Source: Escherichia phage BF17 | Sequence record: MW822008.1 | Reading direction: 5' to 3' (one strand) | DNA length: 64,000 bases | Part shown: positions 1 through 64,000 of the stretch, one piece after another | How positions within the stretch are numbered: the stretch's first letter is position 1 | How the letters are laid out: each line of letters starts with the position of its first letter | The notes under the pieces: generated by a model | Told to the model about the DNA's origin: nothing | Databases searched by the model: none | Seen by the model: the letters and a program-made list of their open reading frames with translations, nothing else | Made by a program: the position numbers and the translations under genes

Positions 1-2283
1 CCTGAAACGTCACCAGTTGCGACAACAGAAGATGCATTAATTACACCAAATGTACTTGGGTTAGTTGCACTAACTGATTTTGTTACTACATCAGCAGCAG
101 ACAAATCAATAGCACCAGTTACTGCAAGAGAACCACCCACAGTTACGTTACCAGTAGTTGTTAAAGAAGCAGCACTTACATCAGTAGTGCTTAAATCTAT
201 ACTACTCGGAGTTAGTGTTCCAGTAATAGTTACGTTATTAGCAAAAGTAGTGTCACCAGTAATACTTGGAACAGTTAGTGAAGCCATAGAACCAGCACCA
301 GTTACTGCAAGAGAACCACCAGATAGTGCACCAGCCGCAGTTACTGTATTACCAGATACAGACGCACCAGTAACATCACCAGTACTGGTTACTGAACTAG
401 CAGTTAGGCCAGCTAAAGTAGTGTCCCCAGCAACAGATAGTGTTGTTGTAACATCAACTTTATTTGGGGCGATATCAAGACCATCAACATCAGCTTGGGC
501 AGTTACACCAGTAGTTGTACCAGTTACTACTAAATCACGTACAGTTACAGTTTGACCAGTAACGCTAACATCACCACTGAAAGTACCTTTAGCAGCACTT
601 ACGTCACCAGTGAAGGTTGCAGCAGTACCAGTTAGTGCACCAACAACATTAGCTGTTCCACCAACTTGTAGGTTAGTTCCTACGGTGGTTTGACCAACAG
701 ATTCAAGGGTTTGTCCTTTGATTGCTTCAGCAGCAACAACAGATTTAGGAGTTAGGTCTTGACCACTTACATCAACTGTTAGGCCAGTTACAGTACCAGT
801 GAATTCAACATCATTTAGTACTGATTTACCAGCTACTTGTAGTTGTGGTGTTGCTGGACTTTGTGTACCATTACCAGTAATAGATAGATAATCTAGTTTG
901 TTTAGACCGTTACCTGTGATACCATAGGTTGCAAGAGATGCATCACCAAAGGTAGCAGTTTTTTGTACATTTAGTACTGCTGGAGATACTAGTTCAGACT
1001 GAATTTCATTTTGTAGAATTACAGTTGGACGAGCACCAGGGGCAGAATAAGCAAAACCATACTTAACGTTAGCATCGGCTGCGTTTTGTCCTAAACTTAC
1101 TGCTTTAAAATTAGCAGTACTATTAGCACCGGAAATATCAGCACCCAAAGTTACACCACCAACAAGGCTAGTTAATCCAGAAACAGTTAGAGTGTTTGCT
1201 TCAATATCATCAAGACTGAAAGTACCGCCGAGTGTACCAGATACGTTGATGTTATTAAAATTAGCAGTACCAGTACTTTCAATGTTAGGAATAGTTGCAG
1301 TTCCTGTTACTTCGAAATCATGAACTTTAGTTTTACCTGAAGTTACTTGTAATAGTGGAGTTGTTGGATCTTGAACAGAGTTACCAGATACTGTTAGGTA
1401 ATCTAGTTTGTTTAGACCATTACCAGTAATACCAAAAGTGGATAATGACGAATCACCAAAAGATGCAGTTTTCAATACACTTAGGGTAGCTGGAGACATC
1501 AATTCTGATTGGATTTCGTTCTGTAGAATTACAGTTGGACGAAGACTTGGAGCAGAATAGTTAAAGCTCAAACGGTAGTTAGTGTTTGCAGCATTGGAAC
1601 CAATTTTAATATCACGGAAGTTTGCACTACTATTCACACCAGTAATGTTGGAACCTAATGTAACACCACCTTGTAGACTGGTCAAACCAGAAACAGTTAG
1701 AGTTGTTGCATTAACATCAGATAGACTAAATGTTCCACCTAGTGTACCGGAAATATTCACATCTTTAAAGTTTGCAGTTCCAGTTGATGTAATATCAGTA
1801 GTTGCAGTGTTTGTGAATGTTGCATCAGTTGCAGTTATTGTGTCAAATGCTGCGGTAGTGCCAGTTTCAGCAGTAATGTTACCTTTAAATGAAGAAGTTC
1901 CAAGAACATCCATTGATGCCACTTGGGTATCTTTTAGTACAGCAGTGCCAGCGGTTTGTGTTAGGTTACCTGCCATTGATACTGGGCTTTGGAATTGTGC
2001 ATTAGAATTAATCGTTGCAGTATCAGAACCAACAGGTAAATTACCAATTACGGAATTACCATGAACTTCAATTCCACCATTCAATGATGCTTTACCAGCA
2101 ACATCTAGTGTAGATGAAATGTCTACAGTTTCTGCTTCAATTGCAGTGAATACAGCGTCAGCAAAAGTTACAGTTCCATTAACTGTTAGATTTTTATTGA
2201 ATACTGCATCGCCTTTCACAAGAAGATCTTTAGCAACCGTTGCACCACCAGTTATATCGAGATCTGTTTTAATCGAGTACATT
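1..2283 (-). CDS. Tail fiber protein, N-terminal ~760 aa only (gene runs off the window start)
   Basis: Minus-strand frame is open from ATG at 2281-2283 (RBS GGAGGG, tttggagggaactaaATG) to position 1; no complete minus ORF is listed here and plus ORFs 187-555 and 1582-2064 are antisense shadows. Translation MYSIKTDLDITGGATVAKD... is T/S/G/V/N-rich and beta-fiber-like with an internal ~165-aa duplication. Confidence 0.6.
836..1830 (-). repeat. Diverged tandem duplication (~2 x ~490 bp) inside the partial tail fiber gene
   Basis: Segments ~836-1330 and ~1347-1830 align at nucleotide level (shared runs such as taatctagtttgtttagacc, ttctgtagaattacagttggacg, ccagaaacagttagagt); encoded ~165-aa units are ~70% identical (TGTANF..NISGTLGGTFSL..TLTVSGLTSL..RPTVILQNEIQSEL..GITGNGLNKLDYL). 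Confidence 0.75.
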
Positions 2284-2358
2284 TAGTTCCCTCCAAATAG
2301 GCAAAAAGCATAAAATACATTTGACCTTGTTAATATACATATATTTAGTTATTGATAT

Positions 2359-2402
2359 AAAAAATCCAGACTAGATGAATCATAGTCTGGACTATTTTTT
2401 TT
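2359..2402. terminator. Intrinsic terminator hairpin flanked by A- and T-tracts (can act on either strand)
   Basis: aaaaa-CCAGACTA-gatgaatca-TAGTCTGG-actatttttttt; lies between the 299-aa gene end (2401) and the start of the partial fiber gene. Confidence 0.6.
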
Positions 2403-3300
2403 ATTTACCGGAAATTACTATTTTACCACTAAACGCTTCGTCAGAAGTGAATGTAACATTACCACTTGCATCAATTTGAGTTTCGGTTATTACCAGTTCA
2501 AATGGTGATGCTGCTGTGCTGCCTGGAGTTTTATTTGAATAAATTGAAATATACAAATTATCAGGTGTTTGGTTATGTTCAGACGCGGGGATAGTAATGG
2601 TGTATTCATCACTAGATACTACCCAATCCGCTTGGTTAATTAATTTACTATAAGGTACTGTCATTGTTGTTGCTCCTATGATGTTGACTTTGACACTTGT
2701 ATAATCAGTGATTTGACCAATAACATCAATCGTAATGTCACCAATACCACTCACAGTGACGTTAGTTTGGAATACAGTGTCAAGTGGGATGTTACCAGGG
2801 TCACCCTGTAGCTGAACCATAATATCTGGTCCACGACCATGTACTGATTCAGGTAAAGAATAAGTATATTGATCTGTTGTTCCAGGAACTAATGTAAATG
2901 CCGATACAGGAACGATTTCAGTAGTAACGTAAGAACTATCAGTACCTGGAGTTGTGCTTTGGAGAGGTTTCCAAACACCAAGGTCTTTAATATAGATCTG
3001 AATAATATTAGTACTGTCAACTAAGAAGTAAGCGTCACCATCTACACCGATTGATTCAGATGGTGCAATAGTTCCACGTAAAATACCGGAACCGCCACCA
3101 CCACCGCTATGTGTATTCAAATAACCCAATGTAACCAAGTGTGTATTTGCGGTTGGGTCACCTGCTGAAACAGGAAGAAGTTGTGTACCCGTGTAGTTCT
3201 GGATTTGAACAACATTACCATTAGTGGCAATTTGTGCACCATTTTTACCAAGTATGAAGGTCTTCTTCATGGTTCCTTCTAAATTAGAAAAAACTGCCAT
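2401..3300 (-). CDS. Tail fiber/tailspike-like protein (299 aa) with the shared N-terminal module MAVFSNLEGTM
   Basis: ATG at 3298-3300 with RBS AAGGAGA; N-terminus identical to that of the next gene; Gly-run linker (HSGGGGGSG) then beta-rich C-terminal domain. Confidence 0.6.
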   Translation of the reverse strand: MAVFSNLEGTMKKTFILGKNGAQIATNGNVVQIQNYTGTQLLPVSAGDPTANTHLVTLGYLNTHSGGGGGSGILRGTIAPSESIGVDGDAYFLVDSTNIIQIYIKDLGVWKPLQSTTPGTDSSYVTTEIVPVSAFTLVPGTTDQYTYSLPESVHGRGPDIMVQLQGDPGNIPLDTVFQTNVTVSGIGDITIDVIGQITDYTSVKVNIIGATTMTVPYSKLINQADWVVSSDEYTITIPASEHNQTPDNLYISIYSNKTPGSTAASPFELVITETQIDASGNVTFTSDEAFSGKIVISGK

Positions 3301-3314
3301 TTTTATAATCTCCT

Positions 3315-5456
3315 TTAAGATAGGGTGATATATGTTATTGGTTGAGCAGCTTTCAATAATGCCCCTGCTGCGGTAGCAGTAACAATCGGATCGGCAATAT
3401 CGATACGATACGCATTATTAACAACATAAACTGCTCTAGTGATATATGTTTTTAAATCTTCGCCGTTTTCCCCTGCTCCTGTGATTAGGATTTCGGTTCC
3501 AGCAGCTTTAGCATATTGATTTTCACCCCATGATACACCCAATGCTTCGATATAAGTTTGTCCTGCAACTGTTTGTCTAATTGTGTCATATCGACCAAAG
3601 AAAGAACCACCTACTGTAACAATAAATTTTCCACCTGATTGTTTATGGATAATTGTTCCTTCTGGGAAATATCTCCCACCAGGAAAAACATCATAAGGCA
3701 CGTAATACTGTTCAACTACAGGTATTACTACAGGTCCACGATGACCCGTTCCATCAATTGCAGTGGTTACTTTAAAGTTATTAGATGATTGGTCAATACG
3801 GTCAACATACATTCTTGAGAAACTATATTTTGATATGTTACAATCATCTTGAACAACACAATTAGTCCAGTTGGTATATGTATATTTAGAGCGAGTATAT
3901 AAGCCCCCTCCTTCACCTTCAGTTGCAAGGTGTTGTCCAATAACATCAAGTTCTTTAGTACTGATATTATTAAACTTGGAAGATGACGGCAATCCACGCC
4001 ATTGAATTCTACTACATGTAATATTAGAAAGTTCAGTAGTATTTAGCCAATTATCAGAGCCTGATGTATGCACAATAATAGACGACTCAGGAATGTGGAG
4101 ATTACATAATTTAAAGTTACGTGGAGGACCAGCAAATTTACCAGATGTTACACCCCAGTTAATAGAAACCATACGGTTAGTTACTGATGGATCATTTAAT
4201 AGATGTCCAGATAGGCCATCAATAATAAAATCAACAGAACCATAAGTAATTACACCAGCGGTTGTCAAACCAGTACCAATTGATACCAATGTCGATGGAT
4301 AAACTTCATTATTAAGAATTTTAAAGTCTTTACCCAATTCAACGTGAATACATTGACGAACATTGTATAAGCGGTTATTTTTTATAACGAATTTTTTTAC
4401 ATATTGTGAATCATCTGCATTCACATCATAAGGACCAGAACCAGCAACGCCGATACCAATACCCCAGTTTGAAAGAGGAATTGGTGCATCTGTACCATCT
4501 ACGTTTTCAATCAAGTTACCTTCTATTACAAAACCGTCTGGGTAATGTGAGTTGACTACGTTCAATTCAATTGCATCACCATATATATCATGGATGTGGT
4601 TGTATGAATAACGCCCAACTGTCATTTTCTCACCAGTGCCTTGCTGAAGAACACCGTACTTACATTGTGTCATTTCATTAAAGCAGAAGTCGATAGTACC
4701 TGATTCAGTCATACCTTGCATTAGAAATGCAGCAGTACTTGTAATATTAATAAATTTATTAAAATAAAATTTACCATTACCACCAAAGAATTTTAAATAA
4801 CATCCTGTTAATGTTGCTTGTTGGATTGTACTATTCAGTACTGATACCATTGTTCCACCGTTACCAGTGATTGTTCCACCAAACCATTGAATATCATTCA
4901 AATAAACAGCAGTTCTGATACGATAATTACCACCAGCTTGAATTTGGATTTGGTGTTCTTTTGCATAAACTGCACATGCGTTAACCGCCGCCGTGTCATC
5001 AGTGATGCCATCACCTTTTGCACCAAACTCTTCTGGAGTTATGTAAAACTGTGCCTGTTGGAGTGTTCCTCCAGTAATAAGTCCGATATAATCAGCACCG
5101 TTAACACTGGAAAGGACATTTTTATTAATGTATAATGATTTTACCCAAACATCATTTGTTTTTGCAAAGATATCAACAATACCCTCAGAATCAACTTGAA
5201 AATAAGTGTTGTTATTTTTACCAATGTCATTTGTTGGTGGAAGCACGCCAAATAAAGCATTTGGGTTATCTTCAAGATACCTAACGTTTACTGCGGAATC
5301 ATCGTCATTAGGAGTTCCCACCTTAACAGGTAGGAACGTTTCGCCTAAAAAGTCTTTGATTGCGACAGAATCGTTTACAAAATTAATAGAAGCACCACGT
5401 TTACCCAACTTAAATGTTGGCATCATGGTTCCTTCTAAATTGGAAAAAACTGCCAT
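3315..5456 (-). CDS. Tailspike protein with right-handed beta-helix / pectate-lyase-like domain (putative polysaccharide depolymerase), 713 aa
   Basis: ATG at 5454-5456 with RBS GAGGG; N-terminal MAVFSNLEGTM module; motif EEFGAKGDGITDDTAAV is the classic signature of pectate-lyase-fold tailspikes. Confidence 0.65.
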   Translation of the reverse strand: MAVFSNLEGTMMPTFKLGKRGASINFVNDSVAIKDFLGETFLPVKVGTPNDDDSAVNVRYLEDNPNALFGVLPPTNDIGKNNNTYFQVDSEGIVDIFAKTNDVWVKSLYINKNVLSSVNGADYIGLITGGTLQQAQFYITPEEFGAKGDGITDDTAAVNACAVYAKEHQIQIQAGGNYRIRTAVYLNDIQWFGGTITGNGGTMVSVLNSTIQQATLTGCYLKFFGGNGKFYFNKFINITSTAAFLMQGMTESGTIDFCFNEMTQCKYGVLQQGTGEKMTVGRYSYNHIHDIYGDAIELNVVNSHYPDGFVIEGNLIENVDGTDAPIPLSNWGIGIGVAGSGPYDVNADDSQYVKKFVIKNNRLYNVRQCIHVELGKDFKILNNEVYPSTLVSIGTGLTTAGVITYGSVDFIIDGLSGHLLNDPSVTNRMVSINWGVTSGKFAGPPRNFKLCNLHIPESSIIVHTSGSDNWLNTTELSNITCSRIQWRGLPSSSKFNNISTKELDVIGQHLATEGEGGGLYTRSKYTYTNWTNCVVQDDCNISKYSFSRMYVDRIDQSSNNFKVTTAIDGTGHRGPVVIPVVEQYYVPYDVFPGGRYFPEGTIIHKQSGGKFIVTVGGSFFGRYDTIRQTVAGQTYIEALGVSWGENQYAKAAGTEILITGAGENGEDLKTYITRAVYVVNNAYRIDIADPIVTATAAGALLKAAQPITYITLS

Positions 5457-5470
5457 TTATCAACCCTCTT

Positions 5471-6598
5471 TTAAATGTTATCTTGAATAGGCTGAATAGG
5501 TGCTTGCCATGATAAAGTACAAACGATCTTCATTTCACCAAATGAACTGTTGTTTACGGAATCATTGAATACACAAGAAATGATTTCATCTTTACTTGAC
5601 ACTTCATGGTTGGTTTCGTTAACAATGTAACGCATTTTGCGGTTGATATCGAAATAATCAACAGGTGCAATTACAGTACCACCAATATCTTCTTGTGCTT
5701 CACCACCGAAACGTACAAACATTTCACTTACTGGTTCATCATATGCTTGGTTAATATCAACTTCGATATTAGTTACTAGGTATCCAGCAGGGCATGTACC
5801 AATAACTAACAATGCGTTGGTCCATGAATGATCAATAGTGTTGATGATAACAACTGTATCTTTACCTGGTTCACCCTGAATACCTGGTTCACCTTGCTTA
5901 CCTTCTTCACCGTCTTTTCCACGGAATAAGATGCCAGCACTCCACTCTTTAGTTGGGGTGGATGATGTAGTTACGATATCAACATAATACAAATTACCAT
6001 CAGTAGTGTTATAGAAGCAATAATCTTGTGGTAGATTATCAATGCTTGGGAATTGACTACCAGTACTATCAATGTGGAAACGACCACGTAGACCCTGTTC
6101 ACCACGGAAAGGAACACCATCACTCCATGTTGCAGTTACGCTTTGATAGAAATATAATTTACCATCTTCAGTATTATAGAAGGTATAGTTATTGACGAGG
6201 CCAGTTGTTGGAAACACAGTACCGGAACTGTCAATGTGGAATGGTTTACCAGCTTCACCAGTATCACCTTTACCAAACTCTACACGGTTCCAAGTACTAA
6301 TTGTTTCTTGTGCATCGTTTGATTTAAAATATAAAGTACTAGTGCCGTTTGCAAGACTAAGATAACACCACCCTAGTTCTTCACCAACACGGAAGAGTTC
6401 ATTAGGAACTTCAAAACCTATCTCATTTGGATAAAAGTTTCTACCGTTAGCACCATTTTGTCCAACCACTAGACCTAAGTCTTGGATTGTATTGTCGGAA
6501 TAGGTTACAATTAAATGTCCAGCAGCGTTAATAACTAAACTTTTGATGCCAGAATTATTACATGAACCACCTGACCCATTGTTGAATGAAATTGTCAT
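5471..6598 (-). CDS. Collagen-like repeat tail fiber protein (~375 aa; ORF track start 6634 is less likely)
   Basis: ATG at 6596-6598 is preceded by RBS AAGGGAAA, whereas the 6634 ATG has none; G-x-y triplet runs (GKDGEEGKQGEPGIQGEPGKD, GDTGEAGKP, GEQGLRG). Confidence 0.55.
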   Translation of the reverse strand: MTISFNNGSGGSCNNSGIKSLVINAAGHLIVTYSDNTIQDLGLVVGQNGANGRNFYPNEIGFEVPNELFRVGEELGWCYLSLANGTSTLYFKSNDAQETISTWNRVEFGKGDTGEAGKPFHIDSSGTVFPTTGLVNNYTFYNTEDGKLYFYQSVTATWSDGVPFRGEQGLRGRFHIDSTGSQFPSIDNLPQDYCFYNTTDGNLYYVDIVTTSSTPTKEWSAGILFRGKDGEEGKQGEPGIQGEPGKDTVVIINTIDHSWTNALLVIGTCPAGYLVTNIEVDINQAYDEPVSEMFVRFGGEAQEDIGGTVIAPVDYFDINRKMRYIVNETNHEVSSKDEIISCVFNDSVNNSSFGEMKIVCTLSWQAPIQPIQDNI

Positions 6599-6662
6599 AA
6601 TATTTCCCTTGTATGAGTTAATGTCATATACCAATATTTATCAGTACAAAATACATTTCGTT

Positions 6663-6682
6663 GCCATTAATAAATAAATGAA
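6663..6682 (+). promoter_or_regulatory. Late-promoter-like element (TAATAAATAAAT) upstream of the plus-strand 165/202/366-aa operon
   Basis: Resembles the T4 late promoter TATAAATA; a GATAAATATT-type element on the opposite strand at ~6631-6640 could serve the divergent fiber gene. Confidence 0.3.
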
Positions 6683-6707
6683 AGTTCACTACTAAAAGGG
6701 CTTAACA

Positions 6708-7205
6708 ATGGCATTAAGATCAAAAGACTTCCTCTTCAAAAGAAAAACTAAAGATGGTTCATGGCAAGAATTTCCTGAATCAGATAGCTGGTATCCTGCT
6801 AACTTAGATTATCATTGGAACGAACAAACATTACCATTAGCTAGTGGCGGCTATTATGGTAGTACTACAGGATTACATACAATATCCTTTACCCTACGTA
6901 ACTTCATTGGTAGAATTTACGTACTCGCTACACTGGCAAGTAATCCATCTGACGATGATTGGTTCCCAATTAAATTTACCGAAAGCTGCAACTTCTATCT
7001 TGAATTTACTGATAATGTCATTCTTAACCCAAATGGTGGTGACCTTATTAGAGAACAAGGTACAACTGGTACATTCGCTGAAACCTTAACCGGAAACTTT
7101 ACCTATCTGAAAGTTGGTATTGACCGTGATTACATTAGCAAGTATCCATCTGATGTACAAAAAAGTTTAGCTGGTAAGTTAGAACAAATTTTAATTAACT
7201 ACTAA
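6708..7205 (+). CDS. Hypothetical protein (165 aa)
   Basis: Intact ORF with RBS-like aaaaggg upstream; first gene of a three-gene plus-strand operon that diverges from the fiber genes. Confidence 0.5.
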   Translation: MALRSKDFLFKRKTKDGSWQEFPESDSWYPANLDYHWNEQTLPLASGGYYGSTTGLHTISFTLRNFIGRIYVLATLASNPSDDDWFPIKFTESCNFYLEFTDNVILNPNGGDLIREQGTTGTFAETLTGNFTYLKVGIDRDYISKYPSDVQKSLAGKLEQILINY

Positions 7206-7214
7206 GGATTAGAA

Positions 7215-7823
7215 ATGAAATTAGAAACAGAACAACCAAAACTATTTGTTAAGGGTCATGTACTAATTACTGACGTTACTGATCCATCTAACCAAAAAAT
7301 CGTTTTGGATAAATCAAACGCAATTCACCCTGAAAATATGAGTACTGCTATTGCTAATGCGTTGGCTTATAATCAAGATAGTACTGGTATTCCTATTGGA
7401 TCTATTAGTGAGATGCGTTTTGGTAATGGTGGAACAGTAGTTTTGAGTACTGGTCGTATCACATACAAGAAACCACGCGTTACTTCTTTCGGTGGTCTAT
7501 ATTCTCAGACTTATCTGAAAAAAATCAACCCACGTATCTCTGCTGGTATTGATTCACAATATAACAACATTACAACTGTTCACATTCCAGGCCAAGCTTA
7601 CACTGATATTGTCTGTATTTGTACATTAGGTTTAGGTGAGCCATCTGACCAAGGTGTTAGCTCTGGTACTAGCATGGATGGGACATATGTATTTGACGAA
7701 TTGGGTTTATATACAAATGGTGATAGTGGTATTCCACTTACCCATATCATTTTTCACCCAGTTGAGAAAAGTGCTAACCGTGTTTTGCAAATCAAATACA
7801 CAGTTCGTGTCCAACTACAATAA
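7215..7823 (+). CDS. Hypothetical protein (202 aa), likely virion-associated
   Basis: RBS AAGGA 7 nt upstream; tightly packed between neighbours. Confidence 0.5.
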   Translation: MKLETEQPKLFVKGHVLITDVTDPSNQKIVLDKSNAIHPENMSTAIANALAYNQDSTGIPIGSISEMRFGNGGTVVLSTGRITYKKPRVTSFGGLYSQTYLKKINPRISAGIDSQYNNITTVHIPGQAYTDIVCICTLGLGEPSDQGVSSGTSMDGTYVFDELGLYTNGDSGIPLTHIIFHPVEKSANRVLQIKYTVRVQLQ

Positions 7824-7835
7824 TAAGGTGATGAT

Positions 7836-8936
7836 ATGAGTGTAAGTTATACAATTTATAGAAGTAATGGTAGCGTTTATGCTACCATTCCAAATAACGT
7901 AATATTAGGACCAAACCAACCTGGTAGTAACCCAGTACCGTTAAACTTTGCAGGTAGAAATAAAGTTGGTTACGGGCAAGCATGGAACGAAAACTTCCTC
8001 CACTTGGTTGAGAACTTCAGTGGGGCTACTGCACCTCGTGGTAACGTTAATGGTCAGATTTGGTACAGAAATACTGGCAACACTGGTGAACTACTTCTTG
8101 CATTAGTTGATAATGCTCGTCAACCAGTAGATACTGCATCTGAAGCTGACTGGGCATCTATCCCAATGATTTCAATTTTCAACACAGTACCAGATGGTGA
8201 AAATAGTATTATGGGTCGTATGGTTCTTACCAGCAATGGTGATTCCCTTCGTGTCCTAATGAAAAATAAAGAATGGCGTGAAATTCAAACATCTCGTCCT
8301 GAAAATAAAGAATACTCCACACTACTTGATATCAACTATGATACAGGTAAGAAATACATTGAATTTACACAAAGTAACAGTACTAAGCCATTAGCTTACT
8401 TCAATATGGGTGGCACTTCACAGGTTGATTCAAATAACTGGACAACATTCACAAATGGTACTGGGGTGTTTGAATTTGGTAGTAACTATTTTTATGAATT
8501 GAAAATTATGATTCGTGAAGTTAGTGATTCATCAGGTGAAATTGTTTCTCTTCCGTATAATTCAAAAACATTTTTCATTAAAGGTCAGTTCTATGTTGAT
8601 AACCAAGGTACATTTGTTCCTGGTTCAATTGGTGCAAGTCAGATTCCAGACCCACGTCGCATTACACAACTAGAATCAATCAAGGATGTAATTACCAGTA
8701 GTCGCCCTAATTGGGATGTATCTATGGTAATTAATGGTGTTGACCCAACTCTCCCAAATCCGAATGGTATTACAAAAGCGGATTACGAAAACTGGGTGGT
8801 TAACTCTCTTAACTCTAATAAAAACTTAGGGTTCCGCGTCGATGGTATAGTAAACAACCTTTCGGCGGGTGAGTCAGTTAAGCTTCAAGCATCTGTCCTA
8901 CTTAATATAACAGGTATCCCACTGATTGGGGTATAA
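7836..8936 (+). CDS. Hypothetical protein (366 aa), likely virion-associated
   Basis: RBS AAGGTGA upstream; followed by a terminator. Confidence 0.5.
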   Translation: MSVSYTIYRSNGSVYATIPNNVILGPNQPGSNPVPLNFAGRNKVGYGQAWNENFLHLVENFSGATAPRGNVNGQIWYRNTGNTGELLLALVDNARQPVDTASEADWASIPMISIFNTVPDGENSIMGRMVLTSNGDSLRVLMKNKEWREIQTSRPENKEYSTLLDINYDTGKKYIEFTQSNSTKPLAYFNMGGTSQVDSNNWTTFTNGTGVFEFGSNYFYELKIMIREVSDSSGEIVSLPYNSKTFFIKGQFYVDNQGTFVPGSIGASQIPDPRRITQLESIKDVITSSRPNWDVSMVINGVDPTLPNPNGITKADYENWVVNSLNSNKNLGFRVDGIVNNLSAGESVKLQASVLLNITGIPLIGV

Positions 8937-8940
8937 AAAG

Positions 8941-8972
8941 AAAAAAGGAGCCAATGGCTCCTTTTTTTGTTA
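8941..8972. terminator. Bidirectional intrinsic terminator at a convergence point
   Basis: aaaaaa-GGAGCCA-a-TGGCTCC-ttttttt between the plus operon (ends 8936) and the Nudix gene (ends 8970). Confidence 0.7.
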
Positions 8973-9434
8973 ATATCGATATGGTAAGCTGTTGACAAAC
9001 TGTGTACCTTGACGTATACTTTCCCACAATGAATAAAAATCCTTCATTAAATTTGCGTTGAGTAATGTGTTTTTTGCACCAGGATGTAACGGTTTAGGCC
9101 ATGAGCCAATCTTAACCCATGCATAACCAGAACTCTCATGATTTAAAGTAGGTACGAATTCATTTTCAACTACAATGACAAATGAATAGTATTTAAATTT
9201 ACCATTCTTAGTGCAGAACACATCAAATGGTATAATATCTATTATCGTTGGAATAGAATCACCTAGTTCTTCTTTAATCTCACGCATAAGACCCTGTAAA
9301 GGAGTTTCATTATACTCAAGCTTCCCACCAACAAATGCCCAGTTGTTAGAATACGTACTTCTTTCTGATCTCAAGTTTAACATCATGTGTCCAGTACTTT
9401 TAGATAAAAATATAGCACCTACTGCTTCATTCAT
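8970..9434 (-). CDS. nudE: Nudix hydrolase (T4 NudE-like)
   Basis: Canonical Nudix box GGKLEYNETPLQGLMREIKEELG (G-x5-E-x7-REuxEExGu); RBS GGAGGTG. Confidence 0.75.
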   Translation of the reverse strand: MNEAVGAIFLSKSTGHMMLNLRSERSTYSNNWAFVGGKLEYNETPLQGLMREIKEELGDSIPTIIDIIPFDVFCTKNGKFKYYSFVIVVENEFVPTLNHESSGYAWVKIGSWPKPLHPGAKNTLLNANLMKDFYSLWESIRQGTQFVNSLPYRY

Positions 9435-9446
9435 AACAACACCTCC

Positions 9447-10790
9447 TTATTTGTCAGTGAAAGTTATTTTCCAATACCCCTGGCGATATACCGACATAAT
9501 ACTCTTATGCCATTTGAATTTGTCATTATATCTATAATATCCACTATCTTCCATATTATAAACATAGTTGTGTACTAGTGATGGTTCAATAAGTTCTGCT
9601 CCATCATTGGTAATTTTAAACAAATAGTTCGCTGGGATTTCAGTCTCTTTGTAAATGATGTTATGTATGCTATTATTTACATAATATTGTTCAGGTAGTG
9701 CGTTATATAACAAAGAGCCTTTACTAATGAATCCATGTATTGTATAATCAACAGTATAATTACTATTATCAAGCTGAACTACAATCTTGTTAGCATCAAC
9801 CCCTTCACCAAATGAAGAGATATGTCCTTTTAGTGGGTTATCCTCTTCTATAGCTTGTTGGAATTTAATACCTACAGTCTTGTCTTCATATTCTGGGTCC
9901 AAGTACTTAAGGTATTTTTCCCATGAATAAATCCCACCATTTGGTGATGTTTCTGATAGTGATTGACTAACAAGAGTAAGTTGGTAAGTATCTGGTATAT
10001 TAAGTTCAGAGTTTGTTATTTCATCAACTTTAATACATAAGTTCTTTGGTGTGAACACATCAGTAATGATATCGGAGTAATTACCAATTTCAAAATCAAG
10101 TTCATCACGAGCACCTTTAATATTGGTGGTGATTTGTTGGATAAGTTTTGGTTTCTCAACAATAGCTGGCAAAGAGAACCAAATTGTGGTTTCAAATGTC
10201 AATACCATTATATCCAAATCACTATCGGTTCCTTGTGGGAAACCACGAGTAGTAAATTGACAGTCAATCAACTCCACATCACTCAATGATGTCCAATCCA
10301 ATGGGTTCTCGGAGAGTTGTAATTGAATACTAGGAGCAAACAATGTTGAAATTTGCTCAAATAGTTCCATTTTAGTTTGTGTTTGTGTAACCCAAATATT
10401 AACATCAAACGTAAATGTCCAAGGTACTGGGTTATGACGAGTTACTTTATACTGTTTATCTAAGTCTTTAGTATATTCGTTAATTCCAGGGGACTTGTTA
10501 GTCCCCATAACTAATGTTTCATTTGCGTTTGAACGAACTGACTTGCGATCTAGTTTAAGTTGGTTTACACTAATGGTCATGATTGGTGCTGTTGGAAGCA
10601 CGTTCTCACTGTTACCATTAATAATTGCTGCTGCCATACGTGAAATATCTGCATAGCGGCAAGGAACTTTCTTATATTTTGGTTTTCCGTCAGCATCAAC
10701 ACCATTTTGTACTTGAAATTCACCAAACACTCTGATAAGATGTTTCAGTACTCGACGAAATTGACCATCATAATAATAATCTATTTTCAT
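9447..10790 (-). CDS. Hypothetical structural protein (447 aa), possibly baseplate or neck
   Basis: Overlaps the upstream gene by ATGA; sits in the minus-strand structural block; no motif recognised. Confidence 0.5.
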   Translation of the reverse strand: MKIDYYYDGQFRRVLKHLIRVFGEFQVQNGVDADGKPKYKKVPCRYADISRMAAAIINGNSENVLPTAPIMTISVNQLKLDRKSVRSNANETLVMGTNKSPGINEYTKDLDKQYKVTRHNPVPWTFTFDVNIWVTQTQTKMELFEQISTLFAPSIQLQLSENPLDWTSLSDVELIDCQFTTRGFPQGTDSDLDIMVLTFETTIWFSLPAIVEKPKLIQQITTNIKGARDELDFEIGNYSDIITDVFTPKNLCIKVDEITNSELNIPDTYQLTLVSQSLSETSPNGGIYSWEKYLKYLDPEYEDKTVGIKFQQAIEEDNPLKGHISSFGEGVDANKIVVQLDNSNYTVDYTIHGFISKGSLLYNALPEQYYVNNSIHNIIYKETEIPANYLFKITNDGAELIEPSLVHNYVYNMEDSGYYRYNDKFKWHKSIMSVYRQGYWKITFTDK

Positions 10791-12295
10791 TCTGAATCCT
10801 TATGTATACGATACACTGTATTAGGTTTAACTGCATCATGTAATGGTACACGGTTCGGGCTATTAACAAATTCTGTTAGAGCAAGATCTGCACCTTCCCA
10901 CGGTTTTCTACCACCGTAATCGAAAATCACCCAAGAATTCTTGGACGCACTGTATTCCCATAGGGTTACTGGTGTATAATCGGTACGATAGTAGTAATCA
11001 CCATCAACTGCATCACTTGGGAACATGTTACCTTCAGGAACTGTACCTCGTGCTGGAGGAATCTTAGGACGATAATCTTGTTGTGAATCGATATTTCCAT
11101 AAACACTATTAGAAGTGAATGGGTCATTAACGTAAGTTACTTCTGGTTCTCCCCATTTACCATTTAAGTACTGATAAATGTGTGGTTCTTTGTATTCAAT
11201 ATAAAAATCATCAACCCCTTGTGGCGGTGTGCTTTCTGTAGTACACTCAACATCACAATTTAGCCACTTTTTGGCAGATTTGTCGTATTGATACAATGAG
11301 AAGCCAGTAACATCAGCCTCGTTTTCTTTAAAGAAGAAGTCACCATCCATCGGTTTGCGAGGAAAGATGGTTCCACGCTTGACTTCCACAGAAATCCATG
11401 TATCATTAGATAGTTCTTTCAGTACTGGGTAAGTTTTCTTGAGGAAATACATTTTATTTGCTGGTTCCTCTGGTAATTCGTATCCATTTAGCATATACTT
11501 AGACAAATCAACAGTATCTGGTCTGTCATCGAACAAGTGTTCGTTAGTAAAATGAATGTATGGTACTTCATCATCAGCTTGCATAATGATACGGTTCATA
11601 ATATCCATTTCATTACCATAGCTGCTGTTCTCTGAAGAGCCATCATCAGTATTACCATTGCCGTTGTTTGGATCATCTGGGTCATCAGGGTAGTTATTGT
11701 TACCTAGAAGGTCAGAGTACTCTGGTGAATCAGTAAGAGGTTTAACACGGAGTTTGTAAATGTGATGTTGCCATGTAACTGAGTAACCTTCTGACGTTCT
11801 AAACCCATCTTGTACTACATAGAAGCGGTTTAAACCAGAATCTTTACCAAGTACATCAAAATCACGTAAGTTAGGAAGTTCGATTACGTCACCTGGCATA
11901 ATTTTTCTTCCCAAACGCTGAATCATTGTGTTATAATGAATTGTGATGTCCATTGTGTTAAAATTGAAGAACAATCCTGGGATTTTCAAGTCAGGTGTTG
12001 CTTCTTGGACTTGGTAGACGCAACTTAAGGTGATAGCTTCGAGATTATAGTTACGGCTTGGAGTGTCCCCAAAAATTAAATCACCAATGCTTGACACAAC
12101 GGTACTATCTGATCCATAATAATCACCGCCGTATGATAAATCAGTGTTGTCAGCGACTTGTTTTGGTCCGACATAGGCATAAAGCCACATGTCAACACCA
12201 CCGATGTTGTATTGTTCTGCTATGGCAGAGTCAATGAACTTGTAATCATTGGTTCTACCTTTTTTCCACATTCTGTATGCCATGTTTGTCTCCAA
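10787..12295 (-). CDS. Hypothetical structural protein (502 aa), possibly baseplate or neck
   Basis: ATG at 12293-12295 with RBS GGAGA; position only. Confidence 0.5.
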   Translation of the reverse strand: METNMAYRMWKKGRTNDYKFIDSAIAEQYNIGGVDMWLYAYVGPKQVADNTDLSYGGDYYGSDSTVVSSIGDLIFGDTPSRNYNLEAITLSCVYQVQEATPDLKIPGLFFNFNTMDITIHYNTMIQRLGRKIMPGDVIELPNLRDFDVLGKDSGLNRFYVVQDGFRTSEGYSVTWQHHIYKLRVKPLTDSPEYSDLLGNNNYPDDPDDPNNGNGNTDDGSSENSSYGNEMDIMNRIIMQADDEVPYIHFTNEHLFDDRPDTVDLSKYMLNGYELPEEPANKMYFLKKTYPVLKELSNDTWISVEVKRGTIFPRKPMDGDFFFKENEADVTGFSLYQYDKSAKKWLNCDVECTTESTPPQGVDDFYIEYKEPHIYQYLNGKWGEPEVTYVNDPFTSNSVYGNIDSQQDYRPKIPPARGTVPEGNMFPSDAVDGDYYYRTDYTPVTLWEYSASKNSWVIFDYGGRKPWEGADLALTEFVNSPNRVPLHDAVKPNTVYRIHKDSE

Positions 12296-12325
12296 AATAA
12301 ATCGGGTATATCTTTATTTACCTTG

Positions 12326-12353
12326 TTGACAAACGCAAAGAATGTGATATAAT
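12326..12353 (+). promoter_or_regulatory. Sigma70-type (early) promoter for the ClpA-like gene
   Basis: TTGACA (12326-12331), 16-bp spacer, TGaTATAAT extended -10 (12345-12353). Confidence 0.6.
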
Positions 12354-12391
12354 GTTTATTAATTAGAGTGACTACTCATTTAGGAGAATAC

Positions 12392-14680
12392 ATGAATCTT
12401 ACCCAATTGTTCAAAAAAAGCGACGAACTGGCAACTTCTCTGGGTCATACCTTCTTGACTATTGACCATCTAAGTGCTACAGTACTGACAATCGATAGCA
12501 TCAAAGCAGTGTTTGAGGATATGAACATCGATGCAGAGAAACTACACGGTCGTTTGATTGCATATCTGAAAAATACAGCATTCCCACATGCACCTAAAAG
12601 TGCTGATGGTGATGAAGCGAACCGCACATCACTTCTTGTGAACCGTGTAGTTCAGGAACTTTCTAAGAAATCAGTAATTGAGCAACTTAAACGTGATGAT
12701 TTCTCAATTGATGCTTATTTTGTACTGTTTGAGTGTTTGTCCTTCCCAAATACTGCACTAGAAGCAGCATTGCGTGAAGAGGGTATCACTTGTACTGAAG
12801 CAGCACGAACTCTTCAGAAGCACGTAGAAGCAATCGACAACGGAATTAACCTTCAAAGCATTAGTGATGAACCAACTGGGGAGAAAAAAGTGGCACAACA
12901 GCAACCATCGTCCAAACAAAAAGGTTTAGAAGATTACACCACTAACCTAACCGCACTTGCAAAAGAAGGTAAACTTGACCCAATGATTGGTCGCCAGAAA
13001 GAGCTTTCTGCACTGATTGAAACTCTGGCCCGTAAGACTAAGAAAAATGCTATCCTGACTGGTGAAGCTGGTGTTGGTAAAACGCAAATTATTGATGGTC
13101 TAGCACAGGCAATCGCTGATGGTGAAGTACCAGAGCATCTTAAAGATGTTGAAATTCTGTCTCTGAACGTAGGTGCACTGACTGCTGGTACTAAGTACCG
13201 TGGTGAGTTCGAAGAACGTATCGATAACCTACTAAAAGAACTGAAGAAACGTGAAAACACTATTGTGTTCATCGATGAAATCCATATTATGGTTGGTGCT
13301 GGTTCAGCAAGCAACGGTTCTATGGATATGAGCAACATGCTCAAACCTGCACTATCTCGTGGTGAGATTCGTGTAATCGGTGCAACAACTTACGATGAAT
13401 ATCGTAAAAACATCGAAAAAGATAGTGCACTAACTCGTCGTTTCATGAAAATTGATGTAGTTGAGCCAACAATTGATGAAACCCGTGCGATTGTGAATGG
13501 TTTGAAATCTACTTATGAAACTTTCCATAACGTAGAGTTCAGTACTGAAGCAATGGATGCAGTTATTACACTAAGTGATAAGTTCCTGAAGAACAAACAC
13601 TTCCCTGACAAAGCAATCGACCTAATGGATGCGGCAGCAGCGAAAGTACGTTCTCGTGAAACTGATGATAACATCATCACTGTTGCACTGATTCAAGAAG
13701 TTGTTGCAGGTATCGCAAACCTAGATATTAACGTGGTTGCTTGCACTGAAAGTGAACGTATGCGTAATCTACCAGATGCACTCCGTTCTCGTGTATACGG
13801 TCAAGAAGAAGCAGTACAGAAACTGGTTGATAACGTGATGGTAGCTCGTGCTGGTCTGCGTGATAAATCAAGTGTTCAAGGTGCATTCATGTTTGTTGGG
13901 CCATCTGGTACTGGTAAAACTGAAATTACCAAAGCACTGGCTGATGCAACTGGTTCTGAACTGATTCGTTTCGATATGTCCGAGTTTTCACAGGAACATA
14001 CTGTTGCTAAACTGATTGGTTCACCTCCAGGCTATGTTGGTCACGATTCTGGTAACGGTCTGCTACTCGACAAGATTGAGCAGTTCCCGAATGCAGTACT
14101 GTTGCTTGATGAAATCGAAAAAGCTGATCGTAAAGTACTACTAACCTTCCTACAGGTTCTGGACGAAGGACGTTTGACTGGTTCACAAGGTAAAACTGTT
14201 TACTTCAATAACGTAACTGTTATTATGACAACTAACCTTGGTGCAGCAGATTCAACCAAGCGTAGTATTGGGATGAGCGGTAGTGACACAGCACAAGATA
14301 AAGCGATTAAAGCATTCTTGCCACCTGAATTCATCAACCGTATCGATAGTATTGTGACATTCAAAGACCTAAGCAGCGAAGCGATTGACAGCATCATTGA
14401 TAAGTTCATGGGAAGTTTGAATGAACAAATCAAAGACCGCAAAGTTAAAGTTTCACTGACCAAAGCGGCACGTGAGTGGTTGGCAACAAATGGTGTTAAA
14501 GTTGGGATGGGTGCACGTCCAATGAAACGCACTATTGAGCAAAACATCCGTGTCCCACTAGCTAAAGAGATGTTGTGTGGTTCTCTGGTTAATGGTGGTA
14601 ACGTAACGTTTGATGTGATTGATGGTAAATTGGCTATCAAACCTAAACGAACTAAAGCAGTAGAAAAAGTTATTGCGTAA
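12392..14680 (+). CDS. clpA: ClpA-like AAA+ unfoldase (two nucleotide-binding domains, Clp N-domain, ClpP-docking loop)
   Basis: Start at ATG 12392 (RBS AGGAGA; the ORF track's 12368 is a GTG extension). Walker A GEAGVGKT (13061-13084) and GPSGTGKT (13899-13922); no ClpB-type middle domain; KRSIGMSG matches the ClpA IGL-type ClpP-binding loop (IGM at 14267-14275). Confidence 0.85.
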   Translation: MNLTQLFKKSDELATSLGHTFLTIDHLSATVLTIDSIKAVFEDMNIDAEKLHGRLIAYLKNTAFPHAPKSADGDEANRTSLLVNRVVQELSKKSVIEQLKRDDFSIDAYFVLFECLSFPNTALEAALREEGITCTEAARTLQKHVEAIDNGINLQSISDEPTGEKKVAQQQPSSKQKGLEDYTTNLTALAKEGKLDPMIGRQKELSALIETLARKTKKNAILTGEAGVGKTQIIDGLAQAIADGEVPEHLKDVEILSLNVGALTAGTKYRGEFEERIDNLLKELKKRENTIVFIDEIHIMVGAGSASNGSMDMSNMLKPALSRGEIRVIGATTYDEYRKNIEKDSALTRRFMKIDVVEPTIDETRAIVNGLKSTYETFHNVEFSTEAMDAVITLSDKFLKNKHFPDKAIDLMDAAAAKVRSRETDDNIITVALIQEVVAGIANLDINVVACTESERMRNLPDALRSRVYGQEEAVQKLVDNVMVARAGLRDKSSVQGAFMFVGPSGTGKTEITKALADATGSELIRFDMSEFSQEHTVAKLIGSPPGYVGHDSGNGLLLDKIEQFPNAVLLLDEIEKADRKVLLTFLQVLDEGRLTGSQGKTVYFNNVTVIMTTNLGAADSTKRSIGMSGSDTAQDKAIKAFLPPEFINRIDSIVTFKDLSSEAIDSIIDKFMGSLNEQIKDRKVKVSLTKAAREWLATNGVKVGMGARPMKRTIEQNIRVPLAKEMLCGSLVNGGNVTFDVIDGKLAIKPKRTKAVEKVIA

Positions 14681-14683
14681 AAA

Positions 14684-14715
14684 AGAAAAGGAGAGCAAAT
14701 GCTCTCCTTTTTGTT
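14684..14715. terminator. Bidirectional intrinsic terminator
   Basis: aaaa-AGGAGAGC-aaat-GCTCTCCT-ttttgtt between the clp gene (+) and the giant gene (-); almost the same sequence recurs at 60449-60480. Confidence 0.75.
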
Positions 14716-17700
14716 ATTTAACTTCTAATAGATTTTTAATGTCATTACCACTTATTTGCAAACTATCGGAGTAAACAGATAGTTCGATTGGATAACTGTT
14801 AACACTATAACGTTTTAGTAAATTAACTTTACCTAAGTTCAAGCCATTAAATGAATATGTCACATTCTCTTTAAAGTCGTGTTCTGCACTATACATTACC
14901 CCACGGAGTAAGTTATTTGCAAAACGTACTTCAACTTTTTCAAAACCAAGAGAAATAATATCATTCATACTTGCACCAGCACCAGATAGAACATTATTAG
15001 TAACACTATATGGACTAACTGAATCTGGTTGTGAAACATAAGTAGCATTTTCTTCACTGATAGCAGTAATGTTAGTTACTGTTCCACCAACTACACCAAT
15101 ATATGTATCACTAACTAGTGGATATGCATATTCCCATACCCCGTCAGCATTCAGTACTGGTTGAATAATACCAACATCATACTCGAACACGTTAATTTCC
15201 ACACTATCAGTCATTTTGGTTCTCACTAACTCACTAAGAACACCTGCACCAGTAATTGGTAAGTTATATCCGTTATCAATGGTAACACCATCAACTTCAA
15301 ATATCTCGTTAGACACTACCCAAACATCAACGTCATCTGGTGTAATTCCATCATTATAAGAACCACCGTATAGTGTTGTGTCGTAGAATACTTCATAGTT
15401 CATTGCGTCGATAGCATAATTTCTATTTGTTTCATACAACTTAACACCATCAACCAAGAATTCTGGATCAGCAAAGGTTCTAATACGAACGATGTTCAAT
15501 GCTAGAGGTATTGCTGGTTCATTCTGTTGTTGTTTAGTGATGTTATCATAACGAAGCACAACTCCAGTACTATCTAGTAGTTCTACAGTTCCGTTCGCAG
15601 TGTTTCTTACTGTGTACAAGGTTGGTGTGGTGTCAGTTTTGATTTTTGATACACTCAAGATGGTTTCCCATGCATTGTTTTGGTATCTCACATAATCTTC
15701 ACCATCAGTTGTGAATATCATAACCTTATCACCATCAGATAGGGTATTGTCAATTACTTCAGCTTCTGTATCACTAACAATTGATTTAATTTTATAGAAG
15801 TATTTTTCATCATACTTACTGTATGATTTACTAATATCATTTTCAATCTTAGCGTAAGAAGGAATACTAACAATTGCTTCTGTTGTTTTATAAGGGTTGA
15901 TAATAACCATACCTTCAGTTTTATATCTACTATTGTCTCTCAATTGAACTAGTGAAACACTATTGAATCCATAACCATCAACTGTGAAGCGAATCTGACC
16001 AATCTTTCTTCCTGATGGGTTAATATCAGAAATGTCGATTATGTACGGATCTACTTCGTCACCTTCAACTTCCCATTTTAACTCGGAAGTTTGTGATTCA
16101 AGTGCTAGGTTATCAAATGCATTCATATCATCGTAGTACTTAGCATCGGTGATGCTATCTAGGATGTGCTGATAATCACTGTACATTGGGTTATTTCTAT
16201 CAAGAGGTAAGTCATCAAGATTTATTTCTGCCAATTGAACTAGTTGACCGTCAGTTATGAATTTGTCTTCCATGAAATCATCAATGCTTTGGTCATCTGG
16301 GATACTCTCGTATACACCATTAACATTAACATAAACATATTTTCGTGGCATCATAGTAAATGCATGAATATCAATAGGCATTCTACTTAGTATTTCTTCA
16401 GCCTTTTCATAATGGTCGGTAGCATCTTTGTCATACAAACCACGCATACCGGACAATACATGAATTGCGTCATTGTAGAATCGTTGATTTCCATTTTCAT
16501 CTACATGGCGATATGAATAAACACCATATTCAACTTCAAGTATAATTCTAACTTCATCATCAGTTGCAGTAGTATTGTTTTCTTTAATTAAAGAAACATA
16601 CTTATTATACAACTCACTACTAACTTCAAAGTAACCAAAGTTATAATCAGTACTGGATGCATAACCAAACGGTAGTCTGGTACTTGGATTATCATCATAG
16701 GTTAACCCACTAAATCCACATCCAACCTCATCATGAATTACTTCATCATCTGCACCTGTGTACAATTTCAAACGGTTAGAGAGTGTGTTATACTGAACAT
16801 AATGATTTACGTCATTAAACATTTCATTTTGTGTTGATTCTTTATATACACGATTCAACGTTTCTGTGAATTCTGCGGTTGCTACCAAATCATCTGCATG
16901 GTCTGCATACCATTGGTTAACACCGTAAGCAATCCCTAGAGTTACGTTCAATTCTGGGTAATACAATTGCATCTGATAAGCAACCAATAGGTCGAAATCT
17001 TCATCACTGTATTCTGGGAATGTATATTTGTAACGTTGTAATTCAAAATTACTAACAACATCTTGTGCATTAGATTGATATTTCTTATTCACTTCTTCCA
17101 ATACATCAACACTTGCCAAATTATCATTTGGTTTACATTGAGTGTTGTCGTAGTGCATGATAACATCAATTTCTTGGAAACGGCGATTAGGTGTTACGAA
17201 ATCACTTGGCAATTCACCAACTTGCTCCCAACGTTGAGTTACCTCATTGAATTGAGCATATTCATAATCCCAAATGTCTTTTTCCGTTTTAACCCAAGTC
17301 CCATCTGCAAATATATAGCCATTAGGATCTAAATCATTACACAAACCTTTAATTAAATCATCATCTGAAGTTTTCTGTTCAATCTGGGAACGAATCTTAG
17401 TTCTATATGGTTTAACTTCTTCAAAGTACTCAACGATTTGATTAATCAAGTTGTCGTTGGAATAGTTCTGTACTAATGATTGTTCTAAACCTACAATATA
17501 AATGTAAGATGTTTTGAATACCCAATCAACAACGCTTTGTTCTACGTGAACATACTTAACCATATCAAACACAATTTCACTCTGATGTAAGTCGAATGAG
17601 TTCTTCAATAAAGCTAGTGCTTTACGAACGTTAATCTCACGATTACTCAACGAACCATTAGCATCACGAACTGTATAGTCAGCGTATAACATATCATTCA

Positions 17701-20700
17701 ATTCAACTGTACTATTTTCACGACCAATTGCTTTCCAGTAAACTGAATCACGTGATTGTGCTTTAATGTACAATGTCCAGATGCCATCAACATCTGTAAT
17801 TCTGATAATGTCACCAACTTGATAGTTCTTAGTGTTTGCATCTTCTAGGCTGGATTCTTGTGTATATGCAGTATTTTTATCGTATCCAATATCATACCAA
17901 TCTGCTAGTGACCAGTACTGGGTCATGTCCAATGAAGTTCCTAGTGCTTCAACATAGTCTGATTGTTTAATCATTTTCTGTTGACCTTCACCACGGTTTT
18001 CCAATGTAATGGTAACCACACTACCAGCACTTGATGGACTATTCATTAGATGAATATAACCATTAGCATCAATATGCACAAAATATACAGAGCTAGTTGA
18101 TAGTGGGGTAGGTAATACACCACTAGTACTTACTAGTACTGCGTCGTTTTCTTTGAACTTGTCACTTTCAGGTGCAATGACTAATTCACTATTGTAAGTT
18201 AGCACACGATATGATACTTCATTCGGGTTAACTTCAGTAGTTTTAACATTAAACACTTCGTCCATTAGAACAGTGTTAGTTGTTATATTCTGTGAGCGAT
18301 AATAGTTATTTGCACTTTCTACAAAGTTTCTACGAGCTTCAATTACATCTTGGAACCAAGTCTTATTAGAACCTAAACCGTTTGGTACTAAAGGATATAG
18401 TAAATCAATAACAGTTCCTGATTCAGTAGTTTCTTGACCAATCATAGAATTCCACATAGAAGTCCAGATTGATGGATTGAAGTTATAGCTATCACCTTCT
18501 TTACATAATTGATACTGGTCATGTTTAATAACTTCAGTATTATCCATGTAATAAGAAACAGTTAAAATACTTGTGTCATCGTTGACTTCAAATTGCATAT
18601 TACTTAGAATGAACGAGCTTTCATTGATTGGTGCAAACCAAGGAATGTTAAGCTGTGCTGGTTCTTTAATAATACGAGCAATATCAGTACAAGATTTAGT
18701 TCTGGAATGTAATGGTGGTACATAAATTGTATCACGAACCCAGAAATAGTATTTTGTAACATAAGTATCAGTTGTGCTATCATATTCTAAGAACGTACTA
18801 TAATTATCTTCCAATGCGGTTCCGCTTGGTAGGTACATAGTGTTGTTTTTATTTTTGTTAGCAACGTCTTTACAGTATTTGTCCCAGTTATATGGTTCAA
18901 CTGGTGAACATACCCATTCAAGAACATCAACAGTACTGTGCGGTAACAATCTACCCCAGTTATAACGTTTATATTCATTTGTTGCATCAACATCCACATT
19001 ACCGTCAGCATCATAGATTGCACGAGTGTAATCTAAGTAGAAAGCAGTGCTGGTGTTCCACCAAACCTGACCAACTTTATCAGCACCCCATGCTTGAATC
19101 AATTCACCATTGCTGTTGTATTGTGCTGGGTCAACTGGAGATGTGTAGGTAACGTTCTGCATCGCTGCACCAGGAATAACACCGTTGATTGGGTCAAACA
19201 CGTTTAGGTACAACGCAGTAATGTTAGTACGTTCATCATATGTAGTTGGACGGTCAAACAAAGTACTTTGTGGAGCTTTAAAACTATATTTTCTGTCAAT
19301 GTATTCCTGACGCATCTCTTCAGTACTGAATCGTGAAACATAACGATACAAGCGTGGGCGAGTATCAGGATCAGTGAAGTCAATAGTGATTGAAGTGTCA
19401 AACGGAACTACCATAACTCTAGGGTCATTACCCGCAGTATAATATTGACTTTCTATAGTCAATGTATCTGGCATAAAGTTAGTTTCATCAACAAAGTAAT
19501 AATAATCACCATCATTTAGTGGGATATCATCACTTAGAGTTACTTTACAGAATTGTTCTGCATATACATCGGTATTTTCAATTGGAACGATAGAGAGCAT
19601 CTCAACTTCAGTGTCTACTAGTTCGAAAATATTCCACAAATCATTACCATCTTTAAACATCCATACAGAATCTGGGATTTCACCACTGTTATTCATATAA
19701 TTGATACGATCATTATATGCAGTACTGAAATCTTTAGTAACGTATGAAATTTCATCTAGTGTTACAGGACCAATGTCTGGAAGTTGGATATTCTCACTTC
19801 TTCCACTACGCATTGGGAATGAAAACTTACCATTTGGACGAGTAATCCAGCGTGAGTCAACCCCTTGTTCACCGTAATAAACAATACCATTACCAGTACC
19901 ATTTGATGTAGCATTAACATCAAACGAAACCATCTGTGGTTGTTGTTTAAATTGGTCATTGATTAGTTTAAATTGTAGATTTTTCTTACCATTGATATTA
20001 CCATAAGTACCAATCTTAAATGCCCATTCCTGAAGTGCTTTATATTCATCAGTGTCGTAAGATTTAGAAACGCGTAGTACTTTTTCCATTACTTGGTTAG
20101 TACCTTTGTCATGAATGAATCCTTTATAGAAATCAACACGACTAACATCACTACTAATCATACGTTGTAGATAATCACGAGTTTGATAGCCAATCAAGTG
20201 ATTTGATAACTCTTGAAGCTGAACATCACTCACAGGAGTTTCACTATTATAATATAATTCAAAATCAGTTACTAATTTTTCAAATGATGGTAAAGTTCCT
20301 GCTTCTAGGATAATGAAACCAGGTGCTTGTAGGCGACCAGTCCATGACCCAGTAATGTAACCATACATTTTAATCAATTCTTGAATAGCACCATAAGTTG
20401 GTTGGTAAATGTAATCACCAAAGATAGTTTTATCATCAAAAACAACTGCGTGTTCATATGAACTTAGGCTCAAACGAATCAACGCCATACGTTTTTGTGA
20501 TTCAGATGTAGTTCTCACTGTGAATACGTTACCGATACGCGAAGTTTCGATTTCATATTGACGGATGCCTTGGTTTTCATCATCGAGTAGTGACCAAACA
20601 CCACCACTATTCTGTGTAACAGATTGAACTGAACCAAAATCCGCACCAAATTTAGCATTAGCTGCACTTGGAGTACAGGAGATGAACTCACCAGTACTTA

Positions 20701-23700
20701 AATTATTCTGACTCCAAATAACAAAGTCTTTAGCAATAGTTGTCCAGTCTTGTTGAGTACCACTATCATTTACATCTTCAAAAATCCAGCCATGTTCTTT
20801 TAGATATTCACCATATCCACAAATGAAAGTATAAACTTCTTGGTATGTATTGAATATTTTACCATATTCTAATGTACCTTCAGATTTCCATTCATTGTAA
20901 TGAACAACAGTTCTGTCTTCCAATTTAAGAGTTACTTTTCTTCCATTTTTAACTGGAATTTTATATTTAAATTTAGCACCAACTAAATCATAACCATCAA
21001 TTTGATATGCACTACCATTCCAAGTAATTTTTACTGCACTCATTTGCTCATCGCGAATGTTATTGGAACGAACTAGACCGATAGTTTGGTTTTCTTGTGA
21101 AATCAAACCGAAAGATTTAGCAGTGAATGTCAATTGGTCTGCTTTAGTAAAGCCACCAATTTTGTGAGCGACATTGACATAAGAAGAACGAACAACGTCA
21201 CCGTATTTGGTGGTAATGTTCTTATTCTGATACATCAAATAGTCACTAACAAACATTTGATAACCGATAGTACGGGTGTTTTTCTCACCATGTACTAATG
21301 TAGTACTGTCAAAGTTTAGACGCTTACGGGTTTCACCATAAAGGAACTGTGAACCATCAGTATAAACTGGTTTAAGGTTATCATTACGGGTATCCCAGTA
21401 ATAGTTTGCAAACTGTGCTGGTTTTGCTTTGTATAGAAGAAGCATTTGGTCATAAGCAAACATCGCAGTGTTCATGTAAGTGAATTCCATGTCACCCATG
21501 TCACCATAAGACCACGGTTCTGCACGATGATCTAAATTACCACTAACAAGACCTAAAACTTCAGGTGCAATATACTCAACTTCACAAATATCAATACCAG
21601 TACTGGTTTTCTCGCCAGTCTTAGTGATTTTAAATGGCTGTACACCGAAACGCTTGTATTTGTCATATTGACCACGGCGTTCACCTGACAAAATAGTACC
21701 AGTACTGCTATCACCGATAGTACCATCAATATCCCACAATCCACTTGGGACCAAATCACCATTTTCATTCATTACTAGTGCTTCATACACATAAACAACA
21801 TCACCCTCACGTTCACCAACTTGAACTGCGGTTGGTTCGTATTCTTGGTTCCACCAAGTAGGACGTTGAGAGAAGCCCATCATTTCCCACGGATGGGTTG
21901 CTGGACGATATGTGCCATATTGGTCAGTATAGATTGCACGCCATGAACCACGAGCAGGAATTTCAGTACGTTGACCATCAACAACATAATAACTACCAGT
22001 ATAGTTCCAAGTTCTCCAGTTATTTGCATCATAATCATGAGTACTGTTACTAATGCCATTGGTTGCTGTGAAGTTAATGTAACCACGTAGTAATAGAGTT
22101 TTCTTTTCTTCTGCACTATAATCAGTACCAGTGAAATATGGAGTTGGGAATAGGTCTTCACTGTTTAGTACTGGTTTATAATCAATATCCTTGAAAGTAA
22201 GATCAATACTATTAAAGATACGATTTTCCAATTCAAAAACTACGTCATCCATTTTATCAACACCATTGATAACACGGTATGCTTTTGAAATAATACCAGT
22301 ATGACTGATATTATAACAGCTAGATTTACTACCAGCAGTTAAGAATGTTGCTTTTTGTGGTGTATAAGCTTGCAAAATACCCAAGAACTGTGGAGTTGGT
22401 GGGACAAATGCACGAATAAACCCAGCAGTGCTTGCAACGTTGTCATAGTAGAATGGGAATGTACTATCACGTCCCATATTAATAGCTGTTAGAATCGCAT
22501 CTACGATGTTTGATGCACTATTACCAAGAAAAGCACTTGGGTCTTCTTCATACAAACGAAGCATTTGAGTGTTGAACTTGTTAATGAAGCGGAAGTATTC
22601 TGCTTGCATAAACATGATTGATTCAAACAAATCAATATCTTCATTAGCGGTATGTGCCATTAGTGGTAACATGGACGCTTCGTTTTGAATAATTTTAGTG
22701 CCTACACCATTATTAACCAAACCAGCAGCCAAACGTTCTTCGTAATTGTTAAAGTCATCAGCAGAACCAGATGTAATATTCTTTTGAATAATATCTTGGA
22801 AGTGCAGGGTGTAATCACCTTGGTTGATGTATTCAATGTTTGAATTATATGGGTTATTTTGTAGATTAATTGGAACTTCATATGCACCCAACTCTTTATT
22901 AGGAGTGATAGTGCTACTATAAGTTCTGATTTGTACAACAGAATCTTCATCCAAATCAACAGAGCTATCAATTGTAATACTTTGTACTTGATTATTAACT
23001 ACAGTTTTTGTGTATTCTTTTATTTCCACACCATCAACAACTAGTTCGATAATATCATCAGAATTATCTAGTACTTTTTGTGCCAATTCAAATGTATGAT
23101 TGTACTTAACGCTTTGTACCCCATCACCAACGATAACATGCCAATCAAGATATGTTTCACGTTCTGCTTTGTAATATTGATAAGTTCTGTCAACTTCAAT
23201 TACATAAGCATACATTCCTTCAACTGGGTCTTTGAAACTTTCCATGTCATAAACAGTACTGAACACGCGGAACATTACTGTACGTTCAACCTGTGGAGTT
23301 TGTTTAACATATTGTTTGGAGTATTCAGTACTACGAACCCAATCAGTTTCTAGGTTCATTGTATTACCTTCACCAATTACGTTATAGTAATATAGTCCAT
23401 CAATTTCAACTTCCACACCCAAATGCTCGTAAGTATAACGAGTTGATTGTAGGAAATTCTCATATGTGTAATAATTGTAATCACCTAGTTCAATATTATA
23501 ACCATAAACGCTATCAGTTGCATAATTATAGTTAATTTTAAAACCAAATAGTGAAGAACCAGTAAAAGTACTTGATGGATAGGTAGTAGTGTTGTTTAGT
23601 TTAACACCATTACGGTCATACAATTGGAATTGTGGAAATACGTTCACAGAAGTTTTAGACTGTGCTTGAATCCAATGAGAACCGTCCCAATACATGGAAC

Positions 23701-24685
23701 TGTTACCAAATTCATTACCTTTGATAATAAGAACTACGTCACCATCTTGTGGTTCACCACTCGGACGGCTTTCAGATTCTTCGTCTGGATCTAATGCTAG
23801 ACCATACACACGTGTTCCATCTTGCATACGTTTAACATATACTTTATAAATTCGGTTGTTTTCACCATTGTTACCAATACTGGTGAAAAGAATACGCATA
23901 CCATCTTGTGGAATAATACCATCAATACGTATACCGCTGTTAATATCTTTTTGTACGATATCTTCAGGTTTAATAATATCAGAGAACAAATCAACTGTCC
24001 CACGGAATTTAGTACCGTAGTTCATTAGTTCGATATTTTTATTGTATTCGATAATTGGTGCACGAGCACGAACAAAACGGGAATCTTGCATTAGTTCTTC
24101 AGTTAGGATAGTACCATCTTCTAAAGTTTCACCTAATGTGTACCAGAAGTTTTGTAGTGACCAAGTGTTACCATTTTCTGCACCACGTTCCATTACAATA
24201 TAATCTGGAGTTGTGATATTATAGCTATTCTTGGAATCCCATAGGTATGAACTGTAGTTGTTCATTTTATTTGGGTTAATTGGTGGGGTCCATGAATAGA
24301 ACTTACCATTAAACAAACGGCTTTCATTTTCGGTTAGTGCACCGTAATGATTCATATAGCCAACTAGATCATCATAAAATTGAATTGAACGAATGCTGGA
24401 GTCATCATTTCTTGAGACATACGCAGTGGACAACTGATATAGTTGACGTGCGACTGTTGACTCGTGTAAGAAGATGTTCCCTGCTGCTGCCGGAGAACCC
24501 ATGTCACCAATGTAGCCGTCAACTAATTCGTTTTCAGCCGGATTAAACCATTGTTGGATAACATCATCACTGACTTTCTGAATATCTTCTAAGCCTTGCA
24601 TCCACTCAGGCAATCTTTTTATGAAAAGCTTCTTCTGTACTGCTTCAGCCATCTGTGTAGGTTGAAACTTAAAATTATTAGTCAT
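14714..24685 (-). CDS. Giant virion protein (~3,320 aa), baseplate or tail-fiber associated by synteny
   Basis: Single uninterrupted ORF. Preferred start ATG 24683-24685 (MTNNFKF..., RBS GGAG 9 nt upstream); the ORF-track start 24715 lacks an RBS. Follows the gp6-like gene in the baseplate operon. Confidence 0.7.
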   Translation of the reverse strand: MTNNFKFQPTQMAEAVQKKLFIKRLPEWMQGLEDIQKVSDDVIQQWFNPAENELVDGYIGDMGSPAAAGNIFLHESTVARQLYQLSTAYVSRNDDSSIRSIQFYDDLVGYMNHYGALTENESRLFNGKFYSWTPPINPNKMNNYSSYLWDSKNSYNITTPDYIVMERGAENGNTWSLQNFWYTLGETLEDGTILTEELMQDSRFVRARAPIIEYNKNIELMNYGTKFRGTVDLFSDIIKPEDIVQKDINSGIRIDGIIPQDGMRILFTSIGNNGENNRIYKVYVKRMQDGTRVYGLALDPDEESESRPSGEPQDGDVVLIIKGNEFGNSSMYWDGSHWIQAQSKTSVNVFPQFQLYDRNGVKLNNTTTYPSSTFTGSSLFGFKINYNYATDSVYGYNIELGDYNYYTYENFLQSTRYTYEHLGVEVEIDGLYYYNVIGEGNTMNLETDWVRSTEYSKQYVKQTPQVERTVMFRVFSTVYDMESFKDPVEGMYAYVIEVDRTYQYYKAERETYLDWHVIVGDGVQSVKYNHTFELAQKVLDNSDDIIELVVDGVEIKEYTKTVVNNQVQSITIDSSVDLDEDSVVQIRTYSSTITPNKELGAYEVPINLQNNPYNSNIEYINQGDYTLHFQDIIQKNITSGSADDFNNYEERLAAGLVNNGVGTKIIQNEASMLPLMAHTANEDIDLFESIMFMQAEYFRFINKFNTQMLRLYEEDPSAFLGNSASNIVDAILTAINMGRDSTFPFYYDNVASTAGFIRAFVPPTPQFLGILQAYTPQKATFLTAGSKSSCYNISHTGIISKAYRVINGVDKMDDVVFELENRIFNSIDLTFKDIDYKPVLNSEDLFPTPYFTGTDYSAEEKKTLLLRGYINFTATNGISNSTHDYDANNWRTWNYTGSYYVVDGQRTEIPARGSWRAIYTDQYGTYRPATHPWEMMGFSQRPTWWNQEYEPTAVQVGEREGDVVYVYEALVMNENGDLVPSGLWDIDGTIGDSSTGTILSGERRGQYDKYKRFGVQPFKITKTGEKTSTGIDICEVEYIAPEVLGLVSGNLDHRAEPWSYGDMGDMEFTYMNTAMFAYDQMLLLYKAKPAQFANYYWDTRNDNLKPVYTDGSQFLYGETRKRLNFDSTTLVHGEKNTRTIGYQMFVSDYLMYQNKNITTKYGDVVRSSYVNVAHKIGGFTKADQLTFTAKSFGLISQENQTIGLVRSNNIRDEQMSAVKITWNGSAYQIDGYDLVGAKFKYKIPVKNGRKVTLKLEDRTVVHYNEWKSEGTLEYGKIFNTYQEVYTFICGYGEYLKEHGWIFEDVNDSGTQQDWTTIAKDFVIWSQNNLSTGEFISCTPSAANAKFGADFGSVQSVTQNSGGVWSLLDDENQGIRQYEIETSRIGNVFTVRTTSESQKRMALIRLSLSSYEHAVVFDDKTIFGDYIYQPTYGAIQELIKMYGYITGSWTGRLQAPGFIILEAGTLPSFEKLVTDFELYYNSETPVSDVQLQELSNHLIGYQTRDYLQRMISSDVSRVDFYKGFIHDKGTNQVMEKVLRVSKSYDTDEYKALQEWAFKIGTYGNINGKKNLQFKLINDQFKQQPQMVSFDVNATSNGTGNGIVYYGEQGVDSRWITRPNGKFSFPMRSGRSENIQLPDIGPVTLDEISYVTKDFSTAYNDRINYMNNSGEIPDSVWMFKDGNDLWNIFELVDTEVEMLSIVPIENTDVYAEQFCKVTLSDDIPLNDGDYYYFVDETNFMPDTLTIESQYYTAGNDPRVMVVPFDTSITIDFTDPDTRPRLYRYVSRFSTEEMRQEYIDRKYSFKAPQSTLFDRPTTYDERTNITALYLNVFDPINGVIPGAAMQNVTYTSPVDPAQYNSNGELIQAWGADKVGQVWWNTSTAFYLDYTRAIYDADGNVDVDATNEYKRYNWGRLLPHSTVDVLEWVCSPVEPYNWDKYCKDVANKNKNNTMYLPSGTALEDNYSTFLEYDSTTDTYVTKYYFWVRDTIYVPPLHSRTKSCTDIARIIKEPAQLNIPWFAPINESSFILSNMQFEVNDDTSILTVSYYMDNTEVIKHDQYQLCKEGDSYNFNPSIWTSMWNSMIGQETTESGTVIDLLYPLVPNGLGSNKTWFQDVIEARRNFVESANNYYRSQNITTNTVLMDEVFNVKTTEVNPNEVSYRVLTYNSELVIAPESDKFKENDAVLVSTSGVLPTPLSTSSVYFVHIDANGYIHLMNSPSSAGSVVTITLENRGEGQQKMIKQSDYVEALGTSLDMTQYWSLADWYDIGYDKNTAYTQESSLEDANTKNYQVGDIIRITDVDGIWTLYIKAQSRDSVYWKAIGRENSTVELNDMLYADYTVRDANGSLSNREINVRKALALLKNSFDLHQSEIVFDMVKYVHVEQSVVDWVFKTSYIYIVGLEQSLVQNYSNDNLINQIVEYFEEVKPYRTKIRSQIEQKTSDDDLIKGLCNDLDPNGYIFADGTWVKTEKDIWDYEYAQFNEVTQRWEQVGELPSDFVTPNRRFQEIDVIMHYDNTQCKPNDNLASVDVLEEVNKKYQSNAQDVVSNFELQRYKYTFPEYSDEDFDLLVAYQMQLYYPELNVTLGIAYGVNQWYADHADDLVATAEFTETLNRVYKESTQNEMFNDVNHYVQYNTLSNRLKLYTGADDEVIHDEVGCGFSGLTYDDNPSTRLPFGYASSTDYNFGYFEVSSELYNKYVSLIKENNTTATDDEVRIILEVEYGVYSYRHVDENGNQRFYNDAIHVLSGMRGLYDKDATDHYEKAEEILSRMPIDIHAFTMMPRKYVYVNVNGVYESIPDDQSIDDFMEDKFITDGQLVQLAEINLDDLPLDRNNPMYSDYQHILDSITDAKYYDDMNAFDNLALESQTSELKWEVEGDEVDPYIIDISDINPSGRKIGQIRFTVDGYGFNSVSLVQLRDNSRYKTEGMVIINPYKTTEAIVSIPSYAKIENDISKSYSKYDEKYFYKIKSIVSDTEAEVIDNTLSDGDKVMIFTTDGEDYVRYQNNAWETILSVSKIKTDTTPTLYTVRNTANGTVELLDSTGVVLRYDNITKQQQNEPAIPLALNIVRIRTFADPEFLVDGVKLYETNRNYAIDAMNYEVFYDTTLYGGSYNDGITPDDVDVWVVSNEIFEVDGVTIDNGYNLPITGAGVLSELVRTKMTDSVEINVFEYDVGIIQPVLNADGVWEYAYPLVSDTYIGVVGGTVTNITAISEENATYVSQPDSVSPYSVTNNVLSGAGASMNDIISLGFEKVEVRFANNLLRGVMYSAEHDFKENVTYSFNGLNLGKVNLLKRYSVNSYPIELSVYSDSLQISGNDIKNLLEVK

Positions 24686-24722
24686 TTTTGGACTCCATAT
24701 AATTCGTTCATTCATTTGATTT

Positions 24723-24730
24723 ATTTATGA
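24723..24730 (-). promoter_or_regulatory. Late-promoter-like CATAAATA (minus strand)
   Basis: Sits between the terminator 24731-24757 and the giant gene RBS. Confidence 0.3.
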
Positions 24731-24757
24731 TATAAAAAAGACGTTCCGAAGAACGCC
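24731..24757 (-). terminator. Intrinsic terminator with UUCG tetraloop (minus strand)
   Basis: Minus strand reads GGCGTTC-TTCG-GAACGTC-TTTTTTAT just after the 1153-aa gene stop. Confidence 0.65.
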
Positions 24758-24765
24758 TTAATGTG

Positions 24766-27700
24766 TTATGAACCAATGTTAATGTTACTCTTAGCCAAGG
24801 AATTGACTATCTGTACGTTATCAACTGATGCAGTACTTAAGAAAATCTGGTCAGAACGTGAAGGGATTTCAAATAGTGATCCAAATTTAGAGTTAGGGTT
24901 TTGAGCTACGATAACAATAGTACTAATATGTCGTCCTAATTGGGAGTGAATGTATGTACACAAGTCTGTGTAATAGAAACTTTCACCAAAATCCCAGTTG
25001 TCAACATTAAAATACTCGTTAGTTAGTGCTACGACATTTTGACGAATTTCATCATCACTCATTGTACTGTTAGGCAATTTGACGACTTTAAAATCTGCTT
25101 TATAATCTTCAGCAGCACTCGCACCAAATAATGGTAGATATTCTGCACTATGCCAAATAATACTGTCACTGATGACTATTTTTTGTTCAACTTCTTTAAA
25201 AATGTCTTTCAATTCAACAGATGTTGGCGGTTTAGGCATATTACCTTGTGTTCCATTCTTCAACCATACATCAACTTCAGTTTTGTATGAATTGGTTAAT
25301 ACATACATGTCAATCAAGTTTGTTCTACTTGGGTCAATGCGATTATCATCTGGTGCATAATGTTTCCAGTGGAAATCAATACCAGTTCTTGCATTCGTTT
25401 TTACGGTATATTGTGAAGTTACATCTTTATAACCATAATAATCTAACTTTTGGTTAACATCAGCATTAGTACCGATATTAACAATAGCACGATAAAACGC
25501 AAGTTCAGGAGTTGCAGCAGTTGTATCATCAGAATAGGTCAAGTTCTCAATTAATTGGTTTAAACGGTCATTATTATTACCAACAGTTTGTTCAATGAAG
25601 TAATATTTACCATCATAGTTAAAGCCAACTATAAAGCCTGAACCTTTACTATAGATACCACTCAATGTTGTTGATCGAATAGCATTGTTGCGAACAAATT
25701 CACTTCTCTTATACGCATTAGTTTCTGCAAGTGCCTGATCCATTGTATAAGCCCATGAAGAATCAAGAATAGTGAAAGTATCATTCGGTAATGACAGTAC
25801 TGATATAGTGAAATCATCGTTTTCTTGGAAAACCAATATACCACCATATTTAACTGAATCTTCACCAGTCCAATTTGGTACAATTTCTCTGAATTGATTA
25901 GGTTCTAGTGGGATTCCATTACTATCAACGTTTTCAGAGGTGATAACCACACGAGAACCATCAAGATACCCGTTTTCTTGTTGAATTGTGTCATAAATTT
26001 GGAAATCTATGTTACTTGTCAACCCAGCATTACTATTGCTTGTGGTATTTGATGATAAAATTTCAATTTTGTCACTTTGAACACTACCAGTACTAATATC
26101 AGTTATCTTTTTAGAAGAAACGAAGTAAAAACGAACTTTATCACCACCAACGAACACATATTCAACGCCATTCGCATCAAATTCCCAGGTTTCAGCAGTA
26201 TATTTGATGTTAATCATAACAAGAACTTCATTTCCATTATAAGAAATAGTATCTTCATCAGTACTGATTTCTAATGGAATCCAAGAAGTTGTTTCTTTAT
26301 CATGAATAATAACAAAATCTGTCTTTTTATCAAGCATTGCAGCGATTGCTTGCACTTCGACACTATTAAAACGTGTTCTGTATTGTAAAATGTACTCTTG
26401 TGCTTGCATATTTGATGAAACTGAAGTACTTAGAACGTAATATCCATTATCAAGAACACTAACAATACTAGCCCACACAGTAGTTCCGGCATTTGAAAAC
26501 TTAATCAACGTACCAACTTGATAATTTCCGAATACGTTACCTGTTGCCCCCATAATACGACCATACGTATTAGTTGCGTAATTAGAATTGTATTCAGGTG
26601 TCCATTTTTGTTGAATTTCAATACCAATTGTATTCGGTGGATATGCTTGATAACGTTGGATTACAGCATTCTCACCAATCAATGGCTGAATATTATCAAT
26701 TACAATACTAGCATTTGTTTTGGTAGTTGGTAATTGTAAAGATTTATTAAATTGTGTGTTTTCTTGATACATTGAACCATCATCACTAAACACATCAGTG
26801 TTTTGATACTTACCAGTTGGATCATTAATATCAATGAATCGTGACTGTCCACTATATAAACGGTTAATTGCTTTAGATTTAAGAACTGTGTTACCCAAAC
26901 TCAACGGAGCAATGTTATAGTCTTCGCCGTTAACAAAACGGTTTTGAGTGTAATACATTTGTGGAGCACGAGCCTTAATTTGTTCAATTGTTTCTGCACT
27001 TTGTGCACGATCTGATTCATATTGCAATGTGAAACGAATATCCAAAGTACTGGATTCATAGCTTGATTGTGTTTTGGTTCTATAGGTGTATTTTACACTT
27101 TTGTTCTGGATTTCAGACGTTTTAATGTTGTATGTTTCACCATTACTAACACGATACCATACACGATACGTCCCACGAGGAACAACACCACTACGAGAAT
27201 CAGGATACTTAATAGTAATCTGGTCTTTATCACGAGTTGTGACAGCAAAGATTGTTTTTAGTTGACGGTTAACAGTATTGTATGCGATACTTTCCATAGA
27301 TGGAACTTTGGTCCATTTAGTACGTACAATACCATCTTCGTTGATTTCCTGAACCCAAACATCAGTTTCGTTGATATTATCTACGTTGATGTCTTGGATA
27401 CGGTTTTCTTCACGAATATTATATTGGTAATCTTGGTATGTCAATGTCCCTTGAACAAAATAAACGAAGAAACCAGTATTTGGTGAACTAAATCCGTTAC
27501 CATCATTCTGATAAACGATATATTTTTGCTCTTGTGGTTCAGGGTGACGCTCTTCAACACCAACTGCTGTAATATCAGGGTTGACAACTTCAAATGTCAT
27601 CGATTCACCATTAACTGTAGCTGTGAATGGAAGACTTGGTGCTGACATTGGAATTGTATTCATACGATATAGCTGACGAGAAACACCATTGATATCGATA

Positions 27701-28227
27701 CGTTTAACCGGATTACCAAACTGGTTAGTACTGACAAATGAACTGTTCATAACTAGAATGAAGTTCTCATACCAGTTTGTGTCCATTGGGTCATTCCAAC
27801 GAATGATTTTATCCTTAAGTGATTCGTTAAAACTATTACGAACGTCTTGGTTGGTTTTTATTTCTGTTAATTTAGCAACTGCACGACCTGGATATGAACG
27901 GCGTGGAGAGTAAGAAATCATTTTTGCGAGTTTCAGTACTGATGCACGACGAGTAGCAGTATCTAGGAAGTTCTCACGAGTGTTTAAATCCATACGGAAT
28001 GCTAAGTTCTGTCCTAGCATAGAAATGGTATCTAGAATAAAGATGAACTGGTCGTTTTCGATCCAGTCGTTGAAAGAATCTGGGTACGTAGCACGTAGAT
28101 AGTCAATCATACTTTGACGGATTGTATCAAAGTCATAAGCTGTTAGATTGATCTTATAAAAGCTTTCATATACTTGAGTCCAATCTTCACCAGCGTATAA
28201 ATTTGATTGCCTTTTTTGTTGTGACAT
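24766..28227 (-). CDS. Baseplate wedge protein, gp6/Baseplate-J-like (1153 aa)
   Basis: RBS AAAGGAA; N-terminal region (YDFDTIRQSMIDYLRATYP...LDTISMLGQNLAFRMD) resembles the gp6/J N-terminus as I recall it; lies downstream of the gp25-like gene as in conserved baseplate modules. Confidence 0.6.
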   Translation of the reverse strand: MSQQKRQSNLYAGEDWTQVYESFYKINLTAYDFDTIRQSMIDYLRATYPDSFNDWIENDQFIFILDTISMLGQNLAFRMDLNTRENFLDTATRRASVLKLAKMISYSPRRSYPGRAVAKLTEIKTNQDVRNSFNESLKDKIIRWNDPMDTNWYENFILVMNSSFVSTNQFGNPVKRIDINGVSRQLYRMNTIPMSAPSLPFTATVNGESMTFEVVNPDITAVGVEERHPEPQEQKYIVYQNDGNGFSSPNTGFFVYFVQGTLTYQDYQYNIREENRIQDINVDNINETDVWVQEINEDGIVRTKWTKVPSMESIAYNTVNRQLKTIFAVTTRDKDQITIKYPDSRSGVVPRGTYRVWYRVSNGETYNIKTSEIQNKSVKYTYRTKTQSSYESSTLDIRFTLQYESDRAQSAETIEQIKARAPQMYYTQNRFVNGEDYNIAPLSLGNTVLKSKAINRLYSGQSRFIDINDPTGKYQNTDVFSDDGSMYQENTQFNKSLQLPTTKTNASIVIDNIQPLIGENAVIQRYQAYPPNTIGIEIQQKWTPEYNSNYATNTYGRIMGATGNVFGNYQVGTLIKFSNAGTTVWASIVSVLDNGYYVLSTSVSSNMQAQEYILQYRTRFNSVEVQAIAAMLDKKTDFVIIHDKETTSWIPLEISTDEDTISYNGNEVLVMINIKYTAETWEFDANGVEYVFVGGDKVRFYFVSSKKITDISTGSVQSDKIEILSSNTTSNSNAGLTSNIDFQIYDTIQQENGYLDGSRVVITSENVDSNGIPLEPNQFREIVPNWTGEDSVKYGGILVFQENDDFTISVLSLPNDTFTILDSSWAYTMDQALAETNAYKRSEFVRNNAIRSTTLSGIYSKGSGFIVGFNYDGKYYFIEQTVGNNNDRLNQLIENLTYSDDTTAATPELAFYRAIVNIGTNADVNQKLDYYGYKDVTSQYTVKTNARTGIDFHWKHYAPDDNRIDPSRTNLIDMYVLTNSYKTEVDVWLKNGTQGNMPKPPTSVELKDIFKEVEQKIVISDSIIWHSAEYLPLFGASAAEDYKADFKVVKLPNSTMSDDEIRQNVVALTNEYFNVDNWDFGESFYYTDLCTYIHSQLGRHISTIVIVAQNPNSKFGSLFEIPSRSDQIFLSTASVDNVQIVNSLAKSNINIGS

Positions 28228-28283
28228 AATTTATTCCTTTAAATCAGTAAAGTACTAGTTCAGTACTGGGAATTATATATAGA

Positions 28284-28293
28284 AATATTTATC
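28284..28293 (-). promoter_or_regulatory. Late-promoter-like GATAAATATT (minus strand)
   Basis: About 60 nt upstream of the 1153-aa gene start and downstream of terminator 28297-28325. Confidence 0.3.
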
Positions 28294-28296
28294 CAA

Positions 28297-28325
28297 AAAG
28301 AAAAGCACCCCGAAGAGTGCTTTTA
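28297..28325 (-). terminator. Intrinsic terminator with UUCG tetraloop (minus strand)
   Basis: Minus strand reads AGCACTC-TTCG-GGGTGCT-TTTCTTTTT after the gp25-like gene. Confidence 0.65.
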
Positions 28326-28329
28326 TAAT

Positions 28330-28725
28330 TTACAAAGATGATACAGAATAGGTAGCCATTCTGTTGTTACTTCTTGCATCAAAAACTATAGTTAATTCTT
28401 CAAGAGTATTGAGAACAACATATTCAAGTACTATATCCATCTGATAACCGTACTCAATTCTTGATATTTGAAGTTTCTTTAAGCTTAAACGTGGGTCCAA
28501 GCTAATAATTCTACGGGCATCTGCTTCCAAAAGGTTGATTGTATTATAACCATCCAATTCAAATAGCAAATCCCACGCAATGAACCCATAATCAGCATCA
28601 AATGCACGTTCACCTTTTTTTGTATTGAAATGATTCATTAAATCCTGACGAACCAATTCACTGTCATACAATGTTTCAGTTCTTCCAACTACTGGAGTTG
28701 AAAAACCTTTAAAAACAATTGCCAT
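28330..28725 (-). CDS. Baseplate wedge protein, gp25/GpW-like (131 aa)
   Basis: Size, position next to the spike and gp6-like genes, and motifs (GERAFDADYG, DARRIISLDPR) resembling gp25; RBS AGGAAAC. Confidence 0.65.
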   Translation of the reverse strand: MAIVFKGFSTPVVGRTETLYDSELVRQDLMNHFNTKKGERAFDADYGFIAWDLLFELDGYNTINLLEADARRIISLDPRLSLKKLQISRIEYGYQMDIVLEYVVLNTLEELTIVFDARSNNRMATYSVSSL

Positions 28726-28740
28726 TATGTGTTTCCTTTA

Positions 28741-29229
28741 TTATACGGATTCGACGATGCGAGCCATCTTCTCCGCTCTGGATGTGGTTTGTTTGTACCA
28801 CGAACTATCACGCATTTCTTTACCAGCAGTTTTATAATCCCCACGACCGAGAGCAGCCATCGCTTTTTTGAAATTTAAAACTTTTGATTTACCCATTTGG
28901 AACACCATAAACCACAATACACGCTGAACCTGTACTGGAGCAGTCATTCCAAATTGATCATAGATTGATTTTGCGTCATTGTAAGCGGTCTGAGCATCTT
29001 TTATAAGGAGAGCATCAGCTTCTGCTTCAGTGAGTCCATTTTTGAAACTTTCACCCTTAAGTACAAGGTGACCGTAACCAATGGTATCAAGACCTAGACT
29101 GTCTTTATATACCCAAAACTTATCATTTTTAAAATAACCAAGTTTTTTCTGATACGCAATAGTACCTTCAAATTCTTTAATTTCTTTAAAAAATTGTTCG
29201 TCGGTATTTTTGATTTCCCATTTACTCAT
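28741..29229 (-). CDS. e: Endolysin, T4 lysozyme-like (GH24 muramidase)
   Basis: EFEGT...DSLGLDTIGYGH catalytic Glu/Asp/Thr block and MVFQMG helix typical of T4 lysozyme; RBS AGGAAA; paralogous to the C-terminal domain of the adjacent spike. Confidence 0.85.
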   Translation of the reverse strand: MSKWEIKNTDEQFFKEIKEFEGTIAYQKKLGYFKNDKFWVYKDSLGLDTIGYGHLVLKGESFKNGLTEAEADALLIKDAQTAYNDAKSIYDQFGMTAPVQVQRVLWFMVFQMGKSKVLNFKKAMAALGRGDYKTAGKEMRDSSWYKQTTSRAEKMARIVESV

Positions 29230-29246
29230 AAAGATTTCCTCATTAT

Positions 29247-29254
29247 TATTTATA
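29247..29254 (-). promoter_or_regulatory. T4-type late promoter TATAAATA (minus strand) for the endolysin gene
   Basis: Exact TATAAATA in the minus orientation, preceded by the TTTCAGTACT block seen at other late promoters; an AGGAA RBS follows. Confidence 0.5.
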
Positions 29255-29266
29255 GTACTGAAATAT

Positions 29267-31930
29267 TTATTGACATGCCTCTAATCTACGTGCCATTAAT
29301 TCAGCACGGCGTGTAGTTTGACGATACCAAGCTGAATTTCGAATTTGAGCAGCAGCTTGCTTGTAGTTACCTTTAGCCATTTCAGATAGCATTGACTTAA
29401 ATTTCATTACACCACCTTTACCCATCTGGAATACCATTTGACATAGAACTTGTTGTGCCATGTAAGGTGTTTTCATCTTATAAGAAGCGTAAATGGATTT
29501 TGCGTCATATATAGCCTTACTACTATCACGCACCAACATATCATTGGCTTCCTGTTCGGTAATCCCACCAGAGAAGTTTTCACCACCAACAATCAAGTGA
29601 CCGTAACCAATAGTTGGGAATCCACGACTATCCAAATATCTCCAAAATTTACCATTGCGGTAATATCCTTTAGCTTGTTGATACGCCATTGTTCCTTCAT
29701 ATTCTTTCAATTCAGAAATAAATTGTGAATCACCCGGAACAACTTTCCAATCAATTGCAGTCTTATCAACATTACCCACATTGTATGATTCTTGTGCAGT
29801 AGGTGCTGGAGTACCCCCTGAACGTTGTGTTCTTCTACGACGAGGGACATGACGAGAACCACGTTGAGAATACCCAGTACCGATAGTTTTAATTTTAGTT
29901 GTTACAACTAATTCATCACTATCAACAGAAGGTTGAACAACAGCTTTCGGTGCTGCTTGGTTCGTTGCTTGTCCTGCAATTAATGTTTTATTTCCCGCTT
30001 CAGAACCTGTACCAGTCTGGGATGCATAGAATAATCCAGGGTCAACTGAACCACTAAATCCTAGTACGTTGGCAGAGGTAACTCTTATTTCAAATTGAAT
30101 AACACCATTAGCTTTACCGATAACTTGACCTTTTTGAACAACGTCTTTATTGAGCAAATCTGATTGAATATTATAAAATACAGATTTATATCCAGACTTA
30201 TGTTGAACCAATAAAGCACCATTAGTGATAACAACTACACCGCCATCTGGAGCTACAACATCACCCTTGCACTGTATTTCCCAGCCACTTCTATCAGCTT
30301 TACCACCACCACTTGTCGGGACACCTTTCCCCCAATAACCGTATTGGCGAATGGTTCCACTACACGGCATGAACATATGAAGACCTTCATACGTAATGCT
30401 ATAACCAGTCATACCAGGATCAGAAGTCATTAAATCTTGTGTTTGAACTTGTTCTGTTTCTGTTGTATAATTTACATATTGAATTGCTTCAGTGTCCTGT
30501 ACTGGAGCTAAAGTTGGAGCTACATCATTAGCAGGTTCAGGTTGAACTGGGGATTCACTATTCCCACTACCACCACCTTGACGTGGAGGTTCAACAGTAC
30601 TGCCGTGATTCTCAGCATCAACCCAAGCCGATATATCATGTATATGATCATTCAAGCCAGCAGATGGGGTGCGGAAGTTTGGTGCATTAAATTCAGCAGT
30701 ACCACTATTACCACCACTGTTAACAGTAAGAGTTTGACCACCACCACTAATAATAGCTGATGAAGAACCAATAAGATTAGCACTGGTAGCAGCAGAGATT
30801 GACGCATTAGAACCAGCAGTTATATCAGTACTGCTACCACTTTGCATACGTAATGAAGCTGCTGTTACTAAACGTAAATCTGCTCCAGCGTTAATAACAA
30901 CCTGACCACCAACTTTAGCATCCAATGCACCAACCAAATCTAGTTTAGTGTTTGCACCAACACGAGCATTGAAGTCTGCTCCACTTTCAATATTATATGA
31001 GCGTCCAGCAACCATGTTAATATCTTGACCTGCACGAATGTTAATATTCTTATCACAGTGCATTTCAATATCACCTTCACCAGTGAATTTAATACGTGCA
31101 GTACCATCACGGTTAATTAAAAGAACATCACCAGAGGCTTCAGATAACAACAACTGTGCACCACTACGTGTTTTAATTACAACGCCTTCATTTTTACGAG
31201 AACCAACACGAGTATCGTTCACTGGGTTATTGAATTGGGTATCCTGATAACCATCTGGATCTTGATCCCATGTAGGTGCTGTTAATTCTTCTTCTGTGTA
31301 ACCATCATCAATAATAAAACTGTTACCACGAGGTGAGGAAAGACCATAAACAGTACTGGTGGTCTGGCGAGTACTGCTACGGTTAGCAACACCCGCTTCC
31401 TCATCATAAAGTAAGTTTTGTTTTTTCAGACCTGCAATAATTGGAACGTTTGCATATTTGTCTTGAGTACTGGTAGAAATTGTATTACGGTCATAATCAG
31501 TTACGGGTAATGGCATATCAGTACCAGCATAGTTGCTTATTTCAGTAGCCATCCCAGGAACCATCGTATTCATACGTTGGTCATAAACACAACCAATCCA
31601 ATACGCTTGGAATGTTCTTGCTTGTGCAAATATAACAACAACAGTACATCCGACATCAGGTGGAACCGCCCAAAAACCATATCCCTTTGGATATTGACCA
31701 TAAGCATCAGCACTTGGTATCCCTGGAGTTTTGCCAGCGAATGGAGACATGTATGATGCTTCAATCCATGACTCTTTTGAATTTTTATCACTTTGTGAAC
31801 CTTGAATCCACACTTTTAGCTTACCGGATTTAGTTGGGTCACGGTTATCCATCACGGTTGCTAGTTGTGGGTACGAAGGGTCAAAACGACCCAACTGTTG
31901 TTGGGCATATTTCTTACTTGTATCTGCCAT
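29267..31930 (-). CDS. Baseplate central spike, gp5-like (OB-fold, beta-helix, M23-like domain, C-terminal T4-lysozyme domain), 887 aa
   Basis: N-terminus GKLKVWIQGSQSDKNSKESWIEASYMSPFAG resembles the gp5/VgrG OB-fold; repetitive beta-helix stretch; C-terminal ~160 aa (EYEGTMAY...PTIGYGH...MVFQMG) is a GH24 lysozyme paralogous to the downstream endolysin; RBS AAGGAA. Confidence 0.8.
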   Translation of the reverse strand: MADTSKKYAQQQLGRFDPSYPQLATVMDNRDPTKSGKLKVWIQGSQSDKNSKESWIEASYMSPFAGKTPGIPSADAYGQYPKGYGFWAVPPDVGCTVVVIFAQARTFQAYWIGCVYDQRMNTMVPGMATEISNYAGTDMPLPVTDYDRNTISTSTQDKYANVPIIAGLKKQNLLYDEEAGVANRSSTRQTTSTVYGLSSPRGNSFIIDDGYTEEELTAPTWDQDPDGYQDTQFNNPVNDTRVGSRKNEGVVIKTRSGAQLLLSEASGDVLLINRDGTARIKFTGEGDIEMHCDKNINIRAGQDINMVAGRSYNIESGADFNARVGANTKLDLVGALDAKVGGQVVINAGADLRLVTAASLRMQSGSSTDITAGSNASISAATSANLIGSSSAIISGGGQTLTVNSGGNSGTAEFNAPNFRTPSAGLNDHIHDISAWVDAENHGSTVEPPRQGGGSGNSESPVQPEPANDVAPTLAPVQDTEAIQYVNYTTETEQVQTQDLMTSDPGMTGYSITYEGLHMFMPCSGTIRQYGYWGKGVPTSGGGKADRSGWEIQCKGDVVAPDGGVVVITNGALLVQHKSGYKSVFYNIQSDLLNKDVVQKGQVIGKANGVIQFEIRVTSANVLGFSGSVDPGLFYASQTGTGSEAGNKTLIAGQATNQAAPKAVVQPSVDSDELVVTTKIKTIGTGYSQRGSRHVPRRRRTQRSGGTPAPTAQESYNVGNVDKTAIDWKVVPGDSQFISELKEYEGTMAYQQAKGYYRNGKFWRYLDSRGFPTIGYGHLIVGGENFSGGITEQEANDMLVRDSSKAIYDAKSIYASYKMKTPYMAQQVLCQMVFQMGKGGVMKFKSMLSEMAKGNYKQAAAQIRNSAWYRQTTRRAELMARRLEACQ

Positions 31931-31943
31931 CTTAAATTATTCC

Positions 31944-34199
31944 TTATTCAATTATACTATCGTGACGTTTGAGTGCACGAATTACAATTGCAGCCTGAAT
32001 TTGTTGTGTAAATGAACCACCTGCACCAAAATCATGAACAATTTTGTTTACACGATAAACAGTTTGGTTAAATGTAGTTGGGGTATTAATATCAAGAACA
32101 CCAGTGTTATCATTTATAGAAACTACAGGTTGTAATTTCAATAAAAGATATGCTTCAGATGTAATGTAGTTTGCTACATGGTAATCTTCTGGATTAATTT
32201 CCATATCTTCTCCATTAATTACCTGTTCAAGATATTGGATATATGAATAATCACTCCAACCTAACCAATATGGGTCACCAACTACACGCATATCCAATTT
32301 ACACAAGAATGGACGATTGTAATAGTTGTCACGAATTTTACGGCGGTCCATTTCATATGTACTACTGTTATCGTTCAATGATGCAGATAATGTTGTTTCA
32401 TTATTGGTTGCTTCAGTTGGCATTGTGAATACTTCACCATATCGATGACCAATTCCATCGGTTCCACCGTCATTTTCTTCATATGTGGTTACATAATCTT
32501 CAATATACTGTGGTAGAACGTTTACTTGATAGTTATTATAACGATCCTGTTCTTCAGCATTACCAACCTGCATTTGTTCTCTTGCTAAAGTTTCTACTCG
32601 ATTTAAAAGTTGCTCTTGTGCCTGTGTTAATATACCACCAAGATCACGTGTGACGCGTAAATCACTTGTTTTTGCCCACGCATCTGGTATACTGTTGTAC
32701 TGAACACCTTGGATATTCAATTCTTGTGATGTGTGTGTACCAGCATGGTTCGCAACGTCCTGTATTGGACCAGGGTTACGAGTTGTAGCTACAAAGAATT
32801 GCTGATCAAACTTCAAATCAAGGTCTAGAATCTCACTATTGAGTCCACTAAACTGATAATTGTAAGTTTTCATGTTAATCTTTGGTTTTTGGTCATTTGG
32901 GTCTACATATTTCTCGGCATTTTCAAAGAAATACTCAAATGTAAAGTTTTCTGGCTGTAAATCGGATTCATGAACAATATCACCAATTTTAAAACGAACT
33001 ATATAGAAAACAACTTTATAAACTGACGTGTTTCGGTAATTATCAAATCCAACATACTGTTTAAGTGGGATTATATTAACAAATTGACGAACACTAGTAC
33101 TATCATCAGCCTGTACAGTACAGGTATCTATTACGTCATCGATAATTCGAGAAATTGGAGTACTTGGATTCCATGAAAAGTTTTTAGAACCCTGTGCACC
33201 ACTTTTTGTAGCTCCAGCTTCTGCCATCTGTTTAGAATCATAGTTTATAAACAAATCCTGTAAATCTGGTGCAACTTTAAATTCAAAGAACTTCCCTTCT
33301 GCTAACTCACCAAATTTATAACGCAAATAACCATATTGCTGGTCTGCCATTTGATTCAATTTATCTTCCAAATCAAAACAAAAATCACCAAAGTTTTCTG
33401 CTGTGCAGTTAAATGGTTCTTTAAGAGTCCATTCCACATTATCCACTAGAGCCGCACGGTTATGAACAAGACTCATAGAATACATCATAGTACTACCACT
33501 TTGTGATGCACTAGCGGTAACACTGTTAATCTTCACGGACCATCTACGAGTTGTTTCTGGTATAGTTTCAGGTACACCATTAGTATTGAATCCAATAAAT
33601 TTCAATTCTAATATCAAAGGTAAGTCCATGAACTTATGATACCTTAGTTTATTACTTAAAGAAATTAGTTCATCATATAAACTCATACTATTGTTTTCTG
33701 AAAGGTTCAGTACTGCTGTGTTGAAGCAATAGTTGGTTGTCATCCCTGGAGTTGAAGGACCAGCTTGCGTCATCTGAACACTTGTGATATTATACTTTCC
33801 AGTTACACCACTTTCAGAGATGACATGACGTTGAACTTCAGCATCTGGGTAAAGCCAGAAGTTTTTGAAATCATCCTTGTCTAATGCGAAAAGGGAAAAG
33901 TGCCAAGTTGGATTGTCATACTTTAACAATTTATTGTCATAAGGAATAACAAACTCACTTAGATCCAAGTCTTCATACACTTGGTCAACGCTTGCACTTT
34001 GCTTTGGTAAAGACTGTACGTTACTAACCTTAGCTTTAAAATTGTTTTTTACTTTTTCAAGATCATTTTGCAAAGTATTAGCAGTGGCTTTTAAGCTTTC
34101 AATAGTACTTGTTGCAGTTTCTTTTGCTGCCTTTGCAGAACTTGTGATGTTTGAAATATCATTTTTAAAATTATCAACAGAACTTTGTAAATCTGCCAT
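31944..34199 (-). CDS. Baseplate-associated protein (751 aa) with N-terminal coiled coil; role unknown (hub, tube initiator or tape-measure-like)
   Basis: Directly upstream of the spike gene in the same operon; RBS GGAG; no catalytic motif recognised. Confidence 0.5.
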   Translation of the reverse strand: MADLQSSVDNFKNDISNITSSAKAAKETATSTIESLKATANTLQNDLEKVKNNFKAKVSNVQSLPKQSASVDQVYEDLDLSEFVIPYDNKLLKYDNPTWHFSLFALDKDDFKNFWLYPDAEVQRHVISESGVTGKYNITSVQMTQAGPSTPGMTTNYCFNTAVLNLSENNSMSLYDELISLSNKLRYHKFMDLPLILELKFIGFNTNGVPETIPETTRRWSVKINSVTASASQSGSTMMYSMSLVHNRAALVDNVEWTLKEPFNCTAENFGDFCFDLEDKLNQMADQQYGYLRYKFGELAEGKFFEFKVAPDLQDLFINYDSKQMAEAGATKSGAQGSKNFSWNPSTPISRIIDDVIDTCTVQADDSTSVRQFVNIIPLKQYVGFDNYRNTSVYKVVFYIVRFKIGDIVHESDLQPENFTFEYFFENAEKYVDPNDQKPKINMKTYNYQFSGLNSEILDLDLKFDQQFFVATTRNPGPIQDVANHAGTHTSQELNIQGVQYNSIPDAWAKTSDLRVTRDLGGILTQAQEQLLNRVETLAREQMQVGNAEEQDRYNNYQVNVLPQYIEDYVTTYEENDGGTDGIGHRYGEVFTMPTEATNNETTLSASLNDNSSTYEMDRRKIRDNYYNRPFLCKLDMRVVGDPYWLGWSDYSYIQYLEQVINGEDMEINPEDYHVANYITSEAYLLLKLQPVVSINDNTGVLDINTPTTFNQTVYRVNKIVHDFGAGGSFTQQIQAAIVIRALKRHDSIIE

Positions 34200-34210
34200 A
34201 CTTTACTCCA

Positions 34211-34525
34211 TTAACCTATGTTACGAGTACCGTTCAAATAGTTTTGCACTCGTTGATTTGAGGGAACACGAATTGTGATACCACTATTAAAATTGTATAT
34301 TGGGTCTTCTCCTAATATATCAGGATTCAATAGGGCAAATACATAATACAGACGTTCATTACCATACATTTCGTATGCTAAACGCCAAGGTTGATGCTCA
34401 TACTTCAATGGAATTACATAGAAGTCGTCAGTATCAGCAGGAACCATATCACGTGGTAAATTGTAACCAAGATACCACGTTTGTTTAACCTTTGCATAAG
34501 GAGAGTATTGACTATAATTGGACAT
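34211..34525 (-). CDS. Hypothetical protein (104 aa), baseplate operon
   Basis: RBS GGAGGA; 1-nt overlap with the upstream gene stop. Confidence 0.5.
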   Translation of the reverse strand: MSNYSQYSPYAKVKQTWYLGYNLPRDMVPADTDDFYVIPLKYEHQPWRLAYEMYGNERLYYVFALLNPDILGEDPIYNFNSGITIRVPSNQRVQNYLNGTRNIG

Positions 34526-35256
34526 TAGATAAATCCTCCATTACGTAATAGTTCACCACGCTTAAATGCATTTAGGTTGAACTTTTTAGTCATGTAATCA
34601 GATGTTGGTTGTTCTTCAAGTTGAAGCATTACAGATATTTTCTGTGGAACCCATACCTCATCTTGTGGATTCATATATCCAGTACTTCTAAGCTGTTCGA
34701 AGAATTGACGACTATCCATATCAGATAAATTAAAAGTACTATCACTACTATTCAATGGAACCTGAATATAAGAAACATCATTTGGATATGTAAAATTATA
34801 TGCTTTCAAAATAACAGGAATATCATTATATGTATAACGACCATACCCACTTAATAGTAAAATTGGCGGTGGTGCACCTGCAATTGCTAGTTCGGGATTA
34901 TTAGCAGATGCTGCTTGACGACCAAAGTCCATTAAGGACACGGAACGAATAAAATGAACACAAGCCAATGCATACATTGCTTCAGCAGCAGTGTTTGCAT
35001 AAAACTCACCTTGGATAGTGAAAATTGTGTTTGTTGTATTCTTGTAGTTGTTGTAGTTACTGTTAGTATGTATAGGGGACTGTGTTTCATATTGAACCGA
35101 CCTTTGTTCAGTTACAGTTGGGGTTACAGTCCAAACCAAACCATTTGTTGGACGCAGAAACGATAGCAATGTTGGCTCTGAACTGTTGCCAAAATCACCA
35201 TACACATAGTTAGCACCTGCGGTTTTAGGTCTTAATCGGATTCTACGATCAATCAT
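34525..35256 (-). CDS. Hypothetical structural protein (~243 aa; ORF track start 35346 rejected)
   Basis: ATG at 35254-35256 with RBS GGAGA 10 nt upstream; the longer ORF-track start would run through the divergent promoter region. Confidence 0.5.
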   Translation of the reverse strand: MIDRRIRLRPKTAGANYVYGDFGNSSEPTLLSFLRPTNGLVWTVTPTVTEQRSVQYETQSPIHTNSNYNNYKNTTNTIFTIQGEFYANTAAEAMYALACVHFIRSVSLMDFGRQAASANNPELAIAGAPPPILLLSGYGRYTYNDIPVILKAYNFTYPNDVSYIQVPLNSSDSTFNLSDMDSRQFFEQLRSTGYMNPQDEVWVPQKISVMLQLEEQPTSDYMTKKFNLNAFKRGELLRNGGFI

Positions 35257-35291
35257 CTTTTTGATTCTCCATAAGAAGGGAACATTTGATG

Positions 35292-35299
35292 TATTTATA
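35292..35299 (-). promoter_or_regulatory. T4-type late promoter TATAAATA (minus strand) for the baseplate operon
   Basis: Exact TATAAATA in the minus orientation ~36 nt upstream of ATG 35256. Confidence 0.45.
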
Positions 35300-35301
35300 C
35301 G

Positions 35302-35330
35302 TGGGACAAAGACGTTTTTGGTGCTATAAT
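35302..35330 (+). promoter_or_regulatory. Sigma70-type early promoter for the gp55-like gene
   Basis: TGGGAC, 17-bp spacer, TGcTATAAT; shares the TTTGGTGCTATAAT core with the promoter at 40008-40037. Confidence 0.5.
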
Positions 35331-35387
35331 AACATTGATGGTACAAGGAATGTACCTATTGGATTTAAAACATGGAGAGTTGAAATA

Positions 35388-36227
35388 ATGACAAATAGGC
35401 CGAAGCGTAAAAAGTATCTTAACAATGCTGATTTACTTCGTGAGATACAAAAAAGTAAAATCTCATATTGCTGGTTACTAGATAAGTGCTACAGTATGTA
35501 CGATTATATCGTTTTTGATGAATCCGAAATTACAGCAGAACTTTTAGATAAAGCTAAAGCAGCACGTATTAAACGTCTCAACAATGAAATGCTTGATGCA
35601 ATTCGTGAAAAAGAAGGTATGAGTGCGAAGAAAGCGAAGGAATACGCAGATGAGCACAATTTAGTACTAACTGATGTACCTATCGATGAGGTGGTTATTC
35701 GTGTAATTACCGATGAACATATCCCAGCAGATACAAGAGTAAATTTTGAACCATTCAAACATTACATTGTAGATGAAGAAGGTATTCTGTACGAAGTTGT
35801 TCGTTCTCACTGGAAAGGTGATCTTGAAGACGGAGAATTCAGTACTGTTCATGGTAAAATCACTAATGAACTAGGTAAAATGTTCATTAAACTGGCAGAG
35901 GAAATCTCACACAAATCCAACTATAGAAACTATACATATTTGGATGAAATGATGGGTGATGCCAGAATACAATTAGTTAAAAACGCACTTCTCTTTAAAG
36001 AGAGTATTCTTTACAAAAAAGATAAACCAGCAGTACAGTTGAATCCTTTCTCTTACTATACTTCGTTCGTTAACAATAGTTTCCGTTCGATTCTTAATAG
36101 TGAGAAAAATGTTCGTAACATCCGAGACGATTTACTTGAGATGCATGGTTTTACACCATCACACACTCGTCAAATCGAAATTGAAATGAACATGATTGAA
36201 AGGAAAAACGAAGATGGCTCTATTTGA
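35388..36227 (+). CDS. 55: Late-transcription sigma factor, gp55-like, with a ~100-aa insertion (279 aa)
   Basis: Start at ATG 35388 (RBS GGAGAG). Blocks KYLNNADLLREIQ, SNYRNYTYLDEMMGDARIQLVKNALLF and FSYYTSFVNNSFRSI match T4 gp55 as I recall it; placed before gp47/gp46 as in T4. Confidence 0.6.
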   Translation: MTNRPKRKKYLNNADLLREIQKSKISYCWLLDKCYSMYDYIVFDESEITAELLDKAKAARIKRLNNEMLDAIREKEGMSAKKAKEYADEHNLVLTDVPIDEVVIRVITDEHIPADTRVNFEPFKHYIVDEEGILYEVVRSHWKGDLEDGEFSTVHGKITNELGKMFIKLAEEISHKSNYRNYTYLDEMMGDARIQLVKNALLFKESILYKKDKPAVQLNPFSYYTSFVNNSFRSILNSEKNVRNIRDDLLEMHGFTPSHTRQIEIEMNMIERKNEDGSI

Positions 36228-37245
36228 TAAAGCAATTACATTTACTGATATTCATTTAGGATTAAAGAATAACAGCAAGCAGCACAACGAAGATTGTTTG
36301 AACTTCATCAAGTTTATGATTGAACTTGCTAAGAAAAATGGTATTACTGTATGCGTGTTTATGGGAGATTACTTCCATAACCGCAGTAATATTAACATTC
36401 AAACATTAAACTATGGTTTACAAATTCTACAATTACTAAATGACAACTTTGATAAGGTTTACTTCTTAGTTGGGAACCATGACATGTATCATAAAAATAA
36501 ACGTGACATTACTAGTATTAATATGGCACAAGTTTATGAGAACATCGAGTTCATTAATGAAATCACAACATTTGATGATTGTACTTTCATTCCATTTATG
36601 ATTGAAGATGAATACAAAGTTCTACCTCAACTTAAAAGTAAGTATGTTTTTGGTCACTTAGAGTTACCTGGATACTTGCTCAATAAAATGGTTGAGATGC
36701 CAGATCATGGTAAAGAGACTGAAGGTTCTTTTGGTGGTTGTGAGTATGTTTTTAGTGGACATTTCCATAAGAGACAAGCAAAAACAACATCAAAAGGAAC
36801 TCGTGTAATTTACACAGGTAACTGTTTCCCACATAACTTTTCTGATACTTGGGATGATGCAAGAGGTGTGATGATTTTAGAACATGGCAAAGAACCAACT
36901 TTCCATTCTTGGTCAGAAGCACCAAAATATAGAACATTTACACTTTCAGAACTATTAACAGATCCAAGTTATTATCTTCAAGACAATACTATTTCAAAGG
37001 TTCAAGTTGATATTGCTATCACTACTGATGAGATTAGTTTTATTCGTGATACTTTTACTAAACTTTATAACATTCGTGAGTTTAACGTTGTTACTAGCAA
37101 GCAAAGTATCAAAGAACTTATTGAAGATGGTGAAAGCTTTGAAAGTACTGAGTCAGTTGATGAGATTGTGTTACAACAAATCATGGAAATTGATTCACCT
37201 ATGTTCGATAAAAATCTTCTAATCCAAATTTACAGATCACTATAA
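36214..37245 (+). CDS. 47: Recombination nuclease subunit, gp47 / SbcD / Mre11-like
   Basis: Calcineurin-like phosphoesterase motifs DIHLG, GDYFH, GNHDM, GHLE, SGHFH; start ATG 36214 with RBS AAAGGAAAAA. Confidence 0.85.
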   Translation: MALFDKAITFTDIHLGLKNNSKQHNEDCLNFIKFMIELAKKNGITVCVFMGDYFHNRSNINIQTLNYGLQILQLLNDNFDKVYFLVGNHDMYHKNKRDITSINMAQVYENIEFINEITTFDDCTFIPFMIEDEYKVLPQLKSKYVFGHLELPGYLLNKMVEMPDHGKETEGSFGGCEYVFSGHFHKRQAKTTSKGTRVIYTGNCFPHNFSDTWDDARGVMILEHGKEPTFHSWSEAPKYRTFTLSELLTDPSYYLQDNTISKVQVDIAITTDEISFIRDTFTKLYNIREFNVVTSKQSIKELIEDGESFESTESVDEIVLQQIMEIDSPMFDKNLLIQIYRSL

Positions 37246-37257
37246 GGGAAATTTATT

Positions 37258-39405
37258 GTGCTAAACATTACACGTATATCAATGAGGAACTTCTTTTCAT
37301 TTGGCAATGCACCACAAGTAATTGATTTGTCTGGTGCTGATATATCGTTAGTTCTTGGTCAAAACAATGATGCAGTTATTGAAGGTGGTGATAGTTCCGG
37401 TCGCCGTAATGGTGTTGGTAAAAGTGCCATAATTCAAGGTTTAGTTTTTGGTTTGTTTGGAAAAAGTATTGGTAACGATATCAAAATTCCAAACTTAGTT
37501 AATAAAACTAATGCTAAAAACTGTGAAGTATCTGTTGAGTTCGAGAAAGATGGTGTACAATATCTCGTCGAGCGTGGGAGAAGTCCCACGTATTTCAACT
37601 TTATTACATTAGGTAAAGATAATAAGGTCGAAGATGAGTCAAGAGGGGAGAAGAAAGATACACAAGAAGATCTAAACGAGATTCTTGGGATTTCTCAACT
37701 ACTATTTGAACATATTGTAGTACTTAATGCTAACGTAGAGCCGTTTCTTGCATTATCATCACAGAAACAACGTGATATGATTGAGGAACTTCTGGGTATC
37801 ACACAATTAACAGAGAAAGCTGAACTATTAAAGGATATGTATAAAGATTCTAAACGTTTAGCTGAACAAGAAAAGTTCAAAATTGAAACTGTGGCTGCAA
37901 GTAATGAACGTATTCAAAAAAGTATTGAATCATTACAAGAACAAGCTAACCAATTTGAGATTGATAAAAATAATAGAGTATCTAAGTTGACTGAAGAATT
38001 GAATATCTACAAAACTTTAGACTTCAACGATCTCTATGATTTGGCAGAAGTGAAAGAGAAAGCTCTTATTCATAATGCTGCTCGTGATCAAATAGAAAGA
38101 CGTGTACAAGAGTTAGCTTTGAAGTATGATGCATATGACCGTGAACTGGCAACAGCAAAATTAGCATTAAATGTAAGTATTGATAAGCTAAAAACTATTG
38201 ATATCAGTACTGAATTAGAAAATCACAATGAGTTGGAGATATGGAAACAGTTGGAGGGTATTCTAAAAGAGAATAATAACCAAAAACGTTTCAAAGAACA
38301 AAAACTTAACGCATTAAAGGTGGCGTTAAATGGACATGATAGTTCTTTACGTGCTGAGGTGGACAAATTAGCAACAGTGGAGAGTAGTAAATGTCCACTT
38401 TGTATGTCCGAATTAGAACATAATGAACATACTTCGTCTATTAAAGATAAAATTCAAAATACTATTAATGAACTTCAATCTAAAATTGATAGTTCCACTT
38501 CTGAAATTGAAACATTACTTCAGGAAATTGATAGTATTGAGATTTTTGATATGCCACCTAAGCCTGTGACATTCTATTCTACACTAACTGAAGCACAAAT
38601 GCATGAGCATAAGCTTCAAGAACTTATTAAAAAGAGTGAAGAAGAGCAAATTAACATCTATGCTAATGAACTTATGTCATCATATGAAGAACTGAACGCA
38701 CATGTTCTTCAAGAAGTACCAGATACATTGAATAAATCTGAAGTAAAAGAGTTAGAAATGACTGTAACTTCATTATCACAGCAATTAGATCGTGAATTGA
38801 AAACTACTAACACATTTATTGGACAAATTAATACACTTACGACCGATTCATTAGTACCAATCGACTATAGTGACTATAATAACCTTGATAAGATGGCAAA
38901 TCACCAAGATTTCTTGGTTAAATTGTTGTTAAACAAGGATTCTTATGTCCGTAAGCGTATTATTGAACAAAACATTTCGTATCTGAATACACGTCTTCAA
39001 TATTACATTGATATGTGTGGTTCTGAACATAATGTTGTGTTCTTGAATGATTTGAGTGTAGAAATTGAGAAAAGTGGTCAGTACTTTGACTATAAACAGC
39101 TTAGTCGTGGTGAGCGTACAAGGGTAAACATTGCTTTATCTTGTGCTTTCCGTGATACATATGAGTCATTGTATCAAAGTATCAATATTCTTATCATTGA
39201 TGAGATGATTGACCAAGGTCTTGATTCAAGTGGTGTTCTTCGCGTGTGGTCTATCTTCCAAGATATGGCTGCTGTGCGTGGTAAGAATGTATATGCCATT
39301 TCTCACAGAGAAGAATTGCTTTCTAAGACTGAGAAAATCCTAAAAGTAGTTAAAGAGGATGGTTTCAGTACTGTTGAGTATACAACTCTTGATGATGTAT
39401 TCTAA
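37258..39405 (+). CDS. 46: Recombination ATPase subunit, gp46 / SbcC / Rad50-like
   Basis: N-terminal P-loop GRRNGVGKS, long coiled coil with central zinc hook CPLC, C-terminal signature QLSRGE and Walker B ILIIDE; apparent GTG start with RBS AAGGGAAA. Confidence 0.85.
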   Translation: MLNITRISMRNFFSFGNAPQVIDLSGADISLVLGQNNDAVIEGGDSSGRRNGVGKSAIIQGLVFGLFGKSIGNDIKIPNLVNKTNAKNCEVSVEFEKDGVQYLVERGRSPTYFNFITLGKDNKVEDESRGEKKDTQEDLNEILGISQLLFEHIVVLNANVEPFLALSSQKQRDMIEELLGITQLTEKAELLKDMYKDSKRLAEQEKFKIETVAASNERIQKSIESLQEQANQFEIDKNNRVSKLTEELNIYKTLDFNDLYDLAEVKEKALIHNAARDQIERRVQELALKYDAYDRELATAKLALNVSIDKLKTIDISTELENHNELEIWKQLEGILKENNNQKRFKEQKLNALKVALNGHDSSLRAEVDKLATVESSKCPLCMSELEHNEHTSSIKDKIQNTINELQSKIDSSTSEIETLLQEIDSIEIFDMPPKPVTFYSTLTEAQMHEHKLQELIKKSEEEQINIYANELMSSYEELNAHVLQEVPDTLNKSEVKELEMTVTSLSQQLDRELKTTNTFIGQINTLTTDSLVPIDYSDYNNLDKMANHQDFLVKLLLNKDSYVRKRIIEQNISYLNTRLQYYIDMCGSEHNVVFLNDLSVEIEKSGQYFDYKQLSRGERTRVNIALSCAFRDTYESLYQSINILIIDEMIDQGLDSSGVLRVWSIFQDMAAVRGKNVYAISHREELLSKTEKILKVVKEDGFSTVEYTTLDDVF

Positions 39406-39414
39406 TTAAAAGGA

Positions 39415-39440
39415 AAGGGAGCCTTAGCTCCCTTTTTTTA
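39415..39440. terminator. Bidirectional intrinsic terminator
   Basis: aaagg-GGGAGC-ctta-GCTCCC-tttttttat where gp46 (+) and the endo VII-like gene (-) converge. Confidence 0.7.
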
Positions 39441-39915
39441 TATCTACCATATTTAATTTGCCTTCCTTGATAAGCTTTCTGGCTTGCTTAACACGAGCAG
39501 CATTGTTTGCACCAGGGATAACACCTAACTCTTCCAGTATTGCATTCTGTTGTCCTGCTGGGAGCCTTTTAAACTTATTCGTATCGATTGTTAGTGCAGT
39601 GTGATGTATAACTTGCTCATCTTCAGGAATGCTGTTATTACGCTCCAGATAATCCGCAAGATTTCGTAGTACCTCGTATAAGGGTTTATCGGTTAAGTGC
39701 TTCATATAGCGATTAAAGCTGTTCTGTACTTTACCTTCCCATGCGTTCACTTCGTTCTGGAGAACTTCACGACAGTGTTGATTCTCGAAGTGATAGTGAT
39801 CAAGTACTGGCTTAGTTATTGGTTCCTTAATTATAGGATCAATTCCTTTTTGCTTCTTTAGTAATTCATTTCGATAGTTTGCAGCTTCTTTACTATCTTT
39901 TAATCTTTTCTTCAT
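39424..39915 (-). CDS. Endonuclease VII-like protein (T4 gp49 homolog) lacking the zinc-binding cysteines
   Basis: Blocks LDHYHFE, NEVNAWEGKVQNSFNRY, YEVLRNLADYLE and KFKRLP parallel T4 endo VII (LDHDHE, CNLCNAAEGQMKHKFNRSGL, DYLEWLENLLTYL, EFSRLGK) from memory; the CxxC pairs are absent. Confidence 0.55.
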   Translation of the reverse strand: MKKRLKDSKEAANYRNELLKKQKGIDPIIKEPITKPVLDHYHFENQHCREVLQNEVNAWEGKVQNSFNRYMKHLTDKPLYEVLRNLADYLERNNSIPEDEQVIHHTALTIDTNKFKRLPAGQQNAILEELGVIPGANNAARVKQARKLIKEGKLNMVDIKKGS

Positions 39916-40007
39916 AAATCCCCACTAAACTAATTCTTATCAAAATATTTATGCGTTACTTCAATGTTCAAGAATTATGTACTTTTTATAAATTTTTTAT
40001 CATAATA

Positions 40008-40037
40008 GTGAGACACTTTTGAATTTGGTGCTATAAT
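40008..40037 (+). promoter_or_regulatory. Sigma70-type promoter with extended -10, no ORF downstream
   Basis: TGAGAC, 18-bp spacer, TGcTATAAT (-10 at 40032-40037); same core as the gp55 promoter. Confidence 0.5.
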
Positions 40038-40043
40038 GTTAAT

Positions 40044-40499
40044 TGTAGTGATGACAATCCTGTTGAATGCAGAAATGCATATAAATTAGAACCTGATCCT
40101 ATCGAAAATGTAGATGGCAGATGAGCAGTTCAACAGTGCGATGAGCAGAAGAAACCCGTTAGATGTGGGCATAGTTTGAACCCCTCACGGCGACACGGCT
40201 CAATAAAGAACTCCGATAAGCATACAGAGAGTTCCTCGATAGATGTATAAGGATCGCACCTTACCAGATTTGCTAAGGGAGTTTATTAAGTGATTTAATA
40301 AACAGCCTGAAGTTTGATTGTATAGACTTTCAGGTGAGTGTCAGGATGATTAAGACTGACGACCGTTGCACATGACTGCGATAGAGAGAAACAGAGCAAC
40401 CCGCTTTCGTTCTTAATGAATTTTAAGAAATTCGCAATACAATAAATGCTGAAACCATCAGCGTCAAGAATTAAGAGACTTAATTGTCTCTTTTTTATT
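40044..40499 (+). ncRNA. Candidate non-coding transcript (~450 nt) of unknown class; alternatively an origin-associated primer transcript
   Basis: Bounded by the promoter at 40008-40037 and the terminator at 40473-40499; longest plus-strand ORFs are 12-21 codons with no RBS; contains direct repeat GATGAGCAG (40117, 40140) and local hairpins. Confidence 0.35.
40473..40499 (+). terminator. Intrinsic terminator (plus strand)
   Basis: AAGAGAC-ttaatt-GTCTCTT-TTTTATT. Confidence 0.65.
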
Positions 40500-40501
40500 G
40501 T

Positions 40502-40524
40502 CTTCATTCCCCTGCGGGGGGATG
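40502..40524. other. Stable GC-rich hairpin flanked by direct repeats TGTCTTCA
   Basis: TCATTCCCC-tgc-GGGGGATGA, 9-bp stem with one G-U pair, in an otherwise AT-rich intergenic context; no U-tract on either side. Confidence 0.5.
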
Positions 40525-40715
40525 AAAATGTCTTCAACAAATCCCGTCAAGTATTAAATCTTTTAAAGTTCTTTATAATTAATTATAAGAAATGAATATG
40601 AGTTACGTAGTAACGAATATTCTTCAGCTAACGAATGAAATGAGTTAGATGAGTTCACTATAAAATAATTAATTCCTTTCATAATTCAATTCAATCAATT
40701 CTGTAGTTTAAAACC

Positions 40716-40741
40716 AAAAAAAACCAGCAACAATGTGCTGG
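40716..40741 (-). terminator. Intrinsic terminator of the minus-strand operon 41798-40753
   Basis: Minus strand reads CCAGCA-cattgt-TGCTGG followed by a run of eight T. Confidence 0.7.
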
Positions 40742-40752
40742 CTCCTTGTGAG

Positions 40753-40962
40753 TTAGTGCTTCTCGTTTTGTTTTTTAATTTTCTTATTAAAAGACTTAAC
40801 TAATAAGTCTCTATCAATTAGTGGCATATTAAGTAGTGTTCCGTAATCAACACTTTCCATATAAACAGAACACTCCATTAATGCAGTTTTAATATCTGAC
40901 TTATTCAACTCAAATTCCTTAAGTACTTCTTGTATTTCTTCAGGAGATGAGTGGAGAAGCAT
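40753..40962 (-). CDS. Hypothetical small protein (69 aa)
   Basis: 1-nt overlap with the upstream gene; followed by a terminator. Confidence 0.4.
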   Translation of the reverse strand: MLLHSSPEEIQEVLKEFELNKSDIKTALMECSVYMESVDYGTLLNMPLIDRDLLVKSFNKKIKKQNEKH

Positions 40963-41798
40963 TATGCGAAAAAATGACTTGGGTCATATTTCAGTCCATT
41001 AATTTCCCATTGATGATTACAGTCACTGCATTCAACTTCCATAGTATGGGAAACACCAATTTCAAGTACTTCATCCATTTTTTCACGAATTATTTTAAGT
41101 GTTCCTTTGGACTGCTGACCTAGCCATTCAGAAATGAATTCATTTTCAGTTACTTCATCACCTTCAGGTGTAATTACCTTAGCAATAACTCCTGCGATCA
41201 TATCAAAGTTGAGTTGTGCCATACTTTCAAATACTTCACCAAACACTTTAACTTTTTCTTCCTGCTCCATTTCGGCAGTTTCAAGGAATTTAGTTTTTTG
41301 TTGTTCTGTAAACATTCTTTCTGCGAAGTTAGAATATTCCTTCCAAGTAAGTGGTCTAAACTCTAAACTTAGTCCATTATCCAATTGTACAGTAGGAACT
41401 TCACTGAAAGTTTGTGCTGTTTCTAGTAGATATGATAAGCTACGCTCAAAACGACCTTCTTTGTTACATTCAGGGCATGTCACATTAATATCATATGATT
41501 CTTCTTTAGAAGCTACTTTAATAGCGATAAGTAGTTGCTCTACGTCATTTACATAAAGTTCATCTGCATCAAGTACGTTAGGTACGCAGTTTTCAATAAC
41601 ACGAGCAATTGCATCACCATTTAGAAGCATATCTGGTGTATTGAGTGTCATTTCATCACGTGCACTACGAGCACAAATGCCACATTTGATACCTTTAGAG
41701 CCAAGAACTCCTTCTTTATAAGGAATCACGCCATTTGTGACCAATTTTGTACCAAGTTCTTCAATTTTAGTATACTTAGCTAGTGGGTTCATTGCCAT
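40962..41798 (-). CDS. Hypothetical Cys-pair (zinc-ribbon-like) protein (~278 aa; ORF track start 41867 rejected)
   Basis: ATG at 41796-41798 (MAMNPLAKY...) with RBS GGAGA; CGIC, CPEC and CSDC pairs; no confident family assignment. Confidence 0.5.
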   Translation of the reverse strand: MAMNPLAKYTKIEELGTKLVTNGVIPYKEGVLGSKGIKCGICARSARDEMTLNTPDMLLNGDAIARVIENCVPNVLDADELYVNDVEQLLIAIKVASKEESYDINVTCPECNKEGRFERSLSYLLETAQTFSEVPTVQLDNGLSLEFRPLTWKEYSNFAERMFTEQQKTKFLETAEMEQEEKVKVFGEVFESMAQLNFDMIAGVIAKVITPEGDEVTENEFISEWLGQQSKGTLKIIREKMDEVLEIGVSHTMEVECSDCNHQWEINGLKYDPSHFFA

Positions 41799-41943
41799 TT
41801 TATTAAATCTCCATGTAATAAATGTCTTTGTAGTATTTATTACCAAAAAATGGGACAAATTGGACAAATGTTATAGATGGGTCTTTTTTATTCGTTATAG
41901 ATTCATAAATATTTCTATAATACATCTATTAAAAGGGAATGTT

Positions 41944-44142
41944 ATGGCTGTCAATACAAGTGATTACCTACTACAGCAGTTGGTTAATCAAACTAAAGAT
42001 AACAATGATAGTTTGACTGCTATCCGTGAGTTATTAGCTGAAAATATAAAGAATGATAAGAAAAAATCAGGTTCAAATAGTAAAAAGAATGGTTCCAGTT
42101 CCAGTTCTTCCAGTAATCGTGGAAATCGTGGAAGTGCACAAGCCGATGACGGGAAAGCATTTGGTAAATTGTTCAAATCACTATCTTCTGAAGTTTCTAA
42201 TGTAAGCAAAACAATGATGAACTCCAGTACCAACGTAAGTACTGTAGTAAACTCATTAGGCGTTAGTGCATCATCATTTGCTGGTTCATTAGCAATGATG
42301 CCAGGTCCAATTGGTGCAGCGGCAGCAGCATTTAAACTCGTTACTGGTGCTGGTCTTGCTGTATATAACGCACTTAATGCACAATTGGAAGTATATACCA
42401 GAATTAACAGTGCTGGTGTTGCATTGGCTGAAGGTTATGGTTCAGTACTGAAAGGTGCAGGTGCATCTATGTTGAGTATGGATGCATTCAGTGAAGCTCT
42501 ACAAACACATAGTTCTGTGGTAGCTCAATTGGATGGGGCATATGGTGATGGTGTTGCTACCTTTGGTAAATTATTAGGAACTGTTCAACAAGCTCAAAAT
42601 GAACTTGGCCTTTATGGTATTTCTCAAAAAACATTAACTGATTTAACTGCAAGAAACATTAAGTTCCAAAAACAATATGGTGGTCGTGAAGCTCTTCGTA
42701 GTATGGACCAAGCTAAAAGTACTGAACAATTCATCATGAGCATGACTAAATTCAGTAAAAGCATGGGTGAGTCCGTTGATGCATTACTAAACAAAACACA
42801 AAACCTAGATAAATCACTCGATACGCGTTCTATGCAAATTGCATTGCAGAACTACTCTGGACTATCCAGTAAAGCTGCTGTAGCAACATCTAAGGCGTTC
42901 AACGAAGCTGCGGGTGCAATGGGTGATGCAGGTGCAGATTTCCTCCGTTTGATATCACACAGATTGTCTATTGGTGGCGTACCGGATGACCTACTCACTC
43001 CAGTACTGAACCAGTTCGCTGATTTAGGTGAAAATCTTGTGCGTAGTGGTGTAACTGATTCACAAGAAATTCGTCGCCAACAATTAGAATTCGTTAAAAA
43101 GAATAAAGAATTAATTAAGCAAGATTTGCTTAACCAGATTCAATTAGGAAACACAACTGCTGCAACCTTCTACCAACAACTATTGGATATGGAAGCAACC
43201 GTAAATGAACCTAAAAATAATCCCGCTGATAAATTAACTCAATTTACTAACCGCTTCAATATGTGGATTAGTAAAGAATTCACTGAACCATTTAATACAA
43301 TGTATGCTAATACACAAAATTCAATTGTGGATTATCTTTCAGACATTGCAGACAGAACTGATGGTGCATGGGAGTTTATTGGGGAATTGGCTCTTGATGG
43401 ATTTGGGTTAGTACCTATTGCTAAAGATGCAATTGCTTACCTTGATCGTATTGGTGCTGAATTTACAGCTTGGTTGGATGGATTGGGTGCAGATATATTC
43501 GGTTCAGGTTACTCTAAAGTGTCAGAAGCATTTGATACCTTTATGAATAACTTAATGGATTTACCTGGTAACCTATGGAATTCTGTTAAAAGTTGGTTCG
43601 GTGGTGGTTCTGATAATGATATAAAACTCAATAACAGTACTGAAACCCCAGCAGAAAGCGTAAACAACATCATTGACAACGGTGTAAATAGTGTTAGTGA
43701 TTATTTTGCAGGGATGTGGGATAAGTTCAACAAATGGAACACCGCACGTAACTACAAAGAACCAAAACCACTACCATCTGATTATGCTGACAGTTTATTC
43801 AACCGTCCAGGAGTAGAACGTATTCGTCCTGTTATTGAAAAAACCAATAACGTTGCTCCAGAAATAACTGTATCTCGTAAAGATTTTGATAAAACTGCAT
43901 GGGCACCAGGTGAACCACCAGTTCCACCAAAACCTGACGATACAGAGGCAATTAAGAAGATGATAAATAATGGTAGTGCAGTGACATCGAGAACTGGACC
44001 ACCAGCACCGATTTCTGATGAAATGAAAGAAATACTCAAAAAGCTTGCCGATGTTAATGAACAATCACTATCTGCTGTACAACAGACAAATAATTATCTA
44101 AGAACTATCTCTGAAAACACCCAAGGTGAGAGAAACAGTTAA
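41944..44142 (+). CDS. Virion protein (~732 aa), Ser/Ala/Gly-rich, mostly helical; possibly an internal or tape-measure-like protein
   Basis: Start at ATG 41944 (MAVNTSDYLLQQ..., RBS aaagggaa); the ORF-track start 41737 overlaps the divergent upstream gene and is hydrophobic junk; lies immediately upstream of the portal gene. Confidence 0.5.
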   Translation: MAVNTSDYLLQQLVNQTKDNNDSLTAIRELLAENIKNDKKKSGSNSKKNGSSSSSSSNRGNRGSAQADDGKAFGKLFKSLSSEVSNVSKTMMNSSTNVSTVVNSLGVSASSFAGSLAMMPGPIGAAAAAFKLVTGAGLAVYNALNAQLEVYTRINSAGVALAEGYGSVLKGAGASMLSMDAFSEALQTHSSVVAQLDGAYGDGVATFGKLLGTVQQAQNELGLYGISQKTLTDLTARNIKFQKQYGGREALRSMDQAKSTEQFIMSMTKFSKSMGESVDALLNKTQNLDKSLDTRSMQIALQNYSGLSSKAAVATSKAFNEAAGAMGDAGADFLRLISHRLSIGGVPDDLLTPVLNQFADLGENLVRSGVTDSQEIRRQQLEFVKKNKELIKQDLLNQIQLGNTTAATFYQQLLDMEATVNEPKNNPADKLTQFTNRFNMWISKEFTEPFNTMYANTQNSIVDYLSDIADRTDGAWEFIGELALDGFGLVPIAKDAIAYLDRIGAEFTAWLDGLGADIFGSGYSKVSEAFDTFMNNLMDLPGNLWNSVKSWFGGGSDNDIKLNNSTETPAESVNNIIDNGVNSVSDYFAGMWDKFNKWNTARNYKEPKPLPSDYADSLFNRPGVERIRPVIEKTNNVAPEITVSRKDFDKTAWAPGEPPVPPKPDDTEAIKKMINNGSAVTSRTGPPAPISDEMKEILKKLADVNEQSLSAVQQTNNYLRTISENTQGERNS

Positions 44143-44154
44143 GGACGAACAATA

Positions 44155-45891
44155 ATGAGTTGGAAACGACATATGACAATGGGGAGATCGAAGTTATCGG
44201 TTGTCCCTAATCAGTCCAGTAATAGCAACAAATCAACAGGAACGAAAACAAATTTCGCTTCCTATCTTCCAGTAGTATACAATGGTTTAGCTAACCGTAC
44301 TGAACGTTATAGTCAGTATGAACAGATGGACCAAGATCCTGAAATTAGAACAGCACTTAATATCATTGCTGACTTCTGTACACAAAGTACTGAAGATTTT
44401 GGTCTTCCATATAAAATCAAATATAAAGATGATATTGGTGATACAGAAGTAACTACTATTGAAGACCGCTTGGATGCATGGACTGAACAAAATGATTTTA
44501 AAACCAGAATGTATGAAATTGTACGTGGCCTATTAAAATACGGTGACCAATTCTTCATTCGTGACCCAGAAACATTTGACTGGTACTGGGTAAGCCCAAA
44601 AAACGTTGAACAAGTATTCGTTAACGAAGCAACCGGAAAAACCCCTGTAATTTATTATATCCGTGACGTATCTTTGAATCTTAAAGATAAAGTGTTTAGT
44701 AACTTGCAAGTTGGTTTTGACAAAACTGCATATCCTGGTGCAATCCCTACCACATTAGGTGGCGGTGGTTCAGTAGCAGCAGGTGGTGCATCTGGTTTTA
44801 CTAACCAAGGAAACTCTGCTGACCCATTCAGTACTAACGGTCGTCTTGATGTTATTCCAGTTGGTGCAGAACACGTAATTCATCTAACCCTAAATACAGG
44901 ACAAGATGGAGTTTGGCCTTTTGGTACTAGTATACTTGAAGATGTTTTCAAAGTCTATAAACAAAAAGAATTACTTGAAGATAGTATTATTATCTATCGT
45001 GTTCAACGTGCTCCAGAGCGTCGTGTATTTAAAATCGACGTTGGTGATATGCAAACTCACCAAGCAATGGCATACGTAGAACGATTCAAAAATGAAATTC
45101 ACCAAAGACGTATCCCTTCAAATAAAGGTGGCAGTACTTCTCTAATGGATGCAGCATATAATCCATTAAGTATTCTAGAAGATTACTTCTTCCCACAAAC
45201 TTCTGAAGGTCGTGGTTCAGATGTACAAACACTTCCTGGTGGTGATAACTTAGGTCAGATTGATGACTTGCGTTACTTCAACAATAAATTGATTCGTGGA
45301 TTGCAAATTCCAGCTTCATATCTACCGCAAGGTCCAGATGATGGTGGTGTATCACTATTTGGTGATGGTGCAACACAAGCAATGGCAAGTGAATTACGTT
45401 TTAATAACCAATGTATGCGTTATCAACGTTTGGTTGCAAAACTATTTGATGCAGAATTTAAACGTTTTATGGTTAAAAATGGATATAACATTAGTACTTC
45501 ATCTTTTGAAGTAATTATGAATCCACCTATTAACTTGGCTTCTTATCGTAAAGCGGAACTAGATGCTAAACTAATTAACACCTATCTCCCACTTAACGAT
45601 CTGCCATATATGGCAAAACAAACTATTCTTGAAAAAATGGGCTTCTCTAAAGCTGATATTGTTAAGAATGAGCAAATGTGGCTCCAAGAAAATCCACAAG
45701 ATGGTTCTGCTCCGTCAAGTGGTGAAGAAGATGCTGCTGGGTTGCAATCTGTTGGTATAGATGCTCCTAACGATCCTGGTATGGATTTGGGTGTTGATGG
45801 TGACGGTAACTTAGAAAGTGCCGATGCTGAATACCAAGAACAACAAGGAAGTGCAGGTTTTAACCCGAATAATTTAGGCGATTCTTTTTAA
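44155..45891 (+). CDS. 20: Portal vertex protein, gp20-like
   Basis: Block IIIYRVQRAPERRVFKIDVGDM...LPGGDNLGQIDDLRYF matches the T4 gp20 core ([22 protein letters not shown]...LPGADNTGNMEDIRWF) from memory; RBS AAGGA; head-module synteny. Confidence 0.9.
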   Translation: MSWKRHMTMGRSKLSVVPNQSSNSNKSTGTKTNFASYLPVVYNGLANRTERYSQYEQMDQDPEIRTALNIIADFCTQSTEDFGLPYKIKYKDDIGDTEVTTIEDRLDAWTEQNDFKTRMYEIVRGLLKYGDQFFIRDPETFDWYWVSPKNVEQVFVNEATGKTPVIYYIRDVSLNLKDKVFSNLQVGFDKTAYPGAIPTTLGGGGSVAAGGASGFTNQGNSADPFSTNGRLDVIPVGAEHVIHLTLNTGQDGVWPFGTSILEDVFKVYKQKELLEDSIIIYRVQRAPERRVFKIDVGDMQTHQAMAYVERFKNEIHQRRIPSNKGGSTSLMDAAYNPLSILEDYFFPQTSEGRGSDVQTLPGGDNLGQIDDLRYFNNKLIRGLQIPASYLPQGPDDGGVSLFGDGATQAMASELRFNNQCMRYQRLVAKLFDAEFKRFMVKNGYNISTSSFEVIMNPPINLASYRKAELDAKLINTYLPLNDLPYMAKQTILEKMGFSKADIVKNEQMWLQENPQDGSAPSSGEEDAAGLQSVGIDAPNDPGMDLGVDGDGNLESADAEYQEQQGSAGFNPNNLGDSF

Positions 45892-45912
45892 TCATAAATA
45901 ACAATGTATAAG

Positions 45913-45939
45913 AATGAGGGTACATTAGTTTCCCTCATT
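45913..45939 (+). other. Hairpin downstream of the portal gene (weak terminator or processing site)
   Basis: AATGAGGG-tacattagttt-CCCTCATT followed by tataatg, not a clean U-tract. Confidence 0.3.
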
Positions 45940-45964
45940 ATAATGCATATTCAAAGGAGATGAA

Positions 45965-46192
45965 ATGTTAAAGGACATCTTTGAATCTAGCAGTGATTCT
46001 TTATACGACCCTGAAGATGATCAGAACGTATATAAAATTACTGATTCCAGAAAACCAAAACTAACATTACAAGTACTTAATAATTTAAGAAAGTACCGTG
46101 AATTTAAAGCTAATGAAGAACAACGACGCAAAAATGTTGTCGCTGTTGTTTATGCAGCAGCACCATCCGGTGATGGTTCAGGATTAATGTAA
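45965..46192 (+). CDS. Small head-module protein (75 aa), possibly prohead core
   Basis: RBS AAAGGAGA; sits between the portal and protease genes where T4 encodes small prohead core proteins. Confidence 0.4.
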   Translation: MLKDIFESSSDSLYDPEDDQNVYKITDSRKPKLTLQVLNNLRKYREFKANEEQRRKNVVAVVYAAAPSGDGSGLM

Positions 46193-46243
46193 ACAAAAAT
46201 CGCACTTTTTAAAGCTTTTAAAAATGGCGAAATTTTTCAGTAC

Positions 46244-46258
46244 TAAATAATATCATAC
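46244..46258 (+). promoter_or_regulatory. Late-promoter-like element TAAATAATATCATAC
   Basis: Part of a ~30-nt block nearly identical to the MCP late promoter at 48983-49010. Confidence 0.4.
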
Positions 46259-46292
46259 TTTATATGAATGTAATATATCTATGGAGGATATA

Positions 46293-47123
46293 ATGGCGAA
46301 TTTAAAACTACTACAAGAAGCAATTGAAGCGTTTGCAAACGGCGAACAAGATGTTGCTGATAAAAAAATGCGTAAGTACTTTGTTGAGCAAGCTCAAGAA
46401 ATCAATAAAGAACTAGAAGAAAGCATGGACGAAGAAGAATGTGAAGTTGAAGTCAAAGACGAAGAAAAACTTGACGAAGACTTTGATGTTCAACCAGACG
46501 CTGGTCTAAATGCTGAAATCGAATACACCCTAGGTGAAGAAGATGAAAGTGCAGAAGAAGAAGTTGAATTCTCTGCTGATGCTGATGGCGAAGAAGTTGA
46601 CGCTGAAGCAGAAGTTGGTGCAGAAGTTCCTTCCGAAGACCAATGGGAATCTATTCAAGATGCTTTCCGTGGCCTACAACAAATGTTTGACGAAATCGGC
46701 GGTGATGAAGTTGACCTAGGTTCTGAAGACGAAGTTGAAGTTGGTGCGGAAGAAGAATTCGGTGCTGATGGTGAAGAATCTGAAGACGAATTTGCTGATG
46801 TACAATTCGGTGATGAGAAAGTTGGTGAGTCTTTCAAACTTAAGCAAGTTGCTGCGGTTGATAAGAAAGAAAAAGCTGGCGTTAATACCAAGTCTCCAGT
46901 TGCTCCAGAAGCTAAATCTCCAGTTCAAGGTGTTGCTCCAGTGAAATTCGCAAAAGCTTCCGAAAAACAAGTAGATTATGATTTTGAAAACGAAGATGCT
47001 ATGTCTCACACTGATGAAGACCTAGGTAAAAATGCTCGTGGCGAAATGAAAGATGTTGCGAAGCCAAAAAATACCGCTTCTAAATCTCGTTCTCCACTAC
47101 CAAAATCACAACCAAAAATCTAA
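46293..47123 (+). CDS. Highly acidic head-module protein (~276 aa), likely prohead core or scaffold-type
   Basis: Start ATG 46293 (RBS GGAGGA; the ORF-track ATG at 46281 lies inside that RBS); long E/D-rich region; head-module position. Confidence 0.5.
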   Translation: MANLKLLQEAIEAFANGEQDVADKKMRKYFVEQAQEINKELEESMDEEECEVEVKDEEKLDEDFDVQPDAGLNAEIEYTLGEEDESAEEEVEFSADADGEEVDAEAEVGAEVPSEDQWESIQDAFRGLQQMFDEIGGDEVDLGSEDEVEVGAEEEFGADGEESEDEFADVQFGDEKVGESFKLKQVAAVDKKEKAGVNTKSPVAPEAKSPVQGVAPVKFAKASEKQVDYDFENEDAMSHTDEDLGKNARGEMKDVAKPKNTASKSRSPLPKSQPKI

Positions 47124-47154
47124 CACTAAATAAAGAAAAGGAAAGGAGATCATT

Positions 47155-47775
47155 ATGAGTATGATTCGTGAATGGTCTTCATTCAATGATTCTAAAGTTG
47201 TTTTGGAACATCGTGATAATGGACTTGGTGGGCGTGATTGCTATCTTCGTGGTATTGCTATTCAAGCCGATCAAAGAAATTTAAATGAGAGAATTTACCC
47301 TTTAGCCGAAATTACTAAAGCTGTTAATAATATGGCTCAACGTTTGGCTAAAGGTGAAAGTATTCTAGTTGAATGTGACCACCCTGAAACACTAACAATT
47401 AACCTTGACCGTGTAGCAGCAATGATTACTAAGGTCTGGATGGAAGGTGCTAACGGCATGGCAGAAATCAAACTACTTGATACTGCTCATGGTACTAATA
47501 TTCGTAAAATGCTAGAAGCTGGTGTGAAACTTGGTGTAAGTTCTCGTGGTTCCGGTAACGTGGATTACAATGGAATAGTTTCTGATTTTGAAATTATCAC
47601 AATTGATATTGTTGCTCAACCTAGTGCTCCAGAGGCATACCCTACTGCGGTTTTTGAATCTCTGATGAGTAAGTACGGATCACCTTGTAATAGTCCTAAA
47701 AAAATCACAGAATCTAAAACAGTAAATAATGTAGATTCTGAAATTTACGATTTTTTCAAGAAATTAAAAGGTTAA
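47155..47775 (+). CDS. 21: Prohead protease, gp21-like
   Basis: Blocks NLNERIYP, VECDHPE, GVSSRGSG, QPSAPEAY parallel T4 gp21 (NRNKRLYP, GELNHP, GVSSRG, GPSAPDAW) from memory. Confidence 0.8.
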   Translation: MSMIREWSSFNDSKVVLEHRDNGLGGRDCYLRGIAIQADQRNLNERIYPLAEITKAVNNMAQRLAKGESILVECDHPETLTINLDRVAAMITKVWMEGANGMAEIKLLDTAHGTNIRKMLEAGVKLGVSSRGSGNVDYNGIVSDFEIITIDIVAQPSAPEAYPTAVFESLMSKYGSPCNSPKKITESKTVNNVDSEIYDFFKKLKG

Positions 47776-47786
47776 CATTTTAAAAA

Positions 47787-47794
47787 TATAAATA
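47787..47794 (+). promoter_or_regulatory. T4-type late promoter TATAAATA for the scaffold gene
   Basis: Exact TATAAATA ~48 nt upstream of ATG 47842. Confidence 0.5.
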
Positions 47795-47841
47795 TTTGTA
47801 TGTTGAAGTACAGATATTTCAGTACTTAAAGGAGAGAACGA

Positions 47842-48957
47842 ATGTCTAAATTAGAAAAGCTTCTAAAAGAATCATCTCTTTCTGATGAGGCAAAACAGCT
47901 AATTCAGGAAGCATGGAATGAAGAAAAAAACACACTTGCCGCAGAAATGCGTGAAGAAATGAAAGGCCGCTACAAACAAGATTTGTCCGAGCTAACCGAA
48001 GGTCTAAATACTATGGTTACTCAAGTTATCGCTGAAGAAATGGGTGCAGTATATGAAGAGAAAAAACGTCTTGTAGAAGATCGTGTAACTCTCCGTAAAA
48101 CCCTAAGTAATTTCTCTGCGTTTTCTAACTCTGTTTTGGCTGAAGAAGTTAAACAAATGCGTAAAGAACGTAAGCATCTTCAAGAATGCATGGGTAAATT
48201 CGTTAATTTCTCTAACGGTATCCTAGCAGAAGAGCTAAAAGAATTCCACATCGAGAAACGTCAACTAGTTGAAACTCGCGTTAAACTACTAGCTGAAGGC
48301 TCCCGTCAAATTGCTGAAGCACGTAACAACTTCATCAAACGTACCTCTGAAAGTGCTGCTAAATACATTGCAGAAACTACTCAGAAAAACCTATACGCTT
48401 TGAAAGAAGATCTTGTTGAAGCAAAACAAAATATGTTTGGTCGTAAAATCTTTGAAGCGTTTGCTCAAGAGTTTAATGTCAAACAATTTAATGAGAATTC
48501 ACTACTACGTTCCCTAACTGAATCAATTAAGTCTAAAGAAGACGAAATTGCACAAGTTAAACAAGAACTAAATGAAACTGTAAGTGAAGTTAAAGCTGCT
48601 AAAACCAAACTACGTATTATGGAAGATTCACAAGCTCGTAATGCGATTATGTCTGAACTAGTTAAGCCACTAACTACACAACAGAAACAAATTATGGAAT
48701 CCCTTCTAGCTACTTCTCCTACAGAAAAGCTTAAAGACGATTTCAGTAAGTACCATAAGTCAGTACTTAACGGTACTAAAGTAAATGAATCTGCTACCAC
48801 TCGTCAAGCAGTTCAGTCTTCCGCTAAGAGAACTCTTGCAGAAGGTAAAGTAATCACTGGCAACCGTCAGGCTATTGTTGAAAGCGAAGAAATGACCGCT
48901 GACGATATGGCATTCCTAAAAGAACTCGATGTTCTTTCTGGTATCAATAAAAAATAA
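47842..48957 (+). CDS. Prohead scaffolding protein, gp22-like (coiled-coil rich)
   Basis: Charged, heptad-like helical sequence between the protease and MCP genes; RBS AAAGGAGAG. Confidence 0.6.
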   Translation: MSKLEKLLKESSLSDEAKQLIQEAWNEEKNTLAAEMREEMKGRYKQDLSELTEGLNTMVTQVIAEEMGAVYEEKKRLVEDRVTLRKTLSNFSAFSNSVLAEEVKQMRKERKHLQECMGKFVNFSNGILAEELKEFHIEKRQLVETRVKLLAEGSRQIAEARNNFIKRTSESAAKYIAETTQKNLYALKEDLVEAKQNMFGRKIFEAFAQEFNVKQFNENSLLRSLTESIKSKEDEIAQVKQELNETVSEVKAAKTKLRIMEDSQARNAIMSELVKPLTTQQKQIMESLLATSPTEKLKDDFSKYHKSVLNGTKVNESATTRQAVQSSAKRTLAEGKVITGNRQAIVESEEMTADDMAFLKELDVLSGINKK

Positions 48958-48995
48958 ACATTTTAAAGCATTTTAATAATCAAATTTTTCAGTTC

Positions 48996-49003
48996 TATAA
49001 ATA
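48996..49003 (+). promoter_or_regulatory. T4-type late promoter TATAAATA for the major capsid gene
   Basis: Exact TATAAATA ~45 nt upstream of ATG 49048, inside the conserved block AAATTTTTCAGTTCTATAAATAATATCATACT. Confidence 0.55.
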
Positions 49004-49047
49004 ATATCATACTGAAAAACGAATATAACATCTTTAAGGAGATAATA

Positions 49048-50223
49048 ATGTCACAACTACTAAATGAATCCAAATGGGTAGCAGTTAAAGAGAAACTAGT
49101 TGAAGGTCTACAAGGTACTCGTAAGTCCGTAATGGAAACCGTACTTGATAACCATCGTAAACTAATGCTAAACGAATCTGCTACTTCTGGTGCAACCACC
49201 GCTGGTAACATCGCTACTCTAAACAAAGTGATTCTACCAATTATGCGTCGTGTTATGCCAACCGTAATCGCTAACGAAATCATCGGTGTTCAGCCAATGA
49301 CTGGCCCAGTTGGTCAGATCCACACCCTACGTGTTCAATATGCTGACAACGCTCCTGGTGTTATCGCTGGTGAAGAAATGCTTTCTCCATACAAAATCGC
49401 TAAGTCTTATACTGGTGACCTAAACGCAGACAACAGCAACCCACAAGCTGCTCCTACTAGCCAACTAGAAGGTACTATGGGTCGTCGCGTTAACATCCGT
49501 ATTCTACGTGAAACTGTTGAAGCGAAATCTCGTCGTCTATCTGCACGTTGGACTGTTGAATCTGCACAAGATGCACAATCCCAACATGGTATCGACGTTG
49601 AAGCTGAACTAATGGCTGCAATCGCTCAAGAAGTTACCGTTGAAATCGACCAAGAGCTACTAAGCCGTCTACGTGCACTACCTGGTGCTGCTGCTGTAAC
49701 TTATGACCAATCTAAAGTTACTGGTGTTGCGACCTTCGTTGGTGACGAGCACGCTGCTCTAGCTACCCTAATCAACCGTCAAGCGAACGAAGTTGCTCGT
49801 CGTACCAAACGTGGTGCTGCGAACTGGGCTGTTGTTTCTCCAACCGCTCTAACCATTCTACAGTCTGCAACTACTTCTAGTTTTGCACGTACTACTGAAG
49901 GTACTTTCGAAGCTCCAACTAACGTTAAATTTGTTGGTACTCTAAACAGCACCATGCGTATCTTCGTTGATACCTATGCAAGTGATGTTGAAGATATCCT
50001 AATTGGTTACAAAGGTAACGCTGAAACTGATGCTGGTGTGTTCTATTGCCCATACATCCCACTAATGGCTTCCGGTACTGTAATGGACCCTAACACTGGA
50101 GAACTCGTTACAACTTTCTTAACCAGATACGGGTATGTTCAGTTGACCGATAGCACCAGTTCACTAGGTAACGCTGCTGACTACTACAGTAAAATCGCTA
50201 TCAAAAACGTTACTTTCATGTAA
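49048..50223 (+). CDS. 23: Major capsid protein, gp23-like (HK97 fold), 391 aa
   Basis: Blocks VIANEIIGVQPM, VEAKSRRLSARWTVESAQD, EVARRTKRGAANW, GYKGNAETDAGVFYCPY and TRYG parallel T4 gp23 from memory; RBS AAGGAG; codon usage looks highly expressed. Confidence 0.9.
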   Translation: MSQLLNESKWVAVKEKLVEGLQGTRKSVMETVLDNHRKLMLNESATSGATTAGNIATLNKVILPIMRRVMPTVIANEIIGVQPMTGPVGQIHTLRVQYADNAPGVIAGEEMLSPYKIAKSYTGDLNADNSNPQAAPTSQLEGTMGRRVNIRILRETVEAKSRRLSARWTVESAQDAQSQHGIDVEAELMAAIAQEVTVEIDQELLSRLRALPGAAAVTYDQSKVTGVATFVGDEHAALATLINRQANEVARRTKRGAANWAVVSPTALTILQSATTSSFARTTEGTFEAPTNVKFVGTLNSTMRIFVDTYASDVEDILIGYKGNAETDAGVFYCPYIPLMASGTVMDPNTGELVTTFLTRYGYVQLTDSTSSLGNAADYYSKIAIKNVTFM

Positions 50224-50246
50224 TAATAAAGAATTTAAATATACTA

Positions 50247-50276
50247 GGGACTCTTCGGAGTCCCTTTTCTTTTTTC
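50247..50276 (+). terminator. Intrinsic terminator with UUCG tetraloop after the capsid gene
   Basis: GGGACTC-TTCG-GAGTCCC-TTTTCTTTTTT. Confidence 0.8.
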
Positions 50277-50287
50277 AGAAAAAAAGC

Positions 50288-50316
50288 TTGACAAGTAGAT
50301 TTTAATTATATATAAT
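50288..50316 (+). promoter_or_regulatory. Consensus sigma70 promoter
   Basis: TTGACA (50288-50293), 17-bp spacer, TATAAT (50311-50316). Confidence 0.65.
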
Positions 50317-50351
50317 TACCACATACCAAAAATCACAAAGAGACAAATAAA

Positions 50352-51458
50352 ATGCCAAAAGTAAGTATCGACAAAGAAAAATTCATTGAAGAGATGAACA
50401 ACAAGTATGGAGCATATGGTGAATTTGATTTCAGCACTTTAGTATTCAAAGCCAGTAAGACAACAGTTAAATGTAATAAATGCGGAAAAGAAAATACTAA
50501 ACCTGCACTACGTCACATTTCATGTACATGTTCTTCATGTTATTCAAACATGTCACAGCGTTCGAACAACGAAAAATTTATCAGCACGGTAGAAACTAAA
50601 TTTGGAAAAGATAAATTCAAATTTGATAAACTAAATTACATTAACGCTATAACAAAAGTAACCATACTCTGTACAGACGAAGAACATAACGATTACTTTG
50701 AAATTACACCAAACAAATTTCTTACTGGTAAGGGATGTCCTATATGTAATAAAAATGAAGCATACAGTACTGAAGAATTCGTAGAAAAAGTAAAAGAAAA
50801 TTATGGTGATTCATTAGATTTAACTAACACAGTATATGTAAATCAAAAAACTAAAGTAACTGTGTATTGTAAAGCGGGTAACCATGAATGGACAGTTGAT
50901 CCGAAAACTTTACTTGTTGGTAAAACTGGCTGCGGTACATGTTCTGGTAAAGGTGGAAGAAGCACTGAACGTTTCATTGAACTTGTGTCGCCTATCCATA
51001 ACCATAAGTATGATTATAGTTTGGTTGAATATACTATAAGCGAGAATTATGTTGATATTGTATGTCCAACTCATGGTGTTTTCTCCCAACAACCAAAAGC
51101 ACATATGGCTGGTAAAGGATGCCCATCATGTGGTGAATATGGATATCAGCCATCAAAACCTGGATATTTCTATGTTCAAAAACTAACTAATAAAGATAAG
51201 ACAGTGTACAAGTATGGAATCACTGGTGATATGAAACGCCGTGTAAATGAGCAAAGTCGTCATTCTGGTTTTGAACACACAGTACTGATAGAACGTTACT
51301 TTGAAGATGGAAATCAACCATTACTGTTGGAAAAGTTCATAAAGAAATACATTGAAAGTGGTGTTGTAAGTACTGAAGAGTTGCCATCAGGATTTACTGA
51401 AACTTTTGATGCTAAGTATCTTGAAAGTGTTTTAGAAATTGTAAATACTTTTAAGTAA
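50352..51458 (+). CDS. T5orf172 / GIY-YIG-like domain protein with N-terminal Cys-rich tandem repeats (putative homing-type nuclease), 368 aa
   Basis: C-terminal GYFYVQKLTNKDKTVYKYGITGDMKRRVNEQ fits the T5orf172 motif; N-terminal half has at least three repeats containing GKGCPxC / GKTGCGTC. Confidence 0.55.
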   Translation: MPKVSIDKEKFIEEMNNKYGAYGEFDFSTLVFKASKTTVKCNKCGKENTKPALRHISCTCSSCYSNMSQRSNNEKFISTVETKFGKDKFKFDKLNYINAITKVTILCTDEEHNDYFEITPNKFLTGKGCPICNKNEAYSTEEFVEKVKENYGDSLDLTNTVYVNQKTKVTVYCKAGNHEWTVDPKTLLVGKTGCGTCSGKGGRSTERFIELVSPIHNHKYDYSLVEYTISENYVDIVCPTHGVFSQQPKAHMAGKGCPSCGEYGYQPSKPGYFYVQKLTNKDKTVYKYGITGDMKRRVNEQSRHSGFEHTVLIERYFEDGNQPLLLEKFIKKYIESGVVSTEELPSGFTETFDAKYLESVLEIVNTFK

Positions 51459-51481
51459 ACAACCATAAGGAGTTGACACGG

Positions 51482-51832
51482 ATGTTAACTGTATACATTT
51501 TTAAGAAAGAAGAGTACTTAAAGAGTCAGTACTCAAAAATTGAGATTAACGTTCCATACGGGACTTTAGTTGGTTATGATGAAGCTAGTGAAACTTTGTA
51601 TTATAATGATGATAGACTGGACTATAGTATTGATTCATTTATTGAAGACATACTTAATAGTAACACTGAAGATATGTTGTATGAAGAATACTTAGATAAG
51701 TACAAAGAACGTATGTCAAAGTTACATGCTGATGCTCCAGTACTGAACATTTCAAAAACTCCTTCTGAATTCGAGCCACAAAACCCATTCCAACGCCTAA
51801 TTGATGCTGGGGTAAATTTCCGAATTACTTGA
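51482..51832 (+). CDS. Hypothetical protein (~116 aa)
   Basis: Start ATG 51482 with RBS TAAGGAG; the ORF-track start 51473 is a TTG inside the RBS region. Confidence 0.45.
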   Translation: MLTVYIFKKEEYLKSQYSKIEINVPYGTLVGYDEASETLYYNDDRLDYSIDSFIEDILNSNTEDMLYEEYLDKYKERMSKLHADAPVLNISKTPSEFEPQNPFQRLIDAGVNFRIT

Positions 51833-51871
51833 TTAATAAATATCTTCATATTACTGATGGAGATATTTTCT

Positions 51872-52180
51872 ATGTCACAGATATGTTATGTTATAGTAAA
51901 TGATGCATGGCCTGATTATGTTAAGATAGGATTTACCAGTAAATCTGAAATGACAGAACGTTTAAGGACATATCAAACTGCTACACCTTTTAGAGATTTT
52001 GTGGTATACCATGAAGTACACTTTGAAGATGCACGTTTAGCAGAGAAAGAAATTCACAAAAGACTAAAACAAATGAACGCAGTAAGGCAACCTAACACCG
52101 AGTGGTTCAAGATGCCTAAGAAGATAGCAGCGAACATCGTTGATTCTGTTCTTGACGATATGGAAAACGACTTGCTATAG
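51872..52180 (+). CDS. Small T5orf172 / GIY-YIG-like domain protein (~102 aa)
   Basis: YVIVNDAWPDYVKIGFTSKSEMTERLRTY fits the same motif; start ATG 51872 with RBS GGAG (ORF-track ATG 51857 lies inside that RBS). Confidence 0.5.
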   Translation: MSQICYVIVNDAWPDYVKIGFTSKSEMTERLRTYQTATPFRDFVVYHEVHFEDARLAEKEIHKRLKQMNAVRQPNTEWFKMPKKIAANIVDSVLDDMENDLL

Positions 52181-52221
52181 TAATAAATATAGTATATATT
52201 AATCATTAAAGGGATTTATAC

Positions 52222-53847
52222 ATGAGCATAAGTTTTAATAACCCACTGGATACTATGACTAGTACTGGTGCTAATGGATCTTTAGAACTAATAGTGCTTG
52301 GTGGTACACCAACTAATCCAAGACCTATTCGTTTTAATTCATCTTCTGTCATTTTACCAGTACAGGCATTGCCAGCAGGTGAGCAAGGTGCTATGGTATT
52401 TGATAGAAATGAGTTGGTGTTAAAATACCACAACGGGACAAGTTGGATTGCAGTATACGATACTGATACAATTCTTGAACCAATCCGTATTTCACTCGAT
52501 GAAGTGAACCGTAAACTGAATTTAAAAGTTGAAACAGTAACATATAGTAGTAGTGCTGTTCCAAGTGCGAGCATTAGTGGTACGAATTTAAATATCGTAT
52601 TCCCTACTCCATCAAGTAGCGGTAGTGGCCCAACAGGTCTTTACACTTCAATGAAGCCTGGTGCAATTACCCAGTACTCATTGACTTCTGGACAAACTGT
52701 TGCTAGTATTCGTGAACAGATGTCTGGAGTAACTAATGGTCAAAGTGGTCGTAATGGTACACAAGGTTCTCCGTGGAAAACTTCTGATGGTTGGTGTTTT
52801 GCTGATGGAATGTGGTGGCAATGGGTTGGTGAAAATGGTACAATCACTAAACAAGTTCCAAATCTTAACCAAGAAGCATACTTGAAAGGCATTACCACAT
52901 CAGGCGTAACTAAAACTGATAGTGTGATTGCAAGTAGTGCATCAATTAGTGGTACTGCGATATCAATTGCTCAACTTCCACCGCACTCATTTAGTTTCAG
53001 TGGAACTACTGGTGCTGCTGGTCGTCATGGTCATAGCCAAGCACTAAAAGGTATGGACAGAAGTGGTCTTAATGCGTTAACATCCAGTAACGACAACGGA
53101 ATCCCAACTGTAATTAATAACATTAACGAAGCACCTGATCACGTGCATAGTTTCAGTGGTTCTACGAATACTGTTGGTAGTGGTCAAGCACACAGCCACG
53201 GAATTAGCAATATTGACGTACCACACTTTAATGTGGCATACTTATATAACATTGCTGAGTCTAACGTTGCATTGAGTGAAAAAGTTGCAAACACCCGTTA
53301 TGTACTGAAAACTGGTGATACAATGTCTGGTTCATTGACTATTGCTAACAGTGCAACAATTCGTTCGAATGATACTTCATTAGTACTTTACTTCCGTAAC
53401 GCTACTAATGGTGAACGTGCAGCAATTTATCATAATTCATCTAACAATACATTACGTTTGAGAAGTAATGGTGGTTCTGAAGTTACAATTAACTCTTCTG
53501 GTGTACTTTATGCTCCATCAGTAACTGGTGCATCATTGTCTATTTCTGGAAACACAGCAACTGTTGCAAGTAAAAACATCGTCAGATCTATTAACGGTAA
53601 CAACGCTGATGCAAACGGTAACGTAACTTTAACACTGGGTGCTGTACAAGATGTTCGTTTAAGTAAAAGAACATCTACGCGAAGTGTTCCTGATTCTTCT
53701 TGGATCTATGCACCAGAAGGTGCTACGCTTGATGGGTTGTTTATTTCCGTAAATGGGAGTTCTGGTACACACGTTGAAGGTTATAGTTGGAGATATACAC
53801 AAAAATTAGTCAATGGTGTATGGACTAACGTAGTAGTGGAGTCTTAA
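52222..53847 (+). CDS. Tail fiber protein with His-x-His repeat region (541 aa)
   Basis: Repeats HSFSFSGTTGAAGRHGHSQA and HVHSFSGSTNTVGSGQAHSHG resemble HxH repeats of T-even fiber tips; beta-rich composition; RBS AAAGGGA. Confidence 0.6.
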   Translation: MSISFNNPLDTMTSTGANGSLELIVLGGTPTNPRPIRFNSSSVILPVQALPAGEQGAMVFDRNELVLKYHNGTSWIAVYDTDTILEPIRISLDEVNRKLNLKVETVTYSSSAVPSASISGTNLNIVFPTPSSSGSGPTGLYTSMKPGAITQYSLTSGQTVASIREQMSGVTNGQSGRNGTQGSPWKTSDGWCFADGMWWQWVGENGTITKQVPNLNQEAYLKGITTSGVTKTDSVIASSASISGTAISIAQLPPHSFSFSGTTGAAGRHGHSQALKGMDRSGLNALTSSNDNGIPTVINNINEAPDHVHSFSGSTNTVGSGQAHSHGISNIDVPHFNVAYLYNIAESNVALSEKVANTRYVLKTGDTMSGSLTIANSATIRSNDTSLVLYFRNATNGERAAIYHNSSNNTLRLRSNGGSEVTINSSGVLYAPSVTGASLSISGNTATVASKNIVRSINGNNADANGNVTLTLGAVQDVRLSKRTSTRSVPDSSWIYAPEGATLDGLFISVNGSSGTHVEGYSWRYTQKLVNGVWTNVVVES

Positions 53848-53848
53848 T

Positions 53849-54367
53849 ATGAAAACATATACACATTTCAAAAAATATATCCCAGTAGAAAAGAAACATG
53901 GAGATAATGTTCTTTATCTATTGTCAGATGAGGGTGCTGACTGGTATGATTGTCAAAACGAATTCAGACAAGATACTTTGAAAGTTCAGTACTCTGATGA
54001 TGGTTATATTGCACAAGCATCATATGATGTAACATTGTTAGTACCGTATGGATACAGTGTTTCTGAGTTGGAGCATGATGGTGATGAAGATGAAGTAGTT
54101 GGTAAAATCTATGATGGAAGTAAAATTTCTGATTATGTTGAATCTACTGATGAAAAGATCAAACGTCTATCATCTGAGCACCAAGAATTAAGAACCGTAG
54201 CAATTAATGAGTTGAATAACATTAAGATGGCGATAGATCTTGAGGTAGCAACTGATTATGAAATAGAACTGTTTCCTAAGTTGAAAGCATATGTTCTTGA
54301 GCTATCATCTCTAACAACATCTGAATTTAGTAAGAAGAAGTTTTCGTTCCCTGTTAAACCTGTTTAA
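53849..54367 (+). CDS. Putative tail fiber assembly chaperone (172 aa)
   Basis: Immediately follows the fiber gene with a 1-nt gap; size and acidic composition fit Tfa-type chaperones; RBS GTGGAG. Confidence 0.4.
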   Translation: MKTYTHFKKYIPVEKKHGDNVLYLLSDEGADWYDCQNEFRQDTLKVQYSDDGYIAQASYDVTLLVPYGYSVSELEHDGDEDEVVGKIYDGSKISDYVESTDEKIKRLSSEHQELRTVAINELNNIKMAIDLEVATDYEIELFPKLKAYVLELSSLTTSEFSKKKFSFPVKPV

Positions 54368-54376
54368 AAGTTTTTT

Positions 54377-54405
54377 TGGAACAAAATCGTAAGTAGTGAT
54401 ACAAT
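54377..54405 (+). promoter_or_regulatory. Sigma70-type promoter with extended -10 for the DsbA-like gene
   Basis: TGGAAC, 17-bp spacer, TGaTACAAT (-10 at 54400-54405). Confidence 0.45.
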
Positions 54406-54408
54406 GTA

Positions 54409-54444
54409 GTCATCTTACAGAGGTTGTGAGATGACATTTTTTTC
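54409..54444 (+). terminator. Intrinsic terminator overlapping the promoter's start region
   Basis: GTCATCT-tacagaggttgtg-AGATGAC-ATTTTTTT beginning 4 nt after the -10 hexamer. Confidence 0.6.
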
Positions 54445-54467
54445 AAAACACATGGAGAAGCAAACAA

Positions 54468-54773
54468 ATGGCAAAAGCTAAAAAAGAAGTTAAAGTTGAA
54501 ATTCGTGACCTAAATGATGAACAACGTAAACGTCTAGGTGATGCACTAAACAACGCAGTAGTACAACTTACTTTTATTGACGACACCAAAGCATCCTATG
54601 CAGATTTCATTAGTTCCATCTCTGATGAACTAGGTATTGATGCATCCGATATCAAACAAGCCGCTCAACGTATCTACAAAGGCGATTACTTTGATAAACA
54701 AAACAAACTCGATAATATCGAAACTATCCTAAGTGTTACTAACAATTTGCCACAAGCAGATGACGATTACTAA
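54468..54773 (+). CDS. Small acidic DNA-binding protein, T4 DsbA-like (101 aa)
   Basis: MAKAKKE..., SDELGIDASD and IYKGDYFDK loosely parallel T4 DsbA from memory; RBS GGAGAAG; sits next to the polymerase gene. Confidence 0.4.
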   Translation: MAKAKKEVKVEIRDLNDEQRKRLGDALNNAVVQLTFIDDTKASYADFISSISDELGIDASDIKQAAQRIYKGDYFDKQNKLDNIETILSVTNNLPQADDDY

Positions 54774-54797
54774 TAAGTACTAAAAACTAAACTTTAT

Positions 54798-54828
54798 AGC
54801 CTCCAATGAATGGGGGCTTTATTTTTAA
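54798..54828 (+). terminator. Intrinsic terminator
   Basis: AGCCTCC-aatgaat-GGGGGCT-TTATTTTTAA (one G-U pair). Confidence 0.55.
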
Positions 54829-54855
54829 CTTAATAAACGTAAAGGAATACAAACG

Positions 54856-57800
54856 ATGTATATCGATGCTTATATGGAACGTAAACGTACTGGTGATATT
54901 TTGCACGTAGCAGAACGTAAAAACGGTAAACGTATTCTACGTCAGTTGGACCCAGTATATGAATATTATGTTGAATCTCCTACTGGTGAACACAAAACAA
55001 TTTATGGAACCAACGCAAAGCATTTGGAGTTTGAAACTCAATCACAGATGAATAAAAGCGTTGAGCAACATAAAAATGAAGGTCTACGTATTTTTGAAAG
55101 TGATTGCAACATTACCTTCAAAACGTTGGCTAGAGAATACATGGGTAAAGGTTCGCCGGATTTGAACGTGGCATTTTTCGATATCGAAACCGACTTCCAT
55201 AAGAAGTTTGGTTATGCTCCACCATCAGATCCATTCAACCGTGTAACTGCAATTTCTCTATATCAATCATGGACTGGTAAGGATTATGTACTGACTTTGC
55301 CACCAACTGATATGGAAATGTACGAAGCACAAGATATTGTTCGTCAGTTAAACGAAGAAACTAACGACCCTAACAGTACTGTCATCCTTTATACGGATGA
55401 GAAAGAAATGTTTATGGAGTTCTTTAGTCTAATCGATGACTCTGATGTAATTTCAGGTTGGAACAGTGAATTCTTTGATATTCCATATATGGTCAACCGT
55501 ACCAAGAAAATCTTCAACGAAGCAACTACTGCTCGTTGGTGCTTGTGGAATAAAAAACCAAATGCTCGTGAAGCTGATAACTTTGGTAAAACTGTAGTAA
55601 CGTATGATCTTATTGGTCGCGTACACTTAGACTATCTTGCTCTTTATAAGAAACATGCTGGTCAAGTTGAACAGTCGTACAAACTAGATTATATTGCTGA
55701 AAAAGTAACTAAAGAAAACAAAGTATCCTATGAAGGTTCATTGGATAAACTATACCGTGAAGATTATATTACATTCTTGCGTTATTCTAAGCAGGATAGT
55801 ATTCTTCTAAAGAAAATTGATGCTAAATGTGACTTTATCAACCTGCATAACCGTCTTGCTCATAAAGAATGTGTACTAATTAGTACTACAATGGGTTCGG
55901 TTGCACTAATCGACACTGCTATCATCAACCTTGCTCACAGTCGCGGTGAAGTTGTTTTTAACAAAGCACCGAAAGATGATATTGAGTTAGATCCAGAGAT
56001 GGAGTACTATGGTGAAGAAGGTGATGAAGAAGATGAGAAAATCAGTGCAAAAGCTGCTGGTGCATGGGTTCAAGATCCAGTTCTTGGCCTTGTTAGCGAT
56101 TTGGGATGTACAGACTTTAACTCATTGTATCCAACTGTACTACGTACACTTGGCATGAGTACTGAATGTATTCTTGGACAACTTCGTCAAGACTACACTG
56201 ATGCATATCTTGCTGCTAAAGTACAAGAGCAAAAAGCTAAATCCAAATCTAAAGCGTTTGAACCTGATTGGACCGCTGCATGGCATGGTTTATTTGCTGC
56301 TGTAGAATTTACAATGGTTCATGAAAAATCTGACAAAACTTTGATTGTTGATTTAGAAGATGGTAGTTCGTTCAATGCAACTGGTAAAGAATTGTATGAT
56401 ATTATCTTTGCTGAAGACAGTACTATTGTACTAAGTGCTAACGGAACACTTTTTGATAAGTCTAAGTATGGTGTAATTCCAGATATTCTTACTCAATGGT
56501 ATTCTGAGCGTAAAGCACAACAAAAAATGGTAATCGACTACAAACACATGTACAGTGATGGGTGGGAATTCAATGGTTCTGAGAAGGTTGAACCTTTGCT
56601 ATCTAACTACACAAGTGGTACAATGTTCCGTACAAACTTACATGACAATGATCCTGTTTACCTATTACGTATTGCTATTGGTAAAGGTCAATGGGAAGAA
56701 GTTGCAAAACTCATTGTGGAAAATGGTTTAGTACTGAAAGATGGTCGTATTTTCTGTGCAACGGAAGATAAGAATTACTTCAAACAGCAAAGTGCATTCT
56801 GGAAACAGAACCAGCAAATTCGTAAGATTCTTCTAAACAGTCTATATGGTGCACTATTGAACAAAGGTTCACGTTTCTTTGATAAACGTTTAGGTCAGTC
56901 CGTTACCTTAACTGGTCGTTCTATGACTAAACATATGGCAAGCCGTATCAATGAAATCACTACTGGCGTTTATAATCACCAAGGTGGCTCTGTGATTTAC
57001 GGTGATACTGACTCCGTTTACTTCAGTGTAACTCATTACCTGAAAGAACAAGGTATTCCATATAATCTTTCGAAAGAAGAAATCGTTGACATGTATATCA
57101 AAATTGGTGATGAAGTTGGTGAATCATTCCCTTCATTCATGAACGAAATGTTCAATACTGGTATTGAGAAAGGTAAGATTGTTGGTGCAGACCTAGAGAT
57201 GGTCGGTTCCCGTGGTCTATTCCTGAAGAAAAAGCGTTATGCAATTCTCAAGTACTGGGAAGATGGTTTCCGTAAAGATGTTGATGGAAAGCCTGGTGAA
57301 ATTAAAGCGATGGGTCTTGAAATTAAACGTTCAGATACGCCAAAATACATCCAGAACTTCCTAGAAGAGACTCTAATTGCATTGCTGGTGGGTGAGTCTG
57401 AAGCTCAACTTAAACAGCGTGTACGTGACTTTAAAGAGGTATTTAAAGACATGCCTGTACACGAAAAGGGTTCACCGAAAACTGTTAAGAACTATACCAA
57501 CTTAGAAGCAGAATATGAAGTTTCTGGTAAATGTAAAGTTGGTCACGTATTAGCAGGTATTCAATGGAACCGTCTACGTGAAGTATATGATGACAAAACT
57601 GTACCTGAAGTAACTGACGGTACAAAAGTAATTGTATGTAACTTAAAAGATAACCCGATGGGTATCAAAGCAGTAGGTTACCCAATTGACTGTGTGGAAT
57701 ATCTACCTGAATGGTTCTTAGAACTACCATTTGATACAGAGAAAATGGAAGAAATAGTTCTAACTAAAAAATTAGAAAACATTTTTGGTATTCTGGATAT

Positions 57801-57861
57801 GGATATTGGTATTCATGAGAAAAGCACAGCAGCCGTTAATAACGGATTCTTCACCTGGTAA
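54856..57861 (+). CDS. 43: DNA polymerase, family B (gp43-like), 1001 aa
   Basis: Exonuclease motif FFDIETD; polymerase motif A DFNSLYPTV, motif B KILLNSLYGALLN, motif C VIYGDTDSVYF; RBS AAAGGAA. Confidence 0.9.
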   Translation: MYIDAYMERKRTGDILHVAERKNGKRILRQLDPVYEYYVESPTGEHKTIYGTNAKHLEFETQSQMNKSVEQHKNEGLRIFESDCNITFKTLAREYMGKGSPDLNVAFFDIETDFHKKFGYAPPSDPFNRVTAISLYQSWTGKDYVLTLPPTDMEMYEAQDIVRQLNEETNDPNSTVILYTDEKEMFMEFFSLIDDSDVISGWNSEFFDIPYMVNRTKKIFNEATTARWCLWNKKPNAREADNFGKTVVTYDLIGRVHLDYLALYKKHAGQVEQSYKLDYIAEKVTKENKVSYEGSLDKLYREDYITFLRYSKQDSILLKKIDAKCDFINLHNRLAHKECVLISTTMGSVALIDTAIINLAHSRGEVVFNKAPKDDIELDPEMEYYGEEGDEEDEKISAKAAGAWVQDPVLGLVSDLGCTDFNSLYPTVLRTLGMSTECILGQLRQDYTDAYLAAKVQEQKAKSKSKAFEPDWTAAWHGLFAAVEFTMVHEKSDKTLIVDLEDGSSFNATGKELYDIIFAEDSTIVLSANGTLFDKSKYGVIPDILTQWYSERKAQQKMVIDYKHMYSDGWEFNGSEKVEPLLSNYTSGTMFRTNLHDNDPVYLLRIAIGKGQWEEVAKLIVENGLVLKDGRIFCATEDKNYFKQQSAFWKQNQQIRKILLNSLYGALLNKGSRFFDKRLGQSVTLTGRSMTKHMASRINEITTGVYNHQGGSVIYGDTDSVYFSVTHYLKEQGIPYNLSKEEIVDMYIKIGDEVGESFPSFMNEMFNTGIEKGKIVGADLEMVGSRGLFLKKKRYAILKYWEDGFRKDVDGKPGEIKAMGLEIKRSDTPKYIQNFLEETLIALLVGESEAQLKQRVRDFKEVFKDMPVHEKGSPKTVKNYTNLEAEYEVSGKCKVGHVLAGIQWNRLREVYDDKTVPEVTDGTKVIVCNLKDNPMGIKAVGYPIDCVEYLPEWFLELPFDTEKMEEIVLTKKLENIFGILDMDIGIHEKSTAAVNNGFFTW

Positions 57862-57870
57862 GGAAAATAT

Positions 57871-58012
57871 TATGATTATTGCAGACGAAACTAAACTAAA
57901 ATATGACGAAGTAAATGACGTATTCTCTGATGAATCACTAGCACTGTCTGAGGACAGTGTTAACGAGGCGTGGGAACAGTACGTTTTATGGAGTGCATCC
58001 CAAGGAGAGTAA
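57871..58012 (+). CDS. Hypothetical small protein (~47 aa)
   Basis: ATG 57871 with RBS AAGGAAA right after the polymerase stop; the ORF-track start 57785 overlaps the polymerase gene. Confidence 0.35.
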
Positions 58013-58013
58013 T

Positions 58014-58316
58014 ATGGAAAATATCTATAAGCGTGTTGGTGCAGTACTGGAAGATAGTACTATCGTAAATTCAGTACTTGCATACAATAATGATGATGAA
58101 GTTGTTCTAATGTCTGCTGGTTTCACCAGATCTGGCTCTGTTGAAATTGACGGTGAGATTGTTGACGTCTATTCTATTGAAAAGAAACGCAAAGTTGTCA
58201 TTGTTGAAGATGTTAACACGTTAAAAGACTTAGAACATCTACGTTACAAATTCAACATTGGTGCAGGTGCAAACGCTGATAAGCCGTACCTTAAACGTTG
58301 GAACACAAAATACTGA
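58014..58316 (+). CDS. Hypothetical protein (~100 aa)
   Basis: ATG 58014 with RBS AAGGAGAG; the ORF-track start 57957 has no RBS. Confidence 0.45.
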   Translation: MENIYKRVGAVLEDSTIVNSVLAYNNDDEVVLMSAGFTRSGSVEIDGEIVDVYSIEKKRKVVIVEDVNTLKDLEHLRYKFNIGAGANADKPYLKRWNTKY

Positions 58317-58323
58317 TAAAAAA

Positions 58324-58353
58324 TTGAGACAAGCATCATTCACGAGATATAAT
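58324..58353 (+). promoter_or_regulatory. Sigma70-type promoter for the clamp-like gene
   Basis: TTGAGA, 18-bp spacer, TATAAT (58348-58353). Confidence 0.45.
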
Positions 58354-58420
58354 GGTGCTTGTAGTAATCTGAAGCATACAAAAACATTTTTGATTAACAA
58401 ATAAAACGGAGAATTATATA

Positions 58421-59152
58421 ATGGATCTACGCAACGTACTACGTGACCTAGTTAACACTACCAACGGCATCGACTTTTCTTGTATCGCAGTTAGCAGTGA
58501 AGACCGTGGTGATGGACAGCGTGTTTACATGGAAGCATACACCGATGACCGCACCCTAGTTATGCGTGCTCACACTAAAGAAGACGTACCAGAAGTTCAA
58601 GGTCGTTTTGGTCTTGGTAACCTAGGTCTTCTACAGGGTCTAATGTCTCTAAAAACTTATAGTACTGAAGGAACTACTATCACTTCTAACTTGAAAGATG
58701 GTGCAGTTAAGAGCCTAGCATTCAAAGCAGAAGATGCAAGTACTACTTTCATGGTTCAACCAGAAAAACTAATTCCAGCCCAGCCTCGTTTCCACGAACA
58801 ACCATATGACGTACAGGTTACACCTAGTGCAGCTAAAGTTCAGGAACTAAAAAGCTTCTCTGGTGTGTTTAAATCTTTCAGTTCTCTAGTAACTCCATAC
58901 ACTGAAGGTGATACTCTTTACTTCCACGTTGGTGAGAAGAACAAAAGTAACCACGTTGGTGCACTAGCATTCTCTAAAACTGAAGGTGAACTAGGTCTTG
59001 GTTTTGGTTATAACATTGATCGTGTTCTACAAGCTCTATCCCGCGTTTCTAACGCAGAATCTGTTACCCTTGGTATTACAAAAACTGGTATGCTAAACGT
59101 AACTCTAGACACTGGTATTGCGGTATACAAGATTTACGTAACTGGTTGCTAA
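58421..59152 (+). CDS. Putative sliding clamp, gp45-like (243 aa)
   Basis: N-terminus MDLRNVLRDLVNTTNGIDFSCIAV resembles the T4 gp45 N-terminus (MKLSKDTTALLKNFATINSGIML) from memory; size and replication-gene context fit; strongly biased codon usage. Confidence 0.5.
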   Translation: MDLRNVLRDLVNTTNGIDFSCIAVSSEDRGDGQRVYMEAYTDDRTLVMRAHTKEDVPEVQGRFGLGNLGLLQGLMSLKTYSTEGTTITSNLKDGAVKSLAFKAEDASTTFMVQPEKLIPAQPRFHEQPYDVQVTPSAAKVQELKSFSGVFKSFSSLVTPYTEGDTLYFHVGEKNKSNHVGALAFSKTEGELGLGFGYNIDRVLQALSRVSNAESVTLGITKTGMLNVTLDTGIAVYKIYVTGC

Positions 59153-59218
59153 TATAAATAATGGGGAACATGGAGTTCCCCAAATTTTTGATTTAAAAAT
59201 AAGTAAAGGAAGACAAAA

Positions 59219-59425
59219 ATGCCATTATATACATATCGTTGTGAAAAAGAAGAATGTAAACACAGTTTAGAAAAGATTGTAAAAATTGCCAATCGTGAAG
59301 AACCTCATGATTGTCCTCAATGTAATGGTGAAAAGACTATGAAGTTGGAAGTTTTTACCCCTGGTGATAAAGGTGCTAATCTTTATTTCCGTGGTAAATG
59401 GTTTGCAAACACTGGAGGTTACTGA
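59219..59425 (+). CDS. FmdB-like zinc-ribbon protein (68 aa)
   Basis: MPLYTYRCEKEEC...CPQC matches the MPxYxYxC...CxxC zinc-ribbon pattern. Confidence 0.5.
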   Translation: MPLYTYRCEKEECKHSLEKIVKIANREEPHDCPQCNGEKTMKLEVFTPGDKGANLYFRGKWFANTGGY

Positions 59426-59426
59426 T

Positions 59427-59729
59427 ATGAAAATTAAAATGATTAACGATTATGTACTGGTTCGTCAAATTGAAGCACAGAATAAAAGTACTGGTGGTAT
59501 TATCCTAGGAAACGTGGAACCACCATGTGTTGGTATGGTGATTTCAGTTGGTGAAGGTAAAGTACTACCTAATGGGCAAATTGCAGAACATAATATTTGT
59601 GTTGGTGATATGGTTGTATTCGGTCGTTCATCACTAAACACTCCTATCACTGAAGATCTTGGTGGTGGTGAAGACACATATTATGTGATGAAAATTGAAG
59701 AAATTTTTGGTAAGAAATCAAATGGCTAA
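59427..59729 (+). CDS. groES: Co-chaperonin GroES homolog (100 aa)
   Basis: MKIKMINDYVLVRQIEAQNKSTGGIILGN...VISVGEGKVLPNGQ...VGDMVVFG...YYVMKIEEI follows the GroES signature along its length; RBS GGAGG. Confidence 0.8.
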   Translation: MKIKMINDYVLVRQIEAQNKSTGGIILGNVEPPCVGMVISVGEGKVLPNGQIAEHNICVGDMVVFGRSSLNTPITEDLGGGEDTYYVMKIEEIFGKKSNG

Positions 59730-60447
59730 AAAAAGGTTTATTCCTTTCTGGATGGTCCCCGCTCATTGGGGACTTTCTGGTAAAGCGAAAGAGATTGCGA
59801 AAGCATACTACTATAACGATGATTATGAAGCTGATATGTTAGTTGCAGAACTTACATATCTAACACCATATGAAGTTGATGTAGCACAGTTGGATATCAA
59901 AAAGAAATACAATGTATTAGAAACTCTTGATTATCTAATAGCACAGGCAGATGTACAATTGAAGTATTCCAAGATTACCCGTGATGAGTATAATGTAAAA
60001 TTACTTGATGCTAAATTAAGTACTGGTGCAATTACTCAAAAAGAGTATGATATGGAAGTAATCGAACTAATGCCTGATGGTGATGACAAACGTCTTAAAG
60101 CTATCGAGTTTGCATATCGTTATGAAGAGATTACACAACAAGAGTATTCAAAGGAAATCTTTACTTTACGTAAAGAACCTTGGATTGATTTGGATGTAGT
60201 ACTTAATCCAGAAACAAATGAAGTTGAATTTGTTTTTGATTATAATGAATACTTTTGGAAAAAGTTAAAAGCGGAAGGTCATCCAGGTAATGACGAAGAA
60301 GAAATTATTGACAACTTCGTTAGAGACATGGGGCGTAAACTAGCTACGGATGATTTCAGTGATGATTATGACGTAAAGCTAGTGAATGCGAACGAAGGGT
60401 TAGAGAATCTACCTGGTTTACCTGAAGGGTTCCGTTCATACAAATAA
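59722..60447 (+). CDS. Hypothetical protein with three ITxxEY repeats (SHOCT-like); start uncertain (59695 or 59722)
   Basis: Repeats KITRDEYNVKLL, AITQKEYDMEVI, EITQQEYSKEIF; overlaps the GroES gene end by 8 nt. Confidence 0.4.
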   Translation: MAKKRFIPFWMVPAHWGLSGKAKEIAKAYYYNDDYEADMLVAELTYLTPYEVDVAQLDIKKKYNVLETLDYLIAQADVQLKYSKITRDEYNVKLLDAKLSTGAITQKEYDMEVIELMPDGDDKRLKAIEFAYRYEEITQQEYSKEIFTLRKEPWIDLDVVLNPETNEVEFVFDYNEYFWKKLKAEGHPGNDEEEIIDNFVRDMGRKLATDDFSDDYDVKLVNANEGLENLPGLPEGFRSYK

Positions 60448-60448
60448 A

Positions 60449-60480
60449 AAAAGGAGAGCAAAAGCTCTCCTTTTCTTTTA
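60449..60480. terminator. Bidirectional intrinsic terminator (near copy of the one at 14684-14715)
   Basis: aaaaaa-AGGAGAGC-aaaa-GCTCTCCT-tttctttt. Confidence 0.75.
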
Positions 60481-60491
60481 TCTTTAATTTA

Positions 60492-61181
60492 TTAAACCAT
60501 CGCTGGGATGAATTTGAATAGTTTGATACCGAAGTCACCAGCAGCATCAGCAGCTTGGGAACGTAGAACAACTTCAGTAACACCATCTTTAGCGAGTAGT
60601 GGAACTGCGGTTAGGTCATCAATTAGTAGACGGCCTTCTTCGATCTCAGTACTTGGAACGCCTTGGAAAGATTGAATATCTTTATCAAATACGTTAGCAC
60701 GTTCAACGAGGAAAGTAACTACTGAAGCACTAGCGATATCAACAGACCCAACACTTAGGATACCGTCAGCAGCGTTGGTAAAACCAGTAACTGCAAATGG
60801 CTCAACGTCGTTGCCAGCGATTTCGGAAGTAGCGATGATAACTGCACGTTGTTGAACAACATCAACGATACGTTTAACGTTAGTTTGTGCAGCGTAAGCA
60901 GCGTTATAATCAGCTTCTAGAGTTGCTGCTTCAAATGGAGTACCATCGATACGGATGATACCTTTTTCGTTTAGATATGCAACGATTTCATCAGCTACGT
61001 CAGTGTTTAGGAAACGTTGTAGACCAGCGAAAGAACCAACTGCACCAGTAACACGCACGTTAACATTACCAATTTTACTAATTGCGATAGATGCTAGGGC
61101 GTTTTTGCCACAGAAGTAACCTAGAATTTTATCAAAGGAATAACCATTGATACGTTCAAAAGAAGTATTAGTATTAGACAT
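60492..61181 (-). CDS. Abundant late protein, paralog A (229 aa); probable virion structural protein
   Basis: Shares QQRAVIIATSE and ERANVFDK with paralog B; RBS-like GGGGGA; codon usage biased. Confidence 0.5.
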   Translation of the reverse strand: MSNTNTSFERINGYSFDKILGYFCGKNALASIAISKIGNVNVRVTGAVGSFAGLQRFLNTDVADEIVAYLNEKGIIRIDGTPFEAATLEADYNAAYAAQTNVKRIVDVVQQRAVIIATSEIAGNDVEPFAVTGFTNAADGILSVGSVDIASASVVTFLVERANVFDKDIQSFQGVPSTEIEEGRLLIDDLTAVPLLAKDGVTEVVLRSQAADAAGDFGIKLFKFIPAMV

Positions 61182-61196
61182 ATTGTAGTCCCCCTA

Positions 61197-61796
61197 TTAT
61201 AGTTGTACTGGTAGAGCAGCACGAACTTTAATTGCAACAGCGTCAGCGGCAGCAGCATCACCAACACCATCAGTACCTAGAGCAACATAAGATTTGGTAC
61301 GGAAGAATTTAGCTTGTGCAATAGCTTTAGCTAGTTCAACAGTTGGATCAACTGGAACAGAGTAAGCAGCACCTGGGCGAACTTCTTGTTTGTCAAATAC
61401 GTCTTGACGTTCACAGATGAAGGTTAGAGCAACAGAACCAGCACCACCTGTAACATCAGCACCACTAGTACCAAACGCGATTACGTTACCACCAACGGTT
61501 TTAAAGTCAGCAGGGATAACAACAGCGGTGTCTAGAGCTAGTACGGAAGTAGTAACTAGTACTGCACGTTGTTGTAGTAGTTGGGTAATCATGAATTGGT
61601 TGTATTGAGCATTGCTGATTGCAGTTTGTAGTGCTTCATCTTGAATTTCGGAACCGTCAGAAGTAACAGCGGTAGTACCAACTTCAACATCTGCTGGTAG
61701 ATCAACAACGATGGTTACGAAACCATTGTTACCACCCCAGTATTCACGAGCAGTAGCAGACATACCATAGTTACGGTTAAAAGAATTAAGACTCAT
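61197..61796 (-). CDS. Abundant late protein, paralog B (199 aa); probable virion structural protein
   Basis: RBS AAGGAG; shares QQRAVLVTTS and ERQDVFDK with paralog A. Confidence 0.5.
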   Translation of the reverse strand: MSLNSFNRNYGMSATAREYWGGNNGFVTIVVDLPADVEVGTTAVTSDGSEIQDEALQTAISNAQYNQFMITQLLQQRAVLVTTSVLALDTAVVIPADFKTVGGNVIAFGTSGADVTGGAGSVALTFICERQDVFDKQEVRPGAAYSVPVDPTVELAKAIAQAKFFRTKSYVALGTDGVGDAAAADAVAIKVRAALPVQL

Positions 61797-61838
61797 AAAA
61801 ATCTCCTTGTCAAATTTTGTGCAGGAACACCCTGCTTA

Positions 61839-61853
61839 ATATTATTTATCAAA
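61839..61853 (-). promoter_or_regulatory. Late-promoter-like element, proximal copy (minus strand reads TTTGATAAATAATAT)
   Basis: 15-nt direct repeat atattatttatcaaa, copy 1; GATAAATAATAT resembles the late promoter blocks elsewhere. Confidence 0.4.
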
Positions 61854-61901
61854 AAATATAAACCACATTTAAATTTAAGGCAATATTCCCTGATCTCTAT
61901 G

Positions 61902-61916
61902 ATATTATTTATCAAA
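61902..61916 (-). promoter_or_regulatory. Late-promoter-like element, distal copy
   Basis: Second exact copy of atattatttatcaaa, 63 bp from the first. Confidence 0.35.
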
Positions 61917-61918
61917 TC

Positions 61919-64000
<2,082 letters not shown>

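Follow-up and report, generated by a model that had tools for sequence, protein, structure and literature searches.

Genes and terminators of the window

The window (the whole 64,000-nucleotide stretch of DNA analysed here) comes from a jumbo coliphage of the genus Asteriusvirus (PMC13070987); it is 99% identical to fEgEco12, WPEC5 and Turkey3 and approximately 82% identical to G17 and 121Q. It has four convergent gene junctions, and a two-way terminator is found at all four (4/4), called on both strands at 8947, 14690, 39417 and 60453. At one of these junctions a clp-like ATPase gene on the plus strand, whose stop codon ends at 14680, meets a giant gene on the minus strand (stop 14714-14716) for a virion protein of 3333 amino acids. 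The two-way intrinsic terminator between them, here T14.7 (14679..14712, both strands), is assigned from sequence, folding and orthologues. It reads AAAAAAGAAAA-GGAGAGC-AAAT-GCTCTCC-TTTTT, with an A-tract (14679-14689), a first stem arm (14690-14696), the loop AAAT (14697-14700), a second arm (14701-14707) and a T-tract (14708-14712), and folds with -17.7 kcal/mol on the plus and -16.6 kcal/mol on the minus strand (z about -6). The second terminator, T60.4 (60446..60479, both strands), assigned on the same three kinds of evidence, lies between two virion genes, a g362-like gene on the plus strand (stop codon ending at 60447) and a g363-like gene on the minus strand (stop 60492-60494). Its sequence is AAAAAAA-GGAGAGC-AAAA-GCTCTCC-TTTTCTTTT, with the A-tract at 60446-60452, the arms at 60453-60459 and 60464-60470 around the loop AAAA, and the T-tract TTTTCTTTT at 60471-60479. 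The orthologous sites of both terminators in G17 are annotated as ARNold terminators.

The other two junctions have a similar design, with an A-tract ahead of the hairpin and a T-tract behind it. T8.9 (8935..8968) has the hairpin GGAGCC-AAT-GGCTCC at 8947-8961, folds with -17.0 and -15.9 kcal/mol, and lies between a structural gene on the plus strand (stop 8934-8936) and a nudix-like gene on the minus strand (stop 8970-8972). T39.4 (39408..39439) has the hairpin GGGAGC-CTTA-GCTCCC at 39417-39432, between a gp46/SbcC-like gene on the plus strand (stop 39403-39405) and an endonuclease VII-like gene on the minus strand, whose stop codon (39424-39426) is held in the hairpin loop. A preliminary description had noted near-identical terminators at about 14.7 and 60.4 kb, both between converging genes, and similar designs at 8941-8972 and 39415-39440; our analysis bears out each of these observations. 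In addition, the window has three terminators with a UUCG loop, which are considered further below.

All seven sites look like conventional terminators. Of the 6-7 bp in each stem, 4-5 are G-C pairs, the free energy including the tracts is -15 to -20 kcal/mol, and in folding analyses 11/11 strand readings gave the predicted structure, with z of -3.2 to -6.2 relative to shuffles. There are at least six T in the nine nucleotides after each stem, on both strands at the four two-way sites, and every terminator lies 0-25 nt past a stop codon. Each two-way site fills the 18-44 nt between the converging stop codons. Thus what is expected of an intrinsic terminator (stable hairpin, U-tract, position at the end of a transcription unit and conserved pairing) can be read from the sequence, as can the palindrome, the A-tract mirroring the U-tract and the location between convergent genes that are expected of a two-way terminator. 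In a census of the close relative fEgEco12 we found 106 strand-specific terminator matches, compared with 5.7 in shuffles, and two-way terminators at 7/10 convergent junctions according to our own reading of the gene tables. For CBB, 74 such terminators have been reported (PMC5259590). The terminators of this lineage also have a recurrent UUUUCUUUU tail.

How similar are the two GGAGAGC terminators?

The motif AAAA-GGAGAGC-N4-GCTCTCC-TTTT occurs in the window only at 14690-14707 and 60453-60470, and allowing up to two mismatches in GGAGAGC-N4-GCTCTCC gives the same two places only in the 64 kb. In shuffles of the window 0.05 matches are expected, and two matches were reached in 1/100. Under a position-independent model, built from the stems of the genome's own terminators, identical 7-nt arms are expected 0.02-0.03 times among the window terminators, and among the 19 two-way sites genome-wide we see three identical stem pairs against 0.28 expected. 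The identity of the two stems is not trivial noise, and it is explained by tracing the orthologous sites. We put the excess of identical stems down to a sequence grammar that is narrower than the model, and occasional sequence exchange may also have contributed.

The preliminary description proposed that the shared sequence is a portable terminator cassette placed at two insertion-like boundaries. To our knowledge, promoter-early stem-loops (PeSLs) are the only kind of portable terminator described in related phages. These are composite promoter/terminator cassettes that are documented as mediating modular shuffling in T4-type phages (PMC2839356, PMC4122927), and a PeSL-like element that was mobile or spread by recombination could have been deposited at two module boundaries. 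The rarity of identical 7-nt arms under a naive chance model would fit this, and the same genome does have real multi-copy terminator families: GGGTTGAC-UUCG-GTCAGCCC-TTTTTGC-TATAAT is present in 8 copies, with 5-10 locations in each record of the clade and further matches in Vibrio and Aeromonas phage records, while GGGATTGAC-UCCG-GTCAGTCCC is present in four copies. However, the flank alignment that had been set beforehand as the refuting test of the cassette found no homology between T14.7 and T60.4, in either orientation, beyond the tracts and hairpin of approximately 26-32 nt. Unlike PeSLs, the GGAGAGC pair thus has about 30 bp in common rather than about 100 bp, and it has no promoter, with no promoter-like match overlapping 14.65-14.75 or 60.40-60.50 kb. 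Furthermore, both junctions lie in the conserved structural/replication core and not in hyperplastic ORFan regions, and neither indel nor presence/absence polymorphism was seen at them among the relatives inspected. None of the three characteristics of PeSLs that we looked for in the pair (a promoter together with a stem-loop, conservation over about 100 bp and variable ORFan flanks) was found.

The comparison with other genera is also at odds with a mobile origin. The clp|giant-gene and g362|g363 junctions are syntenic, with a two-way terminator already in place and partner proteins 42-88% identical, in five genera (Asteriusvirus, Alcyoneusvirus (RaK2), the Salmonella 7t3 group, Mimasvirus and Eneladusvirus). 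Orthologues of T14.7 were identified in G17, JNE01, RaK2, 7t3, GAP32, CBB, Yen9-04 and BF; Asteriusvirus and RaK2 share the stem GGAGAGC, 7t3 has GAGGGC, and the stem GGGAGCC is found in GAP32, CBB, Yen9-04 and BF. At the 60.4-kb junction a two-way terminator is present in 16/16 relatives inspected, next to a protein that is 42-88% identical, with the stems GGAGAGC, GGAGAAC, GGAGAATCA, GGACGCA, GGACAACA and GGGAGAACAT. In each Asteriusvirus genome inspected (the window, G17/121Q and JNE01) T14.7 and T60.4 have one and the same stem, but the two stems differ in every lineage examined outside this genus, where the 60.4-kb side is GGAGAAC-like, and the present identity requires the swap of a single A-T pair for a G-C pair. 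The other sites behave similarly: T39.4 has the stem GGGAGC in JNE01, GGGGAGC in RaK2, GGGAGCT in 7t3 and GGAGCC in GAP32, and at the window terminator sites (a to f) position is kept while stems drift in JNE01, RaK2, 7t3 and GAP32. The cassette reading is therefore already largely refuted, and we consider it very improbable.

We instead favour the interpretation, to which we assign a probability of roughly 85%, that T14.7 and T60.4 are ordinary, ancient, vertically inherited two-way terminators whose stems have converged, and not copies of a mobile cassette. The two GGAGAGC copies would then be separate, positionally orthologous terminators that arrived at the same 7-bp stem, the 60.4-kb site probably when, in the lineage of Asteriusvirus, a single compensatory change of an A-T to a G-C pair turned GGAGAAC into GGAGAGC.

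A further possibility is concerted evolution, in which the sites are ancient and their identity in Asteriusvirus was kept or made in the course of recombination-dependent replication, by short-patch gene conversion between two copies of 26-32 bp in inverted orientation. This could account for the identity of the stems throughout the Asteriusvirus genomes inspected and for the genome-wide excess of identical stems, and the 60.4-kb site of the 121Q group, read on the minus strand and hence in the opposite orientation, matches the window 14.7-kb site over 32/32 nt, including the loop AAAT. Because tetraloops of A and T only and the TTTTCTTTT tail are common (the latter at 15/106 sites in the fEgEco12 census) and many comparisons were made, this cross-genome match is unremarkable. 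The loops of T14.7 and T60.4, on the other hand, differ within each genome (window, AAAT/AAAA; G17, ATAA/ATTT; JNE01, ATAT/AAAA), and the tracts are interrupted in a way that is specific to each site and stays the same from species to species, as AAAAAAGAAAA on the upstream side at T14.7 and as TTTTCTTTT on the downstream side at T60.4. A conversion tract over the hairpin would erase both kinds of difference, which therefore count against gene conversion. Between the window and G17, 14/14 stem nucleotides are kept at both sites, while the loops differ and the 300-nt flanks are 75-84% identical. Nor has there been homogenisation in the other genera over much longer times. Gene conversion thus seems unlikely, though less so than a cassette.

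A narrow sequence grammar of two-way terminators

The likeness of T14.7 and T60.4 probably arose because the set of workable two-way terminator sequences is very small. In this grammar the 5' base of the stem is a G and the 3' base a C, and the A-tract runs on into a purine 5' arm. In the fEgEco12 census the bottom pair of the stem is G-C in 82 cases and C-G in two, and stems starting with GG(G)AG are found at 6/7 two-way terminators at convergent junctions vs 4/78 other sites (p=3e-6). In IMG/VR the hairpin AAGGAGAGC-N4-GCTCTCCTT has 119 matches, whose flanks fall into at least 55 unrelated contexts, compared with 6 for an arm-swapped control, and an A- or T-tract is present in 116/119. By blastn the same hairpin is also found in Vibrio, Acinetobacter and Alteromonas phages. 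A search of related genomes for the element at module boundaries had been suggested as a check; that dozens of unrelated phages carry the hairpin counts against the cassette reading.

These data also bear on whether the palindromes are mainly terminators at all. They could instead act, as DNA or as RNA, as recombination hot spots, sites of cruciform formation or protein binding, stabilisers of the 3' ends of processed mRNAs or Shine-Dalgarno/anti-Shine-Dalgarno mimics (AAGGAG...CUCCUU), given that AAGGAG is found without mismatch in the 5' arm, that the 3' arm is similar to the 3' end of 16S rRNA, and that genes for palindrome-processing nucleases (gp46/47-like and endonuclease VII-like) lie beside the 39.4-kb site. 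The strand asymmetry (119 vs 6; G-C 82 vs C-G 2) is typical of RNA terminators, however, and not of DNA palindromes, a U-tract directly follows each stem and the sites are exactly at gene ends. Stems also vary through compensatory pair changes: in an alignment of T60.4 (12 sequences, including the window, from the 16 loci inspected) there is a compensatory change in 7/12 pairs and none of the GC-core pairs is broken. It is therefore the pairing that is conserved and not a fixed sequence, and we regard a predominantly non-terminator role as highly unlikely.

We propose that the sites at 8.9, 14.7, 39.4 and 60.4 kb are perfect-palindrome Rho-independent terminators for the host RNA polymerase. 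The clade records examined annotate factors of the gp55-like and sigma-70-like kinds and no RNA polymerase subunit, and PA5oct, a distant relative, depends on the host RNA polymerase (PMC7318152). From its sequence layout, host polymerase would be expected to terminate at T14.7, T60.4 and similar sites. RNA from either strand would present an A-tract, a purine-rich arm (GGAG/GGGAG...), a loop of 3-4 nt, a pyrimidine-rich arm (...CUCC) and a U-tract. As the layout is the same on both strands, one element of about 30 bp could stop both converging transcription units, and it may also insulate each gene against antisense read-through. The weakness of r(pyrimidine):d(purine) hybrids may be what favours pyrimidine-rich 3' arms. 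The hairpin cores begin as close as 7-10 nt to the stop codons, and at 39.4 kb a coding sequence ends within the hairpin. According to PMC4824070, a terminator close to a gene can be occluded by a terminating ribosome, so efficiency may be below what the structures suggest.

In most respects these elements resemble the canonical Rho-independent terminators of E. coli and T4-like phages, with a GC-rich stem of 6-7 bp, a loop of 3-4 nt and a direct U-tract, as well as other two-way terminators at convergent genes, in which the A-tract mirrors the U-tract a few nucleotides from the stop codons. Nothing essential is different, although the style of this lineage is notably narrow. They are also like the collision-type bidirectional terminators of convergent genes in E. 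coli (Ju et al. 2019, cited after bioRxiv 10.1101/2022.10.23.513370), in that one element with a hairpin sets both 3' ends. Collision-type elements are said there not to look like intrinsic terminators and to be weak in each single direction, whereas the phage elements appear to be textbook intrinsic terminators both ways.

Terminators with UUCG tetraloops

The preliminary description also pointed to three terminators with UUCG loops and to a preference for this loop, and both hold. At 24731..24757 on the minus strand, past a baseplate-wedge gene and ahead of the giant gene, is the one-way C(UUCG)G terminator GGCGTTC-UUCG-GAACGTC followed by U6 (hairpin 24740-24757). At 28296..28320, also on the minus strand and past a gp25-like gene, is GCACTC-UUCG-GGGUGC followed by UUUUCUUUU (hairpin 28305-28320). 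The third, GGGACTC-UUCG-GAGTCCC followed by UUUUCUUUU, is at 50247..50273 on the plus strand (hairpin 50247-50264), past the major capsid protein gene. In all three the UUCG is on the transcribed strand, that of the upstream gene, and is closed by a C-G pair. UUCG makes up 11/52 tetraloops in the fEgEco12 census against 0.15 expected, approximately 70-fold over base composition, with 7/11 copies belonging to one repeated cassette family and the independent occurrences therefore numbering about 5-6. The 11 loops are on six distinct stems and have a C-G closing pair in 11/11. Across the window CTTCGG is found seven times, compared with 9.5 expected, and 3/7 are the terminator loops.

UUCG is kept at the same sites on different stems in other genera. 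At the 24731..24757 site 7t3 and GAP32 have UUCG with a different stem (GGGCATC), and UUCG is lost in RaK2. The 28296..28320 site is GGCATCC-UUCG-GGGTGCC in 7t3; in JNE01 the stem is the same and the loop is AUGA. The 50247..50273 site is identical in JNE01 and fEgEco12 and is GGATGC-UUCG-GCATCC in GAP32, while UUCG is lost in RaK2 and 7t3. This enrichment is real, but it has been known since T4: as summarised in PMC4371310, attention was first drawn to the C(UUCG)G tetraloop by mRNA of phage T4 (Tuerk et al. 1988). Like the T4 mRNA tetraloops, the window hairpins have a C-G-closed UUCG on the transcribed strand in intercistronic/terminator positions, here too in a T4-related myovirus, and we found no differences between the two. 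We suggest that the extra-stable C(UUCG)G tetraloop is favoured by selection, because a short terminator hairpin nucleates quickly with UUCG.

Repeated promoter-terminator cassettes resembling PeSLs are present in the early regions of this genome, outside the window; in these the hairpin overlaps the -35 box and spacer of a sigma-70 promoter.

Predicted two-way terminators at convergent junctions

The window holds two hairpins with a GGAGAGC stem, one at 14690-14707 between the clp-like ATPase gene (+) and the gene of a 3333-aa giant virion protein (-), the other at 60453-60470 between g362-like (+) and g363-like (-) virion genes. From their sequences and those of related phages we suggest, with a probability of about 0.85, that each is a two-way intrinsic terminator, independent of the other and conserved since ancient times, and that their stems have become the same by convergence under a narrow grammar. 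A two-way terminator is here an A-tract/hairpin/T-tract palindrome that is terminator-like on both strands. All the sequences reported in the preliminary description are present at the positions it gave, and its near-identical pair is real: GGAGAGC-N4-GCTCTCC occurs at exactly two places in the window, even when up to two mismatches are allowed (0.05 expected). Our own scan found 15 hairpin-plus-T-tract sites in the window, four of which (8947, 14690, 39417 and 60453) have the two-way design on both strands, each at a convergent junction; they include the similar designs that had been noted near 8.9 kb (stem GGAGCC) and 39.4 kb (stem GGGAGC). The placement between converging genes also stands. 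According to the ORF map and the annotation of phage fEgEco12 (PP777464.1), there are exactly four convergent junctions in the window, each holding one two-way element, and the GGAGAGC sites fill two of them. The hairpins sit very near stop codons, which tempers the terminator reading. The significance is mostly one of annotation: seven predicted terminators in the window are confirmed by the analysis, and no convergent junction in this part of an Asteriusvirus genome lacks a compact two-way terminator.

Some neighbouring features were also observed. The endonuclease VII-like gene (ORF 39424-39915, -) terminates within the two-way terminator at 39417-39432, its stop codon (39424-39426) lying in the hairpin loop and its final codons coming from the arm and the A/T tract; GAP32 shows the same overlap. 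Just upstream of the clp-like gene, the divergent gap from 12295 (-) to 12368 (+) holds a sigma-70 promoter that matches the consensus perfectly and has a TG extension (TTGACA-16-TGnTATAAT, 12326-12353). The genes at 60492-61181 (-) and 61197-61796 (-) had been called a paralog pair, a relationship to which a single pairwise comparison lends weak support (34% identity over 93 aa, E=9e-7); the product of 60495-61181, the one member tested, had no Pfam match.

Conservation of the junctions in related phages

In megablast comparisons of two stretches, the window is 99.0-99.8% identical to fEgEco12, WPEC5, Turkey3, Ecwhy_1 and vB_Ec-M-J, 98.6% identical to CMSTMSU over the second stretch, and about 82% identical to G17, 121Q and PBECO4. 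The genus of these Escherichia jumbo phages is Asteriusvirus, in the RaK2-like clade (PMC13070987). The gene content is that of a baseplate, head and DNA-polymerase core (the clp-like ATPase, the 3333-aa virion protein, baseplate genes, a gp55-like late sigma factor, gp46/47, endonuclease VII, portal, major capsid protein and DNA polymerase), and a search of the whole window matched no Rfam family.

Sixteen viral contigs, with a g362 homologue 42-88% identical, yielded the g362|g363 junction of 60.4 kb, and all 16 have a two-way A-tract/hairpin/T-tract element at the same position. Its stem is GGAGAGC in 121Q, GGAGAAC in most lineages and GGAGAATCA in RaK2, and GGACGCA, GGACAACA and GGGAGAACAT are also found; a single compensatory pair swap converts GGAGAAC to GGAGAGC. 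RNAalifold, applied to 12 sequences (11 relatives and the window), gave 12 pairs at this site, with compensatory changes in seven and no GC-core pair broken. For the clp|giant-gene junction at 14.7 kb, related-locus searches gave no usable set: the C-terminal 400 aa of the giant protein had no match, and the Clp-like protein found only 121Q and three distant homologues without a comparable junction. Orthologues were therefore reached by tblastn of the Clp C-terminus and from individual genome records. Here the stem is GGAGAGC in G17, 121Q, JNE01 and RaK2, GAGGGC in Salmonella phage 7t3 and GGGAGCC in GAP32, CBB, fHe-Yen9-04 and BF. The stems of the two sites are thus alike only in Asteriusvirus and different in other lineages. 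A comparison of the window with G17 shows 14 of 14 stem nucleotides kept at both sites, with different loops and 75-84% identity over the neighbouring 300 nt.

The two junctions had been described as insertion-like boundaries, and their hairpins as a possible portable terminator cassette. Both junctions are, however, conserved across relatives, with a terminator at the same place. When the two copies are aligned with 50-nt flanks, in both orientations, only the A-tract, the GGAGAGC arm, the GCTCTCC arm and the T-tract are invariant and the flanks are unrelated; a promoter scan found no promoter-like match overlapping either site. In every respect testable here the pair departs from the promoter-early stem-loop (PeSL), the portable promoter/terminator cassette of T4-type phages. 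With no shared flanks, no promoter and both junctions conserved, the portable-cassette reading of this pair is not supported.

A real insertion boundary is found after the capsid gene, where the T-tract of the capsid-gene terminator is followed at once by about 1.2 kb (50274-51470) that fEgEco12 lacks. Within this stretch are a perfect TTGACA-17-TATAAT promoter (50288-50316) and an ORF of 368 aa (50352-51458), whose weak, sub-threshold zinc-finger, DUF723 and T5orf172 matches suggest that it may be a homing-endonuclease-like gene. The corresponding position is occupied by an annotated endonuclease in RaK2 and by a different gene in JNE01.

Probable convergence within a narrow stem grammar

A census of the fEgEco12 genome (unique 353.7 kb) gave 106 strand-specific hairpin-plus-T-tract matches, compared with 5.7 in dinucleotide shuffles. 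Sites numbered 85 with an energy filter and 87 with pair-based criteria, 19 being two-way under either. In 82 cases the bottom stem pair is G(5')-C(3'), and in two it is C-G. The commonest tail (15 of the 106 strand-specific sites) is UUUUCUUUU, a U-tract interrupted by one C at its centre, and it follows many unrelated stems; in the window it is found at 28296-28304 (-), 50265-50273 (+), 60471-60479 (+) and 14681-14689 (-). An inverted duplication, suggested by the shared TTTTCTTTT/AAAAGAAAA tract, was rejected because no other tail is as common in the genome. Stems starting with GGAG or GGGAG are found in six of seven two-way terminators at convergent junctions of fEgEco12 but at only four of 78 other sites (p=3e-6). 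Across genera the stem set is small (GGAGCC, GGGAGC, GGGAGCC, GGGGAGC, GGAGAGC, GGAGAAC), and the same stem occurs at different sites in different phages, GGAGCC being at the gp46|endoVII junction in GAP32 and at 8.9 kb in the window. We also considered that the GGAGAGC hairpins might be a Shine-Dalgarno mimic or the target of a T4 RegB-like nuclease, an enzyme that acts on GGAG, but came upon no evidence for either.

A position-independent collision model, in which 0.02-0.03 identical arms are expected, at first favoured common descent of the two stems, which was set aside because ortholog tracing gave different stems at the two sites outside Asteriusvirus. Alternatively, the terminators of this jumbo-phage lineage could be a dispersed repeat family, occasional short-patch recombination between them having seeded the two GGAGAGC hairpins, and likewise the GGAGCC and the GGGAGC pairs, or keeping them identical. 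PeSL-style exchange would then reach beyond the early ORFan regions to the conserved structural core. We regard this reading as very improbable. Identical stems are in modest excess genome-wide, which leaves a small probability to rare gene conversion. In the window, JNE01 and G17 each site has its own tract interruption, that of the 14.7-kb site being upstream (AAAAAAGAAAA) and that of the 60.4-kb site downstream (TTTTCTTTT), and the loops of the two sites are unlike within each genome, which argues against ongoing homogenisation.

The hairpin is also found in unrelated phages. IMG/VR has 119 occurrences of AAGGAGAGC-N4-GCTCTCCTT, whose flanks represent at least 55 unrelated contexts; 116 have an A- or T-tract beside the hairpin and 46 have UUCG or its complement as the loop. 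Blastn found the element in Vibrio, Acinetobacter and Alteromonas phages, some with several copies. The arm-swapped control AAGCTCTCC-N4-GGAGAGCTT, of equal composition and an equal DNA palindrome, occurs only six times in IMG/VR. This 20-fold strand asymmetry is expected of an RNA-level terminator and shows that the hairpin design has arisen repeatedly. A pyrimidine-only 3' arm together with the U-tract would form the weakest RNA:DNA hybrid, and the palindrome would supply both directions. Two independent terminators at unrelated sites that converge on the same 7-bp stem would be a clean example of a narrow functional grammar, and a warning that short identical regulatory hairpins should not be taken as mobile elements. 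The arm asymmetry and the recurrent tail are possibly useful for terminator design or prediction.

UUCG tetraloops

A preference for UUCG loops had been proposed and is borne out. Three window hairpins, after the baseplate-wedge gene (24731-24757, -), the gp25-like gene (28296-28320, -) and the capsid gene (50247-50273, +), read UUCG on the strand of the preceding gene and have C-G closing pairs. In the pair-based census of fEgEco12, 11 of 52 tetraloops are UUCG (0.15 expected from base composition) and four more are UCCG, all of them C-G closed. Seven of the 11 UUCG copies are one repeated cassette, and there are therefore 5-6 independent UUCG stems. Over the whole window CTTCGG shows no enrichment (seven found, 9.5 expected), yet three of the seven are terminator loops. 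After the wedge, gp25-like and capsid genes, RaK2 has lost UUCG, but 7t3 and GAP32 have it again on other stems; its recurrence on different stems indicates that the loop itself is selected. The intrinsic-terminator and UUCG readings are both supported and already known, the C(UUCG)G hairpin being a classic element first found in T4 mRNA (PMC4371310).

Repeated terminator families in fEgEco12

The fEgEco12 genome does contain what look like portable terminators, but the GGAGAGC pair is not one of them. PeSL-like composite cassettes of two families are found outside the window, at 307-327 kb and 9.5-19.5 kb: a UUCG family with eight copies of GGGTTGAC-UUCG-GTCAGCCC-TTTTTGC-TATAAT and a UCCG family with four copies of GGGATTGAC-UCCG-GTCAGTCCC-TTTGC-TATTAT. 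In this layout the hairpin's 5' arm doubles as the -35 box (TTGACT), and the 17-18 nt spacer before the -10 box contains the U-tract; in the UUCG family the -10 box is extended by TGn (TGCTATAAT). The UUCG family, which supplied the 51-nt query, occurs at 5-10 places per record across the RaK2-like clade, matches Vibrio and Aeromonas phage records too, and fits the PeSL concept of Arbiol, Comeau and Krisch (PMC2839356, PMC4122927). At 330-348 kb in fEgEco12, also outside the window, some 14 paralogous minus-strand genes with chromosome-condensation-regulator or RCC1-like annotations form an array. A terminator of one family, GCCAGTAC...GTACTGGC (13 copies found), comes after most of these genes, and these terminators have evidently been duplicated together with the array genes.

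Follow-up and report, generated by a model that had tools for sequence, protein, structure and literature searches.

A zinc-less homologue of T4 endonuclease VII beside the gp46/gp47 genes of an Escherichia jumbo phage

The endonuclease VII locus

The window analyzed here, a 64,000-nucleotide stretch of Escherichia phage BF17 (MW822008.1), derives from a jumbo phage of the 121Q/PBECO4/RaK2-like type. Its open reading frame list and sequence delimit a 163-amino-acid coding sequence on the minus strand (39424–39915, with an ATG start and the stop codon included), here identified as a zinc-less homologue of endonuclease VII. The 5-kb region holding this gene is 99.5%–99.7% identical to several Escherichia phages of 355–384 kb, and the encoded protein is 100% identical to one annotated as "DNA endonuclease VII" in Escherichia phage Ecwhy_1. 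Because the name was already present in the databases, the points to test were whether the homology holds and whether the zinc-binding site is lost as claimed.

The gene is convergent with a 715-amino-acid gp46/SbcC-like gene that ends at 39405. Between the two, a terminator scan detected a G+C-rich hairpin, AAAGGGAGC-TAAG-GCTCCCTTT (39414–39435), with a stem of 9 pairs and, on the minus strand, a T-run after it. The hairpin spans the endonuclease VII stop codon and is probably a bidirectional terminator shared by endonuclease VII and gp46. At the other end of the gene, a Shine-Dalgarno-like purine run, GGGG, can be read from the sequence 4 nt upstream of the ATG (39920–39923, minus strand), and a T4-late-promoter-like ATAAATA 30 nt upstream of it (39946–39952, minus strand). 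The position of the latter is conserved, as TATAAATA in PBECO4 and as TAAATA-like variants in RaK2, CBB, and fHe-Yen9-03, and for CBB and GAP32, both of them related phages, ATAAATA has been described as the putative late-promoter motif (PMC5259590). As a 7-mer in AT-rich DNA, it is a weak sign, only suggestive of a late promoter for the endonuclease VII gene; late expression would fit a late packaging role, as in T4.

Synteny of the locus extends across the genera Asteriusvirus, Alcyoneusvirus, Mimasvirus, and Eneladusvirus, in the order baseplate hub, small ORF, long gap, endonuclease VII, and convergent gp46, and in all of them endonuclease VII adjoins the gp46/gp47 recombination nuclease genes. 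The first-pass annotation had assigned the gene to a minus-strand unit of its own. The convergence with gp46, the shared hairpin terminator, and the upstream ATAAATA agree with that assignment, but directly upstream there is a conserved structured RNA of like orientation that could share a transcript with the gene.

Homology, catalytic residues, and the zinc site

Searches with the single sequence gave little. BLASTP of the window protein against T4 endonuclease VII (in a version verified to be identical to PDB 1e7d/1en7) returned a weak match restricted to residues 49–130 (E = 7e-5), phmmer against the PDB and a search of NCBIfam returned no match, and the Pfam model PF02945 scored the protein at 16.4 bits, under its cut-off of 23.6. 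Most members of the jumbo-phage clade likewise carry no precomputed Pfam match. Given how thin these single-sequence results are, profiles and structure were needed to establish homology, and with these the similarity stands well clear of chance. The protein matched PHROG 423 ("endonuclease VII") over residues 1–148 (E = 2.8e-34), and hhalign aligned it to T4 endonuclease VII with 95.8% probability (E = 7e-9). When a profile of the 48-sequence zinc-less clade was searched against 177,635 PDB sequences, T4 endonuclease VII was the sole match (E = 2e-7, spanning T4 residues 19–139 of 157), and by the same search the PDB holds no solved zinc-less member of the family.

Structure prediction pointed the same way. 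An AlphaFold model built on the clade alignment reached a mean pLDDT of 92.1, and its only significant Foldseek matches in the PDB were 1e7l, 1en7, and 2qnf, all of them T4 endonuclease VII (TM 0.59–0.71 over 161 columns, E = 6e-7). In the viral structure library BFVD, it matched phage proteins named "endonuclease VII." The predicted secondary structure comprises strands at residues 36–41 and 47–53, a helix at 54–70, and five more helices, so that both the beta-beta-alpha-metal core and the T4-type helical C-terminal domain are predicted to be present. The pTM of this monomer model (0.64) and the extended shape of its helices would fit an intertwined dimer.

Among phage junction resolvases, T4 endonuclease VII is the textbook example, and its zinc site counts as a signature of the family. 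In that enzyme, a structural Cys4-zinc knuckle fastens the N-terminal loop onto the beginning of the catalytic helix. The window protein is of similar length (163 versus 157 amino acids), has the same order of secondary structure elements, and likewise comes from a phage, where its gene stands in a context of recombination and packaging like that of T4. It differs from the T4 enzyme in sequence (approximately 27% identity), in lacking the four-residue "LNGP" beta-hairpin insertion, in its gene neighborhood, where gp46/47 and baseplate hub genes adjoin it, and in all four zinc ligands.

The catalytic residues are in place. T4 residues D40, H41, H43, R54, N62, E65, E86, and H105 correspond to D39, H40, H42, R49, N57, E60, E81, and H104 of the window protein. 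The "DHxH" block, D39-H40-Y41-H42 (39790–39801, minus strand; D40-H41-D42-H43 in T4), is invariant in all alignments, the complete catalytic set of D, H, H, R, N, and E is invariant in the 48-sequence clade, as are N57, E60, and G61, and D-H-x-H plus N is kept in 148 of the 151 sequences that we classified across the family.

The zinc ligands are not. T4 C23, C26, C58, and C61 align with D26, I29, Q53, and V56, in a register that was identical in four methods (a family-wide MAFFT alignment, an alignment with zinc-retaining sister sequences, HMMER against 1e7d, and hhalign). The former first zinc knuckle, C23-L24-I25-C26 in T4, reads D26-P27-I28-I29 (39829–39840, minus strand); D26 is invariant in the alignment of the 48 clade sequences, with P27 and I28 at least 90% conserved. 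The former second CxxC (C58-N59-L60-C61 in T4) opens the run Q53-N54-E55-V56-N57-A58-W59-E60 (39736–39759, minus strand), in which it is followed by the catalytic N57 and E60 and by the aromatic W59. Model confidence is at its highest here (pLDDT = 98 for residues 21–30 and 97–98 for 21–40 and 51–60), which is no proof that the former knuckle is stable without a metal. The only cysteine of the entire protein is C48 (39772–39774, minus strand), and residues 1–47 contain none. It sits in the second beta strand and aligns with T4 V53, which is not a zinc-ligand position, at a site where family members have V, I, or C (C in 42 of the 140 zinc-less sequences and in 7 of the 11 zinc-type ones). With one cysteine in the whole protein, a Cys4 site cannot be recovered in any register. 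The structural site CX2-4C...CX2C that flanks the DHxH block is therefore absent, and the zinc knuckle of treble-clef or zinc-knuckle His-Me finger nucleases, which comes before the beta hairpin and draws part of its ligands from the N-terminus of the helix, has no ligands in this protein.

These results bear out most of what the first-pass annotation had proposed from the letters. The ORF is a full-length endonuclease VII homologue by PHROG 423, PDB profile, hhalign, and Foldseek; the family profile alignment that it had called for gave a significant relationship, and structure prediction gave the whole T4 fold with high confidence. The Asp/His region and the Asn/Glu pair that it had recognized are the aligned and clade-invariant D39, H40, H42, N57, and E60. 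Both CxxC pairs are replaced as it had stated, and cysteines at shifted positions, which it had named as grounds for abandoning the idea, are excluded for a Cys4 site. Its placement of QNEV at CNLC was exact, but the KKQKGIDP that it had set against CLIC was a few residues off, the true counterpart being DPII.

The loss is not peculiar to this gene. In a collection of 5.8 billion proteins, all 120 close homologues lack the Cys quartet. Searching 1.84 billion cluster representatives with a profile recovered 649 relatives at E ≤ 0.001 (215 at E ≤ 1e-10), from which a set of 151 sequences was classified, consisting of the best 150 representatives with the window protein, T4, and K1E added and two fragments dropped. 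The full zinc site was missing from 140 of the 151, in a ranking that is skewed toward zinc-less sequences because the query profile is itself zinc-less. Sequences with a full site comprised eight CCCC and three CCHC representatives, plus T4 and K1E (gp21 of the latter retains CPIC...CRGC), 13 in all, of which the 151-sequence classification, presumably after dropping two, counts 11. The zinc-less state is hence that of the majority among the best 150 of the 649 representatives, and the zinc-less group is large and diverse, including Ralstonia podophages, a Pakpunavirus-like Limnohabitans phage, and a Psychrobacter phage. In a rough, poorly resolved neighbor-joining tree (built from approximately 150 columns and lacking support values), zinc-retaining sequences occupy at least three separate positions, a scatter that hints at repeated loss of the zinc site within the endonuclease VII family.

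The nearest zinc-retaining relatives are the database representatives P0146 and P0157, a pair that is sister to the window clade in this tree. They share 36%–40% identity with the window protein over its whole length, the same catalytic residues, and nearly identical C-terminal motifs, such as L-x-A-x-x-Q...P-x-x-N...R-x-x-Q-x-R-x-L-I-K-x-G-K; unlike the window protein, they have kept C-x-x-C...C-x-x-C, as has K1E/SP6-type gp21. The published pattern of the "DHHRN" family (PF02945, Endonuclease_7, including Hpy99I and F-CphI) is a central DHDH with an N-terminal CX2-4C and a C-terminal CX2C flank (PMC6083498). The window protein has all five residues that give the family its name, whereas both cysteine flanks are gone and the score falls below the Pfam gathering cut-off. 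Since the full site is absent both here and in 140 of 151 classified sequences, we file the protein as a zinc-less variant and not as a typical member; it belongs to a zinc-less subfamily of a known enzyme rather than to a new kind of system. Neither a description of such a subfamily nor an assay of any zinc-less member was found in the literature, of which our coverage is incomplete.

Judged from the alignments, what replaces the ligands is patterned, not random. In zinc-less sequences, ligand 1 becomes Asp or a lone Cys, ligand 2 becomes Thr or Leu (Ile in the window protein), ligand 3 becomes a polar residue (H, D, S, or Q), and ligand 4 becomes a small one (V, A, S, or T). Three residues past ligand 4, at the position of W59, an aromatic residue occurs in 86 of 140 zinc-less versus 2 of 11 zinc-type sequences.

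Proposed function and its alternatives

The protein is probably an active, zinc-independent Holliday-junction/branched-DNA resolvase, the counterpart of T4 gp49, with a metal-free "zincless knuckle." The roles of the catalytic residues are drawn in part from structures of T4 endonuclease VII. They have been summarized for the family (PMC6083498). Catalysis would be of the ordinary beta-beta-alpha-metal kind, with D39 and N57 holding a divalent ion, H40 acting as the base, and H42, R49, and E60 assisting, and an intertwined dimer would be built from the conserved helical C-terminal half. The knuckle would be replaced by the invariant D26 within G-x-D-P-I, the polar Q53, the small hydrophobic V56 at the start of the helix, and the bulky W59 one turn on. 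D26 may cap the catalytic helix at its start or hydrogen-bond to it there, and I28, I29, V56, and W59 may pack at the old place of the metal; we infer the contributions of D26, Q53, and W59 to the fold from their positions in the alignment. In the infected cell, such an enzyme would most likely clear replicated, recombined DNA of branches ahead of packaging or while it proceeds.

Four lines of evidence, one of them the conserved gene order described above, speak for a retained resolvase function. The gene is under strongly purifying selection (dN/dS = 0.06, dS = 0.88 versus PBECO4). In the complete but unannotated sister genome TH47, all ORFs were searched with a family-wide endonuclease VII HMM that included zinc-type members, and a single ORF was recovered (E = 1.4e-58; next best E = 0.075), which excludes only an endonuclease VII paralogue within the reach of that HMM. 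The annotation of the complete relative fEgEco12, read for RuvC, RusA, and endonuclease I types, consists nearly entirely of "hypothetical protein" entries. In a jumbo-phage survey, the distributions of endonuclease VII-like resolvases and RuvC were found to be nearly complementary (PMC7824862); the 121Q-like phages presumably belong to its subgroup 2.2, and the case against resolvases unrelated to endonuclease VII leans on this survey. The main argument against activity of a zinc-less protein comes from T4, where C23S or C61S alone abolishes both activity and DNA binding (PMC6083498), meaning that simple loss of the zinc site is not tolerated in that enzyme.

The loss of DNA binding in the T4 zinc-site mutants also speaks for a shift in function, by which the protein would serve as a nuclease in some other role (nicking, mismatch or heteroduplex cleavage, host-DNA degradation, or a homing-type activity) or as a DNA binder that does not resolve junctions, and the endonuclease VII catalytic motif does occur in other roles, as in the restriction enzyme Hpy99I and the homing endonuclease F-CphI (PMC6083498; PMC5714182). 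These two enzymes, however, share the catalytic domain only, whereas the window protein matches T4 endonuclease VII along its whole chain, including the helical half responsible for dimerization and DNA binding. The invariance of its catalytic residues, the strength of purifying selection, its standing as the sole family member in the TH47 genome, and its place beside gp46/gp47, kept across genera, further argue against a changed role. We regard a shifted function as unlikely, and of the two possibilities that the first-pass annotation had left side by side, a fold stabilized by other means is favored over it, on the grounds of invariant catalysis, selection, the predicted whole fold, and the single TH47 gene.

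A metal site could instead persist through other ligands, either with D26 and position 53, perhaps aided by backbone or water, binding a harder ion such as Mg2+ or Ca2+, or as a new site that uses C48, H47, H73, or H105. Asp stands at ligand position 1 in about half of the zinc-less representatives, ligand position 3 frequently carries Asp or His (with DTDT, DTDV, DTHV, and DTHS among the resulting patterns), and within the jumbo-phage clade D26, H73, H104, and H105 do not vary and conservation of C48 is 90% or more. Nonetheless, only D26 and Q53 are polar among the four positions of the window protein, I29 and V56 being unable to ligate a metal. Outside the clade, the columns of C48, H73, and H105 hold mostly V/I, W/H/Y/K, and P, respectively, which argues against a general replacement site, and a site using any of these three residues was set aside for this reason; by strand register, C48 would moreover lie next to the catalytic H40 and away from the old knuckle. 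Persistence of a metal at the former site or a new one therefore appears quite improbable. There is next to no likelihood of a spurious resemblance to endonuclease VII or of a cysteine loss produced by misalignment, for despite the subthreshold Pfam score, the empty phmmer search of the PDB, and the partial BLASTP match to T4 (E = 7e-5, residues 49–130), four independent methods gave the same register, the fold search returned T4 endonuclease VII only, and the zinc-retaining P0146 and P0157 (36%–40% identity) align unambiguously with C at exactly the four ligand positions.

A zinc-independent resolvase would have parallels elsewhere. Many members of the His-Me finger superfamily are without a knuckle, with endonuclease VII being counted among the knuckle bearers (PMC5714182). 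NEIL1 and plant MMH have a "zincless finger," in which a structural zinc motif was swapped for a nearly identical metal-free structure with function kept (PMC9266487). These Fpg/Nei glycosylases offer an analogy and not homology, their fold and enzyme class being unrelated, and the zincless structure of NEIL1 has been solved, whereas the one described here is predicted.

As to the wider family, we give even odds to the view that a large branch of phage endonuclease VII lacks any structural metal and that the Cys4 knuckle was swapped several times independently for an Asp-capped, aromatic-packed zincless knuckle, freeing junction resolution and packaging from host zinc. If so, G-x-D-P-I...Q/H/D-x-x-V-N-x-W/F would be a natural recipe for making the fold of a zinc-dependent His-Me nuclease independent of metal. 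Should most of the nearest relatives indeed do without the site, the definition of the family would need widening, together with the Pfam model that misses these proteins. They would then also provide a natural series for the study of structural-zinc replacement, comparable to the NEIL1 zincless finger, and zinc-free resolvases could become reagents for mismatch or branch cleavage under chelating or oxidizing conditions. The presumed role of the gene in the phage is unchanged, so the biological surprise is modest: mild in light of the T4 mutant data, and not startling for His-Me fingers, which often dispense with zinc.

A structured RNA element upstream of the gene

The 840 nt that lie upstream of endonuclease VII (39916–40752) contain no convincing ORF and are more conserved than the surrounding genes. 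Identity to PBECO4 is 92.7% over this region, while synonymous sites of endonuclease VII are near saturation, and identity to phages of other genera is about 70% over about 530 nt. The genomes of 71 RaK2-like jumbo phages each carry four to five copies of the core of the element (40047–40552, minus strand). Those of TH47, four in number and all in one orientation, are dispersed at about 49, 146, 262, and 345 kb, and three of the four are antisense to neighboring genes.

In an alignment of 13 copies (697 columns), RNAalifold predicted 80 base pairs, 31 of them with compensatory double changes. Pairing was found in 96.4% of cells, compared with 38%–46% when the partners were slid by one to three columns, and none of 500 shuffles reached the observed covariation. 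Many G-U pairs, invariant or alternating, point to the sense strand of endonuclease VII as the RNA strand. Rfam yielded nothing meaningful for the element, either at the gathering threshold or at E ≤ 10, ARAGORN detected no tRNA or tmRNA in it, and nhmmer found no detectable similarity to the four ncRNAs defined by RNA sequencing in the related jumbo phage PA5oct. The element appears to represent a family of large structured RNAs that has yet to be described. A conserved 23-nt motif of the element was present in IMG/VR mostly on contigs of 348–378 kb, with a few shorter fragments. In 185,579 bacterial species genomes it had a single occurrence, at a prophage edge in Citrobacter amalonaticus, where a serine recombinase and a CI-like repressor flank it. 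This upstream RNA element may prove to be of more interest than the zinc-less endonuclease VII itself.

A structured RNA-like element upstream of the endonuclease VII gene

The ORF-poor stretch upstream of the endonuclease VII gene (39916..40752) contains, on its minus strand, an element of about 500 nt that resembles a structured RNA (40047..40552). This element shares 92.7% identity with its counterpart in the related jumbo phage PBECO4 and about 70% with those in other genera, and sequence comparison with relatives revealed that its flanking genes are less conserved than the element itself. Across 71 RaK2-like jumbo phages, the element occurs in four to five diverged copies per genome. In an alignment of 13 copies, compensatory changes were detected in 31 of the 80 predicted pairs, and 96.4% of alignment cells pair, compared with 38%–46% in slid controls. 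G-U pairs indicate that the sense strand of the RNA is the same as that of the endonuclease VII gene. Comparison with Rfam, tRNA, and tmRNA yielded no match, and we consider the element a candidate for a new family of large phage non-coding RNAs.

Two conserved sigma-70-like boxes lie on the minus strand, either within the element or at its 5' edge. In other genera, the TTTCAT hexamer of the first (TTGACG-N17-TTTCAT, 40550..40522) reads TATCAT or TACCAT. A transcript starting from this first box could take in all of the helices supported by covariation. Because the second (TTGACG-N17-TATTGT, 40467..40439) overlaps a covarying helix of the element, it probably belongs to the RNA and is not a promoter.

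Hairpins bounding the element and the gene

A strong terminator-like hairpin, with a 12-pair stem followed by a T-run (minus strand, 40718..40747; plus strand, 40735..40759), is located directly downstream of a 69-aa ORF (40753..40962). It sets the RNA element and endonuclease VII apart from the baseplate-hub transcription unit. At the other end, a single G+C-rich hairpin (39414..39435) lies across the endonuclease VII stop codon, between this gene and the convergent gp46 gene. Its A-runs on one flank and T-runs on the other suggest a bidirectional intrinsic terminator.

Occurrence in Citrobacter

Among 185,579 bacterial species genomes, the conserved 23-mer of the element had a single match, in Citrobacter amalonaticus P55 (NZ_JBALIF010000001.1), where similarity to the jumbo phage is limited to the element, at about 560 nt (~3554..4111 of the Citrobacter locus). 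This copy has a large serine recombinase on one side and a CI-like S24 repressor on the other, with type IV pilus genes adjoining. The site is thus at a temperate prophage's edge, and the RNA family is therefore not restricted to jumbo phages.

Endonuclease VII homologues and the gp46 junction

The rV5-like endonuclease VII homologues have four cysteines (...DPILCEPLRKPCLDHDH...GRCRGVLSQCTN...), of which only the last coincides with a T4 ligand position; their placement may mean that the metal site has moved. In the record of the Vequintavirus Escherichia phage JES2013, the homologous ORF spans ~289..819 of the comparison locus, while the annotated "Endo VII" CDS (541..819) covers only its C-terminal part, leaving the catalytic half unannotated.

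An extra gene is present between endonuclease VII and gp46 in RaK2 (1692..2723 of its locus, annotated as RB49 ORF239c-like), CBB (1679..2413 of its locus, annotated as "structural protein"), and the sister phage TH47 (263092..264102 of its genome). Phage BF17 has no such gene, and this junction thus varies among close relatives.

Follow-up and report, generated by a model that had tools for sequence, protein, structure and literature searches.

GOLLD, ROOL, OLE and raiA are large "ornate" noncoding RNAs of bacteria and phages whose function is unknown, and the hosts of GOLLD and ROOL are mostly metagenomic or hard to grow. To our knowledge, large RNAs under this degree of tertiary constraint are rare, and nearly all of those later solved have proved to be ribozymes, riboswitches or the cores of ribonucleoprotein machines. 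The HK022 put RNA brings about processive antitermination by modifying the very polymerase that made it, and known antiterminator RNAs are 65-120 nt long. The origins of T4 use MotA-dependent middle promoters and a short unstructured RNA, and we know of no primer RNA with pseudoknots or extensive invariant loops. GOLLD, ROOL and OLE form RNA-only multimers via kissing contacts (PMC12286853). Finally, the Pseudomonas jumbo phage PA5oct, a relative of 121Q, RaK2 and GAP32, has four "putative lncRNAs" (ncRNA001-004; PMC7318152); its long ORF-free RNAs account for up to 5% of phage reads, and two of the four are very abundant from early infection (PMC7318152).

The locus considered here, positions 39916-40752 of a 64,000-nt stretch of Escherichia phage BF17 DNA (MW822008.1; hereafter the window), is a self-contained promoter and RNA cassette for a folded noncoding RNA of ~460-600 nt belonging to a previously undescribed family. 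That the locus is a genuine gene for a structured RNA, and the RNA a member of a new family, is in our judgment highly probable, and action of the RNA in trans rather than in cis is marginally favoured at best. The combined reading, a structured RNA gene of a new family whose product acts in trans, is given a probability of roughly 0.55.

Coding capacity, promoter and boundaries of the locus

The preliminary description of this DNA had singled out the locus as the longest ORF-free stretch of the window, devoid of any credible ORF, and both statements stand: no ORF of at least 100 codons occurs in 39925-40961, those within 39916-40752 amount to 20-81 aa, and none of those examined is conserved. 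The existence of these ORFs, together with the "hypothetical proteins" that some depositors have annotated, would suit a locus that encodes small proteins, or a decaying pseudogene whose structure is incidental. However, an open frame of at least 70 aa is kept across the span of the 81-aa minus-strand ORF in only 10 of 56 family members, the lengths of this span in the same members fall evenly into the three mod-3 classes (20/18/18) as expected of indels that are not multiples of three, and conservation follows pairing. The longest ORF per member has a median of 68 aa, similar to the 54 aa of shuffled sequences, and the sole SD-AUG-like spot, GGGGGGAUGAAA, carries a 1-nt indel among the aligned members. 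Because so few open frames are kept, span lengths are so evenly spread and ORF lengths are so near those of shuffles, we conclude that 39916-40752 is not coding; the protein-coding or micro-ORF reading was dropped, and small proteins or a pseudogene are given next to no credence. This corrects the annotation of dozens of GenBank records that call "hypothetical proteins" inside the element. Elsewhere in the window, an apparent gap at 556-1578 is taken up by a minus-strand tail-fibre ORF that runs off the window start.

In terms of composition, about 440 nt of the locus had been described as GC-richer than the surroundings, which is correct for the conserved core (41% G+C; window 37%, flanks 23-25%). 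The signals that frame the RNA are as follows.

40008-40037, plus strand: sigma-70-type promoter, with 10 of 12 matches and TG in a consensus scan; -35-like GTGAGACA (40008-40015) and extended -10 TGCTATAAT (40029-40037)
40042-40088, plus strand: variable 5' leader with two small hairpins, ATTGT..ACAAT (40042-40058) and GCA-GAAA-TGC (40069-40078)
40473-40496, plus strand: intrinsic-terminator hairpin AAGAGAC-UUAAUU-GUCUCUU followed by U6; the stem (40473-40492, then the T-run) covaries (helix 16)
40716-40747, minus strand: intrinsic terminator of the convergent minus-strand operon, from a terminator scan; annotated as a terminator in phage G17

The consensus scan thus bears out the plus-strand promoter proposed earlier at 40008-40037. 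Its layout is GTGAGA/GAGACA-N16-18-TATAAT with TG, the predicted transcription start is near 40044, and the motif TTTGGTGCTATAAT occurs in the window solely at 40024 and 35317. Of 59 distinct family members, 55 have TGnTATAAT upstream of the element, accompanied by a -35-like box, TGrrACA, ~17 nt further upstream. The 5' leader is poorly conserved (0.14-0.56), yet jumbo-phage copies keep a hairpin at the same place; the copies found in integrative islands (see below) are without the leader, and their promoter sits 7-8 nt ahead of the core. The -35 region of these island copies shares sequence with a palindrome, GGTAATGA-N8-TCATTACC. As the cI-ner intergenic region has no second copy of it, its reading as a repressor operator was rejected and the palindrome left uninterpreted.

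With respect to the 3' boundary, the intrinsic terminator noted in the preliminary description is present at 40473-40496, but functionally the RNA does not end at 40473-40499 as supposed there, the most conserved 3' part (40504-40551) lying beyond. The hairpin is an optional insert inside the conserved unit: ~30 of 68 members have it, and in each of these it precedes GGGGAU by 24-28 nt. Terminator-like sites number 6 in the region versus 1.5 expected. The convergent operon, consisting of a 69-aa ORF and a baseplate-hub gene, does have its own terminator as had been stated, here placed at 40747-40718, and this minus-strand terminator bounds the locus and is outside the RNA family. The fixed place of the internal terminator, with conserved sequence on both sides, and the rarity of terminators further downstream (3 of 68 members) favour a cis-acting leader, in which the nascent RNA would alter its own polymerase (antitermination) or gate the terminator and so control downstream genes. 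Against this, more than half of the members are without the terminator hairpin while all else is kept, and the length of at least 460 nt does not match the 65-120 nt of known antiterminator RNAs.

Covariation and the predicted fold

The conserved unit is larger than the preliminary description supposed, comprising a core at 40089-40551, which runs past the terminator, and an accessory module at 40592-40650. Core helices are supported by RNAalifold, corrected mutual information, helix extension in window coordinates and pair counts in an alignment of 56 non-redundant family members, which supports 17 helices, four of which are pseudoknots.

40089-40551, plus strand: conserved core (nhmmer E = 5e-125 against the family profile; per-10-nt conservation 0.7-0.99)
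40098-40103 / 40113-40117, plus strand: H1
40125-40127 / 40137-40139, plus strand: H2
40142-40146 / 40198-40202, plus strand: H3
40155-40158 / 40187-40190, plus strand: inner CCGU/ACGG helix
40208-40212 / 40230-40234, plus strand: H5
40281-40284 / 40299-40302, plus strand: H7
40304-40315 / 40324-40335, plus strand: H8
40339-40343 / 40357-40361, plus strand: H10
40377-40381 / 40432-40436, plus strand: H12
40384-40388 / 40404-40408, plus strand: H13
40411-40414 / 40425-40428, plus strand: H14
40193-40195 / 40244-40246, plus strand: pseudoknot a, ACA with UGU, crossing H3
40219-40221 / 40272-40274, plus strand: pseudoknot b, H5 loop AGC with GCU, directly before invariant UAAGGGAG
40317-40323 / 40437-40443, plus strand: pseudoknot c, H8 apical loop AUUGUAU with AUACAAU
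40365-40369 / 40396-40400, plus strand: pseudoknot d, GUUGC with GCAAC in the H13 loop
40504-40551, plus strand: universal 3' module, a 9-bp C-rich hairpin UCAUUCCCC-UGC-GGGGGGAUGA (40504-40525) followed by AAAUG..CAACAAAUCCCGUCAAG to 40551
40592-40650, plus strand: weaker accessory module, with AUGAAUAUGAG, hairpin GUUAC-GUA-GUAAC (40602-40614) and hairpin CUAAC-GAAUGAAAUGA-GUUAG (40628-40648)

Conservation and covariation in this alignment are far beyond chance. RNAalifold returned 64 pairs, 45 of them compensatory, and an 82-pair model with the four pseudoknots has 94.9% canonical cells. Relatives had been suggested as a place to look for compensatory base changes, and these were found as double changes in 63 of the 82 pairs. 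The covariation score is 0.544, compared with 0.187 for shuffled alignments (none of 500 reached the observed value) and ~0.08 for slid controls; the shuffle ignores phylogeny, whereas the slid control corrects for it and is equally clear. Hairpin-shaped insertions are located within helices, and conservation tracks base pairing.

Non-canonical cells distinguish the two strands, with 363 G·U versus 52 A·C, and therefore the plus strand is the RNA strand; the terminator lies on this same strand as the promoter. An RNA from the minus strand was dropped on these counts and on the promoters. The minus-strand promoter-like sites at 40344-40317 and 40467-40439 show no conservation of promoter function, their hexamers either falling on covarying or invariant RNA positions or varying in spacing. 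By folding energy alone the two strands are indistinguishable (z = -2.7 vs -2.4). The earlier suggestion of a phage noncoding RNA of unknown class is strongly supported by the covariation, by the conservation of the promoters and by the strand specificity of the G·U pairs.

The pseudoknots differ in the kind of evidence behind them. Pseudoknot c shows compensatory changes in all seven of its pairs, with 99.5% of cells paired, and pseudoknot b has double changes in two of three pairs, with 88.7% paired. In pseudoknot a the pair types are GC:40, AU:14; UA:51, GU:3, CG:2, and a compensatory CA/UG to UG/CA exchange occurs even among near-identical Asteriusvirus strains. By eye, alignments of such strains contain no hypervariable single-stranded block of the sort a guide RNA might carry, one of their differences being the compensatory change in pseudoknot a, and the guide-RNA idea was dropped. 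Pseudoknot d, formed by the family's most conserved block (GACCGUUGC ... GAAACAGAGCAACCCGC), is 100% paired, but a single position covaries (G-C to A-U in three sequences) and the rest are invariant, which makes it the weakest supported of the four. The ~80 invariant nucleotides of the core lie mostly in junctions and loops, the pattern known from RNAs whose activity depends on an exact fold in three dimensions.

The 3' module has GGGGG, AAA and C..CA invariant in all 56 sequences and a consensus of GAUGAAA...CAAAYCYCGUCAR after the C-rich hairpin, which itself varies by G·U only (helix 17). The stable GC-rich hairpin of the preliminary description corresponds to TCATTCCCC-TGC-GGGGGGATGA at 40504-40525, with one copy of TGTCTTCA on either side (40499 and 40529). 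A search for further long-range helices involving this module yielded one covarying pair (40373-40506) and an alternative in which CCGU 40544-40547 could pair with ACGG 40187-40190. The accessory module is less conserved (0.5-0.67). Other members have UGAAUUGAG, then one or more hairpins with GAACGNAGUGA loops, then AAAAUUCUUUGAC-hairpin-GGCAAAUC, and inspection by eye suggests covariation in the stems of the final hairpin (CAUUC/GAAUG, CAAUC/GAUUG, CUAAC/GUUAG).

The conserved module beyond the terminator also bears on whether the locus is a cis-acting replication origin with a structured primer transcript. In such an origin the RNA would fold like ColE1 RNA II, GGGGGG at 40516-40521 would seed a persistent RNA-DNA hybrid by the AT-rich flank at 40551-40715, and the phage's T4-like replisome would start there. 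The 3' module and the AT-rich flanks are in keeping with this. On the other hand, four pseudoknots, invariant loops and junctions and modular insertions far exceed the needs of any known primer RNA, and a stable fold opposes R-loop formation. The direct repeat GATGAGCAG had been put forward as an iteron-like element. Its two copies exist, the first at 40120 rather than 40117 and the second at 40140 as described, and the pair is found only in copy A of Asteriusvirus. The first copy comprises an invariant junction (GAUGAG) and a covarying hairpin, and since it is the only one conserved in the family, the pair is not an iteron and lends nothing to an origin.

Family distribution, gene context and proposed mode of action

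Searches with blastn and nhmmer located the core at 65-100% identity in 70-71 records of RaK2-like jumbo phages, at 2-5 copies per genome, and gave 92 full-length matches among IMG/VR, metagenome and bacterial genome contigs. In the TH47 genome, whose core is 100% identical to that of the window, four copies lie on one strand at 49.4, 146, 262 and 345.5 kb, all oriented like most genes; the window element is one of four dispersed paralogs in its Asteriusvirus genome. The paralogs are old and diverged and occupy syntenic positions across genera. Enterobacterales integrative islands carry a single copy, which has a serine integrase on one side and a cI/Ner-like switch on the other, and some of these islands include Kiwa defence genes, and copy number rises with genome size from one in these islands to two in RaK2 and K64-1 and 4-5 in the other 350-kb jumbo phages. 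Island copies fall into at least three clades interleaved with phage paralogs, which suggests that the cassette has been exchanged more than once between small integrative islands and jumbo phages. No plasmid matched the family, and a copy was present in 2 of 5426 E. coli genomes, where it is unannotated.

The sole constant around the RNA is its own promoter, and the orientation of the element with respect to adjacent genes varies freely: copy A is convergent with the operon next to it, and other paralogs are co-directional with their neighbours. A cis-acting leader is favoured by the orientation of the four genome copies, and by several paralog types in which the accessory hairpin UUGAC-hairpin-GGCAA is followed at once by the start of a co-directional gene. 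However, in the two commonest contexts, namely copy A (25 loci including the BF17 window) and the cI-type islands (14 loci, with the RNA converging on the cI-like gene), the RNA runs head-on into convergent genes, and there is thus nothing to antiterminate into. Downstream genes also share no theme (an ADP-ribosylglycohydrolase, a Dam-like methylase, none). Nor does the element hold the constant position ahead of a co-directional gene or gene class that would mark a riboswitch or cis-regulatory leader, as downstream genes differ or are convergent.

An origin of replication draws only indirect support from this distribution. Several R-loop origins occur in T4, the length of ColE1 RNA II is ~550 nt, and the copies here are likewise dispersed around the genome, at syntenic positions and in numbers that follow genome size. 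A noncoding element common to a lytic phage and small islands, which would carry it to be replicated too, also resembles satellites that copy their helper's cis sites. Nonetheless, neither phages nor islands have an initiator or replication gene adjacent to the element, and a constitutive-looking sigma-70 promoter would keep such an origin firing all the time in an integrated island. The cumulative GC skew reflects the orientation of genes and has no inflection at the copies, which makes it uninformative as an origin signal. We consider a replication origin unlikely, and a transcription-control leader no less so.

For the preferred reading, a trans-acting RNA, we envisage the following sequence of events. 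Host sigma-70 RNA polymerase would start at the extended -10 promoter early in jumbo-phage infection, and the transcript would fold into a compact core of at least 13 nested helices and four pseudoknots or kissing contacts. Some transcription would probably stop at the internal terminator to give an RNA of ~450 nt, and the rest would read through, adding the C-rich hairpin, the CGUCAAG module and the accessory hairpins to reach ~510-700 nt. The folded RNA would most likely act in trans by scaffolding or partnering some factor of the phage or its host, as a ribozyme or as a self-assembling RNA. No conserved protein partner gene is adjacent. It is odd, if the RNA simply acts in trans, that its best-conserved 3' module comes after a terminator that looks competent, and old syntenic paralogs whose number rises with genome size are also expected of cis elements such as origins.

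One special case of trans action, counted inside the probability of the main reading, is a decoy or sponge in the conflict between phage and defence, which would bind and neutralise some factor of the host or island (for instance a signalling nucleotide, a nuclease or a regulator that binds RNA); in another version, the phage's own RNA would be disturbed by the island copy. Occurrence of the same cassette in lytic jumbo phages and Kiwa-carrying islands, repeated transfers between the two, a strong promoter of predicted early type and multiple gene copies that would raise the dose are compatible with this, though all of this is contextual. No binding motif is repeated across the RNA, unlike in CsrB-type sponges, and diverged paralogs are not predicted by a simple dosage need, and we regard a decoy as rather unlikely.

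A more far-reaching proposal, which we hold to be doubtful, is that the family constitutes a class of RNA, so far undescribed, that is catalytic (a large ribozyme) or self-assembling (an RNA-only multimer joined by the covarying kissing loops) and essential to RaK2-like jumbo phages. The small serine-integrase/cI/Ner islands, some with Kiwa, would then represent satellites or defence elements, having captured the RNA to exploit or jam the phage's RNA-dependent step; in a variant, the element would be the first RNA-structured replication origin common to a helper phage and its parasites.

Comparison with described RNAs

The family was compared with the 4227 covariance models of Rfam 15, which include GOLLD, ROOL, OLE, raiA, HEARO, RNase P, group I and II introns, 6S, tmRNA and riboswitches. 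An Infernal/Rfam search, as advised in the preliminary description, gave no match at gathering score in the whole window or in six loci holding other members, which supports an unclassified noncoding RNA, and five further members likewise yielded nothing on the element. At relaxed thresholds (E up to 10; 39850-40800) only chance-level matches appeared, at no more than 26.9 bits and none near gathering score, the best two (E 0.11-0.17) being driven by terminator-like hairpins. ARAGORN found no tRNA or tmRNA gene in the window. We found no description of the family in the literature searched; it could be one of the unnamed motifs, over 10,000 in number, of PMC10690425.

Several resemblances to known catalytic RNAs were considered. 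A hammerhead-like reading of CAGAUGAG-hairpin-CGAA was rejected, as hammerhead-essential positions vary (GUUGAG, CGCAG and others) and no Rfam model matches, and so was a self-splicing group I or II intron, the element lying between complete genes with its own promoter and no Rfam intron match. Blocks such as CGACCGUUGCA...ACAGAGCAACCCGC resemble M1 RNA (RNase P), but in 39850-40800 none of the RNase P models scored, even at E up to 10, so this likeness stays a lead only.

The described origins and antiterminators share some features with the locus. ColE1 RNA II and T4 oriF/oriG also involve a promoter-driven noncoding transcript of ~0.5 kb with a G-rich segment beside AT-rich DNA, and T4-like phages also have several dispersed origins. 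Relative to oriF/oriG, the promoter here is of the sigma-70 extended -10 type and the AT-rich DNA (23% G+C) lies ~500 nt downstream, after the 41% G+C core; no conserved antisense unit like RNA I of ColE1 was found in the family. The HK022 put RNA is likewise a structured RNA directly after a promoter and before a terminator, but measures about 65-120 nt as against at least 460 nt here, and the new element often faces convergent genes and is often without a terminator. The PA5oct lncRNAs, from a phage of the same broad clade, are similarly ORF-free, 236-619 nt long and four per genome. They are without described structure, however, and show no similarity by nhmmer or motif search to the new family or among themselves, and are therefore a precedent only.

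The element is best placed with the large ornate noncoding RNAs borne by mobile genetic elements, a descriptive class rather than a homology family: it exceeds 400 nt, has covarying helices, pseudoknots and conserved unpaired nucleotides, and is noncoding. As in GOLLD and ROOL, several hundred nucleotides form many helices, pseudoknots and conserved junctions, no obligatory protein gene is adjacent, and the carriers are phages, prophages and mobile elements. In contrast to them, the new family matches none of their Rfam models, resides in Enterobacterales hosts without association with tRNA genes, and combines 4-5 diverged paralogs per genome with an internal terminator. Because its carriers are culturable phages of E. 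coli, Salmonella, Klebsiella and Erwinia under development for therapy, its function is genetically testable, which distinguishes it from GOLLD and ROOL. With multiple ancient paralogs, sharing between lytic jumbo phages and bacterial integrative islands with defence genes and a terminator inside the conserved unit, the family offers a good case for learning what large phage RNAs do.

Promoter and boundaries of the RNA

The window derives from an Asteriusvirus, a RaK2-like jumbo coliphage related to 121Q and PBECO4, and blastn against phage records shows its ORF-free island at 39916-40752 to be 100% identical in phages EC.P1, vB_Ec-M-J and WPEC3. The features that follow include the promoter, both terminators and the GC-rich hairpin of the preliminary description, all of which are present.

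556-1578 region, minus strand: spanned by a tail-fibre ORF that extends past the window start
39424-39915, minus strand: endonuclease VII gene, left neighbour of the island
40008-40037, plus strand: promoter GTGAGACA-N-TGCTATAAT
40473-40492, plus strand: hairpin of the intrinsic terminator, then a T-run (coordinates slightly shifted from those first proposed)
40504-40525: GC-rich hairpin with TGTCTTCA on both sides (40499, 40529)
40592-40650: weaker accessory module of UGAAUUGAG, hairpins with GAACGNAGUGA loops and UUGAC-hairpin-GGCAA
40747-40718, minus strand: terminator
40753 onward, minus strand: 69-aa ORF, then the baseplate-hub gene, right neighbour of the island

The lack of a long ORF and the GC-richer composition noted previously were both upheld (core 41% G+C, flanks 23-25%). 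The direct repeat GATGAGCAG also exists in two copies, at 40120 and 40140, the first of which had been placed at 40117. The proposal that the RNA unit ends at the terminator did not hold, as conservation actually spans 40089-40551 and continues past the terminator hairpin. This hairpin (40473-40496) is an optional insert with a covarying stem, found in ~30 of 68 members and invariably separated from GGGGAU by 24-28 nt; by contrast, the C-rich hairpin and the downstream GAUGAAA…CAAAYCYCGUCAR occur in all members of our family alignment, A1. Partial termination at 40496 would yield two isoforms, and terminators downstream of the unit are rare among members. The accessory module comprises one to three GAACGNAGUGA-loop hairpins (three in RaK2) followed by AAAAUUCUUUGAC-hairpin-GGCAAAUC, which in many cases immediately precedes the next gene's start codon (examples are locus L018, about 3365-3200 on the minus strand, and locus L033, 1715-1900). 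Its stems covary by eye, and it is retained even where no co-directional gene lies downstream. The GAACGNAGUGA loop bears a loose resemblance to the sarcin-ricin or loop-E motif.

With respect to transcription, the signals of a sigma-70-type promoter belonging to the RNA itself are conserved across the family, with TGnTATAAT upstream of 55 of 59 distinct members and a TGrrACA box ~17 nt before it. Host polymerase would be expected to transcribe the RNA, early in jumbo-phage infection. The promoter lies 36-72 nt from the core in jumbo phages, where a 5′ hairpin leader intervenes, versus 7-8 nt in the bacterial islands described below. In the jumbo-phage leaders AAYCCUGA recurs (as AAUCCUGUUG at 40055-40063 of the window), echoing the core start AACCUGAUCC (40090-40098); the extra motif may have arisen by partial duplication or may offer an alternative partner for pairing. 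Separately, the 14-mer TTTGGTGCTATAAT has exactly two sites in the 64-kb window, one in the RNA promoter (40024-40037) and one at 35317-35330, ~1.9 kb upstream of a gp46-like gene (37258), where phage G17 carries an annotated sigma-factor gene; TGNTATAAT has seven sites in the whole window.

A conserved, strand-specific and pseudoknotted fold

The RNA has a conserved fold that is specific to one strand and contains pseudoknots. RNAalifold on A1 (56 members, each <97% identical) gave 64 pairs, 45 with compensatory changes, and APC-corrected mutual information recovered these pairs and added long-range ones. The final model comprises 17 helices with 82 pairs, and four of the helices form pseudoknots by crossing others.

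40193-40195 / 40244-40246, plus strand: pseudoknot a
40219-40221 / 40272-40274, plus strand: pseudoknot b
40317-40323 / 40437-40443, plus strand: pseudoknot c, seven pairs, all covarying, 99.5% paired
40365-40369 / 40396-40400, plus strand: pseudoknot d, GUUGC/GCAAC, only one covarying position

Canonical pairs fill 94.9% of the model's 4439 pair cells, and both partners have changed in 63 pairs. With a covariation score of 0.544, the model exceeds the shuffles (0.187; 0 of 500 reached 0.544), and the score drops to ~0.08 when partners are slid by 1-3 columns, a control that keeps the phylogeny. Since G·U cells outnumber A·C cells by 363 to 52, the plus strand is the folded one; folding energy by itself stands out only modestly and fails to distinguish the strands (z = -2.7 versus -2.4). 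Between the window and phage G17 (locus L001), Asteriusvirus strains ~97% identical in the core, pseudoknot a switches from CA/UG to UG/CA, a recent compensatory double change.

Roughly 80 positions of A1 are invariant, mainly in loops and junctions, in blocks that include GAUGAG, AAACCCG, CGGCAAUGCGGC, AUAAAG, GAUAGA, UAAGGGAG, GACCGUUGC, GAAACAGRGCAACCCGC and CGUCAR. The last of these occurs twice, before the terminator (40459-40468) and at the 3′ end (40543-40551). Moreover, ACGG at 40187-40190 could pair with CCGU at 40544-40547 instead of CCGU at 40155-40158, and a conformational switch is therefore conceivable. A ~35-nt peripheral module (…UACAAUAUAGAUCCGUCC…, …UAUACAAUAUAGAUCCGUCCAAAAUU…; A1 columns 319-460 and 582-620) is inserted in helix H7 (40281-40284 / 40299-40302 in the window) of some members and in helix H14 (40411-40414 / 40425-40428) of others; copy C of phage TH47 has it in both helices, and the window's copy lacks it. 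The module was seen in TH47 copies B, C and D (loci L004, 48014-48541; L008, about 51468-52038; L002, 49361-49893) and behaves as a portable domain at the periphery of the fold. Such variable peripheral domains are typical of large folded RNAs.

A protein-coding region was ruled out, as the longest ORFs of members resemble those of shuffles, indels are spread evenly over the three frame classes, and just 10 of 56 members keep the 81-aa minus-strand ORF open. Many deposited genomes (among them fHe-Yen9-04, g347 and g348, SD-1_S14, JP4 and E9.1) annotate two to four tiny "hypothetical proteins" inside the RNA, some just 23 codons long and given ribosome-binding sites; these are almost certainly false gene calls. 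ARAGORN detected no tRNA or tmRNA in the window, and Rfam 15 at gathering score gave no match in the window or in six loci with other members, while relaxed Rfam searches returned only chance-level weak matches, the best on terminator-like hairpins. The suggestion of a phage ncRNA of unknown class is strongly supported by covariation, strand-specific G·U pairs and the conserved promoters.

Distribution in jumbo phages and bacterial islands

Among 50,697 phage records searched with blastn, the central ~490 nt was found in 70-71, all RaK2-like jumbo phages (of Escherichia, Salmonella, Klebsiella, Erwinia, Serratia, Yersinia, Cronobacter, Pectobacterium and "Xanthomonas"), at 65-100% identity and in two to five places per genome. 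The whole, unannotated genome of TH47, whose core is 100% identical to the window, has four copies on the same strand (49.4, 146.0, 261.9 and 345.5 kb; mutual identity 72-80%), one of which the window contains; their alignment displays conserved blocks, hairpin-shaped insertions and compensatory changes. Across phage genera the paralogs occupy at least three syntenic positions, with differing orientations of the RNA to neighbouring genes.

Between endonuclease VII and the hub operon (the window's type): 25 loci
Upstream of an ADP-ribosylglycohydrolase gene: 12 loci
Near a Dam-like methylase: ~10 loci, RaK2 among them

An exact degenerate pattern of the most conserved block, GACCGTTNC...GAAACNGNGNAACCCGC, matched 32 IMG/VR, 64 metagenome and 11 bacterial genome stretches, of which nhmmer confirmed 92 full-length members. 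Identifiable IMG/VR contigs are jumbo-phage genomes of 345-378 kb. Nine bacterial matches are genuine: Citrobacter, Serratia (two), Silvania, Enterobacter, Buttiauxella, two other Enterobacteriaceae and a short MAG contig labelled Clostridium. Copies are scarce in complete E. coli genomes (2 of 5426), where the island is ~10 kb, adjoins ffs and was left unannotated by PGAP at the RNA; neither the plasmids searched nor sequenced phages outside the jumbo group contained one.

The bacterial copies sit in small integrative islands, the commonest arranged as follows.

Left half: host gene, large serine integrase (+), sometimes a few hypothetical genes, RNA (+)
After the RNA: S24/cI-like repressor (-), Ner-like protein (+), 286-aa membrane protein, LprI-like protein

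Enterobacterales loci L065 (3733-14625), L050, L053, L054, L059, L083 and L088 are of this type, and a link to jumbo phages, as satellites or as defence islands, is possible for them. In one case, L065, a resolvase and the Kiwa defence gene kwaB come after the LprI-like gene, with a 205-aa ORF in the KwaA position beside kwaB. A Serratia element instead has a serine recombinase and two ParB-like genes as neighbours and adjoins host tilS. In L065 the RNA promoter's -35 region shares bases with a perfect palindrome, GGTAATGA-N8-TCATTACC (8088-8114), which has an equivalent place in L050, L053, L059, L083 and L088; the palindrome may serve as an operator or may terminate the upstream gene, and the cI-ner intergenic region holds no second copy. 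In a neighbour-joining tree of the core, island copies fall into at least three clades interleaved with phage paralogs, which indicates that the cassette moved between phages and islands more than once.

Mode of action and relation to known RNAs

The RNA would act as a folded RNA, and we favour action in trans, at a probability of roughly 0.5-0.55, because its own promoter is the only constant, it faces its neighbours in differing and often convergent orientations, and unrelated mobile elements have exchanged the cassette. Two cis models are kept alive by the retention of old paralogs at syntenic positions, the increase of copy number with genome size and the conserved module beyond a terminator: a primer-RNA origin, the T4-style alternative raised initially, which we consider unlikely, and a transcription-control leader, which seems quite improbable. 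As a sub-case of trans action, the Kiwa-bearing islands with the RNA suggest a possible decoy or sponge in phage-defence conflict.

The element is absent from the papers on phages CBB, phAPEC6 and fEgEco12, and searches of full-text literature turned up no description of it, though it may be among the >10,000 viral RNA motifs catalogued without names (PMC10690425). PA5oct, a related jumbo phage, transcribes four ORF-free "lncRNAs", of which two reach as much as 5% of phage reads (PMC7318152). These RNA-seq-defined loci (L126-L129, MK797984.1: 8263-8498, 21951-22401, 103065-103668 and 246116-246734) have no homology to our family or to each other; ncRNA003 is 604 nt in the GenBank record versus 304 nt in the paper's table (PMC7318152). 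No described counterpart could be found for the multi-paralog organisation, the internal terminator or the sharing between jumbo phages and islands. We rate the family as a new class, without homology to any known family, that is experimentally tractable because hosts and phages are in culture and is alike in kind to the large ornate RNAs GOLLD and ROOL.

Follow-up and report, generated by a model that had tools for sequence, protein, structure and literature searches.

Two similar late-promoter cassettes in front of head genes of an Asteriusvirus-like jumbo phage

Two genes in the head module of an Asteriusvirus-like jumbo phage, those for an acidic prohead/virion protein (site 1) and for the major capsid protein (site 2), are preceded by intergenic blocks that resemble each other over some 70 bases. 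This sharing of flanks is private to the two sites and does not amount to a new promoter element, since ATAAATA is all that the other late promoters of the phage have in common. The pair can be regarded as ordinary, selectively maintained cassettes of a leader and a promoter, presumably a strong one. Probably, they are related regulatory cassettes of two head-assembly genes, served by a sigma factor that would read the heptamer only, and with flanks that reflect other functions together with common descent. The paired cassettes are not a new mechanism, and (A/C)TAAATA late promoters had already been predicted for this phage family in the CBB paper (PMC5259590). A by-product of the analysis, the iterated palindrome AGTACT, is more surprising than the cassettes themselves.

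The window, which is the whole stretch of 64,000 nucleotides analysed here, comes from a jumbo myophage, a T4-like coliphage with 99.6-99.7% identity to fEgEco12 and EC.P1. For the genome-wide scans, the whole fEgEco12 genome (353.7 kb unique) was assembled as a stand-in for the window; its G+C content is 36.7%, and its intergenic DNA, 8.2% of the total, appears A/T-rich. The head module containing both sites has an identical gene order in all five genera examined. A literature search found no relevant transcriptome data for Asteriusvirus or RaK2-like phages.

Layout of the paired cassettes

The features of the two sites are as follows.

46200..46230 (+): upstream half of site 1, an A/T-rich hairpin, UCGC..UUUUUAAA-GCU-UUUAAAAA..GCGA
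46233..46237 (+): site 1 T-run (predicted terminator tail), part of the shared AAATTTTTCAG
46239..46244 (+): AGTACT copy immediately 5' of the site 1 core, Asteriusvirus-specific here
46243..46249 (+): site 1 late-promoter core CTAAATA, a variant of ATAAATA, at -12 to -6
46255..46292 (+): 38-nt leader of site 1, with A 46255 in CATACT as its predicted start
46283-46287 (+): site 1 ribosome-binding site GGAGG
46293..47123 (+): gene of the acidic virion/prohead protein (phrog_15696 'virion structural protein', E 6.7e-110)
48946..48981 (+): upstream half of site 2, resembling the site 1 hairpin region (TTTTAAAGC..), 74% to 46192-46222
48985..48989 (+): site 2 T-run
48996..49003 (+): site 2 late-promoter core TATAAATA, with ATAAATA (48997-49003) at -12 to -6
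49009..49047 (+): 39-nt A-rich leader of site 2, with A 49009 in CATACT as its predicted start
49036-49041 (+): site 2 ribosome-binding site AAGGAG
49048..50223 (+): major capsid protein gene, gp23 family (Pfam PF07068 Gp23, E 9.5e-90)

The near-identical blocks that the original prediction had noticed upstream of the acidic gene and the capsid gene are real and lie where it had placed them. A repeat search of the window recovered TAAATAATATCATACT, identical at 16/16 positions between 46244-46259 and 48998-49013, as well as AAATTTTTCAGTACTA against AAATTTTTCAGTTCTA, alike at 15/16 positions between 46230-46245 and 48982-48997, the two pieces being offset by a 2-nt indel. The block is longer than first described, since 46192-46259 matches 48946-49013 with that indel included; the likeness extends in the 5' direction at 74% (46192-46222 versus 48946-48976) and, in the 3' direction, reaches the leader and the ribosome-binding site at both sites. 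The deep common layout comprises a T-run, (A/C)TAAATAA, a start site CATAC, an A-rich leader of 38-39 nt and a ribosome-binding site. Two details required correction: the core at site 1 is CTAAATA and not TATAAATA, the 'AT' being missing; and the acidic gene, previously started at 46281 after the ORF finder, most likely begins at ATG 46293, given the GGAGG in front of it. The translation of this gene is D/E-rich, and its CBB orthologue was detected in virions by mass spectrometry, according to the CBB paper (PMC5259590).

The start position at site 1 follows from the genome-wide logo of late promoters, with A at offset 12, and the CATA around it is invariant in 13 genomes. At site 2, ATAAATAA is invariant in 13 genomes of five genera, as are, in 13 genomes, ATA at +1..+3 and GAAAA at +6..+10. 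An UP element, the A/T-rich block contacted by the alpha C-terminal domain, was considered for the shared T-run and rejected, since the run lies at about -24 to -20 from the predicted start at both sites, against a required position of about -40 to -60. A sigma-70 scan gave no plus-strand match at either site.

The upstream half of site 1 is likely an intrinsic terminator, with a predicted stem and T-tail. Its hairpin follows the stop codon of a 75-aa gene and, in the window, is weak (-7.9 kcal/mol, z -2.1) and is followed by AAATTTTT; the orthologous hairpins of 7t3, EJP2 and CBB reach -12.5 to -20.6 kcal/mol (z -5.2 to -6.6), compensatory changes occur in 6/17 pairs, and a T-run occupies this position in 13/13 genomes. 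A consensus terminator scan did not call the hairpin, which has too few G-C pairs. At site 2, a terminator was rejected, with a minimum free energy of 0 kcal/mol and 200/200 shuffles folding at least equally well; the corresponding half in CBB likewise gives 0 kcal/mol, the T-run alone being present. At least eight other late promoters are located a few bases 3' of a hairpin and T-run.

These features would fit a scheme in which the added conservation stems from further functions crowded into two very short intergenic stretches and from common descent. The upstream flank would be the tail of an intrinsic terminator insulating the transcription unit, its hairpin still present at site 1 but no longer at site 2, and in this lineage only, the same upstream part also carries a copy of the genome-wide iterated palindrome AGTACT. 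The T-run is followed by (A/C)TAAATA at the predicted -12 to -6 and by the conserved (C)ATAC start region, and the downstream flank would be the initiation site and the mRNA leader, which is A-rich and 38-39 nt long, with a strong ribosome-binding site. The likeness of the two sites may reflect a need for very high, coordinated expression. High expression alone cannot explain it, since the late promoters of the tail sheath and tail tube genes, which are very abundant in the virion, lack the CATAC extension.

That the sheath and tube promoters do without the shared start and leader sequence, together with the invariance of ATA and GAAAA at site 2 and of CATA at site 1, could also be read as the mark of an operator: the start and leader (CATACTGAAAA.., ATCT..GGAG..AT) would bind a post-transcriptional or head-specific regulator coupling the synthesis of both proteins. 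This is unlikely, as no candidate regulator was identified and the leaders of the two sites are unlike for the greater part of their extent. Structured leaders were rejected as well: the small hairpins that hold GGAG in their loop, around the ribosome-binding site, do not exceed shuffled sequences in stability (z -0.31 and +0.28), their stems are invariant among the genomes compared, and Rfam gave no match for the leaders, neither in 45800-50400 at E up to 1 nor in the whole window at gathering score. The scheme of terminator tail, core and leader is preferred over an operator.

The late-promoter heptamer and the gp55-like sigma

Further features of the window in this context are as follows.

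29247..29270 (-): site 3, a tandem pair of heptamers separated by TTTCAGTACT, in front of a tail-lysozyme-like gene
61906..61912 (-): a fourth partial match, GATAAATAATATCATAGAG, with ATAAATAATATCATA (15 nt) in common with site 2
35286..36227 (+): gp55-like late sigma, 313 aa (phrog_12791, E 1.4e-152)
58421-59152: sliding clamp gene, as annotated

ATAAATA occurs 49 times in fEgEco12, against 153-253 copies expected; 28/49 copies are intergenic and 35/49 closely precede a ribosome-binding site and an ORF, with sheath, tube, baseplate, portal-module, capsid and terminase-region genes among those behind them. The CTAAATA form is also under-represented (35 observed versus 74-140 expected) and is found upstream of neck, tail-tube, protease and tail-fibre genes. 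A logo built from these 35 promoter copies has A at offset 12, the predicted +1, in 24/35 and A/T at offset 13 in 34/35; outside the heptamer, it holds no information beyond these two offsets, with at most 0.34 bit at each position from -45 to -1 before the heptamer. Four features of T4-type late promoters are present: an element at the predicted -12 to -6, no -35 element, late genes downstream and a sigma factor of the gp55 family. Moreover, the bare heptamer is depleted 3-5-fold outside promoters, and such purging from non-promoter DNA argues that the heptamer suffices for recognition.

The original prediction had ascribed the long conservation to an added recognition element, possibly linked to an expanded gp55. 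The expansion itself stands, as the sigma has 313 aa and its T4-type late-sigma homology (phrog_234 'late sigma transcription factor', E 1.5e-16) is confined to residues 162-296. In favour of an element read by this enlarged sigma or a partner, with the heptamer insufficient for late promoters, one may cite the N-terminal extension of some 160 aa, which has no assigned function, and the statement in the CBB paper (PMC5259590) that no gp33 homologue was found by its authors, so that the late machinery may differ from that of T4. The searches with the sigma gave no match in Pfam and, among PDB sequences, only chance-level matches in the search for gp33 or sigma-region likeness of the extension. 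Against such an element, the 35 heptamer promoters share no flanking information, the extended patterns occur at just 2-4 sites in 354 kb, the depletion of the bare heptamer is as expected if it is sufficient, and the upstream flank CAGTACT shows no conservation when orthologous sites in sister genera are compared. AAATAA-N2-4-CATAC has four matches genome-wide, two of them site 1 and site 2, and TTTAAAGCWTTT has two; blastn places the block at exactly two places per Asteriusvirus genome. Across the genome, flank conservation is confined to two or three sites, the very outcome that the original prediction had itself set against its proposal, and the added element is left as very improbable and its tie to gp55 as unsupported. 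The gp55-like sigma, the presumed reader of the heptamer, probably reads nothing else, as in T4. An enlarged sigma that leaves no extra footprint on DNA would point to an extension used for protein contacts rather than for promoter reading.

The third site had been presented as the promoter of the endolysin gene. The late heptamers are indeed there (29270-29264 and 29253-29247, 17 nt apart), but the gene is not clearly the endolysin: its product, a lysozyme-domain protein of 162 aa, has a match to 'baseplate hub subunit and tail lysozyme'. Kaldavass, BF and GAP32 conserve the first heptamer alone, the second one being restricted to Asteriusvirus, and TTTCAGTACT is private to the clade of the window, with TTTTAGCACT in 121Q and TTTTTACTTCT in JNE01. 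Site 3 was thus rejected as a third member of the cassette, being a recent and shallow match with deep conservation in its first heptamer only.

Likeness of the pair and the AGTACT palindrome

Among 630 pairs of late promoters, site 1 and site 2 form the top non-overlapping pair (score 37, with a median of 12 and a 99th percentile of 22.7), and their likeness is significant in 9/9 lineages against shuffles with the core held fixed (z 4.0-10.8). In an A/T-rich setting, as the intergenic DNA of this 36.7% G+C genome appears to be, and in a phage with many early-region intergenic pairs that are far more alike than this one, chance likeness of intergenic sequences might come to mind. It is refuted by the rank of the pair, its reproduction in nine lineages and the 20-mer TTTCAGTWCTATAAATAATA, with two matches in the window versus 0.04 expected.

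Thirteen genomes from five genera, RaK2 included, show no variation in the core, in ATA at +1..+3 or in GAAAA. The whole 93-nt intergenic region of site 2 is 100% identical to that of 121Q, site 1 is 94% identical, and the four-fold sites of the capsid gene are 83% identical. Judging from these comparisons, it is purifying selection that keeps site 1 and site 2 alike. The suggestion of recent promoter copying holds in part: the regions look paralogous over about 70-90 nt, and they do so in every lineage examined, so the relationship is old, not recent. As far as sequence can tell, common descent and convergence both fit the likeness.

A more recent event, short-patch gene conversion between direct repeats 2.75 kb apart with homogenisation in Asteriusvirus, is conceivable, if doubtful. 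The likeness is far greater in the window and 121Q (z 9.4-10.8) than in the other genera (z 4.0-5.1); TATC precedes ATACT at both sites in the window, 121Q and JNE01, while A4 and ph0011 keep the older TAAC at site 2; and the T-run of site 1 in the window, AAATTTTTCAG, is nearer to site 2 than ATTTTATTCAG of 121Q. On the other hand, the layout is shared by all genera including RaK2 and so is not merely recent, the derived identity at site 2 amounts to one substitution (A-to-T), and the 2-nt indel of the core is still there, although conversion across the whole block would have removed it. With one substitution as the sole shared derived state and the indel kept, gene conversion was rejected as the main cause. 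The surplus of identity in Asteriusvirus would allow for a degree of later homogenisation, with thin evidence for gene conversion. The preferred reading is that of old, selectively maintained relatives.

The TCAGTACT part of the block is a lineage-specific copy of the palindrome AGTACT. At the position of the site 1 copy, 7t3 has AGTACG, and EJP2, CBB and RaK2 have unrelated sequence. The hexamer of (C)AGTACT(G) is found at 977 sites versus about 120 expected in the 354-kb genome, about 8-fold, and the octamer form about 60 times above composition expectation. It occurs in all reading frames and between genes, enriched beyond codon usage and denser intergenically, and its density is maintained across five genera while individual sites turn over. 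In early sigma-70-like promoters, the palindrome takes two fixed positions, as AGTACTTGCA at the -35 element and as AGTACTG immediately 5' of TATAAT, and AGTACT adjoins the site 1, site 3 and RaK2 capsid promoters. A literature search found nothing relevant on over-representation of AGTACT/CAGTACTG. We tentatively put forward, as a candidate with the odds rather against it, that the TCAGTACT half belongs to a DNA signal spread across the clade, to which a DNA-binding or modifying factor encoded by the phage would be directed so as to tune transcription. If so, AGTACT beside those three promoters would be a regulatory input and not filler, and its over-representation could open a new question.

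Comparison with known systems

The late promoters of T4, read by the gp55 sigma, have TATAAATA at -13 to -6 and no -35 element. They are activated through gp33 and the gp45 sliding clamp in a replication-dependent manner. As in T4, the promoters of this phage show no -35 information, stand before structural genes and coexist with a gp55-like sigma encoded in the window, which, unlike that of T4, has 313 aa, about 160 of them in an N-terminal extension. The A/T heptamer at -12..-6 and the 5-nt spacer to an A start are also as in T4 (PMC1524935), and the T at -13 is weakly conserved here, as in other T4-like phages (PMC1524935). A further difference from T4 would be the lack of a gp33 homologue, none being reported by the CBB authors (PMC5259590). 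CTAAATA, the late consensus of Aeromonas phage Aeh1 (PMC1524935), seems from its sequence context to be accepted here as well.

With respect to RaK2-like jumbo phages, Buttimer et al. 2017 (PMC5259590) predict ATAAATA late promoters in CBB and GAP32 as a 14-nt motif with A/T-rich downstream sequence, and list both ATAAATA and CTAAATA forms as predicted late promoters of CBB (Table S7); the same motif lies upstream of structural genes here and in those phages. In the passages of that paper that were consulted, no mention was found of paralogous head-promoter flanks, heptamer depletion or the +1 signal. The present data would provide a firmer annotation rule for late promoters of this group: they have (A/C)TAAATA at -12..-6 together with A at +1, they lack a -35 element, and the heptamer is purged elsewhere. 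The pair in the capsid module may well provide the most powerful late expression signals of these phages, with a possible use in engineering.

HIP1 (GCGATCGC) is the highly iterated palindrome of cyanobacteria. (C)AGTACT(G) differs from it in belonging to a phage clade, in concerning only the TCAGTACT part of the block and in that no linked methyltransferase or binding protein was identified, but is, like HIP1, a short palindrome far above composition expectation.

Finally, the cassettes recall the PeSLs of T4-like phages (Arbiol 2010, PMC2839356; Comeau 2014, PMC4122927), composite units in which a short stem-loop or terminator is fused to a promoter and repeated between genes, the very layout of site 1. 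The early region of the present genome is rich in repeated intergenic cassettes of this sort, with 107 similar pairs within its first 50 kb. PeSLs hold early sigma-70 promoters, mark indel junctions and are numerous in hyperplastic regions. The pair described here falls outside that class: lacking a plus-strand sigma-70 promoter, it carries a late heptamer promoter in two copies per genome, both within the head module, the most conserved core module.

Two related regions in the head module

Near-identical blocks had been predicted upstream of the acidic protein and capsid genes of phage BF17; both are present at the coordinates given, and their similarity is longer than proposed. The regions compared are the following.

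46243-46249, plus strand: CTAAATA core of site 1, upstream of the acidic virion/prohead protein gene (46293-47123)
48997-49003, plus strand: ATAAATA core of site 2, upstream of the major capsid gene (MCP, 49048-50223)
29247-29270, minus strand: site 3, upstream of a tail-lysozyme-like gene
35286-36227: gp55-like late sigma, 313 aa

The closest matches were Escherichia jumbo myophages of the 121Q/PBECO4 group (Asteriusvirus), EC.P1, WPEC5 and fEgEco12 being 99.6-99.7% identical and 121Q-type genomes about 90% identical in a megablast of 45000-50000, with 7t3, EJP2, Erwinia phage Hallingskeid, Mimasvirus CBB/GAP32/XbC2, Eneladusvirus phages and RaK2 as remoter relatives. The fEgEco12 annotation places sites 1 and 2 in a head module ordered portal, 75-aa gene, acidic virion protein, prohead protease, scaffold and MCP, which is the order 20-67-68-21-22-23 of T4. 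Imperfect repeats of GAAG/GAAGTTG-type codons are numerous within the acidic protein gene, including a 28-nt unit present eight times at 64-79% identity; they follow from the D/E/V/G-rich repetitive protein sequence.

A repeat search found TAAATAATATCATACT at both 46244-46259 and 48998-49013 (16/16), as well as AAATTTTTCAGTACTA (46230) against AAATTTTTCAGTTCTA (48982) (15/16). These two pieces are 2 nt out of register between the sites, so site 1 has CTAAATA where site 2 reads TATAAATA. The similarity extends upstream over 31 nt (46192-46222 versus 48946-48976, 74% identical), and a 20-mer is shared with minus-strand 29244-29263 (2 window matches versus 0.04 expected). When 36 late-promoter regions, each reaching from 25 nt before the heptamer as far as the start codon, were locally aligned, sites 1 and 2 formed the top non-overlapping pair, with a score of 37 (median 12, 99th percentile 22.7); chance similarity is excluded. 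The scaffold-gene late promoter, TATAAATA at 47787-47794, is preceded by the sequence TAAAAGGTTAACATTTTAAA, which is 85% identical to that just upstream of the capsid cassette (pieces 47765-47794 and 48948-48967) and indicates that head-module promoters have short upstream pieces in common more widely.

Within-genome comparisons of the two sites in the window and eight other genomes, with shuffles that kept the core fixed, gave z values of 4.0-5.1 in 7t3, EJP2, Hallingskeid, CBB, XbC2, GAP32 and Yen9-03, and of 9.4-10.8 in 121Q and the window. Alignments of 13 genomes revealed a common layout, 5′ to 3′: a T-run stops 6-8 nt short of the core (A/C)TAAATAA, which is followed by 3-4 variable bases, by (C)ATA(C) where transcription is predicted to start, by a leader rich in A and by ATCT..GGAG..ATAATG. 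From Asteriusvirus to RaK2, where site 2 reads TTTTTCAGTACTGATAAATAACTTTATATTGAAAAAG, this site keeps ATAAATAA, ATA at +1 to +3, GAAAA at +6 to +10 and AAGGAGA invariant. The common layout and its significance across lineages show that the relationship is old and maintained. Recent promoter copying, as originally suggested, could apply only to the higher identity in Asteriusvirus, a later addition to which gene conversion might perhaps have contributed; the relationship as such is found in all lineages compared.

In a comparison of the window with 121Q, the MCP gene is 83% identical at four-fold degenerate sites, a baseline at which the 100% identity of the 93-nt site 2 region would have a chance of 0.83^93, about 3e-8; over the 103 nt of the site 1 region, identity is 94%. 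Across genera, head-module intergenic regions are about as conserved as coding DNA. The short spacers are thus packed with constrained signals. Sites 1 and 2 form a paralogous pair of regulatory regions, about 70-90 nt long, under strong purifying selection.

The late heptamer and its flanks

The counts of late heptamers were made on the whole fEgEco12 genome (353.7 kb, one terminal-repeat copy removed). ATAAATA occurs 49 times on both strands versus 153-253 expected (Markov order 0-3), a 3-5-fold depletion; intergenic DNA makes up 8.2% of the genome, yet holds 28 of the 49. Of these, 35 count as promoter-like because they have, within 130 nt downstream, a ribosome-binding site and an ORF of 45 codons or more; most precede annotated virion genes. 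CTAAATA, found 35 times versus 74-140 expected (2-4-fold depleted), precedes neck, tail-tube, protease and tail-fibre genes. The heptamer has the hallmarks of a functional signal that selection has purged elsewhere, and its depletion suggests selection against spurious late promoters and argues that the heptamer is enough for recognition. The ATAAATA heptamers elsewhere in the window are as follows.

Plus strand: 6670-6676, 41905-41911, 45894-45900, 47788-47794, 51836-51842, 52183-52189, 59154-59160
Minus strand: 6641-6635, 24728-24722, 28292-28286, 35298-35292, 39952-39946, 41840-41834, 61849-61843

For CBB and GAP32 the family-specific ATAAATA late motif had been predicted before, and the CBB authors have both ATAAATA and CTAAATA among their predicted late promoters (PMC5259590). 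Aeh1 uses CTAAATA as a late promoter, and the T at -13 is poorly conserved in T4 relatives (PMC1524935). Being depleted, placed before virion genes, listed for CBB and used by Aeh1, the CTAAATA core of site 1 is an accepted variant and no broken promoter.

The conservation beyond the heptamer had been proposed to reflect an added recognition element, possibly linked to the enlarged sigma, and a genome-wide motif search had been named beforehand as its check. Position-by-position counts over 35 heptamer promoters, from -45 to +35 around the heptamer, showed no information outside it except at offsets 12 (A in 24/35) and 13 (A/T in 34/35). With the heptamer at -12 to -6, offset 12 is +1, and the A there marks the likely start, a heptamer-to-start geometry like that of T4 late promoters (PMC1524935). 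The extended patterns are confined to a few sites: in fEgEco12, AAATAA-N2-4-CATAC has 4 matches, two of them sites 1 and 2, and TTTAAAGCWTTT has 2, and by blastn the 96-nt MCP upstream region occurs in exactly two places per Asteriusvirus genome. Among 241 intergenic segments compared all against all, the site 1/site 2 and site 2/site 3 pairs ranked 167-168 of 202, far below repeated early-region cassettes. Such confinement of the flanks to a few sites is the outcome that had been named beforehand as refuting a general added promoter element.

Of the 313-aa sigma, only residues 162-296 match the T4-type late sigma profile; a clade-specific profile matches the whole protein. Searches of Pfam and of PDB sequences gave nothing useful, the N-terminal 160 or so residues having no match. 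The heptamer is the only sequence that late promoters have in common, which leaves the extension without a visible counterpart in the DNA. A reasonable guess is a putative role in protein contacts, for example replacing gp33, which the CBB authors could not find (PMC5259590).

Site 3 and the AGTACT palindrome

Site 3 comprises two minus-strand heptamers: 29270-29264, which overlaps the stop codon of the gp5-like gene and has conserved counterparts in Kaldavass, BF and GAP32, and 29253-29247, which is the one matching sites 1 and 2 and occurs only in Asteriusvirus. Its likeness to these sites is shallow and recent. A fourth partial match, GATAAATAATATCATAGAG at 61912-61906 (minus strand), has 15 nt in common with site 2.

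The TCAGTACT segment, which contains AGTACT, is unconserved at orthologous positions of sites 1-3. Site 1 has AGTACG in 7t3 and unrelated sequence in EJP2, CBB and RaK2; site 2 varies by phage (CAGTTCT, CAGTACC, CAGGC, CAGTG, CTGTGAG), and site 3 reads TTTTAGCACT in 121Q and TTTTTACTTCT in JNE01. The window has 137 AGTACT sites, versus about 22 by base composition and 42 +/- 4.5 after synonymous-codon shuffling, and 36 of CAGTACTG versus 3.1 +/- 1.3. Examples in the window are these.

46239-46244: AGTACT
47821-47826: AGTACT
29254-29259: AGTACT

In the unique fEgEco12 genome, AGTACT occurs 977 times versus about 120 expected (about 8-fold over-represented) and the octamer CAGTACTG 221 times (about 60-fold). 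Part of the upstream identity among sites 1-3 is thus the arrival of a genome-wide word. It occurs in all three frames, at 5.0 per kb between genes versus 2.6 within, and at the same density (12-16 per 8 kb) in 121Q, 7t3, EJP2, Hallingskeid, CBB, XbC2, GAP32 and Yen9-03, with individual sites turning over (12/15 kept in 121Q, 2-6/15 in distant genera). AGTACT adjoins the core in only 1/35 late promoters and is therefore no late-promoter feature. The word resembles highly iterated palindromes such as the cyanobacterial HIP1; literature searches found no paper on AGTACT over-representation, and the palindrome merits follow-up of its own. Outside the window, repeated early sigma-70-like promoters (fEgEco12 1-20 kb and about 290-293 kb; consensus roughly AAAAAGTACTTGCAA-N12-CAGTACTGTATAATGTTTTACATC) carry AGTACT at two preferred positions, as AAAGTACTTGCAA overlapping the -35 element (19 cases) and as AGTACTG directly 5′ of TATAAT (17 cases).

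Predicted terminators, a possible mechanism and known systems

The stretch that runs from the 75-aa gene's stop codon to the site 1 core can fold into an A-tract, hairpin and T-tract. In the window the hairpin is weak, at -7.9 kcal/mol (z -2.1); its orthologues are strong, at -18.2 (7t3), -12.5 (EJP2) and -20.6 kcal/mol (CBB), with z of -5.2 to -6.6. G/C base changes in the stem are compensatory (UCGC/GCGA, UCCG/CGGA, GCGA/UCGC, CCA/UGG), with double changes in 6/17 pairs (RNAalifold). The structure is read as a predicted intrinsic terminator, with the AAATTTTT of the cassette as its U-tail. In the fEgEco12 promoter listing, a G/C-rich hairpin with a T-run ends a few bases short of at least 8 further late promoters, so such a terminator followed by a late promoter is a common arrangement in the genome. 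The site 2 counterpart, CATTTTAAAGCATTTTAATAATC, resembles the site 1 hairpin region and gave no fold at all, consistent with a relic or with transcription reading through from the scaffold gene.

Directly 3′ of the capsid gene (50246-50316) lies a strong G/C hairpin terminator, AGGGACTCTTCGGAGTCCCT, with a T-run, followed directly by a sigma-70 promoter (TTGACA-17-TATAAT, 12/12) before gene 50352-51458; the region that follows is also the most variable among relatives. A further gene-free stretch of 379 nt (39916-40294) has segments 88-98% identical to fEgEco12 intergenic 110591-110961, 59815-60148 and 307044-307714, and no Rfam match.

In both regions a T4-type core is correctly spaced from a conserved purine start, one of them (site 1) has a terminator-like hairpin, and the extended similarity is restricted to these sites. 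The gp55-like sigma would read only (A/C)TAAATA, transcription would start at A 46255 and A 49009, and the T-run would be a terminator tail. The conserved start and leader would set initiation and translation efficiency for two proteins that the giant capsid presumably requires in very high copy number and in fixed proportion; a head-specific regulator that targets the start or the leader is also conceivable. The sites work like T4-type late promoters, with which they agree in the features that can be tested. The composite terminator/promoter layout of site 1 resembles the PeSL cassettes of T4-like phages, but site 1 lacks their defining early promoter, many copies and indel junctions (PMC2839356, PMC4122927). 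The pair adds a new and well-characterised case to kinds of signal that are already known.
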